Origin: Carcharhinus amblyrhynchos
Lineage: Eukaryota
Length of the DNA: 64,000 bases
Direction of reading: 5' to 3'
Assembly (NCBI GenBank): GCA_965287045.1
Contig: OZ336878.1
Location: 104,594,001-104,658,000 of the forward strand
Shown here: one piece after another, positions 1-64,000 of the stretch
How the letters are laid out: each line of letters begins with the position of its first letter
Position numbering within the stretch: position 1 is the first letter of the stretch
Translations under genes and position numbers: made by a program
Notes under the pieces: generated by a model
Told to the model about the DNA's origin: nothing
Seen by the model: only the letters and a program-made list of their open reading frames with translations
The model's database searches: none

Positions 1-3
1 GTT
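1..3 (-). CDS. Start of next exon of the microexon coiled-coil gene (runs off the window's left edge)
   Basis: Strong minus-strand acceptor ctcttttttctctctctgtcttgcag|AAC. Joins the 654-680 exon as G|AA = Glu, like the other exons. Confidence 0.55.
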
Positions 4-653
4 CTGCAAGACAGAGAGAGAAAAAAGAGTTCAATTGTTTTAAAATAACACCTCAGACTGAAACAGCTTTGGTTAATCGACATTATGAAAACGATCATTT
101 AACCTGGCCTATCGATTTCCGCTAATTGTTCAAGAATGCGTGTTAGAATCTGCTATTAGAACTAGTTTTTGACCGTTAGGTCATTAGAAGTCGTTTTCTT
201 TATTTAATGAGATGTTTATTTCGCTGGTTGGCAAGGACAACAACTGTTGCCCATGTCTAAATGCACTCGACATAGTGGTGAAGGATGGTCGTTAAGAACG
301 ACTGCACTCCATCAAGTGGAGGCATGGCTGTCGTGCTATTCAAAGGAAGTCCAAGGATTTTGATCCATCTTAAATGGAAGAAAAGTAACATGGAATGATA
401 TCAGATACGCAAATTATAACACGTTTCATACAATTTCGCTATCTACTTTTTGACAGAAACAATTAGCATTGTTTCCGCACGCAAAACGATAATTGCTGTA
501 TTGTCTTGACATTTCCATCATAGATTTTGTTGCAAATTGGCATTGAAAGTACTCGTGCACCATGTCAATATAATTAAGCGGACCAAAGCAGTGCAAGTGC
601 ATGTGAAAATTAAGTGCAACAAGTAATATAAATATACTTATTCCATATCTTAC

Positions 654-680
654 CTTTTTCTTTCTTGGCTAGTGATGTTT
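654..680 (-). CDS. 27-nt phase 1-1 microexon, (E)TSLAKKEK
   Basis: ttttattttgttgggcag|AAACATCACTAGCCAAGAAAGAAAAAG|gtaaga. Core heptad positions L4/K7. Confidence 0.8.
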
Positions 681-1378
681 CTGCCCAACAAAATAAAACT
701 CTATCGTCACAAAGCAGCAACGAGGCTATATAGTCGACAAAAACTGAGCATTACAAGGAATTAGGAACATTCCTTGAAAGTGACTCAGTGTTTTGAGCTA
801 ATTCTCATCATTCATTTTTATGTTAATATAGATTTATTGACTTGAGGCATTTTTATTCGTAGAATAGATTATAGACCTTGCAGTGAATGATCTGCGTGGA
901 TTTTTTTTATTTCAAAGTAATACACCAGCAAGGGAATTACTACAATTTATTTGTTAAGATATTAATTATAGTCGTTCAGATCTAAACAGTAGCCTTAAAA
1001 GTAATTATGTGGTCAAATACAATGTGCAGCAGCCGATGAGAAACAGCTAAGGAAATTTTTCAAAACATGGGATCGATTTTCAAATTTCAATCACTTGCTA
1101 CAACGTTGGATGGTTCAGATAACGGGTTCATATAATGGCCAATCCATTGTTGGTAAATGTCAAGTAGGGAAGGCGTATGATAAGAAATGGAAATTTCGGT
1201 ATTTTGTAATGATTATTTTGAAAATATTCAGCTATTGGATGTTCTATGGTGAAAAAAGCAGCCGTTAAATGTTCAACTTCATTCGTTTCTGATAAAAGCC
1301 TACAGATGTTCAGTTGCACGCTCAAACAAATATTGCGTGGTTGCAACTGTAAACAATTCAGAATTAATTTATTCATAC

Positions 1379-1405
1379 CTAACGATTCATATTTTGCCTT
1401 CAATT
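1379..1405 (-). CDS. 27-nt phase 1-1 microexon, (E)LKAKYESL
   Basis: ataattttcctttag|AATTGAAGGCAAAATATGAATCGTTAG|gtatga. L2/Y6/L9 heptad core. Confidence 0.8.
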
Positions 1406-2513
1406 CTAAAGGAAAATTATAATTTGTTTAGTCCTGTGCATCATACAACCTGAGAGAGAAAGAAAAGAGTGGAATATGATCGATCCAACAGAACATAATA
1501 GTAATATTAAAACGTAATAACTGTAGTAATGAAAAAAAGTGCTAGTTGCAGCAAACGTCCTTGGAAACTGCACACAATAGAGAAGATCATATATATTGTT
1601 TCGACTCCCTAAGAAACTAGTTGCATCATAATACTCTAAATAGGGCTTCCTTCTTCCTGCATTTGTGTCTAAATGTATTCAGCACTAACATTTTTGATGT
1701 TGTTTGCATATAACAACGTTGGAAGAAATTAGTTTCTAGTATTATTTCATCGACGTAACGATATCTGCAAATGTTTGTTGTTTCAAGTGAGAATGAAGTC
1801 CAGCATTGATGCTGAAATCTAAATTAAATGCAGAAAATGTTGCAAAGACCCAACAGGTCTGGTGGCTTGTGTGGATAGGAAAGTGTCGTAACGTTTGGAG
1901 TCTGTATGAATATTCTTTGAAGTGAAAGATATGGTGCGATGTGATGACGTACACACCATCTACACCCCCTCCCCCATTGTATAGCATCTGAGGGCTCCCC
2001 ACATTTTCTTTGAGCAAATACCCGAAAAAGCCCCGACTGCTACTAGTCTCCTCCGCCTGGCAGTACTTCATCCCTCACGAATCAGCTTCTGCTTTAACTT
2101 GTCTCATTGTTTGCAAAATAAAAGCTGCGCCCATGGGTATCTGCTTATCTTTTTGTGGTTTATGTCCAACATTCCCTGCTTCTATTCTACTCAGCCCTGT
2201 ACTCAGAAAGCTTTTTCCATTATGTTATTAGCAGCATAATCAGAGCTGAATATAAACACACACGTTGCACAAAAAATAGATATCAATACATTTCGTAATA
2301 CCACAGCATCATCACACTCCACAACTGCTGCCTGAACCAATAATCGTTGTAGCGTCCTCGCTATTTATTGAAGGACGTTATGCTACATTTAATACTTTCT
2401 AAAGACACAAAGTAGCACAATATATATAAAAAAATGCTTCACTGAACAGGCAACACCTGCAGTCGTCGTCTGGAAATGCGAACTTCAACACGATAGGTAA
2501 CTACACCTGCATT

Positions 2514-2859
2514 ATAGAATCATAGAAACCCGACAGTGCAGAAAGAGGGCCATTTGGCCCATTGAGTCTGCGCCGACCACAGTTCCACCCAGGCCCTGTC
2601 CCCATATCCCTGCATATGTCCCCTCTAATCCCGCTAACCTACCCATCACAGGATACTAAAGAGCAATTTTAGCCTGGCCAATCGACTTAACCCGCACATC
2701 TTTGGACAGTGGGAGGAAACCGGAGCACCCGCAGGAAACCCAAGCAGACATGAGGAGAATGTGTAAACTCCACACAGGCAATGACCCAAGCTGGGAATCG
2801 AACGGATGATCTTAGAGCTGTGAAGCAGCAGTGCTAACCACTGTACTATCGTGCCGCCC
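2514..2859 (-). mobile_element. HE1-type V-SINE, near full length
   Basis: Minus strand begins GGGCGGCACGATAGTACAGTGGTTAGCAC (tRNA-like A box), then GTTCGATTCC (B box), V-domain GGGTTTCCTGCGGGTGCTCCGGTTTCCTCCCACTGTCCAAAGATGTGC, and a CR1-shared tail ending TCTATGATTCTAT. Confidence 0.85.
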
Positions 2860-4399
2860 ATATTAAATTTGTCATAGATCATGTCGTCTATGGGCAAGCG
2901 AATGCGCGAACGAGAACAGCAATAATTACGAAACCCATCAATATTGGAGGTGTTCATTTAGAGGAAAACAAGAATTTCAATGCAGGAGTTCATGTGTGTC
3001 ATGGTGTCAAAATCATGGGCATCATATACTTGGTGCACAATATTCTGCAGTGGCCAGCTGTGGTCAAAGCAAATTAGAAATAAGGATGACCTGTACTGTA
3101 ATACAGGTTTGGTGAACAAGGAATCGTGGCACATTCTTTGGAAAGTGAATCCTTTCAGTGACAACATGCACATTTTCACAAACAATCGTGCGGTACTTCA
3201 GCAGGCCGTAGACCAAGGTCGCCTTTGCGTTGTTGATTATTGCATTGATGTAGCGCTTACATTTAATTGGCAAAGGGTTAGGGATCAGTATCCGAACGCA
3301 CAAAATATTTAATTTGCATGAAAAGTATTCGTGCTGATGATTTCTAGAAAACTCAATCGTTCTACACCAAGGAAGGAAATATTAAGGAGGAATACGAGGC
3401 ATAAAAATAAAGGTACACACCACTTGCCTGTCTCGACATTAAGTGCAACAAATGTGATAGACTCGTAACCGTGTGGAAATACAACGCAATAACTGAAATA
3501 GCAACAACACATACAACAAACGAGAAATTGATGCAGAAAAGTCAATGGTACCTATTCTTCAGAAAAAAAAATCGGCATCGGGACTACTGAAAGAGAAACT
3601 GATTAGCAAAATATTGTTTCGTTGGAAAAGGGGGATGGGGGACAGAGTTCGCTTGTAATGACAGTTTAAAAACATAACGGTGATGCTTATAATACAGGTG
3701 GTGCACTATCAGTTTTAATATATTGGGAAATAGAACAGTGATGCGAAAATAAAACCATGTAAGTGTGTAATGACTGGAGAGAGAGAAAAAAAGTTTCTTT
3801 GCTAAGTAAGAATTGAGTAAGATTGGACAAATGTGAAAGTCGCAGAAAAAAAACGAAGTAGAGATTAATTCCACAAATGTATTCAAAGTTGCAGGCCAAA
3901 GAAGTCAATAAACAATTGCTGTGTTTGGAGGAAGTTTAAATTGTTAAAATGCTTAATGTATTTATCTAAAAGATTAGCATGGGAAAAAAAAAGCCGCTGA
4001 AGGGAAATAAAATGACGAGAAAATGACGTCATTGTCTGTATGGGTTTCAGTAAAACATCTGGCAAAGTGTGACATTAACGACTGTTAACAAATCCAATGG
4101 AACAAGATCTTCTGATGGATTGGAAAATTGCTTTAAGAACTGAAACTTTCAAGTCTGAGAAATGTTTACTTTTTTCAGATTGAAACATTGTAGACAATGG
4201 CAATCCATTGGTCCAGCACCAGGATTTTCATATACAACATCGATACTGGGATTCCGATTAAAAAATAAATATAATGTATCTATTATAAGAATATTGGAGA
4301 TCCTGCAGACGGTAATAATCATACATATCCACTGAAAGGACATGGAACGGCGATCAGAAAAAAAAACATTTTGATGACATGAAATTCTAAACTTCGGAG

Positions 4400-5110
4400 A
4401 GTTAGTGATGCGTTTTTTATACAAAGTTAGGGGGAGAGTGAAGCAAGATCAACTGGTAACTCCCCGAAGAGTACATAGCGATTGAATTATCATAGGTCAG
4501 TCTGCATATCTCGTTGAGCTGCCGGGAAATATTGGTTAGTTACAACAACATTCAGGTCTTAGGGTCCAAAATTAGAGGAATTTCATAAAGAAGTAAGTTA
4601 TTGTGCTGAACATTCATGCCATTTAATTCAGGGCTCGAATAGATTATTTTACCCAGTACTGGTCAGCGTGCATTAGACAACATACGAATGACTCAAAGAG
4701 TTTGAAAAAGAAATTGATCATAGTGATCCCACAGTTAAGGGATTGTGGCTTCAGTGTTCTGTTGGCGAAATTGAAGGTGTTTCTTTGGAACAACGGTGTT
4801 TGGCATTGATTTGATAGCTTTTTTCACGATAATGGCAAGTGTAGGCCTGGGACGAAAGGAACCCCAGATAATGGTTTTGGATAAGTGATGCACAGTCGGA
4901 AGGGAAAAATTTTATTAATCAGCGCGTGACAGTGGCCTGGAATTTGCTGCCTACAAGGGGATGGAAGCTAGGTCAATGAAGTACGTTAACTATAAATTCG
5001 TTTTGCAGTTCATGAATATACAAATACTGTTTGGTTGATCTGTGGAATGAAAGCGAATAGAAAGCTCGACAGTGATGTGACAGTGACTCAATTGCTCAAA
5101 TAACTGTTGT
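4400..5110 (+). mobile_element. Highly decayed CR1 LINE 3' fragment
   Basis: Degenerate CR1 ORF2 C-terminal sequence (ttttattaatcagcgcgtgacagtggcctggaatttgctgcct, similar to FFTQRVV-WN-LP). Boundaries approximate. Confidence 0.5.
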
Positions 5111-5714
5111 AGTGCCTGGATCGTTCACCACATAACTCTTTCGTTAGCTGCGTCATAAATGTTTGTAACGGGTTATATTAATAGATCAAAAGAGTCCTAG
5201 TTCCTTGCATTTTAAAATTCGGTCAGCGTTATACAATAAGAGTAGCTGAATCATTTGAACTATGTAATCTGAAAACAACGGCTGGAGAGAAACGTTATAA
5301 ATAAAGGACAAATGTGAAGTTTTCGGGATGAAGCAATGTTAGAAAATGCGCATGGTGCCATAAAGAGTGAAGTAGACCTCTGTGGCTCAATGAACTTTTT
5401 CATCGATGAAAATTCTGCTAATTTACATACACTCAAATTATAACAAAAATCATCTTTCACATTATCAAGCTTATTAAAGGAGGTTCAAGGTATCCAACAA
5501 TTACGTCCTTTCGGCGCCCGACTGTAGAAATGGAGTGATGTTTCTTGAGTGAATGCATATAATTCCCGTCATTTTGGGACATTTAAGGGGAAGGCGGGTT
5601 TGTGCATGGTAAATGCATTGATTGCATTTAAACAAAACCCAGACAAAAAGACTTGTGATGAGGTGGGGTACTGGCGTTATGAAAGTAATTTAGCAAATAT
5701 TTGGGGAAAAGTAA

Positions 5715-5860
5715 GTGAGCGTCACTGGCACAGTGGTTAGCATGGCTACCTCAGAGCTCCAGGGCCCCAGTCTGTGTGAAGGCTGAACGATTTCCATTTG
5801 TCTGCAGGGGTTTCCTCCAGATGTTCCATTTTCCTCCGACCATGAGACGCCAATTATATT
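5715..5860 (+). mobile_element. Decayed HE1-type SINE 5' part
   Basis: ggcacagtggttagcatggctacctcagagctccaggg followed by a degenerate V-domain (ggtttcctccagatgttcc). Confidence 0.6.
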
Positions 5861-6109
5861 AATCCTTTTATCAACATTTAGTCCATAAGGTAATATGCCT
5901 AGGTGATTTAAAAATACCGTAAAAAAATGCTTATTTAATGTTGCGAGAATACCTGCCTCAATCAACATTTCAGATGATTTCCAAATTTTCACCACTCCTG
6001 AGTGGACACTAACTCCTCAGATTCCATCCCCCCAACAAAACCATATATTCCTTAAATTAAAAGTGCGCCTTCTGATCTCAAATAATGTTTCTCAAAGATC
6101 AAAGAGAAA

Positions 6110-8900
6110 AAAATGAACAACAAGCGGTGCAGCACAGGCACAGCTCTTAGGCCGGGCAAGCTTGTGCCGATCAAGATACCCGAAATAAATTAAAGAAAAT
6201 AACGTTCTGCCATTACTCCGTCCGCATTCCCCTATTCCCCACTTATTTCATGTACCCAGCCAGATGACTGTTAAATGTCACGAATACGTCTGTTTGCACG
6301 AGGTTCTATGACAATGCGTTTCAGAACTCGCCATTCTCTGCGTGAAAAGCTTCCCCAGCACATTTTCATAAAAAGTTCCCCTCGTACCCTGCATTAGTGC
6401 CCACCTGTAATTGATACTTGCACCCTTGGTAAACACCACTGACTATCCTCCCTGTCTATGCCTCTCATAATTTTGTGCACAATATCAGATCTTCCCTCAG
6501 CCTGTTTCTTTACAGTGAATACAATCCGATTTTATTCAGCTGTTACATGTGTTGATGTTTTTCTCTTTTACTCCGCAAGTGCGTCGGTCCACCTTGTTGT
6601 CTAACGAGGGGCATGCACACGATGGGTCGTGCGTGGGCTGCTCTTGAAAGTTCGAGAGTAGCCTAGTACTTCGCGTCGTTTGTGTATGTTTAAAACTGGA
6701 CCAGCAGATGGGCACCACAACAGCTCAGTGACTATCACTGTTTGCTGTGCAAATACATGGATTTGGGCCAGTGTCTGTGGGAGTTTGCGCATTCTCCTTG
6801 TGGTTGCGTGGGTTTCCTCCGGGTGCCCCGGTTTCCTCCCACACCCCAAACATGTGCTCTTAGGTTGATTGGTGTAACAAATTGTCCCTAAATTATTCTC
6901 CCCTTAATCTGGTTTCCAGTGGGGGTACCATAAGCATAGACATGGGTCAAGGGTGGAGGAGGAAAAACACATTGTTAAGATGGCGGCGCGGGCTCGTTGG
7001 GCCGAAGGGCCTGTTTCCCGTGCTGTGTTGTCCTTTGTTCTTTGTTCTCTCCTCATTTTCAATACACACTCTGGGTCCTGGCTGATGAAGGCAAGCATGC
7101 CATATGCTTACTTAATCACCTTGGGCATCTTTGTTGCCACACTTAGGGAACTGTGGGCGTGCACACTCAGATCACTCTGTACGCTAACATTCCAAAGGCT
7201 TCTGCCATTTACAGTATGAATGGGGCGTCGATTCCAATGATCTACCCTATTTATGCATCTTACAATTTGATATACTGCCATCAGATTACTCCCTCAGGTT
7301 CCACTGGTGATAGGTAAATAAATCCAGTCTATCCAGCTCTTAACACAGATGAACAAGTTCATCGTAGACAAAATTGCTGGTTTCCCTTTGCACATCCTCC
7401 AGCACACGCTGATAGTGTGGCAAGCAGAACTGCACATAATTCACCATCTGAGGTCGAACCGATATGCTATGATTTATACCAAGACTTTCCTATGCCCTAG
7501 CTAATGAAGGTGCACATTCTGTATGCCTTCTTCACCACTCTATCTACAGGTTCTGCCACCTTTAGGTATCTGTGGACGTGTACATCAATGTCCAGCTGTT
7601 CGGTTTATGCTCGCTAGGGACCTACCATTCATTGAATATACCTTACCCTAAATAGACCTCCAAAAATGGATAACCTCAGGCCTATCAGGGTGAAATTTCA
7701 TCTGCCACTGCTCTGCTCAACTTAGCAATGCAACATCAAAATCACCACCAATTGTCGTGTCATCCATAAATTCTACGTTTACATCCAAGTCGTAAATATG
7801 TGCAACAACCAGCAAGCGACCAGGCATCGATCCCTGTGCTGCATCACTGGTCACGTAACAAATGCAGCCCTTTTCCATCTTCACCCTTTGCTTCATACTA
7901 AAAATCAGTTTTTCATCCACTTTTCGAACTTGGTTATTTCCCTTGGGCTCTAAACTTGTTGGACCAGCGTTCTACATGGACCTTGTCCATTGCCTTTTTG
8001 AAATCCAATAAACTACATAAAATGCTACCCTCATCAATATATTTAGTTTATTTCAGAACAAAATCTCAATTATTTTAGTTAGACAGTAACTCGAACCAAC
8101 GCATCTATACTTATTATGCCTGATCAATCCTTACCATTTCAAGTGTTTATGAATCATGTCTCTCAGATGTTTTTCCTAATAACTTCCCTTTACACCAACT
8201 GGCCTGTAAGATTTGGCTGACTCCTGCTCCCCTTCTTCAATAAAGGTACCAGATTAGCTATGCTCCAGTCATCTGACTCTTCACCTGTGGTCGTTGGAAA
8301 TTTGGATATCTTCGGTAAGGGTCCTGCAAGCTCCTCCTTTACGTCCTTTAGCAGGCTGCGATGAATCTCATCAGGTCCTGGAGATTTACAATTTTCCTGT
8401 CCACGAAAACATGTAGTAACTGTCCTTTATTAACCTTAACGTGCAGTCTATCTAGCTCTTTGTGTCCTTCGTTATTTTTATAAATCTCTTCATTATCCCA
8501 ACTGAAACTTCCAGCTATTATATTTTCCTCCTTAGTGAATAAAAACGAACAAATAAATTTAAATTCTCAGCTAAATCCTCTGGCTCCAGACACAGATTGC
8601 CCCTTTGGCTCAAATGGGCAGAACTTTTCCTTGGCCATGACATCGCTCTTTATATACTTATAAAATGCCTTTGATTTTACTTAATCATATCTGCCAATTA
8701 GATATCCTGCTTCCTCTTTGGCCAGCGAATCTCTCTCTTTGGAGCCCTCTTCCCACAAGGACCCTGTGGTTCGGAAGTTCCTCTTCATTTTTCGGTGCCC
8801 TCTTTGTATCTTATGATCCTTTGTTTATCTTACCAAAATGTGGATATACCTTGACATACAGGTTTCCCAGGAAGCGCCTCCCTTCCCCTTCAATCTTGAA
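6110..8900 (-). mobile_element. Cluster of decayed CR1 LINE fragments, interrupted by a + strand SINE
   Basis: Remnant RT motifs in ORF 7717..7920 (VTSDAAQGSM…FMDDTTIGG) and reverse CR1 3' sequence. Boundaries approximate. Confidence 0.6.
6740..7050 (+). mobile_element. HE1-type V-SINE (V-domain and tail)
   Basis: gcgtgggtttcctccgggtgccccggtttcctcccacaccccaaacatgtgc … gggccgaagggcctgtttcccgtgctgt, with tail ttgttctttgttct. Confidence 0.75.
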
Positions 8901-8919
8901 GATATACGATGAAGGCTGT

Positions 8920-9230
8920 GATGTAGTGGTATTATCAGTGGACTAGTCATGCAGGGACACGGGCTAATGCCGTCACTGGTTCAAATCACAACTTAGCAGA
9001 CATAGTAATTTGTAGTCGATGACAATGTGTAATTAAAAGAATAATGATGACAATGACATAATTGTCGATAGTTGGAAAATCCCATCTGGTATACGAATAT
9101 TCTTTAGATAAGGATATCTGCCGTCCTTACCTGGTCGGGCCTACATGTGACTCCAGACCACCAGAAATGGTTGACTCTCAAGAGATGGACAATAATTTCT
9201 GGCTGCTCAGTGATGCCGCCCATGATTTTC
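8920..9230 (+). mobile_element. tRNA-derived SINE, second family
   Basis: gtagtggtattatcagtggactagt … ggttcaaatc … ccatctggt … ctgccgtccttacctggtcgggcctacatgtgactccagacc. The same blocks recur at about 9870 and 63310. Confidence 0.65.
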
Positions 9231-9869
9231 ATTAAACCCTACAGTGGAGGAGGAGGGGATTTGGCCTATCAAGTGAGCACAGATTTTCTCACATGCATCT
9301 TACCCAGGCCCATCCATACCTCATCCTCGTTATTCCACATATTTATCCCGTTAATCGACCTTCCCTCTACTCGTAGAGTCATTGAGATTTGCAACATGGA
9401 AACAGATCCTTTGCCCCCAACTTGCCCATGCCGTCAGGTTATGATATTAAGCTGGCTCGAAAACCCCGGGCTTCGTTCATAGTCCTATCTACCAATCTTG
9501 TCCTTGCAAATTCTATATACTGCAAAGCCATGTAAGGAGAAAAAAATGAAAGATGCAACGTATAAGAAAAGTTACAATACAAAAATAGGGCACAGAAACA
9601 AACAGCCCAACGTGCATACTTGTACACATTACTGCAAGTGGCAGAGTAGCATGAGAAATAAGAAACACACGGATTCCTAGGGATATAAATAGAAGCATAG
9701 TGTAAAAATGCAAGGAAGTGATAAAGAACCAATACAAAGTGTATTTTTTGCCTCAATACGGTAATTGCATCTTAGTTGTTCAGTGTAATACGAACGCTTT
9801 GGAGTGGCAAAATTTCACATGAATGTTTACATAGCTGAAGATCATTCGTTATGTACAATGGTCGGGAGG

Positions 9870-10230
9870 CTGTGACCTCGTGGTATTGTTGCTAGACTAT
9901 TTATCGAGGGATTCAACTAATCTTCTGGGAGTTCAGAAAGAATACTGCCATGTCAACCAGTGGAATTACAATTCAATACAAATACTTGGAATTAAGAGTG
10001 CACTGATGACAATGACGCATTATCGATTGTTGAACAACATATCTGGTTCACTAATTTCCTTTAGGGAATCAATTCTGCTATCTGTTGTCTGGCACATGTG
10101 TGTCCAGATCCATAGCAACGTGGTTGACTCTCAATAGTCTTCTGAAATGCATGTAATGCAGTAAGGTCACGTAAGGATGCAGAATTAATGCTGGCGAGCC
10201 AGCGACGTCCATTCCGAACGAATGAATAAA
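9870..10230 (+). mobile_element. tRNA-derived SINE, second family
   Basis: gtggtattgttgctagacta … catctggttcactaatttcctttaggga … gtggttgactctcaa. Paralogous to 8920-9230. Confidence 0.65.
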
Positions 10231-11156
10231 CATGTATGGATTGCGACAGGTGGAGCCATTCTCCATCGAAAAGAGATCCGCTGGAAGATTTGATATTTGA
10301 GTGTTGAAAATCCAATTTAGTACATGAGCCGAGTAGAGGGAACAAATTTTAACTGAGGCACAAAATAATCTTTGGTGTCTCAGTATAAGTTAGTTTTCAC
10401 AGTGTGATGTTATCATGTGAAAGGCAGTGTCTGGATGATTTGTGGAATCGGTTGTAGCCCCGAGTTTCAAAAGCAAATTAGATCATATTCGGAATACAGA
10501 AAATAAATGGCCTGAGATTTAAAAAAAAATTCTTACACAAATTTGCCGCAGCCACAACGGATCAAGTGCCTGCTTCAATGCTCGAACTATTCTGTGGTTC
10601 GATGTGAAGCCACCTTTAAATTAAGGTGCTCGAGATGATGATGTTAGGCAAGACAAGACATCAGACAGTTTGGTTGGTCGTTATGCTGGACAGCACAATC
10701 AGCCTTAAAGACAGTAGTTTGAAATAGTATGGTGTTGCTGGCAAGATTTTTCTTATGTCGCACCATGCTCTCTAGCAAACTGATACACCATTAATAATAT
10801 TTCCTGTGCTCTTGCCTTATCTATGTTTTGTATCTGCAATTGTCACGTAAGATGTGTATTTTGTAGAATCCCTGACTGTCTTCCGTAGACCTTAACATAA
10901 CTCTATATTGAAAGTATTTAATTTTGCTCACCAATTCTGGAAATAAATATTGCTACACCTGTCGATATTTGGTACAGACAAAATTGCAACGTAATTTGGC
11001 TTCTGCAACAAAGCCGTCCAATCACATCGATCCTTTCAGGAGATTGCCAGAGAACAGAATTCTGCTTATGCCTTGAAATAAATTGTACTCACTCTCCTAC
11101 AACATTAAACCTCAAATTTTCACGAAATAAAGATATGAATTCTCAAAGTATATTAC

Positions 11157-11180
11157 CTTTCAATTGTTTCATCTTCTCCG
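11157..11180 (-). CDS. 24-nt phase 1-1 microexon, (A)EKMKQLK
   Basis: ttgcttccggtttatcag|CGGAGAAGATGAAACAATTGAAAG|gtaata. Counterpart of 42218-42241. Confidence 0.75.
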
Positions 11181-11687
11181 CTGATAAACCGGAAGCAAAT
11201 ATAGAATGTAAGTGTTTTTTTAAAGCAGGGAATCGTGATGTGTTATGACAATCTTCTGTGTTACTTAGTTGTTTGGATTTGTGCGATGGTTCAACACAGG
11301 GAACGTTGAGCTTCCTCAATTCTACAAAGAAAACAATTAGCAGAAGCAATTTATGGAAAGGAAAGGAAAAATACTTCATCGGTGACCTGGGCAATTCCCC
11401 CTCCCCACCCCACGAAAAGAATGGTATCTTAAATAGCCTCAAATTATTCATAGCCAACATGTGTCACATTTTTCGTTGCAACTGAACATGACCCGTTATT
11501 ATCGCAATTACCATTATGCTGCTAATACAGACTGAGGAATGGACCTTGGAAACTCCACCTGTTGTGTGAGACACATTGCAGGTTGTGCTGATTGTCTTCT
11601 TGCAACTGCAACCCCCATCTTTACGACGTAAACTGAAAGAAATAATACCTGCCATGTCCACATAAAATAAATCATGGGGTACTTTAC

Positions 11688-11714
11688 CGAGTTGTTTTCG
11701 ACATTTTACCACCT
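11688..11714 (-). CDS. 27-nt phase 1-1 microexon, (E)VVKCRKQL
   Basis: ctctccttttaattcag|AGGTGGTAAAATGTCGAAAACAACTCG|gtaaagta. The 3' end CAACTCG|gtaaagta is identical to that of exon 43028-43054. Confidence 0.78.
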
Positions 11715-13316
11715 CTGAATTAAAAGGAGAGCGATAGACAAATTGTAAGGTTCATCGGCCTGAAAGAATGCTAAAGCACAGTAGGTAATAACAGAAAATG
11801 CACAATAAACTCAGCTGCTCTAGCAGGATCTGTTTATCCAGGAATATAATGGAATTTTCGAGTCGGTATGACTCATCTTCAGGACTGAAGACGGGTAAGT
11901 ACTTCTCGTTCTCGTTCTACAGGTAATGGAGACACATTTCCTTTGTCTACCTATCCGAAGCTGTCGTATATTTGTATATGATTTCACTCATTTGTCTTTG
12001 TGAAAAGGAGAACCAACCGAGAAACTGCAAGCAAATTATTCAGGCAAGCACATGAATCCGTGGAACATTTTATTTTGTAAATCTCATAACCTCCCTAAAT
12101 GTACTTAGCAATACGAATACAATGCTCTCTTCGTGGGTTCAACAACAAGTTATGAGGATTCGGTAATACTTACTGTTTTTGTACCGTATGGACAGCACTT
12201 AATGCTTCTCAGTCTTTCTGGGAATAAGTCAGGGGTGTCCATATATTGGGGCAAGACATTTTGAGCTCTGCCGCTTTCCAATTCAATCAATTAAGGCCAG
12301 GACAGGAAAAGTCATAGTGAGTTCTCTTTCTTCTGATTGGTCGCATGCACTCAGGTATGGGATATTCACAACACCCCAAGAGGTCGTGAGGGGAATTGCC
12401 AGCAATCCACTCAGCTCCACTCCCGAAAACTCAATATCGACAGGATACTGCCACAATCTCGAGCTGCAGAAAGGTTTTCTGCTTATTGTTCCAGGGATGA
12501 GGCACGTGGAAGGAATGGAAACGCAAGGGCACTTTTAGAAATAGACAAAGGGGAGATTTGAACATGGTCGTCATAAGCATGATAAGTTTTGCCAGGATAG
12601 ATTGAGAGACATTATTTCCAAATATATATAACGAAAATAACAGAAGAAGCTGATTTTCGACGATTGACAAAAAGAACGAATAAAATGAGTTGGGGTTGGT
12701 GGGGGGCGGGGGGGGAGATGGTGGGTGGGGGAGGAAAACTATTATGCGTTGATTTGAAATGCAATAACAAAGCTTTTGCTGCCGAGTTTTACAGTCCAAT
12801 CTTTAAAAATAAAATTGGATTAGCATCTGAAGTGATCGAAAGGGACATTTCAGGGAAAGGGAAAGTTTTGGAACTGAGTTGCAGAAAGATGACATGGAAA
12901 ACACCGTTTCATGACCTTTTGCCACGTTTCGACAATTCTATTATACTAGTAGAATAGCTTAAAATTTGCAGACTTCGCAGATCAATAGGGATCATTTTGG
13001 TCATTTTCCATGCTTACGTTCTGTAAGGAGATAAACGTAATTGAATAGAAGAACAATGGAAGCAAACATATACACGTCTGAAAAATCAGCGACCTACTCA
13101 CACTCAAAACGATTCCCTTTGGACTTCCTACGAGAGATTCCCCCGCGCCGCTCGCTGGACTTTTCTGAACAGAAAATGTTGTACAATGAGGCTCTACTTG
13201 CAATCCAAAGTAATGGTCATGACCTGTATGCAATAGGACACATAAGGGCTTCGAAATAATGCCAGATTGCTGAAACAAAATTGCACCATACTTAATAAAA
13301 AAAATCAACTTCTCAC

Positions 13317-13352
13317 CGCTATTTTCTGATACTCTCTTGACTCTTACATTTC
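13317..13352 (-). CDS. 36-nt phase 1-1 microexon candidate, (G)NVRVKRVSENS (hinge)
   Basis: ttttcctttacgtattcag|GAAATGTAAGAGTCAAGAGAGTATCAGAAAATAGCG|gtgaga. Its 3' end resembles 58789-58824 (ATAACG|gtaagaag). Confidence 0.55.
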
Positions 13353-15591
13353 CTGAATACGTAAAGGAAAACAAATGTTCTTACATCTATACGTCTTTGA
13401 CGACGCACACGACTGTTCTCCGAGATCCTGCATCAAATTTTGCAAGCATGATGCAAACATTAGGCATGGCTGTTTGTTAGGGATTTCAATGCCTCATTCA
13501 AATTGGATTGCAGTTGCTATACGTTGGTAGTACTGTCATTGGTACAATGAACATAAATTGATAAGTCGAAACGCTGGTGCTTTCTGATTATGCCTTCCCA
13601 GTAAATTAGGTCTAACTTCCCAAATTCCTGCTAAAAGCGAAATCTATTGTGCCAGCTCAAAGGTGAACTGTGCACCTAGAATAAATTGATCCCTTTTATG
13701 CACTGTAAGCAGAGTACCTTTATCCTGTACTTGTGGTGTAAAGTTAATCGGATCAAATTGTCCTGTCATGAATGCTAGTTTCAGCTAATCCCTATTTTTC
13801 CAATTGTTTGACCATGTATGCTAGCCAGTTGGCTGTCCCAGGAAACCAATGGTTGTCCATGGTGCAACAAGACTGCGTAAATATAGAATTCTTAATTTTA
13901 GATATACCATAATAATTTGACTATTTTAAGGTGCCTTATGAGAATTCACAATGTGCCGAGAACAAAATATGCAAAGGTATCATAAAATGCAAATTAACCA
14001 CGTATTATTTTACAACCTTATATTGTATTTTCAATATATATGTATTGTGCGTCTTTGTCAACTTCTGTTTGCATGCAGCATGATGGGAAACACAATAGAG
14101 ACAGACCAAATTCTTTTTTCATACAATGGAACACAGAAAGTCAGCTTCTCTTATGTGTTTTTGGATACACGAAAACATGTTTAAATCATAGGCTTGTTAT
14201 TTAAGGGAGTAAATTCTCCATGAGTAGCGAGGCTGGAGCAGTCTCTCAAGCTGATAAAGCAAACCCAGGTTCCAGTGAAAGAGGACTCATTTCACTAAGT
14301 AAATTCACATATAGCCTTGGACACTGGGAATGACTTGGGTTAGGTTTCTTCGGTAAAGTGGAAAGAACTTACATGGGCAATAAGCTAATAATTTGTTTTT
14401 CCTGTTGACAGGTGGAACGTTATTGGTTAAGGTAATAATTTTGAGTATTGTGATTGGGCCCTCCAGTCTGATTGACAAGACTAGGTGGGATATTGAAATG
14501 TTCAGAATAATATAATAATTTGCATTAAACTATATTACCTCAGAGAAAACATTTTATCCTCATTGACTGTGTTTCTCTCCTGATGCATACGTCAGCAAAC
14601 AAAATCGTTTTCGTTCTCAAACTATATACTATCTTTTGAAGTCTATGTATTGGTTTAATGAACTTCGACAAGCACAGGGAACTCCAGGGGACATCTCAGA
14701 AAATTCCCCTTGCACTTTGTGTGCACTGCAAGCAGTGGTACCTTCATCACCTTCCTATGGTGTAACGATAATAGCATCAGGTTGCTATGCCATGAATGGT
14801 ATTTGCTGCCATTCCCATTTTTTTCTCACTTGTTTAACCTTGTAAGGTAGCCCGTTTGCGGCCCCAGGGAAACTTTGACGTCTGTGATGTGACAAGACAG
14901 CGTAAACACATGTCGTATGGTTTTCAATTTTTTTAGTGATGAGAGAAAAACAAAATCACACCATTGCATTGATTTGGAAGTACTCTTAATATAGGTTTGT
15001 CTTGGAGTCCATGTAAAAAAGTGATATTTTCGAAGCATGTTATGGACAAATGGATGGGTATTAATTGCCCTCCAGAATGTGGGAAAACTGGATGCCTGGC
15101 TGCAATGAGTAAATGCATATTAGCCTGGAGCAAATGCCTGCAATTTAGCGATTTTGGTAATCTGACGAGTTTAATTAATGCACAATACGTGGTGCAGGGG
15201 CATGTATCCCGTCATCGTCTGACTAAAATTTGATAACAATAAAAAAATGGCGGCTGGTGTTTTACATCCTTAGGTTCATCAGAACGTACAACTTCGAAAT
15301 CCTTACTGAGACTCTTCGTATCAATAGAAACAAAATATCCACAATAGTGTATACATATAATTTTCCAATTAATTCCAACAGTGAGGCAAAATCCCACAAC
15401 GACTGTAAGATTATGCGGAACGGGCAGAAGATTAGGTTTATCGGTATAGCTTGTTAAAAGGAAACAAGTTACAGTTGAAAAAAAATGGACCCTCTTGCAT
15501 TCTGTTTTGCTACGGTTGACAGTGAATACCAAAATATTTCCGCTAATCACGAAACTTGTCTTATTTTAGAGCCAAGCCGTAGTTCTGTTAC

Positions 15592-15624
15592 CTTCAGTTG
15601 GGGACAGCTTCAATCTGTCCAATT
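15592..15624 (-). CDS. 33-nt phase 1-1 microexon candidate, (E)LDRLKLSPTE
   Basis: ttgactttgtttacag|AATTGGACAGATTGAAGCTGTCCCCAACTGAAG|gtaaca. L2/L5 continue the heptad register from 21756-21782, then a Pro breaks it. Confidence 0.6.
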
Positions 15625-15764
15625 CTGTAAACAAAGTCAACTCAATCAGCTCTTTCATAACACAGGAAGGACAAGTTGAGTTCAAATTTCTCACATCTAA
15701 GGTTATTTCTTCTTTTGTTTTAAGGCGACATGTGACCCTTTGCGGTCGTTTACAGGAAAGAGAT

Positions 15765-16095
15765 AGAGAACCTGCTGACTGGTGCAACGACACCAATCTC
15801 TCCCTCAATGTCAACAAAATGAAATAGTCATCAACTTCAGGAAGCGTAGTAGAAGGCATGCACCTGTCTACATCTATGAAGACGAAATAGAAATGTTTGA
15901 GAACTTCAAGTATTTAGGTGTCCAGATCACCAACAACCTGACCTGGCCCCTCCATGCGGTTACCGCAATTAAGAAAGCATACCAACGTCTCTATTTTCTC
16001 AGAGTCTAAGGAAGTTGGTATGTCTGCTTCAACTCTCACCAACAGATGCACAGTAGAAAGAACTTTAGTTCTGGATTTATCACAGCTCATGAATG
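15765..16095 (+). mobile_element. Non-LTR retrotransposon RT C-terminal remnant (Rex1/Babar-like), interrupted by the inverted-terminus element
   Basis: ORF 15782..16009 includes FKYLGVQITNNLTW…KKAYQRLYFLR, preceded by WCNDTNLSLNVNK in another frame. Confidence 0.7.
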
Positions 16096-16895
16096 TGTGA
16101 GCGCGAGTGGGCGAAACGACCACTTCGGACTCAGGGTGAAGTTCAATAACGGTACAGCTTTATTTTCTTTACGTCGACGGAGAAGTGCAGTCAGGACATA
16201 CAATCGGACTGTTCCGAAAGCTCTCTGCCTGTCCCTTGCAGCAGGCTATGGTTATACCAGAACTTCGGTGCAGTATGCGATTCAAATGCTAATACTTTAT
16301 TTACAGCATTCGACCTTAGCCATCCTGTCTCAATGTTTTCAAGTGTTGAGGAAATTGTTTTAGGTGTGTGTTAATTGTTTTGTCTGATTGGTTATTTAAT
16401 AGTCTAGAATCTCCGGGGTTTGAACCATAGGTGTGTCATTGATCTCAAAAGAGGTTTTGAGGGGCCAGGAATGTTTCCTTAACTATGCTAATTTTAGGTG
16501 TCTCCATGGGTTGTTTGACTGTTTTAAAAGTGCTGATTTTGATGGGGTGGAGATTTAGTTCCTGCAGGTGCCATCCTGTCCAGCTTCCCTTATGTGCTAG
16601 CCTTCATTTGCATTCTAAAAGCATGCTCTTGCCTACTGTTCGATGTCTGTTAGTTTGTGATTTTTAGTGGAGAGGCTCTGAGTGTAACTTTAGTCTGTTT
16701 CCATTTCCTGTGCCCAATTTCATAAAATTTGTTGTCCGATAACAGATGTATCATGGATCCTGCTGTGTCCAGGACCGCAAGAAACAACAAAACTGTGCGA
16801 GGGACGGGCAGAGCACTTTCCGGGCAGTCCGAATGCATGTCCTGACTGCGCTTCTCCTTAGTCCGTAGTGGTCGTTTCGCCCACTCGCGCTAACA
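16096..16895. mobile_element. 800-bp non-coding element with TGT…ACA ends and long imperfect terminal inverted repeats
   Basis: 16096-16135 matches the reverse complement of 16856-16895 at 37/40. A second block, 16179-16240, matches the reverse complement of 16796-16857 at about 52/62. Confidence 0.8.
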
Positions 16896-18044
16896 ACAGC
16901 TATTGTGCAAGTCTAAACTTAGGTGGGCTTTAATATTTATTTCATTACTTGCATTCCTGGTGCTAGATTGAAGCAAAGTAGAACTTGGATTCTACAAGTT
17001 GTTTAGAATGTTGTTTTTAATGTCAATTTCGGCAAATTGTCTCAAAAATATGGTCACACAAAATGGATAATATCCTTCAAAAATAACTAAGCATCCTACA
17101 CCATAAATATCAACATTACTTCAGTCGGCACACTCAAAGGAAGTAAGATTTCGCTGCAAAACAACTTGAACTGAAAAAAAAGTATTATTTGCCTCAGGAG
17201 ACTTTTACGAAATAATCTTTGCATTTTAACTGAAGTTGCACGATGTTAAGTTGTGGAAACAGTATAAATTTTCAGAAGTACTGAATACCTTGAAATATAA
17301 ATATAAATTTGCGGCTGCTGCGTAAATGCACTGACATGTAAGGTGATCAAGTAAGAATGACCACCGCAGAATTACTGCCGGTGTAATAGTTAATCATAAA
17401 TATTTTAGTTTAAATGACTCATTATGCTCCATTACTTTATTTTGATACACACTGAGCAAGTGAAGTTAATTTCTGAAAGCAGAAATCAAAATTAGCCAAA
17501 ATACTCTCGATTTCTTAGTTAGTACGCAGAACTTATCGGGCTGTCTATAAGCAGACGGGCAACACTGTCCAAGTCAACATTATTCAGCCTGCAATTATCG
17601 TCTGCGGGAAGGAAATGTCCTTCACTTTGAAGTACAGCCCTCCAGGCATGATGCCTTGGATGGACTGCAAGGACTTTGACCACCAGAAGGTGCAGTAGCG
17701 TGGATTCAAGTCAATTTACGTCAGCATATGTCTTTCATAGGTAATAGTAGGTGTCAATGAATGATTATCTCTTGTCCTTCCAACTGTTAGTGGTCGACGG
17801 CTTGGGGAGTCATACCGAAGTAGATACTGCATTGCATTTTCCAAATCAAACACTTAGCTGCAGTGGAGCATCAGTTAAAATGAAACAATGCTTCAGGTTT
17901 TGGGTATGGAGCAAGATTTTTTTCTCTGTGATCTTTACTGTTAAATTTTACGTATTGTTGTCGCCAGTGGGCTTCACATTAACACTGCAGTGTTGTTACT
18001 GTGAAAATCCGCTAGTCGCCACACTCAGGCGTCTGTCCACGTAC

Positions 18045-18232
18045 ACTAGGCAATGCAGCTAAGCAGTACATCTTTCAGACTGTGAGAGGAAACGGGAGCA
18101 AACAAGGAAACCCACGCAAATACAGGGAGAACTTGCACACATCAGTCAGATGGTAACGAAAGCTGGATCTCGAAGCGAGGCCTCTGTTGAAGTGAGGCAA
18201 CAGTGTTGACTAATGTAGCACCTTGACACCCT
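18045..18232 (-). mobile_element. Decayed HE1-type SINE
   Basis: acatctttcagactgtgagaggaaacgggagca…ggaaacccacgcaaatacagggagaacttgcaca (reverse V-domain). Confidence 0.7.
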
Positions 18233-19131
18233 ATGTGCCAAATTTCATGAATGAAGTTTGAACTGTAGTCATTTAGGCGAGAGAAGGCGAAAGCCACTAA
18301 ATTGCTAACATGCGTGGGCGAGTTATAGAAGTTGCACCATTAGTTTATCACCATATATTCGAAGATTCCAACTTGCCATTGTAGCTTGAACTTTTCTAAG
18401 ACAAGTTCAGTAAAGATCGCGATCAAAGGTAATGCACGAGTTGTTGCCAAATGAAAATTTATTGATATTTAGGTCATTGACTGTCAAAAAAAGTGTTATG
18501 TTTTCTCTTCTTGGTAATGATCATTACTTGACACTTTCTGTTACACGAATATAACTTGTGCGTCAGCAGCTGAAGCCTGAATGTCCGGGCACCTGTAATG
18601 GTTCTGTTTCTAAATGGTTGTGTTTCTAAATGGTTGTGATAACTTTCATCCCCGCCAAGTATTGCTGAATATCCCCACGTCTGCTTCTATCTTTTCTGGA
18701 GATACAAATATGCGGTTCATATGATGTTTACATATTGGAAGTATATTATAGGTGCCCGGACATTCAGGCTTCAGCTGCTGACGCACAAATTATATTCGTG
18801 TAACAGAAAGTGTCAAGTAATGATCATTACCAAGAAGAGAAAACAGAACACTTTTTTGACAGTCAATGACCTAAATATGAATAAATTTTCATTTGGCAAC
18901 AACTCGTGCATTACCTTTGACCGCGATCTTTACTGAACTTGTCATAGAAAAGTTCAAGCTACAATGGCAAGTTGGAATCTTCGAATATATGGTGATAAAC
19001 TAATAGTGCAACTTCTATAACTCGCCCACGCATGTTAGCAATTTAGTGGCTTTCGCCTTCTCTCGCCTAAATGACTACAGTTCAAACTTCATTCAAGAAA
19101 TTTGGCACATAGGGTGTCAAGGTGGTACATT
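18212..19131. repeat. Long inverted duplication: arms about 18212-18599 and 18745-19131, 145-bp spacer
   Basis: The arms are reverse complements over about 388 bp, with about 10 differences counted by eye. The spacer contains a 16-bp direct duplication tgtttctaaatggttg x2 (18605-18636). Confidence 0.95.
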
Positions 19132-21755
19132 TAGCCTAACTTAAGAAGATCATGTGAAACTTTCTGCAATTTAGCTGACAGTAATGCTGGATGCTTTTGT
19201 TGTTGGACATTATTTGCTGTGAAAAAAACTGCAAGTTTTTTTTCCTGCAGGCAATAGTAATAAGGGTGGGCAATGGGTATAATGTAAGCCTACGACAATC
19301 CGAAAAATGCACTAGGTATTTGTTACAGAATGTTATTTTAATACAACAACGTTGAACGGAAACCATTGCTTGTTTCACCACTGAACGTGACGTCATCACC
19401 TGTTGCTGTTGCCACCATTGTACATTTGTATATTAACTGCCGTTAGTTCTAATTCTATTCTGTGACGGTAGTTTCGATGTTTAACTAACTGCTCCCTATT
19501 ATGAGTTCATATTTTATTTTAACTTCATTTATAGTTATATATTTAAAAACTTAAACATTCACAACAGGATTCAATTACGTTTTTGTGTATTCAAGTCACC
19601 ATTGTGTGTATAGTTAATAAAAACGCCATCGAATTCTAAGAGGAAAGTGAGTTCGAATCATGGCCAACGACTAAGCATTTTAGCCAGATGCAAGTTCGAT
19701 ATTTTTAACGTTGCTGTGGAGTGGGAAATCGATTAGCTATGAAAATTTCCTTCAAATCAACGAATGTCACAAATGGACGGCAGTTCCAGCAGACGAACGA
19801 GAATTCCTGACTTTGAGCACTACGGCAGGCAATTCCAGGAAGGAGACAGACACAGTTGAAGAGACATGCCTTGCATCCAACTAAGGATTTCGCACTCCCT
19901 CCGGCATGATCAAAACTGTGAAGAATCGGAAGAAAGGACTTTCCTACATGCGATAGATTGGAGGAAATCTCTGAAAGCTGAGAAAAGAAAACACATGGAG
20001 ACCGGAATCAGTCTTAACCTATTACTCGGCGAAATTAGGATTAGTACAATGATTGGAAGGTGGGAGAAAAAGTGGTCTGTTTGTTTCCACGGCTAAATCG
20101 GCGTGGACTGTGATGCACCATGAGTGTAAACAGGAAACTTTTTCCTATACATTTGAATGTATGCGTTTCTTACAAAAACAATGTACTGTTCAACCGTTTT
20201 TTTTTAAAGGAAAATGTCTCCCGTCAAATGCAATCACATAACAACTAATAGTTCTAAATTCTTTTTACAAATAGTCGCACTCTATAGAGATGGTAACATT
20301 GGGAAGATTCTTGATCAGGCAGTTGCAGCTTGAACAAAGGAAAATCTCATTATGATCTTCTGTCAATACAACAAAGGGTTAATGTAATTCATAACTAAAA
20401 CAGTAGGTGCATATAATTTAGGCACTACCTGCCCAGAGGTTTCCTCAGTAGCCATTTGTTTCAATTTTAAGAGTGCTCCTTGATGACATAGCGGGCCAAT
20501 GGAGCCTTGATGTCGCGAAAAATAATTTATCATAATTTTTAGACACCATCCACACTTGCACAATTACAGAAATGAGATCTATAGCTGAGCTGGCGTTGCG
20601 GAACTCAATTGGGCATCACTAAGCACATTTTTGCTGAGATTGCAAGATACATGAGCTAAGACTGGTGTATTCACATTTACACCTTCGCCCAGCTGAAGTC
20701 TCCCAACTCGACTTCAGAACTGAGTAAAAACGTCTGAATAGATAATGAAGATTATATGATTTCAATTATTTTTGTTAGGTATATTGAACATAACATTGCC
20801 TTCCCTGATTCTTATTTTCCTGGTTTAGGAAATGTTCTTGACCAATATCTGAGGGAATATGATCGTACGTATTCGATATTACATCAGTAATAGCTGCAGT
20901 TTACCAGGCCATGAATTGTTTGATGGTGGATCGTGCAATCAGGCATGCAGAGTTATCTACTGGTGCCACGTTATACTGGTCGATGTTGTCGTCTTCCAAG
21001 CAACTCATGCAGAACAGCTGGCATGTGTTGATAAATACTGCACCGCCAGTGAATGATAACGTCTGACGTGCCTTGTTGCTCTGAGGAAAATTATAGGAGA
21101 AGACTTGGAAGTGTCTTGAGTTTTATATAAACTTCTTTGCACTGGTTGGTCAAATAGAACATCCTTGCCTCCGTTCGGGGGATGAAATTTACCTGACTGC
21201 TTTGGCTAGATTTTTCATCAGTTGGGAAATCAAGAGTTATGGGGAAGGCACAGGGAATTGGATGTGGGGAATGTTGCATCAGCCATAATCATATTGAATG
21301 GCAGAGCCAGAAGAGTGGGCCCTACATTCGACTGCTGGAAACTTCTGTTTCCTATGGTTTGGTTGATCATATTTGGAGTTAAAATTTAGTTTCATGAAGC
21401 ACATATACGTAGTGTGCAGGGGAAGTGCAGTCGGTAGGCGAAATTATCTTGCCAAAAAACAACATCCTGTTGAAGGAGAACATTTATTTCACGAAAATCA
21501 TTTACACAGCTCAGATTTTAGAGACTTGTGGGTTGAAATTACTTTAGCATGCAACAAGATGGGAGATATTTAAAAAACATGGCATGTCACGTATTTTCAA
21601 TATAGGCGGAGCCAAGTACTATTTCGGGCCTTCAACGTTGTGCCATCTTTTCAAACAATTGAGGCAGAAAGTGCCATTAAGGGGAATAACTAATATTCTG
21701 AATTAAAGTGGAAATTACAAAACTATGCTAGCTAAATGTATTTTAAAATACTCAC

Positions 21756-21782
21756 CGGCGTCTTTCTCATTAAGTTTGAGCT
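21756..21782 (-). CDS. 27-nt phase 1-1 microexon, (E)LKLNEKDA
   Basis: ggttttcttttgtag|AGCTCAAACTTAATGAGAAAGACGCCG|gtgagt. L4/K7. Confidence 0.85.
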
Positions 21783-21981
21783 CTACAAAAGAAAACCAAT
21801 TTGCAAACATCCATGGATTATCGGTGAGAGTTATCATTAAAAAAATCATAAAGTAATTACAAGTAATTTGATACCATTATTTGATATTCGGTAAATAAAA
21901 TCAATAATCTGCTTAATTATGTTACATGGTAACGGTAATGTTTTCCGCACTGCATTAATGCAAAAACCAATGTGTTGATAC

Positions 21982-22017
21982 CTGCAATTGTTAGCTTGCG
22001 CTGGAAATTACGGAGTT
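21982..22017 (-). CDS. 36-nt phase 1-1 microexon, (E)LRNFQRKLTIA
   Basis: Long T-tract…ttag|AACTCCGTAATTTCCAGCGCAAGCTAACAATTGCAG|gtatca. L2/F5/L9/A12. Found where the heptad register predicted a 36-nt exon. Confidence 0.75.
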
Positions 22018-23224
22018 CTAAAAAAAAAATCCGATCAGTGAAATTATAAAATCAAACAATCATAGAATCCCTATAGTGTAAAAAGAGGCCATATTTCTTG
22101 TTTAGTCTGAATAACATTCGTTTTGATATCAAAATCGCCCATACTCATCACAGTAAGTGTTTGTTTTCATTTGAAATACAGGACGTTTGTTATTTTAGAG
22201 TTTCTCAGCATTGTTATGGAATCATACATTCAGGATTAATTACAAGCTGTTTTACTCGTTCGTCAAATGTTTAAGTGCGTACATAGCGTTGACGCATCAA
22301 CTTACATTATCATAAAGGATGGTGTAATTTCATCATCTCAGTAAAAATTGACTACTGCACCGCCTAGTACTGATAACCCGTGATCATGTTTTCTTATCTC
22401 CTGTGCAACTTACACACTATGCAAATAACATATTTCTGGAGGCGGCCAATATTGATCTCAATGGCAGAGAGTCGAATTAGCAAACATTTTGTATTGAACA
22501 CATCGGAATTCTTGAATGTTTTTGCACCAATGTCTACTGCAGTGAATCATAATTATTCCATTACCTTCCTCGTGTCAAAATTACTAAAAGGTTTTCAGGG
22601 GTCTTGAGCTTGCAATATCGAAATATGGATATCATAAATAAAATGGCGGTCTGACTTCTTGTAAGGGGATCAATAATTCAGGATAGCTTCAAAATAACCT
22701 GGAACTATTTGAATTTATTCTGAGGAACTAATCAAATACTACAACATTTGTCGGTTTGAAAAATTAATTTATTTCTAAAAGAAAAATACAGAAAATGTTG
22801 GGTATTTTATTATGTGATCATAGGATATTGGCTTTGTTGTCTTGTAGAGCATGCATTGTCACCTCAAAATTGTATTTGAACTGAATAGCTTTCTTGATCA
22901 ACTCAGATGACATTTACGAGTCAACCCATTTATTTTGGGATTGCGACTAAACCAGTCAAGGATTGCAAATTTCCGTTCCAGAAGGGCACAAATGAACTTG
23001 ATGCTTATTTTACAATACACGGCAATGTTTCGTGCTCATCATTAGACTCTAATTCCATGTAACTTTATTGAACTCAAATTTCAACACCTGCCATGGGGGG
23101 CGGGGGAATGGAACACAGCAACTGTACACTCCCCCCTCCCCCCCTCGCCAACCCACAGATCATTAATGCATTGTCCGTTCAGTAAAGATATCACGAAACT
23201 TTCAGCTCCTCATAAACTCTACAG

Positions 23225-24200
23225 ATATAGTAGCATCTGTGAAGAGAAACAGAATTAATAGTTCGGACCTATTGGTATTTCTAGTGAACGGATGGATGGA
23301 TTAATGTTGACATTTGGAAAGTGGCGGAGGAGGTAGGGCGAAATAGACGACCAGTGATAGACCAGGATAAAGGAATTATTGACAATTATTTCTTAGATGT
23401 AGCAAAGGGGAACGCTAATAGTGACATTAAGGAATACACAGTGTTACTAGCCGCAGAAGGTAAGATACCAGAATGTGCTAATTGGTGCATTGAAGAATAC
23501 GGACAAACTAAGTAGAGGAGTTGAGGGTGTCATAGCCATGTTAGGGGAGACCATGTGGCTGAAATACAACTGACACCAAACTGTAAAATGGGACACATGG
23601 TTAAGATGGAGAGGAAGTTAGCTGTCTCAAATTCTGGAACTCCACTGTTGCGTCCAAAGACTTATCGTGCCTAAATCGTAGACGAAGTATCACAGTACTG
23701 CAGAAGTCCAAGTGTATAAAATGTGGACATGAGATCAAGATGCTCAGCTGATGATTTATTAGTCAGCGGTCGGGTTGTCTCATGGTTGCGGATGGAATGA
23801 AGATATTGCACAAAACAATCAAACAACTTTAAGTTTCGCCTCTGCTATGTAGATGAGACACCATTGAGAGCAGTTAATATCAAACTTAAACAGATACAGG
23901 TGAAACAGCGTTTCATCTGAAATGACCATTTGGGTACTGTGCAAAAATAGATAGGCAGGTGCTGCACTGTTTGCCTTTGCAGGGGTAGGTGCTGTGGGGT
24001 AGAAATAGCTCGTTTGGGACAATTGAAGATTGTACCAGGATGTCGCGAAGGAAAAAGGGCAACGGGGGATGCTAATGGGAGAACATTTGTTTATTGGGGA
24101 TATTATGCTGGATTTGGAGGAGAAGTTGATCCTGTTAAGTTTACCCAGTGTGTTTTGTTAATTTCAGATTCCCAACATCGATAGTATTTTGCTTTCAAAA
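23225..24200. mobile_element. Decayed repeat, probably a Penelope-like remnant
   Basis: Begins with a recurrent motif (gcatctgtgaagagaaacagaattaa, also seen at about 1830 and 11800) and ends …tttcagattcccaacatcgatagtattttgcttt. No intact ORF. Confidence 0.35.
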
Positions 24201-24432
24201 TAGTTTTGGCTGCTGGAATATATCCGGACACCTTTTTTTTAGATCCATAGTATAAGCACATGACTACCCCATACTGACATATTTTTCTTATATTCCAGAT
24301 GCATTCTTTTCAGTGTAACATAAGTAAGATTCCAAAGACTGATAGTGGAAATTAGTTCCCAACTATAAGAGAAAATAAATTGAACTAATTTCAGAATCCA
24401 TTTGGTAAAGCGACATATTTTCAAACACACAC

Positions 24433-24459
24433 CATCGTCTTTCTCTTTCAGGAGTGTGT
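24433..24459 (-). CDS. 27-nt phase 1-1 microexon, (N)TLLKEKDD
   Basis: tatgttttcctcaacag|ACACACTCCTGAAAGAGAAAGACGATG|gtgtgt. Shares GAGAAAGACG with 21756-21782. Confidence 0.75.
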
Positions 24460-25158
24460 CTGTTGAGGAAAACATAATCTAGATAAAATAAATCGCACAC
24501 ACATGTCATTGCATCTTAAGAAGATAACAAACGATTTAAATGATCCTGATTTTATTGGAGTATTTTGGATAGAACAGTGTACAGATCCATTGCATTCAAG
24601 ATTGGTTTTCTTTTCTTTTTCGTGCTTGAACTTTCACCGGTATGAACGCTTCCAGATTAACAATTAGATTTATTCATATGTACACTGAAGTGGCCTGCTC
24701 CACTGAAACAAATTTACGTGAACATTGGAATGATCAAGTCAAACTCTGCTACCACAATAACATTGTTCACTGGGTGGGTGTTTTGTTCTTAATGCCAGCT
24801 TTTGTTTCGATTCAGATTACTTGAAAGAAGGTGGGAATGTGTGACGTTGTTGCATATTTGCAAGGTTATTACAAAAAAGTTAAGGGTTAACTACAGTGCC
24901 ATTGGCTTACTTGTGGCGTGGGTGGACCAGGCCATCACTAAGCTAGATGGACTGTCACAAAACCTGATAGTTTCATCGCACTTATTACCGATGTTAACAT
25001 TTTATTGAAGACATACTAAATAAACTGCAGTATTCTCCCCATGTGACATGTGATGTTTAATGTCTAGTGAAATCCTTCAGATTATAACAACAGTAATGTG
25101 ACAGTAATGCTGCAGTGCTTTTCGAGTGCCACAAATTGGGTACCACATTTACACTCAC

Positions 25159-25194
25159 TATTGTCGTCTATAGTTCGCTGCATTGTTTCAGCTT
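25159..25194 (-). CDS. 36-nt phase 1-1 microexon, (E)AETMQRTIDDN
   Basis: ccattttcattcattttag|AAGCTGAAACAATGCAGCGAACTATAGACGACAATA|gtgagt. A2/M5/I9/N12. Confidence 0.8.
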
Positions 25195-25579
25195 CTAAAA
25201 TGAATGAAAATGGAAACATTTGTCTGATTACTTTTCATAAAAAAAAGTTGAATTAGGTACGAAATTTATGAAAATAAATAAATGAACCGTCGGAATTAGA
25301 TATTAGAAATACATTGTGCGGTAATACAATGTGCAATTATCCGCTTAGCATCAGAGAATCTAGAATCAGTTGCTGACGAGGGCTCTGACACAACTGATTC
25401 TGTACCGACACGTTATAAACACTAGACTTCACGCCTAATGCCATCTACCAGCACATGACCCATGGCCTTGAATGTTATGACGCACCGACTCCGTATCTAC
25501 GTACTTTTAATGGCTAAGATGCAACCCGCCTGCACCATCCTCCGAAGCAGAGTATTCCAGAACATCAAGGCCCTCTGGG

Positions 25580-26792
25580 CACAAAGAAACAACAAAGAAA
25601 ATTTCAGCACAGGAACAGGCCCTTCGGCCCTCCAAACCTGCATGGCCATGCTGCCCGACTTAACTAAAATCTCCTACACTCTATCCCTCTATTCCCACCT
25701 CATTCATGCACTTGTTCAGACTCTCCTTAAAAGTCATTGCCGTGTCCGCTTCCACTACTTGCCCCGGCCACAAGTTCCAGGCACCCACTACTCTCTGTGT
25801 AAAAAAAAAATCTGCCTCATACATCTCTGCTAAAGCTTGCTCCTCAATCTTAAACATATGCCCCCGAGTAATTGGCTCTTCCATTCTTAGAAAAAGCTTC
25901 TGACTATCCATTCCGTCCATGCCTCTCATAATCTTGGAGACTTCTATCAGGTCTCCCCTTAACCTCCGTCGCTCCAGTGAGAACAAACCAAGTTTATCCA
26001 ACCTCTCCTCATGGCTAATGCCCTCAAACCAGGCAACATCCTGGTAAATCGTTTCTGTATCCTCTCCAAAGCCTCCACATCCTTCTGGTAGTGTGGTGAC
26101 CAGAATTGAACACTATATTCCAAGTGTGGCCGAACTAAAGTTCTAAAGTTCTAATGTGACTTGCCAGTTTTTAAACTCAATATCCCGGCTGATGTAGGCA
26201 AATATGCTATATGCCTTCTTGACTAACTTCTCCACTTGTATTGCCACTTTAAGTGACCTGTGTACGTGTGCACCCAGATCCCTTTGCCTATTAATACCCC
26301 GAAGAGTTCCGCCATTTACTGTATATTTCCTACCTCTATTGCCTCACATTTGTCAGGATTAAACTCCATTTGCCATTTCTTCGCCCAAGTCTCCAACCGA
26401 TCTGTATCCTGTTGTATCCTCCGAGAGTCCTCATCAATATCGAGAAATCCACCAACCTTTGTGTCATCCACAAACTTACTAATCAATCCAGTTATATTTT
26501 CCTCCAAATCATTTATATATATTACCAACATGAAAGTTCTCAGCACTGATCCCTGAGGAACACCACTTGTTAAGGCCCTCCATTCAGGAATACACCCTTC
26601 CAATGTCTTCTTTGACAGAGCTAGTTTTCTATCCAACTTGCCAGCTCACTTCTGATCCCATGCAAATTCACCTTGTGCACCAGTCTGCATTGAGAGACTT
26701 TGTCAAAGGCCTTAGTGAAATCCGTATAAACAACATTCACTATCCCACCCTCATCAATCATCTTCGTCACTTCCTCGAAAAACTCGATCCAA
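25580..26792 (-). mobile_element. CR1 (HER1-like) LINE, 5'-truncated, RT fragmented
   Basis: ORFs 26621..26806 (VVYTDFTKAFDKV), 26316..26636 ([10 protein letters not shown]…FVDDTKVGG) and 25681..26001 (LGLFSLERRRLRGDLIEV). Confidence 0.9.
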
Positions 26793-27659
26793 TGGGTTTT
26801 TACCAAAATCCACCCTAAACCTCTGATACCTCACTTTGAACCTATGTCCCCTCTAGATCTGCCCTTCCAATAAGGGGAACAATTGCTCCTTACCCATTCT
26901 GTTCGTTTGACCATTCCTTGTACACTTCCTTGCAGCCCAAGTTACTAAGCACCATTGTTAACCACCCAGCCAATTTTTGTGTCATGCGCAAACTTACCAT
27001 ATCACGGAATGTTGTGTTATCATTTCTGTTCTTTCTTCAACTATGTCTCTTGACATGTCACACTTCCCTCTGTCAAACATGGCCTGCAACCCGATGCTTT
27101 TTGCTGCAATGCGAATGTCATCCAAGTAAGGCTTGGCCTTACTTCCTTGAAACTTAATACAGCTGTGCTCCATCTGATTTGTTCGTTTTACTATATAATT
27201 CTCTGCCTTTAGTCTGATAACAGTCGATGTCCCCTTCGCTGACAAATTAGTTTGGACGTCTCGCAAACAGCACCAGTAAAACCCGCAAGGTGTTAATCCC
27301 GCTCTTCTTCCAATGTAGACGATCCCGCTTGTACAGGTCCCATTTTACCCAGAAATTGTCCCAGTGATCCAGGAATTTAAAACCCTCCAACCTGCACAAA
27401 CTTCTGTCTTATTCTCATATTTCTGCGCTCGCTAACATGTGTCAATGCAAACATGAAAACAGTGACGTCCTGCTTTTTATAGACTATTGCCTAACTGCCT
27501 GAAATTCTTTATAGGAAATATAAAAAAAAATTATCTTTTGAATGGATTTAAAATGTCAGCGATGGATTCTCAGTGAGACATTTTTGCCCTCTTTGCTCAG
27601 GTGGTGAAAGGAGGGCCGCAGGAACTGTGGCTAGCAAGGAAGGGAAATGATACATTCAC

Positions 27660-28250
27660 TTTCGGAGCGAGAGGATTCGAGTTTAGGAATATAAAAATGT
27701 TACTGCAGTTGTCTGGGACACAAGATAGGTAACGCTTGGCGTAATGCGTGCTGTTATCCTTACCTGAGGAATGATATCCTTGCCATAGAGTGAGTCCAAC
27801 AGCGGTTTACCAGGCAGATCCCTGTGCTGGCGTGTCTGCCAGACGAGGAGAGAATAAGTTGGCTATGATTCCATTCACTGGAGTTCAGAAGAGCGAAAGA
27901 TAATCTCAAAATAACTGAGAAAATTCTAACAGGTTTAGAGTTTTAGATTCGAAAAGAATGTTCTTTGTAGTGGGGAGTCCAACATGAGGACAGCAGTCTG
28001 AGGTTAAGTCGTAAAACCTTTCTGACTGAAGTGAGGAGAAATTGTTTCACCCTTTCTGTGGTGAACGTGTGGACTTCAGCAACACGGAAAGTTGTTGAGG
28101 CCAAACCATTGTCTGATTTGTAGAAAAAATAGATACAATTCTTGGAGATAAAGCGATCAAGGGATATGGATTTTAGGCAGGATCAGAATATTGAATTGGA
28201 TGATCAACCACGGTAAAAATGAATGGCTTGAAAGTCCCAGTAACGTAATT
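27660..28250 (+). mobile_element. Decayed CR1 3' fragment
   Basis: Degenerate YSLEFRR/WN motifs and the 3' UTR sequence gggatatgga…gatcaacc. Confidence 0.6.
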
Positions 28251-29384
28251 CTATTCATACTTTCCATGTTTTTATTAATAGAAGCAGCGTATTTTGACTT
28301 ATTTTCCATTCTCATTTGTGTGAATTCCTCAATGGATCGGAAAATTGGGTGGAGTAATGAACTGCTGACTTATTATTTAGCCCTCATCAACATCAACTTT
28401 ACACTTCATATCCTCGTAATCGGGAGTGTAGTGGAAGCCAACGTTCTACATAAAAGGCGTCTTATGGAGTTTCTCCAAATAGGTGCACGACATCATGCTC
28501 AAATAAATATGGTTTTGACGCAACACTTCCTCCTTAGTGCTTGACATTGCTTCAATAGCATTCATGATCAACTCGTCCAATGCTTCGATACGTGCGTTGA
28601 GAGTTTGTATTAACGTTGCAGTGTTTTCGTTATATTTACAGGATATGAAAAAATACTTAATTTTCGATGAGCAACAGGTTTATACTAAGTGAATCCAACT
28701 CGATGACATGTCATTGAAGATATGAGAAATACAAATTTTAACCTATTTCAAACAAATTGCGCTCGATCGTCTTCAATGACTGTTCCTTTGTCAGTGAAAT
28801 TTGAAGACATGTAAAATTCAGGTTTTCAAAGCTTGCAAAATATTTAAAATTAACGTTGCAGCATCTCCACAGAAGTATTTCTGTCTTGCTTTATTAAATT
28901 TTATTGTAAAAAGAACTGGGTCTCATTTAAGTGAACATTGCAAACATATCTTCTCACAGGTTAAATACTGTATTTAATTGCAAGCACTACTAACGACTTA
29001 TTAAAGTTAATTTACAGAATATGAATCACACATCTTGTCCAACGTATCTGCAAAAAATGCATGTCCTAAGACAAGACTTTATCCAAACATATCTTAATGC
29101 CCTTTATCCCTTTCCATCTAAGACGGACGTTTAGTGACATTTATTCATTTCAAATGCTCACTTTGCTAGAACGGTGTAAACAATATAGACAATTTTATGC
29201 GATCCCTATTTAATTCATTTGTAACTCTAATTTGGTTATTGCCCCAGTTTTCTGCAGGTGCAAAATTAATTTTACTTTAATCCAGTAATCATTTTCCAAA
29301 CTTCACAGTCTTTTTTTTATATCACCTGCAGTCTCAGCTTTTCAGAAGGTCAGAAGTATACTCTTCGCATTCATTCGGGTATTG

Positions 29385-31330
29385 ATAAGAGTATAAGACC
29401 ATAAGATATAGGAGCAGATTTAGGACATTCGGCCTGTTGAATCTGCTCTACCAATAAATCATGGCTGATCGCTTTTCCTCCCGCCTTTTCCCCGTAGCCT
29501 TTCATCCCCTTACACATCAAGATTATATCCATCTTAGTCTTAAATATGCTCAGTGGCCTGACACCATCTTCTGTGGTAGTGAATTCCATAGATTCACCGC
29601 TCACTGGTTGATGAATTTTCTCCTCATTTCTGTTCTAAAGGGTCGGCTCTTATTTCTGAGGTTGTCCCCTCGAATCTTTGCCTCCCCTAATAATGAGAAC
29701 ATCTTCCCCACGTCCGTTCTACCCTGGCCTTTCAGTATTCTGTAAGCTTCAATACGATCTCCTTCCTTCTCACCTCCTTCATGTACAAAAATGCTATCAT
29801 CAAACGCTCCTCGTACATGCAGATTTTTATTCCTGGGACCATTTTTGTGAAAATCCTCTGGACTTTTTCTAGGGCCGCCACATGCTTCCTTAGATCCGGG
29901 GCCCAAAATTACTCACAATACTCCAGGTGTGGTCTTACCAGAGCCTTATAAAGTTTAATTCTAGCCCTCTCGAAATGAATGCTAAAATTGAATTTACCTT
30001 CTTATCAACGCATCCTGCTCATTTACCTTTATAAAATGCTGAAATACAACTCCTAAGTCTCTTGCATTTCTGAATTCTGGATTCGCTCCACATTTCGAAA
30101 ACATTCTACACCTCAATTCATTCTTTGAGTGTGCATAATCTCACACTTTCCTACATTGTATTCCATCTGACACTTCTTTGTCAAATGCGGTAACGTGTCC
30201 AAGTCCTTCTGCAGGTTCACCACATCCTCAATACTGCCTATCCCCCCGCCTGTCTTTGTATCAGCTGATAATGTCGCCAACATGCCCTCATTACCTTCAT
30301 CTGGATCATTGATGCATAAAGTGACAATTTGTGGTCCCAATTGAAACATATAAGATGAGTAGAGGTTTAGATAGGGTGGATAGTGATAGCCTTTTTCCTC
30401 GGATGGAGAAAGCTAGCACGAGGGGGCATGGCTTTAAATTAAGGGGGGGTAGCTACAGGACGGATGTCAGGGGTAGGTTCTTTACCCAGCGGGTGGTGAG
30501 GGATTGGAATGCCCTGCCTGCTGCAGTTGTAAATGCGTCTAGTTTGGGGGCGTTTAAGAGATCTCTGGATAGGTTTATGGACGAAAAGGGATTGGTATAT
30601 GCTAGTGGGTCATTGTTTTTGTAACTGGTCGGCGCAACATCGTGGGCCGAAGGGCCTGTTCTGCGCTGTAATGTTCTATGTTCTATGTTCTAATATTGCC
30701 TCCAGTACAAATTCACTCATCATTTGCTGCCATCCTCGAAAGGGTCCTTTTATTCCCACTCTCTGCCTTCTGTTAGTCAACCAATCTTCTGTATAACATC
30801 TTGGACTCTTACCTTATTCAACAGCTTCCTGTGTGGTATGTTGTGAAATGTCTTCTGGAAATCCAAGTAGATAACACCCAATGGCTCTTCTTTGTCCAAT
30901 CTGCTCATTATCTCTCCAAAGGATTATAAAATTGTTGTCAGGTATTCCCTCCTTTTCACGAAGCCATGCTGACTTCGCTCTATTCTTCCGTTCACTTCCA
31001 AGTGTTCCAAGATCTCTTCCGTAGTACTGACACTAAAATCATACTGACGACCAACACCAGGCTAATCGGCCAATAATTTCAAATCCTTTGCCCCCGTTTC
31101 TTCTTAAACATGAATGTTATGTTGGCGATTTTGAAGTATCAAAGATTTCCACCCCCACCCCTACCGCCAGCCCCCCCACGCCAAAGATTCCTGACAGATC
31201 AGCACTAATATCTCCACTATCCCTTTAGCTAGATTCTGTGGACCGAATGGTTTCTTTCTGCACTGCAGGGATTATATGACATTTTTTCATTCTATGGTTT
31301 TCTTCAGAATCCCACGTCGTAGTCCATCAG
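29385..31330 (-). mobile_element. Decayed CR1 LINE, host of a nested insertion
   Basis: Tail ataagaccataaga at the left end. ORFs 29601..29906 and 30113..30349 (ADTKTGG…QMEYNVGKCEIMH). Confidence 0.8.
30341..30691 (+). mobile_element. Young 5'-truncated CR1 3' fragment nested in an older CR1
   Basis: Uninterrupted IETYKM…TRGHGFKL…FFTQRVVRDWNALP, 3' UTR, and (ATGTTCT)3 tail. Confidence 0.9.
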
Positions 31331-31451
31331 ATCTATGTTGTTTATCTACCTTAAGGTGCCACGTCCCTATGATTCCCAGAGCATCATAACTGCTAATTTT
31401 GTTTTGAGTTACAGGGTCATTTGTGTATGTTCATATATTGTACACATTCAA

Positions 31452-31592
31452 ATACAATAATGCCAGTCCTGAATTAGTCACCCCCTTCCAAATATCGTCC
31501 TGTTTTCTGCTGTCCTGACTGACATACAATAATGCCAGTCCTGAATTAGTCACCCGCTTCCAAATATCGTCCTGTTTTCTGCTGTCCTAACT
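31452..31592. repeat. 72-bp period tandem duplication (2 copies)
   Basis: atacaataatgccagtcctgaattagtcaccc(c/g)cttccaaatatcgtcctgttttctgctgtcct(g/a)act at 31452 and 31524. Confidence 0.95.
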
Positions 31593-34500
31593 CTTTCCAA
31601 ATACTGTTATTTGTTTTGGAGACTTTAATAACCTTTCCTGAGCTCTCATTTTTTAATAGTTTTCCATGGAGTTGAACACCCCCCGCCCTCCCCCACCTTC
31701 CCTACCCGCACACACACACATGGTAACCTGCTGTTTTGTTTCCCACTGACCAGAATAGTTCCTGTAGTTTTGCCTTTACCTTACACCCAAATGCAAGGTT
31801 AAAGTCATTGTGACCACACTATGCATCCATTCCATTAGAACACCGGTCTTACACCGGTTCGGGGGGAGAGTCTCAAAACTACAGCTCCACCATTTTCTAA
31901 TACTGATGACATTGGAATCCCTCTTTCCCCCCACAGCTTCTTTAGCCACCTGCTTACTTGTCTAATTTTCTCAACGAAATGCCAGTTTCCTCGTAGGTCG
32001 GGGAGTAACCCCAAAATTATAACACTTGATGACCTATTCTTTTATTTAGTTCCTAGTTCTGATTAATGCCCAAACAGGTTGGAACTTCGTATAGCTTAGG
32101 TAACTCCTGTGAATATATGTTTTTTGCACCTCTTCAGGATGTCTGTTTTTTTTTGTAATACGAAGCTCAGAAATACACAGCGTGTCCGCGTATGTATCTT
32201 CTACGAAAGTTTTTGTTTCAATTTTCATTCCATTATCCTGGATTCCAATTCTAACATTCGATGAATGAACCTCACTGATTTATTTGCATGTATGTTACTT
32301 GATTCAACTGCATTGCTACTTCTGATGGTTGGTGAATGTGAAGGATTTGATATTTTTGTCGCATTGACTGATTTGGCCAATGGTTGAGATAATTGTGTTT
32401 TCTTTACTCTTCTTTGCCGCCACCTATTTTAAATAACAAAAGTTATTGAATATTTACAAGAGAATTCTACGTTCTTTCATAAGGCCCATGAATGTGGAAG
32501 GATCACGTTCTGCCCTGATTCTAATGCTAACACACAATAAAGGAGCAACGCCAGTGTAGTCAAACGTCTTTAGGCTGCTCTCAAATGTTACCTAAAGCAC
32601 AATTTGGCATCGCGCAGCATAAGGAGATTTCGGGGCCAATGCTAAAAACACGTTCAGGTAGCTACGGTTTAAGGAGGATCTTAAAGCAAGAAGATGAACA
32701 GAGTTATAGAACGATGTAGAATGGTTATTCTACATTCTGGAGTCTTTAACTGCTGAAGGATCGAACATTATTCGTGGAAGAGTTACTTTAGGACAAAAAG
32801 AAAGAAACACAGATGACCCCAAGGTTGGGATCTAGATTTGAGTGGGCAGTTAAAATAATTAGGATGAGCGAATGCAGGCAAAGGATTGCAGGCCTGACCG
32901 GTAAGGGGACTTGTATTTATAACACAAAAAAAAGGTTTTGTAAATACTATAGTAATTGGTGGGTAGAAGGGGAATGGCTGAACAAGCGCATAATGGGGAT
33001 GTCAAGTCAAAATGTTAAGAATACTTAAGGTCGTGTATCAACATCGTCATCATGATGTGGTTCCCCAGTGTTTCACAGGCATTAAATTGAGGTAGGGACA
33101 GAGTCAGGCGACGTAATAGAGGTGAAAACAAAAGATATTTATAACGGCTTGGATTATGGTCAAAGCTGATGTCGAGGTCAAATATGGCTGCAAATTTCAG
33201 AAAAGTTTTGGAACATGACTTCGTTGCCCTTGGTAGTAAATCAATCGCTAATTGGGTAATGAACTTTGTGCATACAACCATACGCAAGGGTTTCTTGCCT
33301 TTATAATTTATCATTTATAATTCCTATTGAATTGAGAAATTGCGCACAGCTTGATCAGTTAGAAACAATGTCAAGTTCTTCAGATTTTCTGGCCATACAT
33401 ATCTTAGCTGTTTAAACAATTACGAGGAGACTGGCTCTCAGATAAATCACTTCAAGATGCCAACGAGAATTTCAAGAATACGTATTTTTTTACTTTGAGA
33501 ATGAAGGCAGTAAATGGCGGGTGGGGATTAGGCAAAGACATGTGCGACGAAATTGTTTGTCTAAAGGAAGCAAATGTGTTAGCATGCATGGCATGGAAAA
33601 CTGTTGCAGGAGGTTGGTAACGTCTTCATGCACTCCCGTCCCCAACTTTCTATCATCCGCAACCTTTGGAATTGTATCCGCCATTCTTGAGTCCAAATTG
33701 CTGATGTGTCAATGAAATAGTCAAGCAAACTAAATGTTCCGTTTATCAAGTTAATTTCACCTCTACATCTATTCAGTGGTTTAGCAAGAATGAATACTGC
33801 TCAAGTACTCACTTGGCACCCCTTTAGAATATATGAAAACATTTTCTTTGATGGTTATGTTACATTTGCAAAGTTCATAGTTTGTGTTCTTTTCGTGTGC
33901 CTTGTCAAATAAGGCTGAAACAACAACTTAAAATGTAGACGGATTTAACAATTGGGATTTCAGGCTTAGCTCATCAAATTAATCTTGATCAATATTTCTC
34001 CATAATTATTTTAAGGCATTTCGTTGCACTTTATTTTATTTCAGGGACACGGAAGGTTATGGTCCTAGACTGAATGCATATGGGAGAGTTGACGATATGT
34101 TGGCCACCATAGGTCGGAACAGAACTGCGCTTCATATTTTAAAATCCTCCCCTAGATTTCTGCCCAGTCATCTCTTAAAACACGGTGCGGATGAGTAAGT
34201 TATTATTATGGTGGCACTTGATTGACCTACTAAATTTCTAAAGTTTGGGAGGCCGCTTCGCTATGGAATGATGGGATTGCCAAGATCATTAGCATCGTAG
34301 ATAATCGAGTTATTTGTCTATTGACAGATATTGGAATGACCATTTCGAGGTGAAAATGAATATTTCCAAATTTATATGGCCTTATTGTCTTAGAATCCCT
34401 ACAATGCATAAGGCGCCAATCGACCCATCCAGTCTTACCCTGGCATGATCCCTCTAACCCCACGTATTTACTCCACTAATGCCTATAACCTACACATCTT

Positions 34501-34873
34501 GTGATACTAAACAACTTAGTACCGCCAATATAACTAACCTGCACATCTTTGGACTTAATATTCTATATTCACTATTAATTGCTTTATATTATTGAGCATT
34601 GCACATGTTTACAAAAATATGCAAATTGGATTCAGACTGTTTCTTGACTCTGTACATTATTATTATTCATTCCTCCACATCAACAACCACCACAAAACTC
34701 CCTACTCTTTCTGTTTTCATTCAGTGTCTACCCACTTGTGCTGACTTCACATCTCAATTAAAGCATTTTCATTCAATCATCCAATCAACCCGGTTAAAGA
34801 AAATCTCTGTTTTGAACAATTGGAATTTCGCTCAGAAATGATAAAAAAAGGATGAACCTTTAATTTTTCTTAC

Positions 34874-34900
34874 CCTGCACTTTACTTTTGAACTGAGCTT
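34874..34900 (-). CDS. 27-nt phase 1-1 microexon, (E)AQFKSKVQ
   Basis: tattgtttgcag|AAGCTCAGTTCAAAAGTAAAGTGCAGG|gtaaga. F4/K7. Confidence 0.8.
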
Positions 34901-36329
34901 CTGCAAACAATATTTAAAATGTCAAGCTATTACCCAGATATGCGTTTGAAAATACAAACATAGTTTCCTAAAATTACTCAGCCAGCCAGGCATGTTTAAT
35001 GATAAAACGGAACAGCTAATCGTTCCATCTGGATGATATGCCATCTCAGACATGAGGTCCTGCCAGATCTTTTAAATGCAGGCTGATTTGATTGTTTTGA
35101 ATTCAGTTGCAACTGCAGTAGTTGTTCATCTATATTGTGGGTTATATTTCTCCAAGTATGGTCATTCGATTATAAAGGCTGATTGAAGCCACCAACTGTT
35201 TTACATTGATTGAACCTATTTTTTTACGCAAGATCGGTGAACCTGTGAAAACTACAGCTCATGTTGACTGAATACCTTGTGGTTTATATGCCATACGTTA
35301 GTTGTCCATGTCTCCAGCTGAAACATGACAGGAAATATATAGAAATACTCTTTTCTCTTTCCCATTTTGAATGAATGTCTCTTCCTGAAAGTTTTCAATT
35401 ATGGATAACAATTCAATTCTTGCTAGCAATTGTCAATCTCGTATATATTGTAGAAATACATGTCCATTTCTGGTCCAAAACCCCACAAACAGCGAGGAAA
35501 TTAACAGCCAATTGATCTACTAATCCAGTTGCGTGCTATTAGTTGATAAAACTGTACTCTGGTATCAGTTGCAATCAAGTAATAATAACACAATCGATTA
35601 TTTATTACTGTGTTACACAATGAATTTTTCGCGCATGCAATAGGGACATAAAGAAAAAAAAGGACAGAAAACATATTCCTCGATGACCACGCAATGACTG
35701 AGATCAGAGTTATTAATAAGACAAAACCTATGCATTTGCAGGAATGTTGTTGATTATTTCACCAAATCGATGGTACATTGTTGGTTTGTATCATCCATTT
35801 AGCCAACATTGATCAACTAAGACTTCTTGAAAACTCTTTGAAAAAATGCTGGACTGATATAGAAAATAATTGTAATGAGACACGTTATTGCCAAATATCC
35901 CCATTGCATTCGTGAAAAATAACTACAGGTATGTTGGCAGTCTGAGGTCACTGAAGAAGATAGAGTTTTATTTCGACCAGGAGATCTCCGCACAACTGCT
36001 TCCGTTCTTCGTTTTCATCATTTAACCATGGCAGGACACATTTAGTATGTGGTCTATTGCATGAACTTTCTTTGACACCAATCAACTGCAATTGAAGTGA
36101 TGTTTGAATTATGTGTAAGTGTTGACAGTACAATTAACAGCACTAGTGTGGTAAAGATCTATTATGTTCTCCACCCTGAATAAAGTTGTATGGCACATAT
36201 ACAACAGAGTATTGCTTTAGCTTTCTCCAGTCAGTCAAAAAAATAGTTTCCCCTTACTGTATTCTCAATAAATTATCTACAACAGGTTGCGTACCGCAAG
36301 TCTGTCTAGGTAAATTAATATAAATCGTG

Positions 36330-38740
36330 GCAGATTTGTGAAATAAATTTTAGCACGTGACTCAGGTGGACAGTTGAAATTCGATGGGATTCAAAAACGC
36401 ATATGGCATATGCATCAAGTCGTTTTTTTTCACTGGTTAGGAATAGCTGCAAAACATTGCCGCTGTTGGAAACCCAAATAAAAAGGAGGAAGTTTTGGAA
36501 GAACGTACTAGCTTTGTCAACATCTATGGAGATAGTAACAAAGTTAGTGGTACCAGTGCAACATGATACTCCTTTAAAGCGCTTTCTCTCTGATTTCCAA
36601 AAGATAAGCGACATTGGCCTCCGAATATTAGCTGTGTTCCTCTCTCCACAGTTGCTGTCAGACGTGATGGAAAAGGGGACTTGTTTTCTCCAATAGTTAT
36701 AAGACATATCTGACCGTTTTGGGGAGGGGAATTTATGACTGGCAATATTCGATTATGGTGAGTGAAATGCCAAACTGATTTCCCAGTTATTTTACCACAG
36801 ATGTGCATAAAGAGGTTCCTGATTATACTGCACCTAATTTTCTAAAAGGAATTTTACAAGGGGCCACGTCAGAAGTTGTTGAAAAAGAAGTCCATGTTAT
36901 TGAGATACCATATTCGCATGGAAAAAGATGGGCAAGCTAACAGTAGTTCTCACAGAATTTTTTTTTCCGCTGGCAGGATGTAAAATGTTGTGTGTCACAA
37001 CATTACTGTGCCCTTAACATTATTACCATTAATTTAGATTATTAAAAAAGAAGGGGAAGAAGTGTAATGCTGATACATTTTCTGAGAACAAAACAGATAC
37101 CTAGGAAAGTGCGATTTGAAGCACACATTAGTTTAGTACGAAGGGGCAAGCGTCGTACTGCTGAGAAAAGAAACATGTTGCAGATCTTGGCCATGCATTC
37201 ATTAGGCAGATCACTGAAATATGATGAGAAAAGAACGGTTGAAACTATGAAAATGGCCTACTGTTTGATGGGCAAGTGGACTGATTTTTCGAGGTTTCGC
37301 CATGGAGAATGCGCCAGGACATGGCGATTGACAATTAATTATTTGGAATTTCATGAAACTGGGATGAGGCAGCTTGAACCGAGAGAATGAATCAGCAGAT
37401 GGGTGCAGTATGTTTTCTTTAGCTGAAACAGATGCAATACGTGTACCTGCTATTTTGGCTTGCAAAGAGCACGTTATGTCTATGAATATTTGCAGCGTCC
37501 CTTACATGAAATGCCCCATTGTGCAAGAACGACTGTTAATTTTTAAGTTCTTGTCAGTGCAGTTCTAGCAAGCTGATCGTCATTTAGAAAATCGTTTGCA
37601 ATCATGGAATCTCACCTCACGTTAAACAATATATTTTGAGTTCCGCAAACGTAAGCTGGGAGGGTACGGTCTGCATTTATCGTAGGTGAGTATTGTGTGC
37701 AACGATCTGGCAAAGGAGTGTATATTTGAAACATGTTACATTGTTCAAAAAAGTACATTATCTAAATTGTCAGAAATTAAAGCGCCCTAAGTAAGGGCGG
37801 ATCCGGGTGTCACAATGCCTGAACCAAAAAATGCTACTGTGCAGATATAGCTTGTAATTAACAAAGGTATTATGGCGTTTATTTTGTTTTGAGAGGAATT
37901 TATTGTGAAGCGACTGAGGTCATTTCAAGTTGCATATCGTACTGGTGAGGCCAATGTGAAATATTGTGTGCAACAAGTCTCGATATATCTGGATATCCAG
38001 CCAAAGACTTAGAGAAAGTTCATGGAAAGTTTACAAGTCTAATACCGGAATTGGCGGTTTGGCTTTTCAGGAGCAATTAGGCAGTTTAGAATTGCATCCG
38101 TGGAGGTTTACATATGGAGATGCGACTTATTTCATACTGTAAGGCCCTGAAGGATCTCGACGGTGGCTGTGAAGAGAACGTTTTCCTTTTGTGCGGGAAT
38201 GCAGATCTCCGTGTCACGGTTATAAGTATAAGGACAATAGAACATATGATGTCGGAGCAGAAGCCGGTCAATAGTCCTCTCGAGACGGTTCGTTCATTCA
38301 GTGAGTTCAAACTAATCCAAAATGGTACACTTGAACTCCATCTTCGCACCTTATTCCCATATCACGTCCCTCAGTTATTAAAACTCTGCTTATCATGTCT
38401 TGAGCACATTTAACGACCTAACCTCCACAGCCCTCTGCGGTGAATTTAATAGATTTGAAATAACAAAATACTCCTGATGTCTCTTTCATATGTGTGGACA
38501 TCTTCCACTGAGATAATTCTCTATGTTCCTGGATTCTGTCACAAGGGGAAGCCTCTTGGCATCTAACCTGTCAAGCATCCCTATAAGCTTCATCATCCTA
38601 GTTCGGACGCCTCACATCCTCCCTAACTACAACATGCCCAACTACTGATCCTCTCTTCATAAGAAAATCCTCCCATACGCGGAATCAGCCAAGTGAGCAT
38701 TTTCTTGACAATCTCCAACACCAGTACATTTTTCCTTAGA
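36330..38740. mobile_element. Very decayed CR1 fragments (+ strand to about 38260, then - strand)
   Basis: Remnant motifs such as tttctaaaaggaattttacaagg (FxKxFDK-like) and gaaatattgtgtgcaa (EYCVQ). ORF 38623..38820 ends LIPRMGGFSYEER. Confidence 0.55.
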
Positions 38741-39125
38741 TACTTTCCTCCTGCATGAATACAAACGTAATTGTTATGTCGGGAAAGGACATTTGACGTA
38801 ATAATGTCAGAAATATTCATACAAAATTGGCTGTCTGTTTAAAAACCTGTAGTAATCGATTTTACATAGAGTGTATATACTTTAAACCAAGACGTTCTAC
38901 CTTCGCATAATAACAGTGATATAAATAATTATTGTTCATTTCTACATCTAATAGGAAACTATCAACACAATGCCAACATTACTATGCAACATACAGCAGT
39001 CAATTCCAGTGAAACGATTCCATTCAAATCCGAGGGATATAATTTTCAATATTTGCGACAGCAAGTATTTAAAAATTTCGATTACAAAGGTATTAATGAA
39101 GTCAAGAAAAACGAATAAGTCCTAC

Positions 39126-39152
39126 CTAGATTCTCTATAGTTGTTTTGTGCT
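39126..39152 (-). CDS. 27-nt phase 1-1 microexon, (E)HKTTIENL
   Basis: tattctttatatcag|AGCACAAAACAACTATAGAGAATCTAG|gtagga. Counterpart of 1379-1405. Confidence 0.75.
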
Positions 39153-40389
39153 CTGATATAAAGAATACATAATGTTAATAAAATTATCAACGACTTTAAT
39201 TAGCAATGAGGCGTTTCTCTTGAACCCATACCGCCAATCCTACAGAACACAGTCTTTGTTTATTTCAGAATAGATATTCGGACCAAAGGGTCCGAACATC
39301 TACTGATGCCTCCATATTCCGTGTGAAACATGTTTCAGGTGAAAAAAAAAATTGCACGATGTTCTCTCCAGATTTGAAGACTATGAATAGCTCCCAGGCT
39401 ATCAGGCGCGTGTTTCGACTTGCAGACAAAAAAAGGTTTGCACGGAACTAAAATAAATTATTTGGTGACATTTCAAGAAAACGCAAAAAACACAGTTAAT
39501 CTGAAAATAAAGATAAGAAAAAAATAAGCTTTTTTGATTCGCAGGATCAGATCTCTTCATGGACACCTCTGTTTTCAAATTCAACATCGATTTGCCTTGT
39601 CAATTTGGCGATTAAGCTCGTCTAATGGTTCAGTGGAGCCACAAAGTATGTGACCACGAATTGATCATGCCACTTAATGAAAGATGGCAGTAAATGTGTA
39701 AACTTATCACCTTATCATCTGAAACAAAATACTATTTTTTTCTACTGTGTGCGATTAATTCATAATTAATATTGTGGTTTCTGAAGTCCATCCCCCCCCT
39801 CCCCAAATGGATTGTCTGCATTCATATTGTGATCTGCTCCGAAGTTTTCCGAATTAATTTTCCTTTTTTTCAAATACTATTTTTATTGTTCGAGCCAGTT
39901 CTTTGGCAACGCCATGCACTGCTGATTTTATAATCCCAGAAAATTGATTTCAAAACATTTAGTAACATTTTTCTTAGATCATTGGGTTTATAATAGGGTC
40001 CTAAGCAAGCCTGCCGAAATATTACACCAATAGTTGATGAAGGCACATTTGGAATCGATTTGACTCGCACCAGATGACAGCCATAAATGCAGCCAGTTTG
40101 CCGTAAAAATCGCAAAGTATGCAGAAAATGTAACCTGGCGATAAAGTGCACTACTTCGACACAATACAGAATTTAAATGAATACCTTTGAAGAAGAAGCC
40201 AGTCAATAATATGACGCATGAAAACCTTTATCGTTTCGGCGGTAGTTTTCATTGACAAAAAAGTAAGCAACTTGTGTGAAGAATTATCACATTGTTGGGC
40301 CAAATGACCGGCTCCTGTGCGCAATGAGGGGGTCATAAACAGTTCTATAAAATGACACTCGCTTTCTAAAACCGGAACATGGATCATGA

Positions 40390-41660
40390 GATTCGATTCT
40401 GTTACAGTACATCTGTTCCTGACCCCATTATAACCTTGGTCAAATCTGGAAACAAAAGATTAAACACTGGAGGCGAGTTGAGCGTGTCAGCTCTTGACAT
40501 CAGGGTAGCATTAAACTGAGTATGACATGTTTGAACCCTAGCAAAGCTGGAGTGCCTTGGAGTCATGGTAACAACCATTAGTTCCATTAGTTGGATTCAT
40601 ATCCAGCACAATCATGGATGGTTATGACAATTGGAAGTCCATGTTCTATGCATGACATCACTGCAGGAAATTCTCAACGTAATTTCCTGGGCCAAATAAT
40701 CTTCAGTTGCCTCACGAATTACGTTCCTGCTTCAAACGTGCAGACATTTGGATGTTCAGTGAGGATTGCATAATGTGCACCACCACATACTGAAACGATT
40801 CATGTCCAAATGCAACAAGATCTGGACAACATCCAGGCTTTCGTTGATAAGTGGCAAGTAAATGTCGCACCACATAAGTTTCAGGCAAAGAACATCTCCA
40901 AATATAAGTGGTTCTGACCATTGGCCCTTGGCATTCAATGCCACCAAAACCCTCACTAACAAAATTCTGGTAGTTCTTGTTCACCAAAAAACTGACCTTG
41001 ACGGAACGTAGAAATATGTTGTCGACATAAACAGGCCGGAATCTGGAAATAATAGCTCCCATAATGACTCCCTGAAAGCTTTTCACCATCTAGTTCAAGT
41101 TTTTTTTTGGTTTATTTATTATGGTAAAGGTAGGCTTACGTAAATATTGCAGTGAAGTTTGCATTATGGAAGGTGTTATGGAAAACCCTCCAATGGTCTG
41201 AATGGTTGTCGCTTCAACAAAATTTAAGGAGCTTGGCACTGCCTAAGACAGAGCAGTTTGATTGAATAGGATCCAACTGATGAACATTTACTTACTCATG
41301 ACAGATGGAAAATGATAGCAGGATGTTGCACTCTCAAGGTGCAAAAACAACTCAGCATGAATCATTCGCCAGGTAATTTCTAATCAATATCCCCTACCAT
41401 CTAGAAAGTCAAATGTGACAGATAATTGCGACGACCAAACACTGGAACATTCACTCCAAGTTACTCAACGTCTTAATTTAGAAGTGTATAACCTTTCCTT
41501 CAGTGTCTCTGGATTAAAATCCTGGAATTTTCTGTTAACCACATGGAAATCCAACGGTTCAAGAGGGCAGTTCTCGCGTCTCTACTGAAGGCCACTGAGA
41601 GGTGAGAATAGATTTTGGGCTTGGCAGCGCGTCCAACATCCCATGAATGAACTGAAAAGA
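40390..41660 (+). mobile_element. Decayed non-LTR retrotransposon (CR1/L2 group)
   Basis: Remnants gctcttgacatcagggtagca (ALDI-A-F) and atgcaacaagatctggacaacatccaggct…aagtggcaagta. Related pieces lie at about 47130-48540 (+) and 60050-61350 (-). Confidence 0.55.
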
Positions 41661-42217
41661 AAGACTGGTGGGACGCAATGCATGTGGTTAAATCCAACGT
41701 TACACAATCATTCTGCATATTTAAGCATTCATTTGTTACTGTACTAGGAAAACGCAAAAATGCGGATCATTGGAGAGTTCCTAAGTAGCCGTTTTAAATG
41801 AATAGAAAAAAAACCTGACTTTTATGAACAAATTATATTTTGTTATATGTTTGAATTCAATTGACGAGGCGCTTTTTAAATTGAGTTCGCAGCAAACGTC
41901 ATAGAATAACGTATTATAAACTGGACGCTATATCAGTCAATGTTGTGTTGCAAATCATTCATTTTGTTAACGTCAAACTTGCTCTTCTCAAGTGACCGAA
42001 AGCTTTAACCTATTGAATAAACACAGTTAAATTTTGTTTTATGCAACCTTTTCATTCGTATGTACTGACTGACTTATCTCACAATAATCAACAACAAAAT
42101 TTGCATTTTTTGCATTATTTGCATGTTAGTGCACGGCTGACGAGAAATACGTTTAACATTACGAAACATACAAAAATGTCTTGATAAATGATTTTTGCAT
42201 GTTCTGACGAAATTTAC

Positions 42218-42241
42218 CTTTATTTGCTTTGAAAGTTGCAA
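42218..42241 (-). CDS. 24-nt phase 1-1 microexon, (V)ATFKANK
   Basis: gtttttcgctttaccag|TTGCAACTTTCAAAGCAAATAAAG|gtaaat. Confidence 0.7.
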
Positions 42242-43027
42242 CTGGTAAAGCGAAAAACATTATAAATTAACAGACAATGTCGGACTCCCTCGGGAAAAAA
42301 AAGATCCAGATCAGCAAAAGCAGAATTACACTCGATAATTGTAGGATTGCACCCGCTGATTATTTACCTTAATATTTTATCAGCGTACCAATAACTCTGG
42401 AATTAATTCCTGCCTATTGCACCATTAGTCTTGTGTTAACTCGCGGTCTCCAATTAATTATATACCCTCTGATGTGTGGCTTTGGCAGTTGTCCAACGAT
42501 TGCTAAATTTAGTGTTCTACATTTCATTTTCCTTCTCAGCTCCCAAAAGTCAACTTGGATGACAGCATTCCACTGTTTATCCATGTCATTGATATCGATT
42601 TGAACCAAAATCTCTGACCCTTTATCTACTCCACTCGGACCGTTCTTGAATAGCTCCATGGCATTACTAAAAATGCAATAATTTAAACATCAAATCATCT
42701 AGCTTATGAGTGAGGCTGAATATCAGAATGAAGACTATATATTCTTAAAAACAGGGACACTCACTTGTGCCTCATCCTCAGAGACGCCCTACTGCTTGGT
42801 GTGTTCCTGCTGTCTTTAAAGTCTGAATTTATTTAGATCGTCCACTTCAGAGATATGAAGAATGGCTGATTTCGAGATAAATTGACACACACGTAAACTG
42901 AGCGCAGGGTAATAGGAATTGCCCATTTTAATGGATAGCTAAACTCACAATTGGAATATATTTCCTTTGCAAAAAAAAAGAACAAACGAGACAATTGCAT
43001 GTACTGGAAATTACGTTGATACTTTAC

Positions 43028-43054
43028 CGAGTTGCAAACGAAGCATATCACTTT
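43028..43054 (-). CDS. 27-nt phase 1-1 microexon, (E)SDMLRLQL
   Basis: tctctgttcaacttcag|AAAGTGATATGCTTCGTTTGCAACTCG|gtaaagta. Confidence 0.75.
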
Positions 43055-43187
43055 CTGAAGTTGAACAGAGATTCACACAATGTAACTGAAATAATAGATT
43101 AACTTCTCGTTTGATCTGCAATTCAATTATTTGTATTTGCATTCATGGTTTGAGCTCAACTGTTTACGCCAATTATTTCTGTTTTAC

Positions 43188-43235
43188 CAAATGCAATGTC
43201 TTCAACAATTGCATGGATATAAGCAAGTGAATCAC
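43188..43235 (-). CDS. 48-nt phase 1-1 exon candidate, (G)DSLAYIHAIVEDIAF
   Basis: tttgctgtttcag|GTGATTCA…GCATTTG|gtaaaa. Open in phase 1, with a 133-nt intron to the next exon. Confidence 0.4.
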
Positions 43236-43314
43236 CTGAAACAGCAAATACTTGAAGGAAAACTAATTAAATGATCATAGTTGACTTGCTTCCTGATGAA
43301 TACAACTTTCTTAC

Positions 43315-43332
43315 CCAAAGCAGTAGGTTTCA
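43315..43332 (-). CDS. 18-nt phase 1-1 microexon candidate, xKPTAL
   Basis: tttccttattcggtttgcag|TGAAACCTACTGCTTTGG|gtaaga. Strong sites, 79-nt downstream intron. Confidence 0.5.
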
Positions 43333-46300
43333 CTGCAAACCGAATAAGGAAATAAATAAACAGATAAATCGTTTTCCGATCATCAAATGTAGAAAGGAGA
43401 ATTAGCTTACACAATATTTTCTCCACCTTTAGGGTTATCCTGCAATTCTCCTTCCCAAAACGGGAGCAGGTTTCGTTTTCGTAGTCAGACGTAACTGTTC
43501 CATTTATCACTCCTCTTATTTCAATGGACGCACTGTGATTTCGAGTGAAAAACAAGTTTATATCAAAATGATTGCGTATACTGGAAATAATGTCCCACTG
43601 CCGCAAAATGCATTCAACCCTATTGAGGAACAACAGACGTAATCAGTTCACAACAATTAACGAGGCACTCTGAGGTCTGGTCATGTGGAAGTTCTTAATA
43701 TCTGTTTAGTTTTGGCCAATTTTTATTTTCGGAGAATTAACGAACTTTGAAAGCAGGAACAAAAGAATAGGTGGAGCCATAAGCCATCACGTTAAAAAAA
43801 CACGTTGTCATTAGATTCCAAAGAAGGCATTAAAGTGGACGATGCAAAGTTATTGCAGATTGCATCCAACGACATTTTCGGGAATACATATGCTGTCGGA
43901 ACTTGGTCATTATCTTAATAAGTATTCTGATCCAATACTGTACAGGATACTCTGTTAACCTACAACATCTAACCAAAGACTATAATAGGCGTACATTTGA
44001 AACCTACCGCTAACTATTACAATTTTGTGAAACATTTTCAAAGTACCATTTAACATCAACATCTCTTTTCGTGAAGGGGAAAGAACAATCGATGAGACAT
44101 GTGTGTATGGAAGAAACTGCCTTGCTCTGTTTCTGCAATTACATTTTTTGATTGGAATAAATTTATTGACCATGTTTTATACCCGATGTATGTGCAGAAT
44201 TATGAGGTTTTTTATTCTTTTAATAATGTTGGCAATTTGATGAATGCTATGTGGTCAGACAGCGAATTATTGGACTTGACCTCGACGTATTTTTGTCATA
44301 TACGAATCATTCATCTCAGGATATCAGTATGAACTATTTGATATAAATATGCAGGAATTCCCAATCCCCCAACTCTCTGCATCACTTTTCTCCCCCTTCA
44401 TTGAAATGTGTCATTATTATTTAAAATTCATGCTAGGTTTCGCCTCTAATTTGATGCTGAATCGAAGTGTTGCCGAAGAAAGAGATACGTTGGTGCCCGT
44501 GCTAGTCTTGCACTTTTTAGGCCGGATAAAGATTCGTCAAATATCAAAGGAGAATTCATGCCTCATGGAAAATGGCGCTGGTTTTTCGGCAAATTGAAAT
44601 TGCTACGTCGAAGCATTATCAAAAAATATGCCACAAGGGAGTTTTTTTTTCCCAATCTAATGCTTTGATCAGTAACGGCTCAATAACAGAAGAAATAACG
44701 TCCCTGCATCTGATTATATTCAGCTTCTAGCGTTCGGAAATGAACCTCATTGCGAATCCGGCTGCTCATCGTAAACTGAATGCTAATGTACTTAGCACAG
44801 TCGTGATTGTTCACCAAGAGTTGCCAAAACGTGGATTCATAGCAAGCGTTGACTTTACGGTGTGAGTTATGTAAGTACTGCTTTGGTGAGTACAATCAAG
44901 ACTCGACCTATCGCGAATAATCAAATGGATTTGTTGTTTGAGCTCGTCTACCAATGTTTGGGATAACTAACCCAATGGTCTCGCATTCCCATAACATTGA
45001 AAACAATTTACCAATTGCCATGTTTTCATTTACCAATCAATCAGAAAGTGTATTATATTCTCAACAGCAAATCTGCAACTTCTTTCTTCTTTCTCACAAT
45101 GGCTATTACTCCAAATGCCCGTCGTCGAGATATTAATCATGTTTTATCCTTAAACGTCGTTGGCGATGCTTACACTTTGCCCAGATGTTGAGAATGTCTC
45201 CAGCCTACAACAATTGGTGTTGCAGGCGTTATTATTGAATTATTGCGGTGTAGTCTTCAGAATGACAGCAACATTTATCCCTCGGAGTCCTGATTGGATC
45301 TGGAGAATGTGCATTGGCGCTGTCGTTGTAATTTCTCCAGGGTCGTGTGTTTCGCAGATGCTTACTCTAAGTATTACAGCAGTGCGGGGGCAGAGTCGAC
45401 GACAACGGATTGGGACACTATGCGTTTATATGATTGCAAGCTATCTTTGAAGTCACACAAAGACTTGTAGAATGTGCTCCTCCAATGTTTAATCTATTCG
45501 TCAACTGTGTTTTCTGAGATGTATTTGCCTAGCTATAGAAAATGCTCAATATATTCAAGAGTATCTCATTCAACATGTCTTAGAGTTGGAGACATTCGCT
45601 GAGCATGTGTAAGGTGAGATCCGAGTTTTGTTTTAGAACATACGGGGACGGATCGAATCTAATATGTGCAAAATTTAAAACATCAAAATTGGCTTGCAAA
45701 TGTAATTGCACATTTTGGTGAAAAGCACATTAGGCCTTTGCAGGTCATGTATGCATAAAATGGTCGCTTTGCTTTTGCACGGAGGCAACTGAGGCCAGGC
45801 AAGTCTGCATCCAGGCAGCATCTCATGCTGACACCAGGTGACAGTTGAGTTTCGATGAGCTGATTGCGGTGTTAGGCCAGCTGCACATATCATGGGCGTT
45901 ATTGATCAGCGTTACCTGACACCGAATTTGTCATTCAACGATCTGTCCCAGATCATGCAATCATCAAGTTTGTAGCCATTTGTTCGTGAAATAGTTGAAG
46001 GATTGTGGCGGCGTTCCTTGGTCATCCAAACATTCTGAACACATTCCCAAGCCTCGTCATTTTCTGAGCAACATGTAATGATTCTACAAATGACTACAAT
46101 GAAGGAGGGTTTTCCCTGGATGTGGATGACAACCAGGGCAATGACAAATGTTACAGCTTCGCTCGAGGTCAACGGACATTGCCATTGACCGGACCTCGCC
46201 TCCTTCAATTTCATACCGGGCGAGATGGTAGAATTTCAGAGATTGCGTCGATGAAAGCAGTTGCTGAGCATGGTTCAGGAAGTGAACGACTGAACAGAAC

Positions 46301-48849
46301 GGTTGTTGGGATTTCCCACAATATCGGCAATAGGCAAAAAAAAATTGTTTCTACAGCATGACGTATTTCACTTTTGAAGTATAATTACAATTTTCACACT
46401 TCTATGCCCAGATTTTGGGGTGAAGATACCTTGATAATGTATGTGTTTGTGTGACTGTGTGTGTGTGTGGGTGAGGCAGGGGGAGCGGGGGAGACGAGGT
46501 TGTGGGAGGTAGGGGGCGGGGAAGCGAGGCTTGACTGAGAATGGATGAGTGAAGAGAATCTTGATTTGAGCATGCGCCGAGCACATTTCGAGACTTCAGC
46601 TGGACTACCGCCTCTGCCACACAACTATTGCTTTCATTCTCTTACTTGTTGCAATCTTTCAATCGATGGTGCGTCGAAATGGAAACGACTCTCTGTTTCA
46701 CGGAGATAGCTAAGGAATCGTCACCAGCAGATGTAGATGCATGGTTGGGGAGTTGTGGAACGCATTCTTGTGAGGGTTGATAGATGACATTATTACTACT
46801 TAGAGGGCAAACATTAATCTACGAAGCAAGGAGATTTGGTTCACACAATTTTGCTTTTTTTAATGGAACCAGTACTGCAGATGGTGATTCCCCAATGCAA
46901 TGGTATGGACAAACAAGTCTCAAAAGTTGTCTTTTCTATCAGGTAACCCGTTCACCCCATTAAGTTTAATGGCATCATACCAAAAATCGATAAGGCATCG
47001 TTGCATTATACATTATCTGTACATTATAACACAAGTTTCTGCCTCATTCAACTTTTAGATAGCACTGTTCTGTGGCTAACACCATTTCGATTAAGCAATC
47101 AAGGAGCAAAAGAAACAGAAAGTGCACATGGCGAGGGAGATAATTGTGAAAACCAGGAGCAGTTCGCATCATCATTCCTGGCCCAGATCTCTGGTCTCGG
47201 AGACAATGTCTGTCAATCTGGATGTACGCCAGATAATGAAGGAAACAACACAAACATATACAATTGATCTCGTCCTCACTAATACGCCTGCTGCGGATAA
47301 ACTGTTTGGAGCAACCACCAGATAGTGCTTATGGGCAGGGAAATGCCGCACACTGTTCTAACAAAATAGATTCAGAAAAGATGTGGCAGCTCAGACAGTG
47401 CATCCAAGAGATGATGTGGGCCATCACCATCAGCAGAATCGTATTCAAAGCAATCTGTCCTCTGAAGGACATGCAATGATTTCATTACACACTTCCCATC
47501 AGATCCACACTTGTCCATCATCTGGATAGTGTAGCAGGAGGAGCAGGAAGGGTAGCTAAAAGTGAATTGCCAACCTGCTGAATCTTGAAAATTAGGATCG
47601 CATGCCTACCAAACAGTAAAAGTAATATTGGAATGTCAACTTCAATTTGACCCACAGCAAATAGACGCGATTAAAAATCTGCAGTCCTGGGAGATCCTAT
47701 CGTGAATGGTGGGGGATACTCAACAAATAACGACAGATACAAGCTCCATAAACAAACTGCATGTCAAAGACACGAGAGTCCAGTTGGTCAGTACAATAGT
47801 CAGGGCAAAAGTATTTTCGGAACAGCGACAGCGCATCAGTTACATTGAGGAGCACAAACAAAATTGAAGTCAACGTCATTCAGGACAAACTCGTTGCTGT
47901 CATGCCTTGCAGAAAGCAGGATGATTTTTGATCTTGCACTCCCATCACCAGAGGAGAAGGTAATTTGAAAGTGATCTTCAGAATAATATCCTCAGCACAA
48001 TCATTTTCAGCTTCTTCATCAAAAAAAGAACTCCAGATGAAAAGAAAAACAGGCCGTGAGGATGTTCATTCTGATTGCACATTATTCAATACAAATCGCC
48101 CCTGCTCGAAGCTTCAAGCAGTCTCTGACAAATATCGAACAACCTCAAAAAAATTGAACTGCCTACTTTTGGTTGGCAAGCAAAAGTGAAGCTTAGGAAA
48201 TGCAAAGTATGCTTCAAGCTGAACCGATGCAGTCAACGGCAGCAGAATTTCTGAACCCCACACCATCTCCACCCTCCGGATTGCATTTACAGAAAAGGTA
48301 ACTGAACCAGCAATATCAGTACAATTCCTCTAAGAACAGTTTACAGCATTGTAACTCTGCAGCCAACAACTGATGTTCTGATTATGGAAAATCTTGCCAC
48401 TTGTATTCTCTGCCAAGTGCGCTAACTCTCCCAGGTGACTATGCTCATCGTATCCCTTAAATTACTCACATGCACATCCCCTGACTCTCATTCTGTCTGG
48501 CTGAAATCTTATCGCTGTCCTCACTGATTAACCTTTCGATTTAACATCAGCCAAAAAGATTAGTGTTGTTCCCTAGAAAAAGGTATATGATGACAGAATT
48601 TAAGGCTCTACTGAGCTTGCACACGAACTGTTATTCCTTTGGAGTGGAATTCAGCCAGAGTGGGGGTGAGGCGACTAGAATCTAGAGCTCACTGGGAATT
48701 GAATTGAATTGCAGATATGTTGCCCTGCTGCAGTATTAGCAATCACAGGGAACACTTTTCATTCGTAGTAAGGCTTGGTTAGTGTTTAATGTTTTTATCA
48801 CTTTCTGTACTTTATAGTTAGTAAGCAATCCGCTCAGCATGAACGAAAA

Positions 48850-50557
48850 GCACGAGAGAAGAATACTAGAGATTTAAGTAAAAGCTGATATTAAATTTCT
48901 TCTAAAACTTTAAATGTTTAAGCCATGATAGGAGAGTCCATGCCTTCGCAAGCTCCGTATGCTCCATGTGGAGATCTGGAATATTTCCAGTGCTGGCGGC
49001 CATCATGTCTGTTCGAAATGCCTCCAGCTACACCTACTGGAAGCCCGTGTTCCGGAGCTGCAGTGGCTTCTTCAGACACTATGAAATATTTGCGAGACAG
49101 TGTGTATCACGGACAGCGTGTACAGAAAGGTGTTCACACCGCAGGCAAGCAGGGAATGGATGGCCACCTCATTTCCCATCTGAGTTTCATATCTGTGGTG
49201 GGTAAATTGTTGAAACGTATTTTGAGAGGCAGGATATGCAGAAACTTAAAGACGCAGGGACTGATTAGGGGCAGTCAGTAGAACTTAGTGAGTGGAAAAT
49301 CATGACTCTCAAATCTGATTGAGTTTTTTTGAAGGGGCAATCAAGAAGGTAGATGATGGCAGTGCAGTTGAAGTTGCCTGTATGGACTTTAGCTAAGCCT
49401 ATGACAACATGAAGCAAGGTAGATTATTGCATGAGTTAAATCGCATGGGATCCAGAGTGAGGTAGCTAAATGGATACAAGACTGGCTGGATGACAGAAGA
49501 CAGAGGGTGGTTGTAGAAGGTTATTTTTCAAACTGGAAGCCCGTGACCAGCGTGTGCTTCAGGGATCAGTTCTGGGTCCACTGTTATTTGTCTTTTATAT
49601 CAATGATTTGGCTAAGAATACAGGAGACTTGGTTAGTAAGTTTGCAGATGACACCAAGATTGGTAGCATAATAGACAATGAAGAAAATTATCTCGAATTA
49701 CAACGAGATGTTGTTCAATTGGGCCAGTGGGCTGACGAATGGCGGATGGAGTTTAATTTAGATAAATGTCAGGTGAAGCATTTTAGTAGTTTTAACTTAC
49801 TCAGTTAATGTAGGGCGTAGGGGAAAGTTACAGAACAAAGAGACCTAGGCGTGCATGATCATAGCTCCTTGAATGTGGAGTTGCAGGTGGACAGAGTGGT
49901 GAAGAAGGCATTCAGCATACTTGGTTTCATTAGACATAACATTGAATACATGAATTGCGATGTCTTGGTGAAATTGCACAAGACAGTGGTAAGGCCACAC
50001 TTGGAACACTATTTATAATTCTGGTCATCCTATTATAGAAGTGATATTGTTAAACTAGAAAGAGTGCAGAGAAGATTACCTAGGATGCCATCAGGACTTG
50101 ATGGTTTGAGTTATAAGGAAGGCTGGATAGACTGGGCGTTTTTTTTTCTCTAGAGTGTAGAAGGCTGCGGGGTTATCCTATAGAGATCTATAAAATTATG
50201 AGGGACACAGATCACCTAGATAGTCAATATCTTTTCCCAAAGGTAGGGGAGTTTAAAACTTGAGAGCAAAGTTTTAAGGTGAGAGGGTCGAGATACAAAT
50301 GTGTCCGGAGCGGCATTTTTTTTCACACAGAGGGTTCTGAGTGTTTGGAATAAGCTGCCAGATGCAGTAGTGGAGGCAGGAGCAATTTTGTCTTTTAAAA
50401 AGCATTTAGACAGTTAAATGGGTAAGTTGGCTATAAAGGGATATGTGCCAAATGCAAGCAATTGCGATTAGCTTAGGGGTTTTAGAAAAAAAGGCGGCAT
50501 TGACAAGTTGGTCCGAAGGGCCTTGTTCCATTCTGTAAACCTCTATGACTCTATGAC
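48850..50557 (+). mobile_element. CR1 (HER1-like) LINE, internally deleted and frameshifted
   Basis: ISVVGKLLKRIL, MDFS-AYD, QGSVLGPLLF…FADDTKIG. Tail ctctatgactctatga. Confidence 0.9.
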
Positions 50558-50699
50558 CACACACAAGATGATAGCGAGATAGGCAATGTAGAAATGCCCT
50601 ACGTCTATATCTCTGCAAAACAGATATTCCGTTCTGGATTCTGTTGAGGGTAAGTGCCACACAGAGGAAATCAGCAATGGGCATATTCGTTGCGCCACA

Positions 50700-52330
50700 G
50701 TTGGTACTGCTGCAGGGCGAGACATTTGTTGCGTTAAATCCAATTGCAAGGGAGATAGGCATTTCTGTGGCTGGAAAAGTGACTGCAGAATGGTATGTTT
50801 CCGTCCTGGTGCGAGAGTGAAGGCTGCCTCAGAGTGGCTGTTGGAAAATCTGAAGACTGATTGCCGTCATGACACGCATGGGGGAAAAATAACTAAAACA
50901 GGGAGGAGGCCCTAAAAGCAGAGTATAGGGAACAGGATGAAAGGTGGAATGATAGTTATCTTGGAATTGCTACCTGTGTCACGTGCTGGCCGGAGAAGAG
51001 AAAGCAAGAAAGATATGGTCAATACATAGCTGAAAACATGGTGTAAGCCTTCAGATTCCTGGCACATGGCGACTGGTTGTTGAGGACGTGGGACCTTCTG
51101 AAGACGTATATTTGAAGACTTACATCTGGTGGTACCGGGGTTGATGTCCTGTTGCTTGGGGGCGGGGTTTTGGGGGGATTGGGGTTGGGGGGGCGGGGTG
51201 TAGGTGGTTACTTGCTGAAATAGTTGAAGAGTATTTAAACTATTATGGCAGGGGAATGAGTAGGTATGCACGATTTCAGAGCAGAAAGAGGCAAGAACAA
51301 GAGGAAAGCGGATGGCCACACAATAAGAAAACAAGAGAGAAATGCACGGTCAGATTTAGATATAGACAGAAAAAAAAATAGTAAGGGAGGGAAAGGGGAT
51401 GGTTAAAAAGACTTATAATAAGGTAATGTAACTCAACGTTCAGAACACTGTGAAGAAAATGGATGAATTGATAGCTCAGATGTAAAATATATGGCTCCAT
51501 AGTTTGAGTGTATGCGCATATGCATGACAGATGCCGTATAAATGGGTAAATATGAAGTTATTCACTTCAGCAGCAAAGATCGGAAGGCGGATTATTTTTT
51601 GAAAGAGTGCGTATTGACAGTTATATACTCCGCAAAACCTTGTTTACCCCACACATCAGCCACTGAAAGTACATGCACGGGTATAATAGGCAGCAACGAA
51701 GTGAAATATTACATTGGCCAATGTAGCAAAATGATTTCTGTATAGGAATAGGGATGGGTTAATGCAATTATATAGGACGTTGGTGAGACCACACCTGGAG
51801 CATTTTGTGCAGTTCTGGTGTTTTTATCAGAGGAAGGATGTATTTGCAATACAGGGAATGAAGAGGAGGTCTGGCAGGCTGATTCCTAGGCCGCCAGGTC
51901 TGTCATATGAAGAAAGACAAAGCCGGTGAGGATTGCATTTATTGGAATTAGTGAGCAGCGATCTCATAAATACTTATAAATTCTAACAGGGTTAAATAGA
52001 ATGCAATCAGAAACAATGTTCTTCATGGTAGGGGAGTACAGAACTTTTGCTCATAGCCTGAGACGAAGCGATAAACGTTTTAGGATTGGGGTGATGAGAA
52101 ATTTCTTCATACAGAGAGTGGTGAACCTGTGGAATTCATAACCATTGTAAGTAGTTCAGACGAAAATATTGTGCCATTTCAAGAATGAATTCGCTATTGT
52201 TCTTGGGGCTAAATGGACCAAATGACTTGGGGGAAATTCGGGATCAGTATATTGAATTGAATGATCAGCCATAATCAAACCAGATGGCGGAGCAGCCTCG
52301 AAAGGAAAAGCATCTCACTTCTGTTTTTAT
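50700..52330 (+). mobile_element. Decayed CR1 fragments (esterase/ORF1-like part and ORF2 3' part)
   Basis: cctggtgcgagagtgaagg (PGARVK), KYEVIHF, ttggtgagaccacacctggagcattttgtgcagttctgg, and tail ttctacgtttctacg. Confidence 0.7.
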
Positions 52331-52959
52331 TTTCTACGTTTCTACGTCAATCTGGCCGCTAATACTCTGGTTAAATGAAAACTGTGCTGCCCAGCTTCCT
52401 CGGACTGTAGTGTGATTATTTGCTGAGATACCTTGAATTGTTCTGTTGCCAGTTCAGATGCGTCTGAGAGCGTTCTGGAAATCTTGAGACATAATTGAGA
52501 AAGACATTTTCACCTCCAGAGTCACACAACTTATCTGAATGAGTGGCACGTGCTGCACTTTATTCAGTGGGCGTGAGGTGATGCTGGGCGTGGTCGTTGT
52601 CCATGGACCAATGAGAAAGGCATGCCATCAATCGACTAATGTGCGCTTTCCCCAGTCATAAATCACAAGAATAATAACCACTTTGCCTGATCCATGTGCT
52701 GTCAGCTAATTACGCCCTGATCGTTTCATTTATTTTACAGTGACACATATAGTCGTTTCCTAGAAAAGAAACAAGCAAACTATGTTTAGGAAAACTGAGC
52801 ATGTTTTCAATGGAAACCGGTACAGTGAGTAACTTCTTCACTGAAGCAGGGTGATGGAAGAGAACTTCAATACTTTCCAGCAAAATCTGAACTTTATACC
52901 CTCCCATTTAGTCTCCTGCCAACTACAGTGCCTGTGTCGTTCCAGGTAACAAACGTTGC

Positions 52960-53305
52960 TCTTGTCTGAGCACTTCAGCCTCAATTCGAACATTTTCTTA
53001 ACGTCCATCAATTTCATTTTCCCGTAAATTAACTTCGCGTGTCAGTTTTCTTTCGTTGTTCTTTCGGGTAGGACAATTTATATTTTTTTCTTCCCTCAAA
53101 GAGTTGTGAATCTCTGGAATTCCCGGCCCATTTAGACAGTTGAATCTTCCTCGTTGAATGTTTTCAAGGCAATTAAAGAACACTTTTTGAACACTAAGTT
53201 CATTAAGGGTTAAGATGAGCGGGCGGGCAAGTGGAGCCGAGTCCGTGAAAAGATCGGCCATGTTCTTATTAAACGGCAGTGGAGATTCGAGACCCTATTC
53301 CTGCA
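52960..53305 (-). mobile_element. Mixed CR1 3'-end fragments
   Basis: agagttgtgaatctctggaattc … agatcggccatg…ttattaaacggc (CR1 3' UTR motifs). Orientation is partly mixed. Confidence 0.45.
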
Positions 53306-54023
53306 AGTAGTTTAAAAGTTTTTATGTATCATCTGTCAAACACAATCCAGCAAACCCTAGGCCTTACCGTACGCCATTTTAAATTTTCTGAATTTATGTT
53401 CACATCTTCTGGTATAAAGCACAGACATCGAAAGTACCAGGTTTGTGATGTCATAGTGACTTCAGTGCGCTTCTGAAAGAGGTGTCCACACCACATCAGC
53501 TTTTTCCAATTTATACAGTCAGCGGCGGAGTCCAAGGTAACTGAGATTAAATTGGATTCAATTCTTTTTTCTCAAAGTACACAAAGTGCATTTCTAATAA
53601 CCTACCAAAATTAAGGACCAGGCGGGTATTATTCGCTAAATAATATAAAAAAAACGATTTTGTTCTCTCGTTAACATTGGGTTTCACCACGAGATGCTGT
53701 CCAGATAATCTGTGATTTTATTCTTCCAAGGCCATTTCATTCATCCCTTTCCTCGTGCTAACCTTTCTATTTCTCATATGAATTCACGATTTTTTTTCAA
53801 TTTCCTTTCTAATTTAAGAAAGAAACAATAATTCGAATCTTTTCTTCAACAACTGTTCCACTGGCATTGTCCTAGCTAAAATGTTGTCCTTCTCCAGAAT
53901 ATCCTTAGCTCTATTGATGATAATCTTGGCAGTGGGGATGTACCAGCATGACATTTTAATCAACTTCCAGTGACAATTCTGTGCTTTTCTAGAGGAATCT
54001 GTACAAACATTTAAGTTAATTAA

Positions 54024-55490
54024 CGGCTAATGTTACGCCGTTGTTTAAGAAGGGTGCCAGGCAAAAGGCGGGGAATTATAGGCCGGTTAGTTTAACGTCT
54101 GTGGTAGGTAAAATGTTAGAATCCGTCATTAAGGAGGAAATTGCGAGGCATCTTGAAGGGAATTGCTTGATAGGGCAGACGCAACACGGTTTCATTAAAG
54201 GGAAGTCGTGTCTGACAAATTTACTGGAGTTCTATGAGGATGTGTCTAGGGCAGTGGATAGAGGAGAGCCGGTGGATGTGGTCTTTCTGGATTTTCAGAA
54301 GGCGTTTGACAAGGTACCTCACGAGAGGTTATTGCAGAAGGTCAGGGGACATGGAGTTGGGGGTAGGGTGTTAGCGTGGATAGAGGATTGGTTGTCAAAT
54401 AGGAGGCAGAGAGTGGGGGTCAATGGGTGCTATTCGGATTGGCGGTTGGTGACTAGTGGGGTGCCCCAGGGGTCGGTGCTGGGGCCTCAGCTATTTACCA
54501 TTTATATAGATGATCTGGAGGAGGGAACCGAGTGCAGGGTGTCGAAATTTGCTGATGACACCAAGATTGGGGGAAAGGCAAATTGTGCGGAGGGTGTGGA
54601 GAGTCTGCAGAAGATCTAGATAGGCTGGGCGAATGGGCCAGGAAATGGCAAATGGAATTTAATGTTGGCAAGTGTGAGGTGGCCCACTTTGGTAGGAAGA
54701 ATGGTAGGAATGACTATTACTTACGTGGCGAAAAACTGCAGCAGGCGACGGTGCAGAGGGACCTCGGGGTCCTTGTGCATGAGTCGCAAAAACCCAGCTT
54801 GCAGGTGCAGCAGGTGGTCAGGAAGGCGAATGGGATGCTGGCCTTCATAGCGAGGGGGATTGAATATAAAAGTAGGGAGGTCTTGCTGCAGCTCTATAGG
54901 GCATTGGTGAGGCCGCAGCTGGAGTACTGTGTGCAGTTTTGGGCGCCGCACCTGCGCAAGGATATTTTGGCCCTGGAGGGAGTGCAGAGGAGGTTTACTA
55001 GGCTGATACCGGAGTTGAGGGGATTGAGCTATGAGGAGAGGCTGAATAAACTAGGCTTGTACTCGTTAGAGTTTAGAAGAATGAGGGGAGATCTCATTGA
55101 GACGTATAAGATGATGAATGGGATGGATAGGATAGAGGTGGAGAGACTCTTCCCGCTCAAAAAAGACAGTAGGACTAGGGGGCACAGCCTCAAGATAAAG
55201 GGGAGGCGGTTTAGAAAGGAGTTGAGGAGGAACTTCTTCACTCAAAGGGTGGTGAATCGCTGGAATTCTCTGCCCGTTGAAGTGGTGGAGGCTGCCTCGC
55301 TAAATATTTTTAAGAAGCGGGTTGATGGGTTCTTGATAAGAGAGGGGATTAAGGGTTATGGGGAGAGGGCGGGAAAGTGAAACTGAGCCACGACAGATCA
55401 GCCATGATCTTATTGAATGGCGGGGCAGGCTCGAAGGGCTAGATGGCCTACTCCTGCTCCTATTTCTTATGTTCTTATGTTCTTATGTTC
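54024..55490 (+). mobile_element. Young 5'-truncated CR1 LINE with near-intact RT (one frameshift near 54612)
   Basis: ORFs 54041..54619 ([40 protein letters not shown]) and 54583..55380. (TCTTATGT)n tail, flanked by TTAATTAA at 54016-54023 and 55491-55498. Confidence 0.97.
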
Positions 55491-56990
55491 TTAATTAAAA
55501 TATTCAACTGGAACAATCCTATGGCTTCTCGTTTAATAATTAGTGTTTTAAGTCAGTATGTGTGTGATGTTTGCAGTTTTCCGGTCACCTCATAATAATG
55601 GGCAAATAATACAAACTGAGAATCAAATGATTATTTTCTTCAGCCTTCGTCCACGACAGCACTGTATGAATTGAGGCAGTGCGGCTGGTTGTATTTTATC
55701 TGTTTTCAAGTTGTTGCACTTATCATTAAAATCTTTATGATCAGTTTCTTTGCCAATTATCTGATACCAGCCTCGAAACAAAACAGATAAGCAACCTTGG
55801 AAATGTTTCAATACGGCGAGATTGGATCAGGAAGCAAATAAGTGCATAATCAAAGAAGGCCAGACTGTACTTGCAACGTTGTAACCATTTCATAGAAAGG
55901 GCGGCAATGATGGATGCTCAATTATCGACAGAACATGAGAGTCATGTCTGTTGCAAATATTTAATGCCAAAATGTTCTGGTCCAGGTCTGCTCTCACTCT
56001 ATTGACATTGAATTATTAAGCACTGAAATTCAAAGTCGTGCATTTTCCATGCCGCTAAACTGCATTTTATTGCACTTCGATAACTGTTCCCTACTATGTG
56101 GCAACGGACTGGCTTTAATCCATGAGAACATGATCAAAAAATTACACCTTGGATAGCTCCAGTAACGAACAAGGAAATCCTTTGGAATACATTTAGAATC
56201 TTCTTAAAATTCTCAGTTCATTATAGCAGTATAGTATATTATTTCCAATAGGTCTTGCATGACTTGATCACACGGTCTTAAATACTGAGCAACTAGTTAA
56301 TATTTTAAGAAGTTCCCACTCTCGCCAGTATTTTCCTTTCCTTACTATCAGTTGAAGAATTCTCCGATGTGTCCTCAATGCAATAGTAATTCATTATACT
56401 ACATGAAATACCAATTATATTAGTTATCGAATAGTCTTGTCAAATAATTCCAAAGGTGGTATATTTAGATTTGTAATGTGCTGACAAAGTTTGCATAAAC
56501 ACATGTTTACAATACTGTTTGACTGTCCTTATTATAGATGGATGGACAAAAAAAAACAAAGAAGAGGGTCGGATGAGATTGTCTGAGTTTTTAGTCTCGC
56601 CCTTTTCAAACGGAGGTGATGCATTCTGGTTCAGGTTAATAAATAAGTGGGAAGATTTGTTAGCTTCCAACTTGTATCATCGAGTCGATCCTGTTGAAGT
56701 GTGCTTATATCCTATCCCTTGGACACAATGTTCTGGGTTTTCATTGTATGCGAGATAAGCAGAAACCTATTCAATGTTGCGTATAATATTTAGTAGAAAG
56801 GCATTTCTCTGAATGGGCATCTGTTAAATAAGCAACTGCTTTACCTACTGCTTTCAGAAGTGCTGCTCCTTTTCCTATTAATTGAATATATTTTACTATA
56901 TGTTTACATGTGCTGTAAAAGAAATTTAATTTTGATTAGTTAGTGTCCTGTGGATTGTAGTTTTCTGATTTATGAGAGGCAATCTGAACA

Positions 56991-57304
56991 TAAGAACATA
57001 AGAAATAGGAGCAGGAGTAGGCCATCTAGCCCTTCGAACCTGCCCCGCCATTCAACAAGATCATGGCTGATCTGAAGTGGCTCCGTTCCACTCTCCCGCT
57101 TTCTCCCCATAACCCTTAATCGCATTGCCTAGCAAAAACCTATCTACCCGCGTCTTAAATATATTTAGCGAGGTAGCCTCAACCACTTCAACGGGCAGAG
57201 AATTCCAGAGATTCACCACCCTTTGAGTGAAGAAGTTCCTCCTCAACTCCGTTCTAAACTGCCCCCCCCGCCCCCCCCCCATCTTGAGGCTGTGCTCTCT
57301 AGTC
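56991..57304 (-). mobile_element. Short young CR1 3' fragment, same subfamily as 54024-55490
   Basis: ELRRNFFTQRVVNLWNSLPVEVVEA and a near-identical 3' UTR. Flanked by CTGAACA at 56984-56990 and 57305-57311. Confidence 0.92.
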
Positions 57305-58788
57305 CTGAACAGTATTACAAACGTTTAAGGTGGAGTTAATTTTTTCCGGGCTCAGAGTGCATTTTGTTTTTATTGGACTGGAGGTGACCTGTGAATATGT
57401 TCATCAGTTAAAAGACAATTGGAATGATACTCAAGCGTACAATATTGTTCTTCTCCAAATAGCTCCAAGGATAATTATGTTGGCATATATGTTCACGAGA
57501 CATGATTTTCAGCAGAATGTTCCTCAGACCATTTTTATGGCAGTCAAGTTAAGAATTGAAATCGAGTTATCTGGGTTTTTTTGGATGCTTCGTGTGCCTG
57601 AAGCTATGGGCGCTGGCTGCGCAGTCAAAGGTAACACATCTTTTCTTTTTGATAGTGTTTACATAAAGTGGCTAAGAATCAATATTTCAGTCTCAAAATC
57701 TAGGGTCGAAAATGTTCCCTTACATTTTTGATAAATGTGGCAATAATAACGTTGTATAGATATCAGTTATTCTCCTGCAATTTCTTTATTGCCTTTGTCC
57801 AATATTTATAAAGTGATACCAAGGTATTCAAAATGCATGCTTGGTTTTTTTTTCTGCCCACATATTCACATTCTAATTGTTCAGGCACTTTTTCCCTCAT
57901 CTGTCGAAATTTACTTTCACTTGTCTGAATATGAGTGTGAGCAATCTACGTAGTTTCAAAAGGTCTGGGATCTGAATTTTATAGCTTGAGCATGCCACTC
58001 ATGAAATAATGCCTACTTTCCTGGTTATTGTTTAACGTTTCTTCCCAGGATCTTACGTTGGTTCTGAAGTCCAAGGGCCTTGCTCCACTTATTTGCAAAC
58101 ACACACTCTGGCCATGACTGAATTCTTCCTCGAAGCCAATTCCATCTAAGTTCATTTTTTTGGACCTTGCGAGGATAGCATTTCTTTATAAATGAAGACT
58201 GTGTATTGAACGAGGTGCCTTAACGATATTTAACACTTCATGAAAAATAATCGATGAAAAAGTAGTTTCGAATAATGAAGAATTCGCAATGGAGTGTATA
58301 GTGTTAGTACAGAAAAGCGAGGACGCTCTTTATTTCTGCACTTAAGCAAATCCCTCCTTCAAATACTTTTGAAATAATGTCCACACATCTGAGTGCCACA
58401 CGTTCGAATTCAACTTTTTGTCATAGAAAGGGCACAATTTCTTTGCAGTACTTTCGAGAACCTGAAAGGTAGGCAGTGTTGAATTGCTTTCTTTGGAATA
58501 TCTAAGTTAATTGAGATTTGTGTGAAAATTATATAAAAAAATGAAAGGCTAGATGTAGAGATAAACTACTAGTGCTACCAGAATCGAAGACAAAGGTTCC
58601 TGCCTCAAATTTCCCTCAATTACAACTTTGGACAGGCTTGGAAGTTAAGGCTCCAGTTTCCCCTTTACTCCTGCTTCTACAGAAACGGGATTCACGCGAA
58701 ATTTGCTGACATATGTGGCTGCACATTACGTTTTAATATTATTTTCTCTGAAAATACGAATTGGTGAACTTTTATTTTAGCTTCTTAC

Positions 58789-58824
58789 CGTTATCTTTTC
58801 GCAAACTCTCGCATTTTTCGAACG
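58789..58824 (-). CDS. 36-nt phase 1-1 microexon, (A)FEKCESLRKDN
   Basis: ggttttttaaacttctcag|CGTTCGAAAAATGCGAGAGTTTGCGAAAAGATAACG|gtaaga. Confidence 0.75.
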
Positions 58825-59204
58825 CTGAGAAGTTTAAAAAACCGGTCTTAGTCGTGCCATTTCCAAAATCCTGAACAGCCTTTCCATTGAGGAACAGCCT
58901 TTCCACATTCAGGTAAGTGTCTTCTAGGTGGAGAGCAGAAATGAATTCTGCGGCCACGTTTTCGTTCCTGAATTTACCTTCAATTATCTCTAAATTGTAC
59001 AACAATTCCACGATAGCCTTTCCTTACTGCCATTTTTAATAAAACGGTAAAATCTAATTTTGTGCCTTACAATGTCATATTGCTTCAATGCATTGTACCT
59101 GATTACTGAGTTCTTTGTCTAAAAGTTTGCATTGCTGAGGCAGCAAGCAACAGGGCTAAGTTGTTAATAATCAAAATGTAATTCTCCGAATCCCAGATTT
59201 TTAC

Positions 59205-59231
59205 CTTCAACTGTTTCGTTCACCTTTGCCT
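59205..59231 (-). CDS. 27-nt phase 1-1 microexon, (E)AKVNETVE
   Basis: atgattattcgacag|AGGCAAAGGTGAACGAAACAGTTGAAG|gtaaaa. Same class as ELKLNEKDA and EAQFKSKVQ. Confidence 0.65.
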
Positions 59232-60049
59232 CTGTCGAATAATCATACACGTAAGGTAAGTGAATAACATTACTCTGTGTGTGTGTGTCTGTGTGTTATT
59301 CGGGGGATGTTGTGGGGGGAGGGGTGGTGGGAGTCAACAACAGCTTATATGTATAGTGTGTGTTCAATCTAATAAAGCGTTGCAATGCTCTTCACATGAG
59401 CATTATGAGAATACATTCGACATATAGGAAGTAGGTTTGCTTACATTTTCCTGACAGTAAGTGAAAAGTGAGGGACAGGTGCAGAGAAAGTTTGGAATCT
59501 CGGATTCGTGATGATGCAAAACTCAGTGCTGGAGCACTGAAGATTAAGCCAACAATTTTGTAGTGATTGAAATTGAAGATAATATAGGGATTGGTATTAG
59601 CAGATTACGGCTAACAGGAGAAATGTGTACCGGAACAGTTCACATGGATAAGCTGGAGAAAGGCACTGAAGGAATGTCCATACCACGATGATCAATTTAG
59701 AATCAGAGCTTTGTTTGAACGGGAACTAACGCATATCAGCCAGTACAGGGATAAAATACGTGTTTACGTCTGGGCAATAAAGTTTTTGGTAATCTGAAGT
59801 TTATAGCAGGCAGGTTGTCAGAAGATCAGGAAGCCGGCTTTCTTAGTTGACGGGAAATCACGTTTCATACTTTGTATAAACTAGGTCTCTTTCCAATGCT
59901 GGCTGACGGCCTACATTTCTTCCATGCAACATTTCCATTTCATGCTGATGGCGAATTTGCGGAGGGCAATGATGAGCAAAAGGTCACAATCCAGTGAGAA
60001 AGTGTGAACAATCGAGTAAGTGATAGAGATGCATGTAGACTAGATGCAT

Positions 60050-61900
60050 CACTGGTGAAACGCACATTTCTTTTTTCTTATTGGCTATTCCGAAAGGGTC
60101 GTGAGAATATAATGGTGATCTAGCTTCTTGAGTCGCAGCAGTGCAAGCTCTGTAGGGTCATTCACATGCAGTAGGGGCGGGAGTAACTAGATTTTCAATC
60201 AGCAGCAATGAAGGAACAGTGATAGAATTCCACATCAGCATGGTATGTAGCTTGGAGGCCGACACCGAAGTGATGATATTCCAGCTTGTATGCTGCAATC
60301 GTTCTGCTTGGTAGCGTTCACGGGTTTGGAACTGCTGAGGCATGGGTATTACGAATTTGCTGCAATGTACCTTGCAGACAATGCACGCTGCTGCCACGTT
60401 GCGTCAGTGATAGAGGGACTCGATACAGGAGCTTTTGCAGAGAGTAGCAAGGAAACAGGCTGCCCTGTCCTGAACTGTATTGAACTTCATGAGTCTTTTG
60501 AAACTGCTTTCACTCAAGTAAGCAGAATCTGCTCTACCACAGTAATTACATGGCCGTAGGGGATAGTGGAAATTATTTGTGTTGTCAGAAAGTGAGATAG
60601 TCTCCTCACAATTCTCAGCTTCTGAACTGCTCTGGTGGTAAGTTGCCTGATGTTAAAAACGGTATGTCACTGAAGGAGAAACGATGATACTTGGGTGCTT
60701 TCCTGATTCCATGGTCATTTCTCTTCACCAGTTTAGCCAAATGTTGCGTGCCACTTATCAGTGGAAGCTTGACCGTTGTCCCATCCTTGCTGGGTTTGGA
60801 CAAAGCCTGTTTCAATATGTAAGGAGTCATGAATGAGTGAATAATTTGTAATCATGAGCAAACATCTCCAGCTCCGATCGTATCATGAAAAGAAGCTCAT
60901 TGATGAAACAGCAGAATATTGTGTTGGTCAGGAAATTAGATGAGCAACTTATGTAGTAATGCCTCGAGATTGAGCTGATTGCCTTCAAAGAACTGCCCAA
61001 GACGTCATCACTCCAACCATTTGAGAGTTTCCACACCGATTGCCATTGACTCCAGTTCGGCGGTGCCCCTGATGATTTAATGACGATTAAATGTTGCCTT
61101 GGTGCTGAAAATGTCACTCTCCCCTCACTTCATAACTGCAATTATTTTGTCTACATTTAGATGATTATTGCTTTAATATCACGAACTGATTTGACCCAGC
61201 CGGATCCTAAACTGAGCGTCAGTGAGCATGTTACTGCTGATTCAAAGCCATTTTGGAATTTCCGCGTACGTCTTACTCGTTCACATTGCTGATGATCAAG
61301 AATGCACTGATAGGATGGTACTTCATTCTCCTGGATTCATCTCGATTTTTGTGATCACGATATACTCTAAATCTTCAGACCCATCCCGTGTTTATTGCCC
61401 CTTCTTCTTTCCTAAGATCTGTGCTTCCTTCGTAATTCTGCACTCCCCAATCAACTCACAAAACGTCAGCCTAAGGAGAACAATCTCAGTTTACCCAGAA
61501 TCTCCTCACAGCTGAAGCCTTCCAGTCAAAACTAAAAACTAATGAAAGTCCTGTGCACCCTTCCTATTATAATCAGCTTGTTCCTGTACTGTGAGGATAA
61601 GAACTGCAGTCGATAATCTAGCTGTGGTCTAACACGTGCTTCATACAGATCAACCATAATCTCCCTGTTCCTAAATTATATGACTCAGCTAATAAAAACA
61701 AGTATTCTCAATGTTTTTTTTTAACCACATGATCTACGTGTGCTGTTGCCTTCATGAATCTATGAACATGCACCCGAATTCTATCTGATCCTTTGTATTT
61801 CCCAGCGTCCTGCAGTTCATTGTGCAATTCCTTACCGGTTTAAATTTCCAAGTATGTATCACCTCAGACTTTTCAGTGTTAATGACGTTACATTCACTAT
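60050..61900 (-). mobile_element. Decayed CR1/L2-group fragments
   Basis: ORF 60827..61117 ends FINEL…IRSELEMFAHD (an FADD remnant). Reverse CR1 sequence at 61350-61900. Confidence 0.55.
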
Positions 61901-62358
61901 CTTTATCTACAGATGATTGCAGACTATTGACATTTTGTACATTATAGATTGTAAATCCGCTATTAAAATCGTAGGTTTCTGAATTAATCTACAATCATTA
62001 AAGATATTGTTTATAAAGCTGTTGCTAAACTATGAAATGTATTATACTTGGACGTTTTATATTGTTCATGAAAAATGGTGTATAAAATGATGCAACTCCT
62101 CTAAAGCTGTTTGAATTCTGAATCGGCTGTCAAGTTCCATTGATTGTTTGCGCAGTTGAATTGAAAATCTATGATTTACGATTGCGCTCATAATTTGCAT
62201 TGATTTAAATATAGTGGTACCAAAGCCATTAGACTTCTCAGTGCACTGAAATGATTTTTCTGACCAATAATTACAAGGACAGTTGACGCAGCCGTTGACA
62301 TATTCCAAAGAAGAGAAGGGATTATCAGTGGACAATAGCTCACTGGAAGACGCGGCGA

Positions 62359-62393
62359 GGGGGGAAGGGTGGGGGGGGGGGGGGGGGGTGGGT
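62359..62393. repeat. G-rich/poly-G tract
   Basis: Long G homopolymer with flanking G runs. Confidence 0.9.
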
Positions 62394-63069
62394 GCAATGA
62401 GGGATCTGAGTGCGATAAGTGGGGAAGTATAAGCGGGGTGAATAGGGAAAGACAGTTAGTGGCGGGTGAATTTTATTGGTAGGTGTTGGCGGTAAATTAA
62501 TTTAAATGATATGGGGGCATTTGCTTCGTGGAAAAATGCAGGTTGGAGCTGTAATTGCGGATAATTGGGGTTAATGTCGGTGTTATTTGTTCAGTGAGTT
62601 TACTCTTCAAAGCCCCTGAAGCTTTCCGATGCAATAACCCCTAGTTGCGATTAGTAGCATATGCTCGCTGGAGTTAATCTGTGGGTACATGTTGTTCATT
62701 TGGCCCAAGCATTCGCCAGACAACCTATCCGATCCTTCCACCGTGCAACACTATTAAACGTATCCGCTAATCCTGCGGATATCGCCTGAACTTCCCCACT
62801 TCTGCAAACCGAATGTAGAGTCAAACCTACAGAGAGAAACGGAAGCATGAAGAAGTGTAAAATGGAAATCAATTTTCTACTTGCTTCTCTACTTTGACAT
62901 GAAATGGTGCTCTCGGATCGATGGAGAGTCATGTAACCCCATATTTTTCTTTTCTGTTTGAACAAGATGACTTTTATTACAGGCTGCGGATTCACCGAGC
63001 TGTTAGTTTCATTTCTTTACACGGTGAAATGGAATGAAAATAACTGCTAGCGCTTTGTGGAAATTAGAT

Positions 63070-63640
63070 AGGCAAACATGGTGGCACAATTTTAAAATTG
63101 CTGCCGTACAGCGCCAAGGATGCGAGATCGATTCCCAGCTGGGGCCATTGTCTATGCACAGTCTGCACGTTCTCCCTGTGTCTGCGTGGATTTTCTTAGG
63201 TGCTGCGATTTCCTCATACAGTCCGAAAGATGAGCTGGTTAGAAGCATTGGTCATTTTGAATGCACCCTCAGTGAACCTAAGCAGGTGCTGGAGTGTGGC
63301 GACTGCGGGAGGCTTCGTTTAATGGCATTAAGGCTAGATTATTACTTGAGAAACTCAACAAATATTCTAGAGACCCTGGTGCGAATCCTGGTGGAATTTG
63401 AATTCAATAAAAGAAAATCTGGAATTAAGGATCTACTGATGGCGACGTAACCATTGTCGATTGTCGAACGAAAAAAAGCATCTGGTTCACTAATGTCTAT
63501 TAGGGAAGGAAATTTTCCGTCCTTATCCCGCTGGCCTATATGTTACTCCAGCAATGTGGTTGTCTCTTAGTTGCCAACCAAAGTCAACTGAGGATGGACA
63601 GCAAATACTGGTCACCAAAGTCGGTTATATCCCATGGATA
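63070..63640 (+). mobile_element. Decayed HE1-type SINE (about 63070-63300) followed by a second-family SINE (about 63310-63640)
   Basis: ggtggcacaat…tgcacgttctccctgtgtctgcgtggatttt, then gtggaatttgaattcaataa…catctggttcactaatgtctattagggaaggaaa. Confidence 0.7.
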
Positions 63641-64000
63641 AATATAAAAAAGGGGATATTTATAATAACTTAATTGCTGTGTCAGTGTAAACCGACTTAT
63701 GATACCAATAAATCAGTTATTAAAGTCGATTTTGCATTAATATTGCGGGAGAACTAAAACAACATGTGTTAGTTTTTTTTCTCTAAATGGGGCACTAATT
63801 TGACATTTTGACGTGGTGACTTCATCCGTAGCATTTACGTGTACCCTCATAATAACGATAGTCCTTTGACATACACATATACTTGCGGTAGAACCATTAT
63901 TAGCATCATTTCACCTAGGCTCTGTAGTGTTTCTTGAAATTTAGTCAGTTCTGAAAGGTAAGCAACATTTTTTGAGTGTTGTATTAATTTTATCCTGTCT

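Follow-up and report, generated by a model that had tools for sequence, protein, structure and literature searches.

Phase-1 micro-exons in a shark genome form the middle of a gene predicted to encode a coiled-coil rod in a B30.2-associated cluster

Chicken BG genes form a tandem cluster on the same strand, and their heptad tail is encoded by many small exons. As far as these accounts of their structure go, BG proteins are described without a B30.2 domain, and the chicken zipper protein is presented as a soluble BG tail affecting the actin-myosin interaction (PMC4046983, PMC8813856). The tail plan outlined for butyrophilins consists of heptad micro-exons followed by B30.2 (PMC8813856). For the micro-exon genes (MEGs) of Schistosoma, the part of the literature considered here describes coding regions in which symmetric exons no longer than 36 nt predominate and can be skipped in frame (PMC8293314).

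Here we analysed a stretch of 64,000 nt from Carcharhinus amblyrhynchos, referred to below as the window. In our preferred reading, to which we give a probability of about 0.6, its micro-exons are mid-gene exons of a gene (gene A) encoding a predicted soluble rod, a coiled coil 800 or more residues long, with a likely acidic head carrying a tyrosine motif and without the B30.2 tip, which gene A has lost and the neighbouring paralog B has kept.

The minus strand of the window carries 18 whole phase-1 exons of 18–36 nt, and a 19th begins with its initial 3 nt inside the window (Table 1). An earlier note, made from the window sequence alone, had postulated a hidden gene with at least 14 micro-exons, listing 14 of 24, 27 or 36 nt, bounded by AG and GT and in phase 1-1. 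It did not give their coordinates in full, and the present set is a reconstruction which matches both of its quoted residue strings letter for letter; all coordinates and junction motifs that it named were found on the minus strand. The range 654–59231 contains 17 exons, that is the 14 proposed ones and three 'hinge' exons of 18, 33 and 36 nt. Two further exons lie beyond that set, at 63950–63915 (36 nt) and as a 24-nt exon starting at window base 3. All 18 whole exons are open with AG/GT borders. When spliced, the 19 exons yield 181 codons with no stop, and Glu occupies 12 of the 18 junction residues, in line with the earlier note. The hinge candidates of 18, 33 and 36 nt are kept in B, but those of 48 nt fared differently: none of the seven in the window is among the pairs conserved with B. 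For the likeliest of them, 43235–43188, the catshark protein has no room either.

Table 1. Exons of gene A in the window. Kept in B, AG/GT and length the same in paralog B; chained, chained to catshark XP_072329363.1.
Feature	Position	Strand	Support
36-nt phase-1 exon, outside the earlier set	63915..63950	-	kept in B; chained
27-nt phase-1 exon	59205..59231	-	kept in B; chained
36-nt phase-1 exon	58789..58824	-	kept in B; chained
18-nt phase-1 exon, linker	43315..43332	-	kept in B; fits catshark protein gap; gene A copy unchained there
27-nt phase-1 exon	43028..43054	-	kept in B; chained
24-nt phase-1 exon	42218..42241	-	kept in B; chained
27-nt phase-1 exon	39126..39152	-	kept in B; chained
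27-nt phase-1 exon	34874..34900	-	kept in B; chained
36-nt phase-1 exon	25159..25194	-	kept in B; catshark chain takes B's copy, not A's
27-nt phase-1 exon	24433..24459	-	kept in B; chained
36-nt phase-1 exon	21982..22017	-	kept in B; chained; one silent difference in DNA run X1
27-nt phase-1 exon	21756..21782	-	kept in B; chained
33-nt phase-1 exon, Pro-containing linker	15592..15624	-	kept in B; chained
36-nt phase-1 exon, non-heptad linker	13317..13352	-	kept in B; chained
27-nt phase-1 exon, weakest support	11688..11714	-	intact in A; acceptor lost in B; absent from catshark model
24-nt phase-1 exon, possibly skippable	11157..11180	-	kept in B; absent from catshark model
27-nt phase-1 exon	1379..1405	-	kept in B; chained
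27-nt phase-1 exon	654..680	-	kept in B; chained
First 3 nt of 24-nt exon running past window edge	1..3	-	kept in B; chained; homologue opens S. canicula model XP_038671249.1

Conservation was assessed against paralog B and against catshark proteins, which are the closest proteins and agree with the assignment of the DNA to a cartilaginous fish. Sixteen of the 17 exons in the range 654–59231 retain AG, GT and length in B, the sole exception being 11714–11688; given the divergence of the introns, the probability of such retention by chance is about 1e-14. The dN/dS ratio between A and B was 0.39 for the 17 window exon pairs (bootstrap 0.23–0.63) and 0.46 (0.36–0.58) for the 72 pairs intact in both genes. 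The catshark RefSeq model XP_072329363.1 (S. torazame) traverses 15 of the 19 window exons in preserved order with 73 of 132 residues identical (55%), and 12 of the 14 junctions in this chain are exactly one residue apart. This protein and XP_038671248.1 and XP_038671249.1 (S. canicula) are likely orthologues, judged by their sequences. The proposal of a hidden gene for a predicted helical rod built from micro-exons is borne out, and the conservation in related species that it called for is seen in the catshark model.

Gene A has about 80 micro-exons over 335 kb. Its coding part opens with an exon at window +163.7 kb, and a remnant of a SPRY exon and 3'UTR marks its end. Together with B, C and D it makes up a tandem array of four or more paralogs in the same orientation, within a SPRY-rich region of contig C9. 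Across 1.66 Mb, an exon-calling model found 132 minus-strand exons of 27 nt, 78 of 36 nt, 25 of 24 nt and 5 of 21 nt; the model was trained on 27- and 36-nt exons, and an untrained scan gives the same length peaks. A SPRY domain (Pfam PF00622) closes both paralog B and the catshark ortholog, and Pfam PRY had no match in these domains. The SPRY beta-sandwich of B and its relatives is backed by Pfam, a profile search of the PDB, a fold search and the Atlas; gene A's own product would lack it. The terminal B30.2 exon predicted downstream is intact in B and frameshifted in gene A, in which decay affects the 3' third. B has 81 exons as far as the last one shared with A; gene A keeps 74 of these intact, 2 are damaged and 5 find no alignment. 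None of the 38 later exons is intact in A (34 unaligned, 4 damaged). We prefer this count to a Fisher table of 2/78 versus 6/7 (P 4e-7), since the latter omits the unaligned B exons as well as one doubtful row.

The heptad character of the rod is clearer in the family than in the window. The 3-4 core of the window had been called unbroken, which overstates it: only 10 of 17 residues are L, I, V, M or F, and the period of 3.48 was reached by 31–33 of 500 shuffles, so that periodicity from the window alone is marginal. The homologous catshark stretch is marginal as well (period 3.78, 37 of 500 shuffles); among four catshark stretches tested, two that are longer than the window's showed a period of 3.52, which no shuffle out of 500 reached. 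Among the 78 model-called 36-nt exons, the inner positions 1, 4 and 8 are hydrophobic in 77, 83 and 76%. A single-sequence AlphaFold model of XP_038671249.1 is mostly helical over residues 2–761 at low confidence (mean pLDDT 55), and an Atlas search with XP_072329363.1 matched only generic coiled-coil clusters.

At the other end of the gene, a head exon of 132 nt contains the motif DEYxNIG, whose D, E, Y, N, I and G are invariant across three paralogs and which is present in three catshark proteins. The catshark models begin at this exon or just before it. In B a stop lies directly ahead of the head exon, provided that the conserved upstream donor is used; in A about 29 codons ahead of it are free of stops, and the start codon is one that we infer. 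From these sequences the protein likely starts at the conserved tyrosine motif. Farther upstream, at window +184 kb, a block of conserved sequence turned out to be a repeat.

Several other explanations have to be weighed. That the segments are chance AG..GT pairs or cryptic exons derived from repeats has a negligible probability. Short AG..GT candidates are indeed common, and a 42-nt site at 30854 with a strong splice score was rejected as it lies inside a high-copy repeat and carries a stop. Yet open phase-1 candidates of 24, 27 or 36 nt number 16 on the minus strand versus a single one on the plus strand, and 100 shuffles gave a mean of 2.6 (maximum 8); this enrichment in strand and length, the conservation in the paralog, dN/dS below 1 and the catshark model refute a chance origin. 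The earlier note had favored a membrane receptor of butyrophilin/BG-like type, with the micro-exons encoding its cytoplasmic tail and Ig and TM exons upstream. The order of heptad micro-exons and B30.2 matches the butyrophilin tail plan, the SPRY profile has its best PDB sequence match in BTN3A1 (104 bits versus 96 for TRIM21), and the head exon has an acceptor with A's frame open ahead of the Met, but we consider a receptor very improbable. Pfam detected no Ig, RING or B-box in 155 upstream minus-strand ORFs, namely 78 for gene A (at least 72 residues) and 77 for gene B (at least 62 residues; 77 of 92 ORFs, those on the near side of the gap). Motif scans over 0.66–1.66 Mb found no Ig, TM or RING, and no spliceable TM exon was seen near the head exons. 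A genome search for IgC (C2-set_3) placed none of its 87 candidates, all scored, inside the cluster, and a V-set search gave no match there among the 150 of 1794 candidates scored. The distance between A's SPRY remnant and the head exon of B is no more than 29 kb, and minus-strand ORFs of at least 62 residues in between contain no such domain. The three catshark models have no hydrophobic segment that could serve as a signal peptide or TM helix, the maximal 19-residue hydropathy being 1.0–1.1. In an unrooted tree of 27 rows, none from bony vertebrates, the SPRY domains of the family group together in a clade (100/99) that excludes the butyrophilin-like and TRIM genes of sharks; the IgC-linked genes of this genome (contigs C46 and C53) fall outside it, and one of them, examined from IgC to SPRY, has few short exon candidates only. 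Foldseek ranks TRIM21 and TRIM7 above butyrophilins, although with a low-confidence model. Gene A probably encodes a soluble protein and belongs to a B30.2 gene family not described so far; a butyrophilin receptor is the less likely reading. It is highly improbable, too, that all or part of the set C, A and B forms one far longer transcript with the head exon as an internal symmetric exon. This exon is open, in phase 1-1 and preceded by an acceptor, and a terminal SPRY remnant was sought after C and D and not found; against this stand the SPRY and 3'UTR remnant of A, the start of the catshark models and the gaps C-A and A-B, which are nearly devoid of micro-exons (2 calls each).

The main rival concerns gene A itself. 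Its exons may be real and the gene a recent pseudogene: after an old loss of the 3' third it would have kept working for some time before dying, with B as the working full-length gene; we hold this to be possible but rather doubtful. The frameshift in the SPRY exon speaks for it, as do lesions upstream of the window, where one exon has no donor and the next is 26 nt long, with splice scores of 6.7/5.7 that are still usable; its inclusion would shift the frame. The same deletion is present in DNA run X1, whose reads behave as DNA of a relative diverged by about 2% and contain no splice joints. The putative 5'UTR exon has GG in place of the acceptor AG of B. On the other side, all whole window exons remain open with AG/GT. 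If A had already been defunct when it parted from X1, some 4–5 further lesions would be expected, and 1–2 are seen (P 0.04–0.2, weak). The two damaged exons adjoin and match one 63-nt module of B, so that joint skipping would keep both frame and heptad phase. Nor does A show a rate excess: its identity to catshark is 66.1%, versus 66.3% for B, over 564 residues. These sequence comparisons lead us to predict that gene A is a truncation under continued selection.

For the function of the family we infer the following from exon structure and motifs. In a soluble rod encoded by gene A and its relatives, 36-nt and 27-nt exons would pair into modules of 21 residues, that is three heptads, and chains would therefore form long parallel coiled coils with the short linker exons as breaks. 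As every exon is symmetric, skipping, loss or duplication would alter the length of the rod without a frameshift. In B and other full-length members, two B30.2 domains for ligand binding would sit on the rod at a great distance from the head, where DEY[IM]NIG fits a Grb2-SH2 pattern and suggests a putative long adaptor switched by phosphotyrosine. Gene A would provide a rod-only chain, which may homodimerise or pair with B-type chains and thereby alter valency. Alternatively, by analogy with the BG-derived zipper protein of chicken, its rod might bind the cytoskeleton. More tentatively, cartilaginous fish could possess a family of giant soluble rods on at least two chromosomes, with at least eight SPRY-bearing loci and additional rod-only copies, encoded nearly entirely by 27/36-nt exons. 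Skipping and turnover of these exons would act as a molecular ruler that sets how long the rod is and how many tips it has, with a phosphotyrosine head at one end and a B30.2 sensor at the other; the rod-only paralogs, such as gene A, would be decoy or spacer partners. If true, vertebrates would have their own equivalent of micro-exon genes, and the BG/zipper design would have been reached a second time independently.

The analysis fixes the structure of a gene family which annotation fragments and mislabels. The likely ortholog in S. canicula is split into a 'CENP-E-like' and an 'A33-like' model, which break off and resume at both ends of the window's stretch and omit it. The family represents a third B30.2 lineage in cartilaginous fish beside butyrophilins and TRIMs. 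Because copies with and without B30.2 occur in one cluster, it offers a natural test of the role of long heptad tails without an Ig head, which is also a question for chicken BG. In literature listings drawn largely from open-access papers, no published description of the family turned up, nor any paper citing the three catshark accessions.

Compared with known systems, the family, as covered in the Carcharhinus amblyrhynchos genome and two catshark species, is closest to the catshark predicted proteins, which share head motif and exon order (55% identity in the window exons, 63% in SPRY) but are partial models with automatic names such as 'uncharacterized', 'CENP-E-like' and 'A33-like'. With Schistosoma MEGs, which encode short, host-exposed parasite proteins, there is a likeness of architecture only, and homology is neither shown nor expected. 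TRIM-B30.2 proteins likewise combine a cytoplasmic coiled coil with B30.2, whereas in the shark family no RING or B-box was found, the rod is built from micro-exons and the SPRY clade is separate. BTN/BTNL and ERMAP share the order of a heptad region and then a B30.2/SPRY exon at the end; the shark rod is far longer than that of butyrophilins, and no IgV, IgC or TM was found with it. Chicken BG genes have IgV and TM and 13–36 exons of 21 (or 24) nt. In architecture the shark family differs in having about 80–120 exons, mostly of 27/36 nt, and in that some of its members retain B30.2; neither Ig nor TM was found in it. It resembles BG in its tandem cluster of genes in the same orientation with small heptad exons.

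The window (G000:C9:104,594,001-104,658,000) lies in a 2.9-Gb genome, and nearly all of its candidate exons are on one strand. In a generic splice-site scan, length peaks of 27 and 36 nt were seen for the minus strand but not for the plus strand, and open phase-1 candidates of 24, 27 or 36 nt numbered 16 on the minus versus 1 on the plus strand (100 shuffles: average 2.6, maximum 8). These exons were found again by a model of splice sites and composition whose training set was 109 exons from beyond the window. The count stands at 18 complete exons plus the opening 3 nt of a 19th. The splice product comprises 181 codons with zero stops, 40% of them E, K, Q or R, and Glu is found at 12 of the 18 junctions. 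In model-called 36-nt exons, hydrophobic residues mostly occupy inner positions 1, 4 and 8; 36 and 27 nt together amount to three heptads. Both strings of core residues quoted in the earlier note match the reconstructed exons exactly. Its wording of an "unbroken" 3-4 core is overstated, since only 10 of the 17 residues of the first string are L/I/V/M/F and the period of 3.48 was matched by 33 of 500 shuffles.

The gene does not include a 21-nt candidate at 54972-54952, which is found again within LINE copies in both orientations. LINE fragments and other high-copy repeats are present in the introns at 54020-55028 and about 25300-27000. A 42-nt AG..GT site (30813-30854, minus strand) located in a high-copy repeat scores strongly for splicing, contains an in-frame stop and is not conserved in gene B, the neighboring full-length paralog; it could be a poison exon or noise.

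Exons of the same type extend on the minus strand far past the window, over the 1.66 Mb examined, and fall into four tandem units separated by gaps with only 2, 2 and 1 model calls.

Units of the micro-exon cluster on contig C9 (kb in window coordinates; the regions counted include the training set of the model)
Unit	Extent	Strand	Model calls
Gene D	beyond +958 kb (5' start outside region covered) to +834 kb	minus	23 minus, 0 plus
Gene C	+778 to +221 kb	minus	79 minus, 12 plus
Gene A (contains window)	+163.7 to -171 kb	minus	68 minus, 11 plus
Gene B	-234 to -639 kb	minus	110 minus, 3 plus

Genes A and B are colinear exon for exon, and the window exons are conserved between them. Just 16.6 kb out of 65 kb in and around the window can be aligned (intron identity 66%, 1.7 indels per 100 nt). 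Of the 17 exons within the range of the earlier note, 16 nevertheless retain AG, GT and length in B, against a chance expectation of 0.11 per exon (P about 1e-14). The dN/dS ratio between A and B was 0.39 (0.23-0.63) for 17 window exon pairs and 0.46 (0.36-0.58) for 72 pairs selected as intact in both genes.

Searching with an in-frame profile of the head exon returned three catshark proteins among 33 candidates, and a fourth was recovered with the SPRY of gene B as query. These sequences are predicted models, which usually rest on RNA-seq. XP_072329363.1 (S. torazame) chains 15 of 19 window exons; 73 of the 132 residues compared are identical, and 12 of its 14 chained junctions are spaced by one residue, as phase-1 splicing requires. 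The 11714 and 11180 exons have no counterpart in it, and about six of its residues are apparently missing from A. In S. canicula, XP_038671248.1 stops with the counterpart of the 59231 exon, and XP_038671249.1 starts with that of the exon at window base 3; the window therefore corresponds to the stretch missing between these neighboring models. Merging the catshark models through their overlaps would give a protein of about 1,500 residues. Together with the A-B conservation, the catshark model establishes as real the gene segment of phase-1 micro-exons that had been proposed.

An intron of gene B (G000:C9:104,201,623-104,201,658; -392.3 kb, minus strand) holds a 12-residue match to the N-terminus of XP_072329363.1 (9 identical, E 1.7e-4) in an exon-like AG..GT frame, possibly by chance. 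GC donors follow three of the B exons that align with the catshark protein (-560,409, -565,446 and -565,997). In gene C, 14 or more nearly identical exons of 27/30 nt stand in a row (G000:C9 about 105,003,000-105,125,000; +409 to +531 kb); they are Asp/Met/Arg-rich and not heptad-like in appearance.

Genes C, A and B each carry a homologous head exon (M-A-x-P-V-D-E-Y-[IM]-N-I-G-T), and no further copy turned up in a genome search. Use of a splice donor about 1.6 kb upstream, conserved in A and B, would place a stop directly before the head exon of B, so that the head Met is the likely protein start. The Y-x-N of this exon fits in sequence the pY-X-N-X pattern recognized by the Grb2 SH2 domain, as given in parts of PMC3787023 and PMC6435016. 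The upstream Ig and TM exons that the earlier note expected of a butyrophilin/BG-like receptor did not appear: the 78 ORFs examined upstream of A and the 77 upstream of B contained no match to an Ig, RING or B-box family, and three catshark models no hydrophobic segment. Butyrophilin IgC matches lay on contigs C46, C53 and elsewhere; the cluster and C16 had none. C46 and C53 carry clusters of butyrophilin-like genes (IgC and downstream SPRY), one with IgV, IgC and a few short exons and another with a TM exon.

At the 3' end, the predicted terminal B30.2 exon is intact in gene B (PF00622, E 1.4e-9), which XP_038671249.1 parallels exon for exon as far as the SPRY exon. In the window's own gene the counterpart at -204.7 kb (68% identity) contains several frameshifts and a stop; in C and D we looked for a SPRY remnant and found none. 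Gene A is truncated. Through the last shared exon, 74 of 81 B exons are intact in A, 2 damaged and 5 unaligned; past it, none of 38 is intact (34 unaligned, 4 damaged), with one extra candidate outside this set that looked intact. Read-through past the last intact exon meets a stop within 9 codons, and poly(A)-like hexamers lie about 130 and 1,500 nt from the start of that exon.

We give about one chance in four to gene A being a recently dead pseudogene. It has lost a splice donor at +132.7 kb and a 5'UTR acceptor, and its exon at +128.6 kb is 26 nt long through a deletion also present in X1, a DNA run of a relative. However, the damage clusters at the 3' end, and the two damaged upstream exons correspond to one 36+27 module in B. 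A shows no rate excess against catshark (66.1% versus 66.3% for A versus B; private matches 78 versus 79). Death before the X1 split (1.8% apart) predicts 4-5 more lesions, but 1-2 were observed (P 0.04-0.2).

Three and a bit tandem 6.8-kb copies, 92% alike, lie in gene A (G000:C9 about 104,518,000-104,539,000; -55 to -76 kb). Each bears a 21-nt exon candidate, and five B exons are without an aligned homologue there; the array is a recent exon multiplication. A nearby intron (about 104,507,000-104,516,000; -78 to -87 kb) holds long ORFs and a hydrophobic stretch resembling an LTR retroelement or endogenous retrovirus.

The nearest SPRY relatives of gene B are a locus at C9:106.38 Mb and six C16 loci; the three examined with longer flanks have similar micro-exons. 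In an unrooted 27-row tree, which excludes bony vertebrates, B, the catshark protein and these seven loci form one clade (100/99), apart from nine IgC-linked rows, one annotated TRIM and eight rows presumed TRIM from the absence of IgC. PDB sequence matches slightly prefer BTN3A1, fold matches of the model (pLDDT 57) favor TRIM21 and TRIM7, and the Atlas assignment is generic SPRY. The domain is B30.2-like and assignable to neither the butyrophilin nor the TRIM family. Dense SPRY clusters (presumed TRIM) flank the locus (C9, 96-112 Mb), with a V-set cluster at 84-85 Mb, possibly an MHC-related region.

The rod is predicted to consist of long helices interrupted by linkers. The full-length protein may act as an adaptor built on a parallel coiled coil, bearing a phosphotyrosine head at one end and a B30.2 tip, its rod length adjustable through symmetric exons; gene A would be a rod-only form. 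Exon turnover is seen among A, B and catshark, and skipping within one animal is a putative route to changed rod length.

Parts of such proteins are already in databases as misnamed predicted records, and in the literature searched we found no published description of this gene family. New here are a start without Ig and TM that carries a conserved tyrosine motif, a tandem cluster including B30.2-less copies, an SPRY clade of its own distributed over two chromosomes and a catshark model that extends across the window. The nearest functional precedent is the soluble BG tail known as zipper protein, described in parts of two reports as controlling actin-myosin interaction (PMC4046983, PMC8813856), and the nearest architectural precedent, from what part of one report describes, is provided by the schistosome micro-exon genes (PMC8293314).

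Follow-up and report, generated by a model that had tools for sequence, protein, structure and literature searches.

Conserved phase 1-1 micro-exons of a likely coiled-coil rod gene in Carcharhinus amblyrhynchos and their register-closing sums

Micro-exons of the window

The window, a stretch of 64,000 nucleotides of Carcharhinus amblyrhynchos, carries 19 micro-exons, all on the minus strand and all of phase 1-1, which encode 12, 9, 12, 6, 9, 8, 9, 9, 12, 9, 12, 9, 11, 12, 9, 8, 9, 9 and 8 aa. None of the 19 lengths is a multiple of seven residues, as the sequence-only reading of this DNA had stated. The exons fall into classes by the heptad position at which they enter and leave (B from g to e, A from e to g, C from g to b, D from b to c and E from c to e). 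They are listed below with the comparisons behind them: a tandem copy of the gene unit and the spliced model P0174 of a catshark, S. torazame.

63915..63950, minus strand: 36-nt exon, class B (enters at g, leaves at e); tandem-copy and P0174 comparison
59205..59231, minus strand: 27-nt exon, class A; 6/8 identical to P0174
58789..58824, minus strand: 36-nt exon, B-like, continuing into a linker; tandem copy and P0174
43315..43332, minus strand: 18-nt linker exon, register-breaking, absent from the sequence-only reading; partner at -354660, 72% nt (exon and flanks)
43028..43054, minus strand: 27-nt exon, class C; tandem-copy and P0174 comparison
42218..42241, minus strand: 24-nt exon, class D; tandem copy and P0174
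39126..39152, minus strand: 27-nt exon, class E; tandem copy and P0174
34874..34900, minus strand: 27-nt exon, class A; tandem copy, with a diverged 9-aa piece here in P0174
25159..25194, minus strand: 36-nt exon, class B; tandem copy, with a 9-aa piece here in P0174
24433..24459, minus strand: 27-nt exon, class A, reading NTLLKEKDD; tandem copy and P0174
21982..22017, minus strand: 36-nt exon, class B; tandem copy and P0174
21756..21782, minus strand: 27-nt exon, class A; tandem copy and P0174
15592..15624, minus strand: 33-nt exon with a Pro-containing linker at its end, absent from the sequence-only reading; 7/10 identical to P0174
13317..13352, minus strand: 36-nt non-B linker exon; 6/11 identical to P0174
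11688..11714, minus strand: 27-nt exon, class C; tandem-copy partner without acceptor (lost), not in P0174
11157..11180, minus strand: 24-nt exon, class D; tandem copy, not in P0174
1379..1405, minus strand: 27-nt exon, class E; tandem copy and P0174
654..680, minus strand: 27-nt exon, class A; tandem copy and P0174
1..3, minus strand: 24-nt exon, only its first 3 bases inside the window, extending to -20; tandem copy and P0174

Over 1.308 Mb, a trained exon model at score 12 made 190 calls on the minus strand versus 4 on the plus strand, and 183 of the 190 minus-strand calls have lengths divisible by 3. Two tandem copies share 71 collinear exon pairs, versus 3 on the control strand. Between the window's unit and its tandem copy, dN/dS is 0.44 (95% bootstrap 0.34-0.57) over 67 pairs, 4 of the 71 (189285, 128561, 118871 and -143543) being left out, and 0.37 (0.22-0.58) over 17 pairs for the window's exons only; the pairs were picked by similarity, so dN is somewhat lowered. 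Two of the dropped pairs, 118871 and -143543, were afterwards found to be homologous. Between 16 and 17 of the window's exons have counterparts in P0174, and this model and a second, P0001, align exon by exon and in the same order with the shark genome, both exon orders coming from computationally predicted RefSeq models whose ends are visibly ragged. Three DNA runs compared with positions 11000-25400 of the window indicate that the region exists in relatives; their output was mostly repeats.

Earlier claims about single exons largely hold. Four of the five quoted class A peptides are encoded as written, and NTLLKEKDD (24459-24433) needs a split codon from the exon at 25194. Both class B exons that had been predicted between consecutive A exons (22017-21982 and 25194-25159) have AG/GT ends and tandem-copy partners. 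At the place of the 18-nt exon 43332-43315, P0174 carries a 13-aa linker; no exon of 15-21 nt in the window was found to match the first half of that linker.

Heptad register and exon sums

The proposed register classes are borne out, and exon order holds the heptad register far better than shuffles do. The spliced catshark model has a heptad Viterbi score of 80 versus 45 ± 6 for shuffled order (best of 200 shuffles, 62), on an approximate home-made scale and with exon borders within unmatched protein pieces placed by hand, and a junction-loss test gives p<=0.001 in all three sets. Helical segments hold the register and are separated by off-register linker exons. As to the proposed sums, the window has three contiguous cases of B+A (21 aa) and two of C+D+E+A (35 aa); the order A+C+D+E is never contiguous there, because three further conserved exons intervene (43332-43315, 18 nt; 15624-15592, 33 nt; 13352-13317, 36 nt). 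The sequence-only reading had counted extra exons that break the sums against itself, and these are such exons: they yield off-sum stretches of 18 aa and 23 aa (the 33-nt and 36-nt exons together making 23 aa).

A spacing of 21 aa separates 12-aa exons in 8 of 17 intervals in P0174 (p=0.004 versus shuffled order) and in 7 of 14-15 intervals in the C. amblyrhynchos genome (p=0.003-0.005). This signal emerges across the 48-62 exons of the window's half of the gene (the 5' half); within the window alone, the tests on length fall short of significance (2/4 intervals, p=0.08-0.16). As a general exon grammar the earlier claim fails: the register breaks 8 times in 619 aa, and in the 3' half of the protein (P0001) only one interval in 14 amounts to whole heptads. 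Other repeating units measure 9, 18, 39 and 89 aa. When 49 homologous introns were searched under relaxed settings, no sum-rescuing exon emerged in the window and one 14-aa linker exon emerged upstream; the search was not exhaustive, since it missed a 36-nt exon at 156,979 later revealed by P0174.

Clean 21-aa module events number two, alongside many non-module events: an exact tandem A+B duplication in S. torazame (P0174 residues 149-190) and a paired B+A loss between tandem copies, in which an adjacent 36+27 pair has lost both donors in the window's unit. Across orthologs, indels are multiples of 7 in 1/10 and 1/11 cases, no more than chance. Given so few clean events and indels at chance, the case for selection on modules is made chiefly by exon order.

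Two other accounts of the sums have to be weighed. One holds that there is no grammar at all: any continuous coiled coil that introns divide regains register every few exons, and the 21-aa spacing would reflect descent from one old B+A series. The restriction of the 21-aa excess to the 5' half favours it, as does the lack of any excess of multiples of 7 among ortholog indels; moreover, the intervals are non-independent because the exons are paralogs. On the other hand, the register is also held across unlike classes (one interval of 105 aa, or 15 heptads, is made of 8-, 9-, 12- and 14-aa exons), and both the recent exact A+B duplication and the paired loss exist, so that we regard this account as doubtful. 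The other, taken from the sequence-only reading, is regulated splicing, in which skipping whole modules alters rod length and skipping single exons shifts the register and changes the dimer partner. All exons being phase 1-1, skipping any one keeps the frame; RefSeq isoform models do contain single-exon skips, and skipping of heptad exons is reported for macaque BTN3A (PMC6790196). However, the nine internal skips in these models, which come from relatives and none of which spans the window's own exons, measure 12, 11, 23, 8, 8, 6, 9, 9 and 9 aa. None is a whole number of heptads and several are located in linkers, which leaves module-wise splicing highly improbable.

Units and ends of the array

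The window covers only a little of a micro-exon run of ~2.4 Mb with roughly 400 exons, near GABBR1 and many SPRY genes. A GABBR1 exon lies ~236 kb past the last exon, and SPRY exons are dense on the same chromosome arm; GABBR1 is a marker of the extended MHC. The run consists of serial units, each led by the same 132-nt ATG exon and each with about 60-100 detected micro-exons. Three landmarks (in window numbering) frame the window's unit and the next:

163,691-163,560: 132-nt ATG exon of the window's unit; P0174 and copy comparison
from -204,769: broken B30.2 of the window's unit
-638,309 to -638,817: intact B30.2 exon of the next unit; SPRY terminal exon

In 3/3 copies, the 132-nt exon has phase 1-1 and an open leader of 14 nt. 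Its ATG sits at the same offset in these copies and in P0174, and conservation rises steeply there. This short acidic exon forms the N-terminus of P0174; the S. torazame model starts a short stretch above the ATG. At the other end, among the 150 best matches only one B30.2 in the 2.4 Mb is intact (in the last unit), and it has only two DNA copies. The next unit and the catshark ortholog both have the domain whole; that of the window's unit is also broken in three other organisms. Of six locatable tail exons beyond -170,899 in the window's unit, five are dead and one is weak. At the end of the unit above, no remnant of B30.2 was detected, and no new last exon was found for either unit; about half of the 105.26-106.32 Mb stretch was read.

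Several tandem genes are likelier than one giant gene, a reading weakened by the repeated ATG exon. As one giant transcription unit, the array would use the 132-nt exon internally, splice past the dead tails and end at the single intact B30.2. That exon's phase and open leader would allow this, and the scarcity of B30.2 copies and the rod exons that the window's unit retains despite its dead tail exons (5/6) and broken B30.2 would fit. Moreover, several genes require last exons for the window's unit and the unit above, and that none was found counts against them, although roughly half of the 105.26-106.32 Mb stretch was read. The constant offset of the ATG, the sharp rise in conservation there and the start of the S. 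torazame model shortly above it argue against a giant unit, and we consider it unlikely. Similarly improbable is its fullest form, in which all 2.4 Mb form a single gene of at least ~400 micro-exons, grown by serial internal duplication with 27+36-nt pairs as its brick, its dead B30.2s skipped, encoding a jointed rod of at least 4,000 residues with a single B30.2 tip and lying unannotated beside the shark MHC. A further suggestion, that the window's unit arose recently as a pseudogene of the intact copy downstream, draws on the broken B30.2, a tail deletion of ~113 kb and the two internal exons with lost donors. Yet 67 exon pairs retain frame and splice sites at dS ~0.6, the two copies are about equally close to catshark (120/180 versus 126/180 identical residues), and decay has brought the B30.2 remnant, but not the rod exons, down to the identity level of introns (69% versus 66%); this makes a pseudogene very unlikely.

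Relation to known families and meaning of the modules

Among solved relatives of the catshark ortholog's B30.2, that of BTN3A1 ranks best (E 7e-18). No Ig, RING or membrane family was found in 86 of the longest stop-free minus-strand frames of C9 106.31-106.39 Mb (the 5' end), nor in five close relatives (P0017, P0019, P0023, P0026 and P0033) or P0071. The RING/B-box of TRIM proteins was not found in the array frames or relatives scanned, and a V-set search gave no match near the array among the 150 of 1794 candidates scored. No more than 3 kb from the neighbouring gene's stop there are two weak hydrophobic candidates. A medium-exon scan of 1.308 Mb, which also missed the 132-nt exon, returned no convincing transmembrane exon. 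An Atlas search gave just generic coiled-coil clusters with conflicting families.

BTN and TRIM genes have a 27-nt exon ahead of B30.2. Like TRIM (RBCC-B30.2) proteins, which have a cytosolic coiled coil and then B30.2, the shark family combines a coiled coil with B30.2 on a chromosome arm with many SPRY exons; its rod, however, is many times longer, split into micro-exons and without a detected RING or B-box. Butyrophilins (BTN3A1, BTN2A1) carry short 'heptad' exons ahead of the B30.2 exon (PMC6790196). They have few of these, against about 60-100 detected per shark unit, and their IgV, IgC and membrane exons were not found in the shark. Chicken BG genes, of the butyrophilin family, likewise have a long coiled-coil tail in many tiny phase-1 exons; the true heptad there extends over two exons, the number of exons is variable and the genes are MHC-linked (PMC5938342). 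BG exons are of 21 nt, with few of 18 or 24, in contrast to mostly 27 and 36 nt in the shark, and BG has an IgV and a membrane segment without B30.2, where the shark family ends in B30.2 and neither Ig nor membrane exons were found. In short, BG has one exon per heptad and the shark gene closes its register by exon pairs. Chondrichthyan coiled-coil(+B30.2) models (XP_038671249.1, XP_072329362.1, XP_069775418-28, XP_038672308.1 and XP_042191566.1) are orthologs or paralogs of the shark gene; they are fragmentary (<=945 aa each) and none covers a whole unit. Their automatic names include 'zinc-binding protein A33-like' and 'golgin A6-like'. A literature search, with subscription papers and supplements outside its scope, found nothing on these models, the shark gene or 27+36-nt modules.

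Altogether, judging from sequence comparison, the 19 conserved phase-1 micro-exons probably belong to a gene whose likely product is a coiled-coil rod, soluble and jointed, from a family ending in B30.2. The sums of 21 and 35 residues are probably the trace that selection left on how exons were duplicated and lost, rather than splicing units. Because all exons are phase 1-1, duplicating or losing any one of them would keep the frame. In helical segments mainly register-closing sets (B+A; 8+9+9+9) would survive, and single exons would be gained or lost at linkers or as stutters. The rod may dimerise via a zipper of the LxxK[DE]xE[IL]xxL type, and units retaining B30.2 would carry a binding domain at the rod end. 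The array would then be a row of tandem genes, each beginning at its 132-nt ATG exon, among which the window's unit of ~370 kb would have lost its B30.2 and retained its rod exons.

The locus comprises megabases of coding micro-exons, likely adjoining the shark MHC, that are annotated just as fragments in relatives. Titin has 363 exons. If the units share one transcript, the gene would be among the most exon-rich, and a single gene spanning the whole run would equal or exceed titin's exon count. The pairing of two off-register exons that close the register together would be a second way of encoding a coiled coil in tiny exons, and the tandem copies and shark orthologs may serve as a natural experiment on how a coiled coil tolerates exon gain and loss.

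Exons and their sums

The window's micro-exons, all of a minus-strand gene, are real. A splice-and-composition model trained on 1.308 Mb made 190 minus-strand and 4 plus-strand exon calls at score 12, and 183 of those 190 have a length divisible by 3. Between the window's tandem copy (unit 1) and the next copy downstream (unit 2), 71 exons pair in the same order (control 3), with a dN/dS of 0.44 (0.34-0.57) over 67 pairs and 0.37 (0.22-0.58) over the 17 from the window. P0174, a spliced model of 730 aa from the catshark S. torazame and, like the other spliced models used here, a computed annotation, spans the window. It aligns directly with 14 of the 19 window exons, has diverged 9-aa pieces at the places of two more and a 13-aa linker opposite the 18-nt exon; exons 11714 and 11180 have no counterpart in it. 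The genome holding the window (C9:104,594,001-104,658,000) is 2.9 Gb, and the nearest named relatives found come from sharks, rays and chimaera.

The sequence-only reading had sorted the exons by heptad register into classes A, C and E (27 nt), B (36 nt) and D (24 nt), and proposed A+B (21 aa) and A+C+D+E (35 aa) as modules. The peptides it quoted and the two B exons it predicted are present where it placed them. In gene order, the residue sums are 21, 18, 35, 21, 21, 23, 35 and 8: contiguous B+A occurs three times and contiguous C+D+E+A twice, so the sums stand in substance, but stretches of 18 and 23 residues intervene. These stem from three exons that the reading did not count, at 43332 (18 nt), 15624 (33 nt) and 13352 (36 nt, not class B), and extra exons breaking the sums were what it had named as evidence against itself. 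Each has a partner in unit 2, and 15624 and 13352 also occur in P0174. They contain P, G and S and may be joints between helical segments, which they resemble. Elsewhere in the window, a 72-bp tandem duplication (two copies, 97%) occupies an intron at 31,452-31,592, and the plus strand at 54,020-55,380 carries what we take to be a CR1-type LINE reverse transcriptase remnant, one of many regional copies.

A local register rule

The register rule is real but local. With register forced across junctions, the real order cost less than shuffles in all three sets (p<=0.001); a cruder count of continuous junctions (15/48, 13/47 and 3/18) was weak. The best heptad path through P0174 reached 80, against 45 +/- 6 over 200 shuffled exon orders; in it the entry register is g for B exons and e for A exons, and register is broken 8 times in 619 residues. 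Successive 12-aa exons were spaced exactly 21 aa apart in 8 of 17 intervals for P0174 (p=0.004) and, for C. amblyrhynchos, in 7 of 14-15 (p=0.003-0.005). The intervals are non-independent because the exons are paralogs; the window by itself (2 of 4) is too short for this test. Exon order is beyond chance in the window's half of the protein.

The exon-sum rule does not hold throughout. Of 14 intervals in the 3' half, taken from the spliced family model P0001, 1 has a length divisible by 7 (p=0.94), and a sum of 39 residues (12+9+9+9) is seen three times. Upstream, at 409,500-530,700 in window numbering (C9 105.00-105.12 Mb), about 30 near-identical single 27-nt exons in tandem encode a D/R/M/S-rich, non-heptad 9-residue repeat, which looks like a young single-exon expansion. 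The catshark paralog P0170 also starts with 9-residue repeats. A 36+18-nt exon pair of 18 residues (heptad plus hendecad length) is repeated at C9 106.15-106.24 Mb; several copies there contain Cys. One spliced relative has an internal repeat of 89 residues, and of the indels between relatives, 1 of 10 and 1 of 11 have a length divisible by 7.

Gains and losses count on both sides. An exact tandem A+B copy in P0174 favours modules, as does an adjacent 36+27 pair whose donors are lost in unit 1 and kept in unit 2. Against them stand the unit 2 partner of C exon 11714, which lost its acceptor on its own, and P0174 itself, in which C+D (17 residues) are missing and a 9-residue piece stands at the place of the C. 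amblyrhynchos B exon 25194. A conserved 36-nt exon of unit 2 at -418,513 (negative numbers lie downstream of the gene) has a GC donor; that of unit 1 is GT.

Splicing and serial units

Skipping by module, also proposed from the sequence, finds no support. RefSeq isoforms of four family members, which are computed models lying outside the window's exons and whose micro-exons are prone to mis-mapping, gave distinct internal differences of 12, 11, 23, 8 and 8 residues in Narcine and 6, 9, 9 and 9 in a second set. Whole heptads account for 0 of these 9, and for neither of two near-N-terminal differences (16 and 18 residues). The chance probability of 0/9 is about 0.25; the result is unlikely if modules are the main skipping unit.

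The tandem duplication sets unit 1, which extends from +169.6 kb to -206.2 kb, before unit 2, whose limits are -223.5 kb and -642 kb. At the head of both, and of a third unit, stands a phase-1 exon of 132 nt with its ATG at offset 14.

Landmarks of the serial units
163,691-163,560, minus strand: 132-nt ATG exon of unit 1, matching the P0174 start
From -234,330, minus strand: 132-nt ATG exon of unit 2, matching the P0174 start
C9 105.372 Mb: 132-nt ATG exon of the third unit, matching the P0174 start
From -204,769 (L051:4740-5231): broken B30.2 remnant of unit 1, with an intact acceptor

The 132-nt exon is likely the start-codon exon, which would put the window within a gene of ~370 kb. The end of unit 1 is dead: 113 kb of its tail is deleted, 5 of the 6 tail exons located have a stop or a lost site, and the B30.2 remnant (69% identity to the intact B30.2) is broken identically in three other organisms. 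The rod exons are kept and are no more distant from catshark than those of unit 2, with identity at 120/180 residues in unit 1 and 126/180 in unit 2. A dead tail behind a kept rod implies either an unfound last exon or splicing on into unit 2. The search for an alternative last exon of unit 1 found none; the open phase-1 leader of the 132-nt exon would permit splicing of unit 1 into unit 2. At -54,000 to -92,000, a local duplication of ~13.5 kb and a presumably gypsy-like element occupy the place of a helical segment (~35 residues) that is present in unit 2 and catshark and missing from unit 1.

The array and its neighbours

Micro-exons span C9 from ~106.32 Mb to 103.96 Mb, and the array ends at an intact SPRY exon (-638,309 to -638,817), whose catshark ortholog has the BTN3A1 B30.2 as closest solved relative; five tiles checked below it held no micro-exons. 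The contiguous 1.308 Mb gave 237 calls at score 9, sampled tiles 25 vs 2 and 13 vs 2, and the region near the 5' end 30 more. Allowing for the 4 of 19 window exons below score 9 and some false calls, we estimate ~400 micro-exons in all.

A GABBR1 exon (L139:9078-9236) lies ~236 kb beyond the array's last exon; L140 possibly holds a TRIM-like frame, seen by eye only. The chromosome arm is crowded with SPRY exons. The next gene upstream (C9 106,383,670 and upstream) is a paralog built in the same way; it has an intact B30.2 of its own and resembles catshark XP_038672308.1. C16 carries additional micro-exon paralogs, and its 60.4-66.4 Mb stretch holds six or more related B30.2 exons, preceded in most cases by 21-36-nt phase-1 exons.

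A literature search of titles and abstract openings found no paper on a shark micro-exon coiled-coil family. Chicken BG tails have 21-nt exons and a few of 18 or 24, the true heptad already being spread over two exons (PMC5938342). Excerpts on BTN genes describe several short heptad exons ahead of B30.2, one of them skippable (PMC6790196), and place BTN genes of several sharks and rays on the chromosome that carries MHC class I (PMC12841164). Searches at the array's 5' end and in close relatives turned up no Ig, RING or B-box family, so the array gene works like a BG/BTN tail and is at most a candidate member of that group. The larger structure around the window is worth following.
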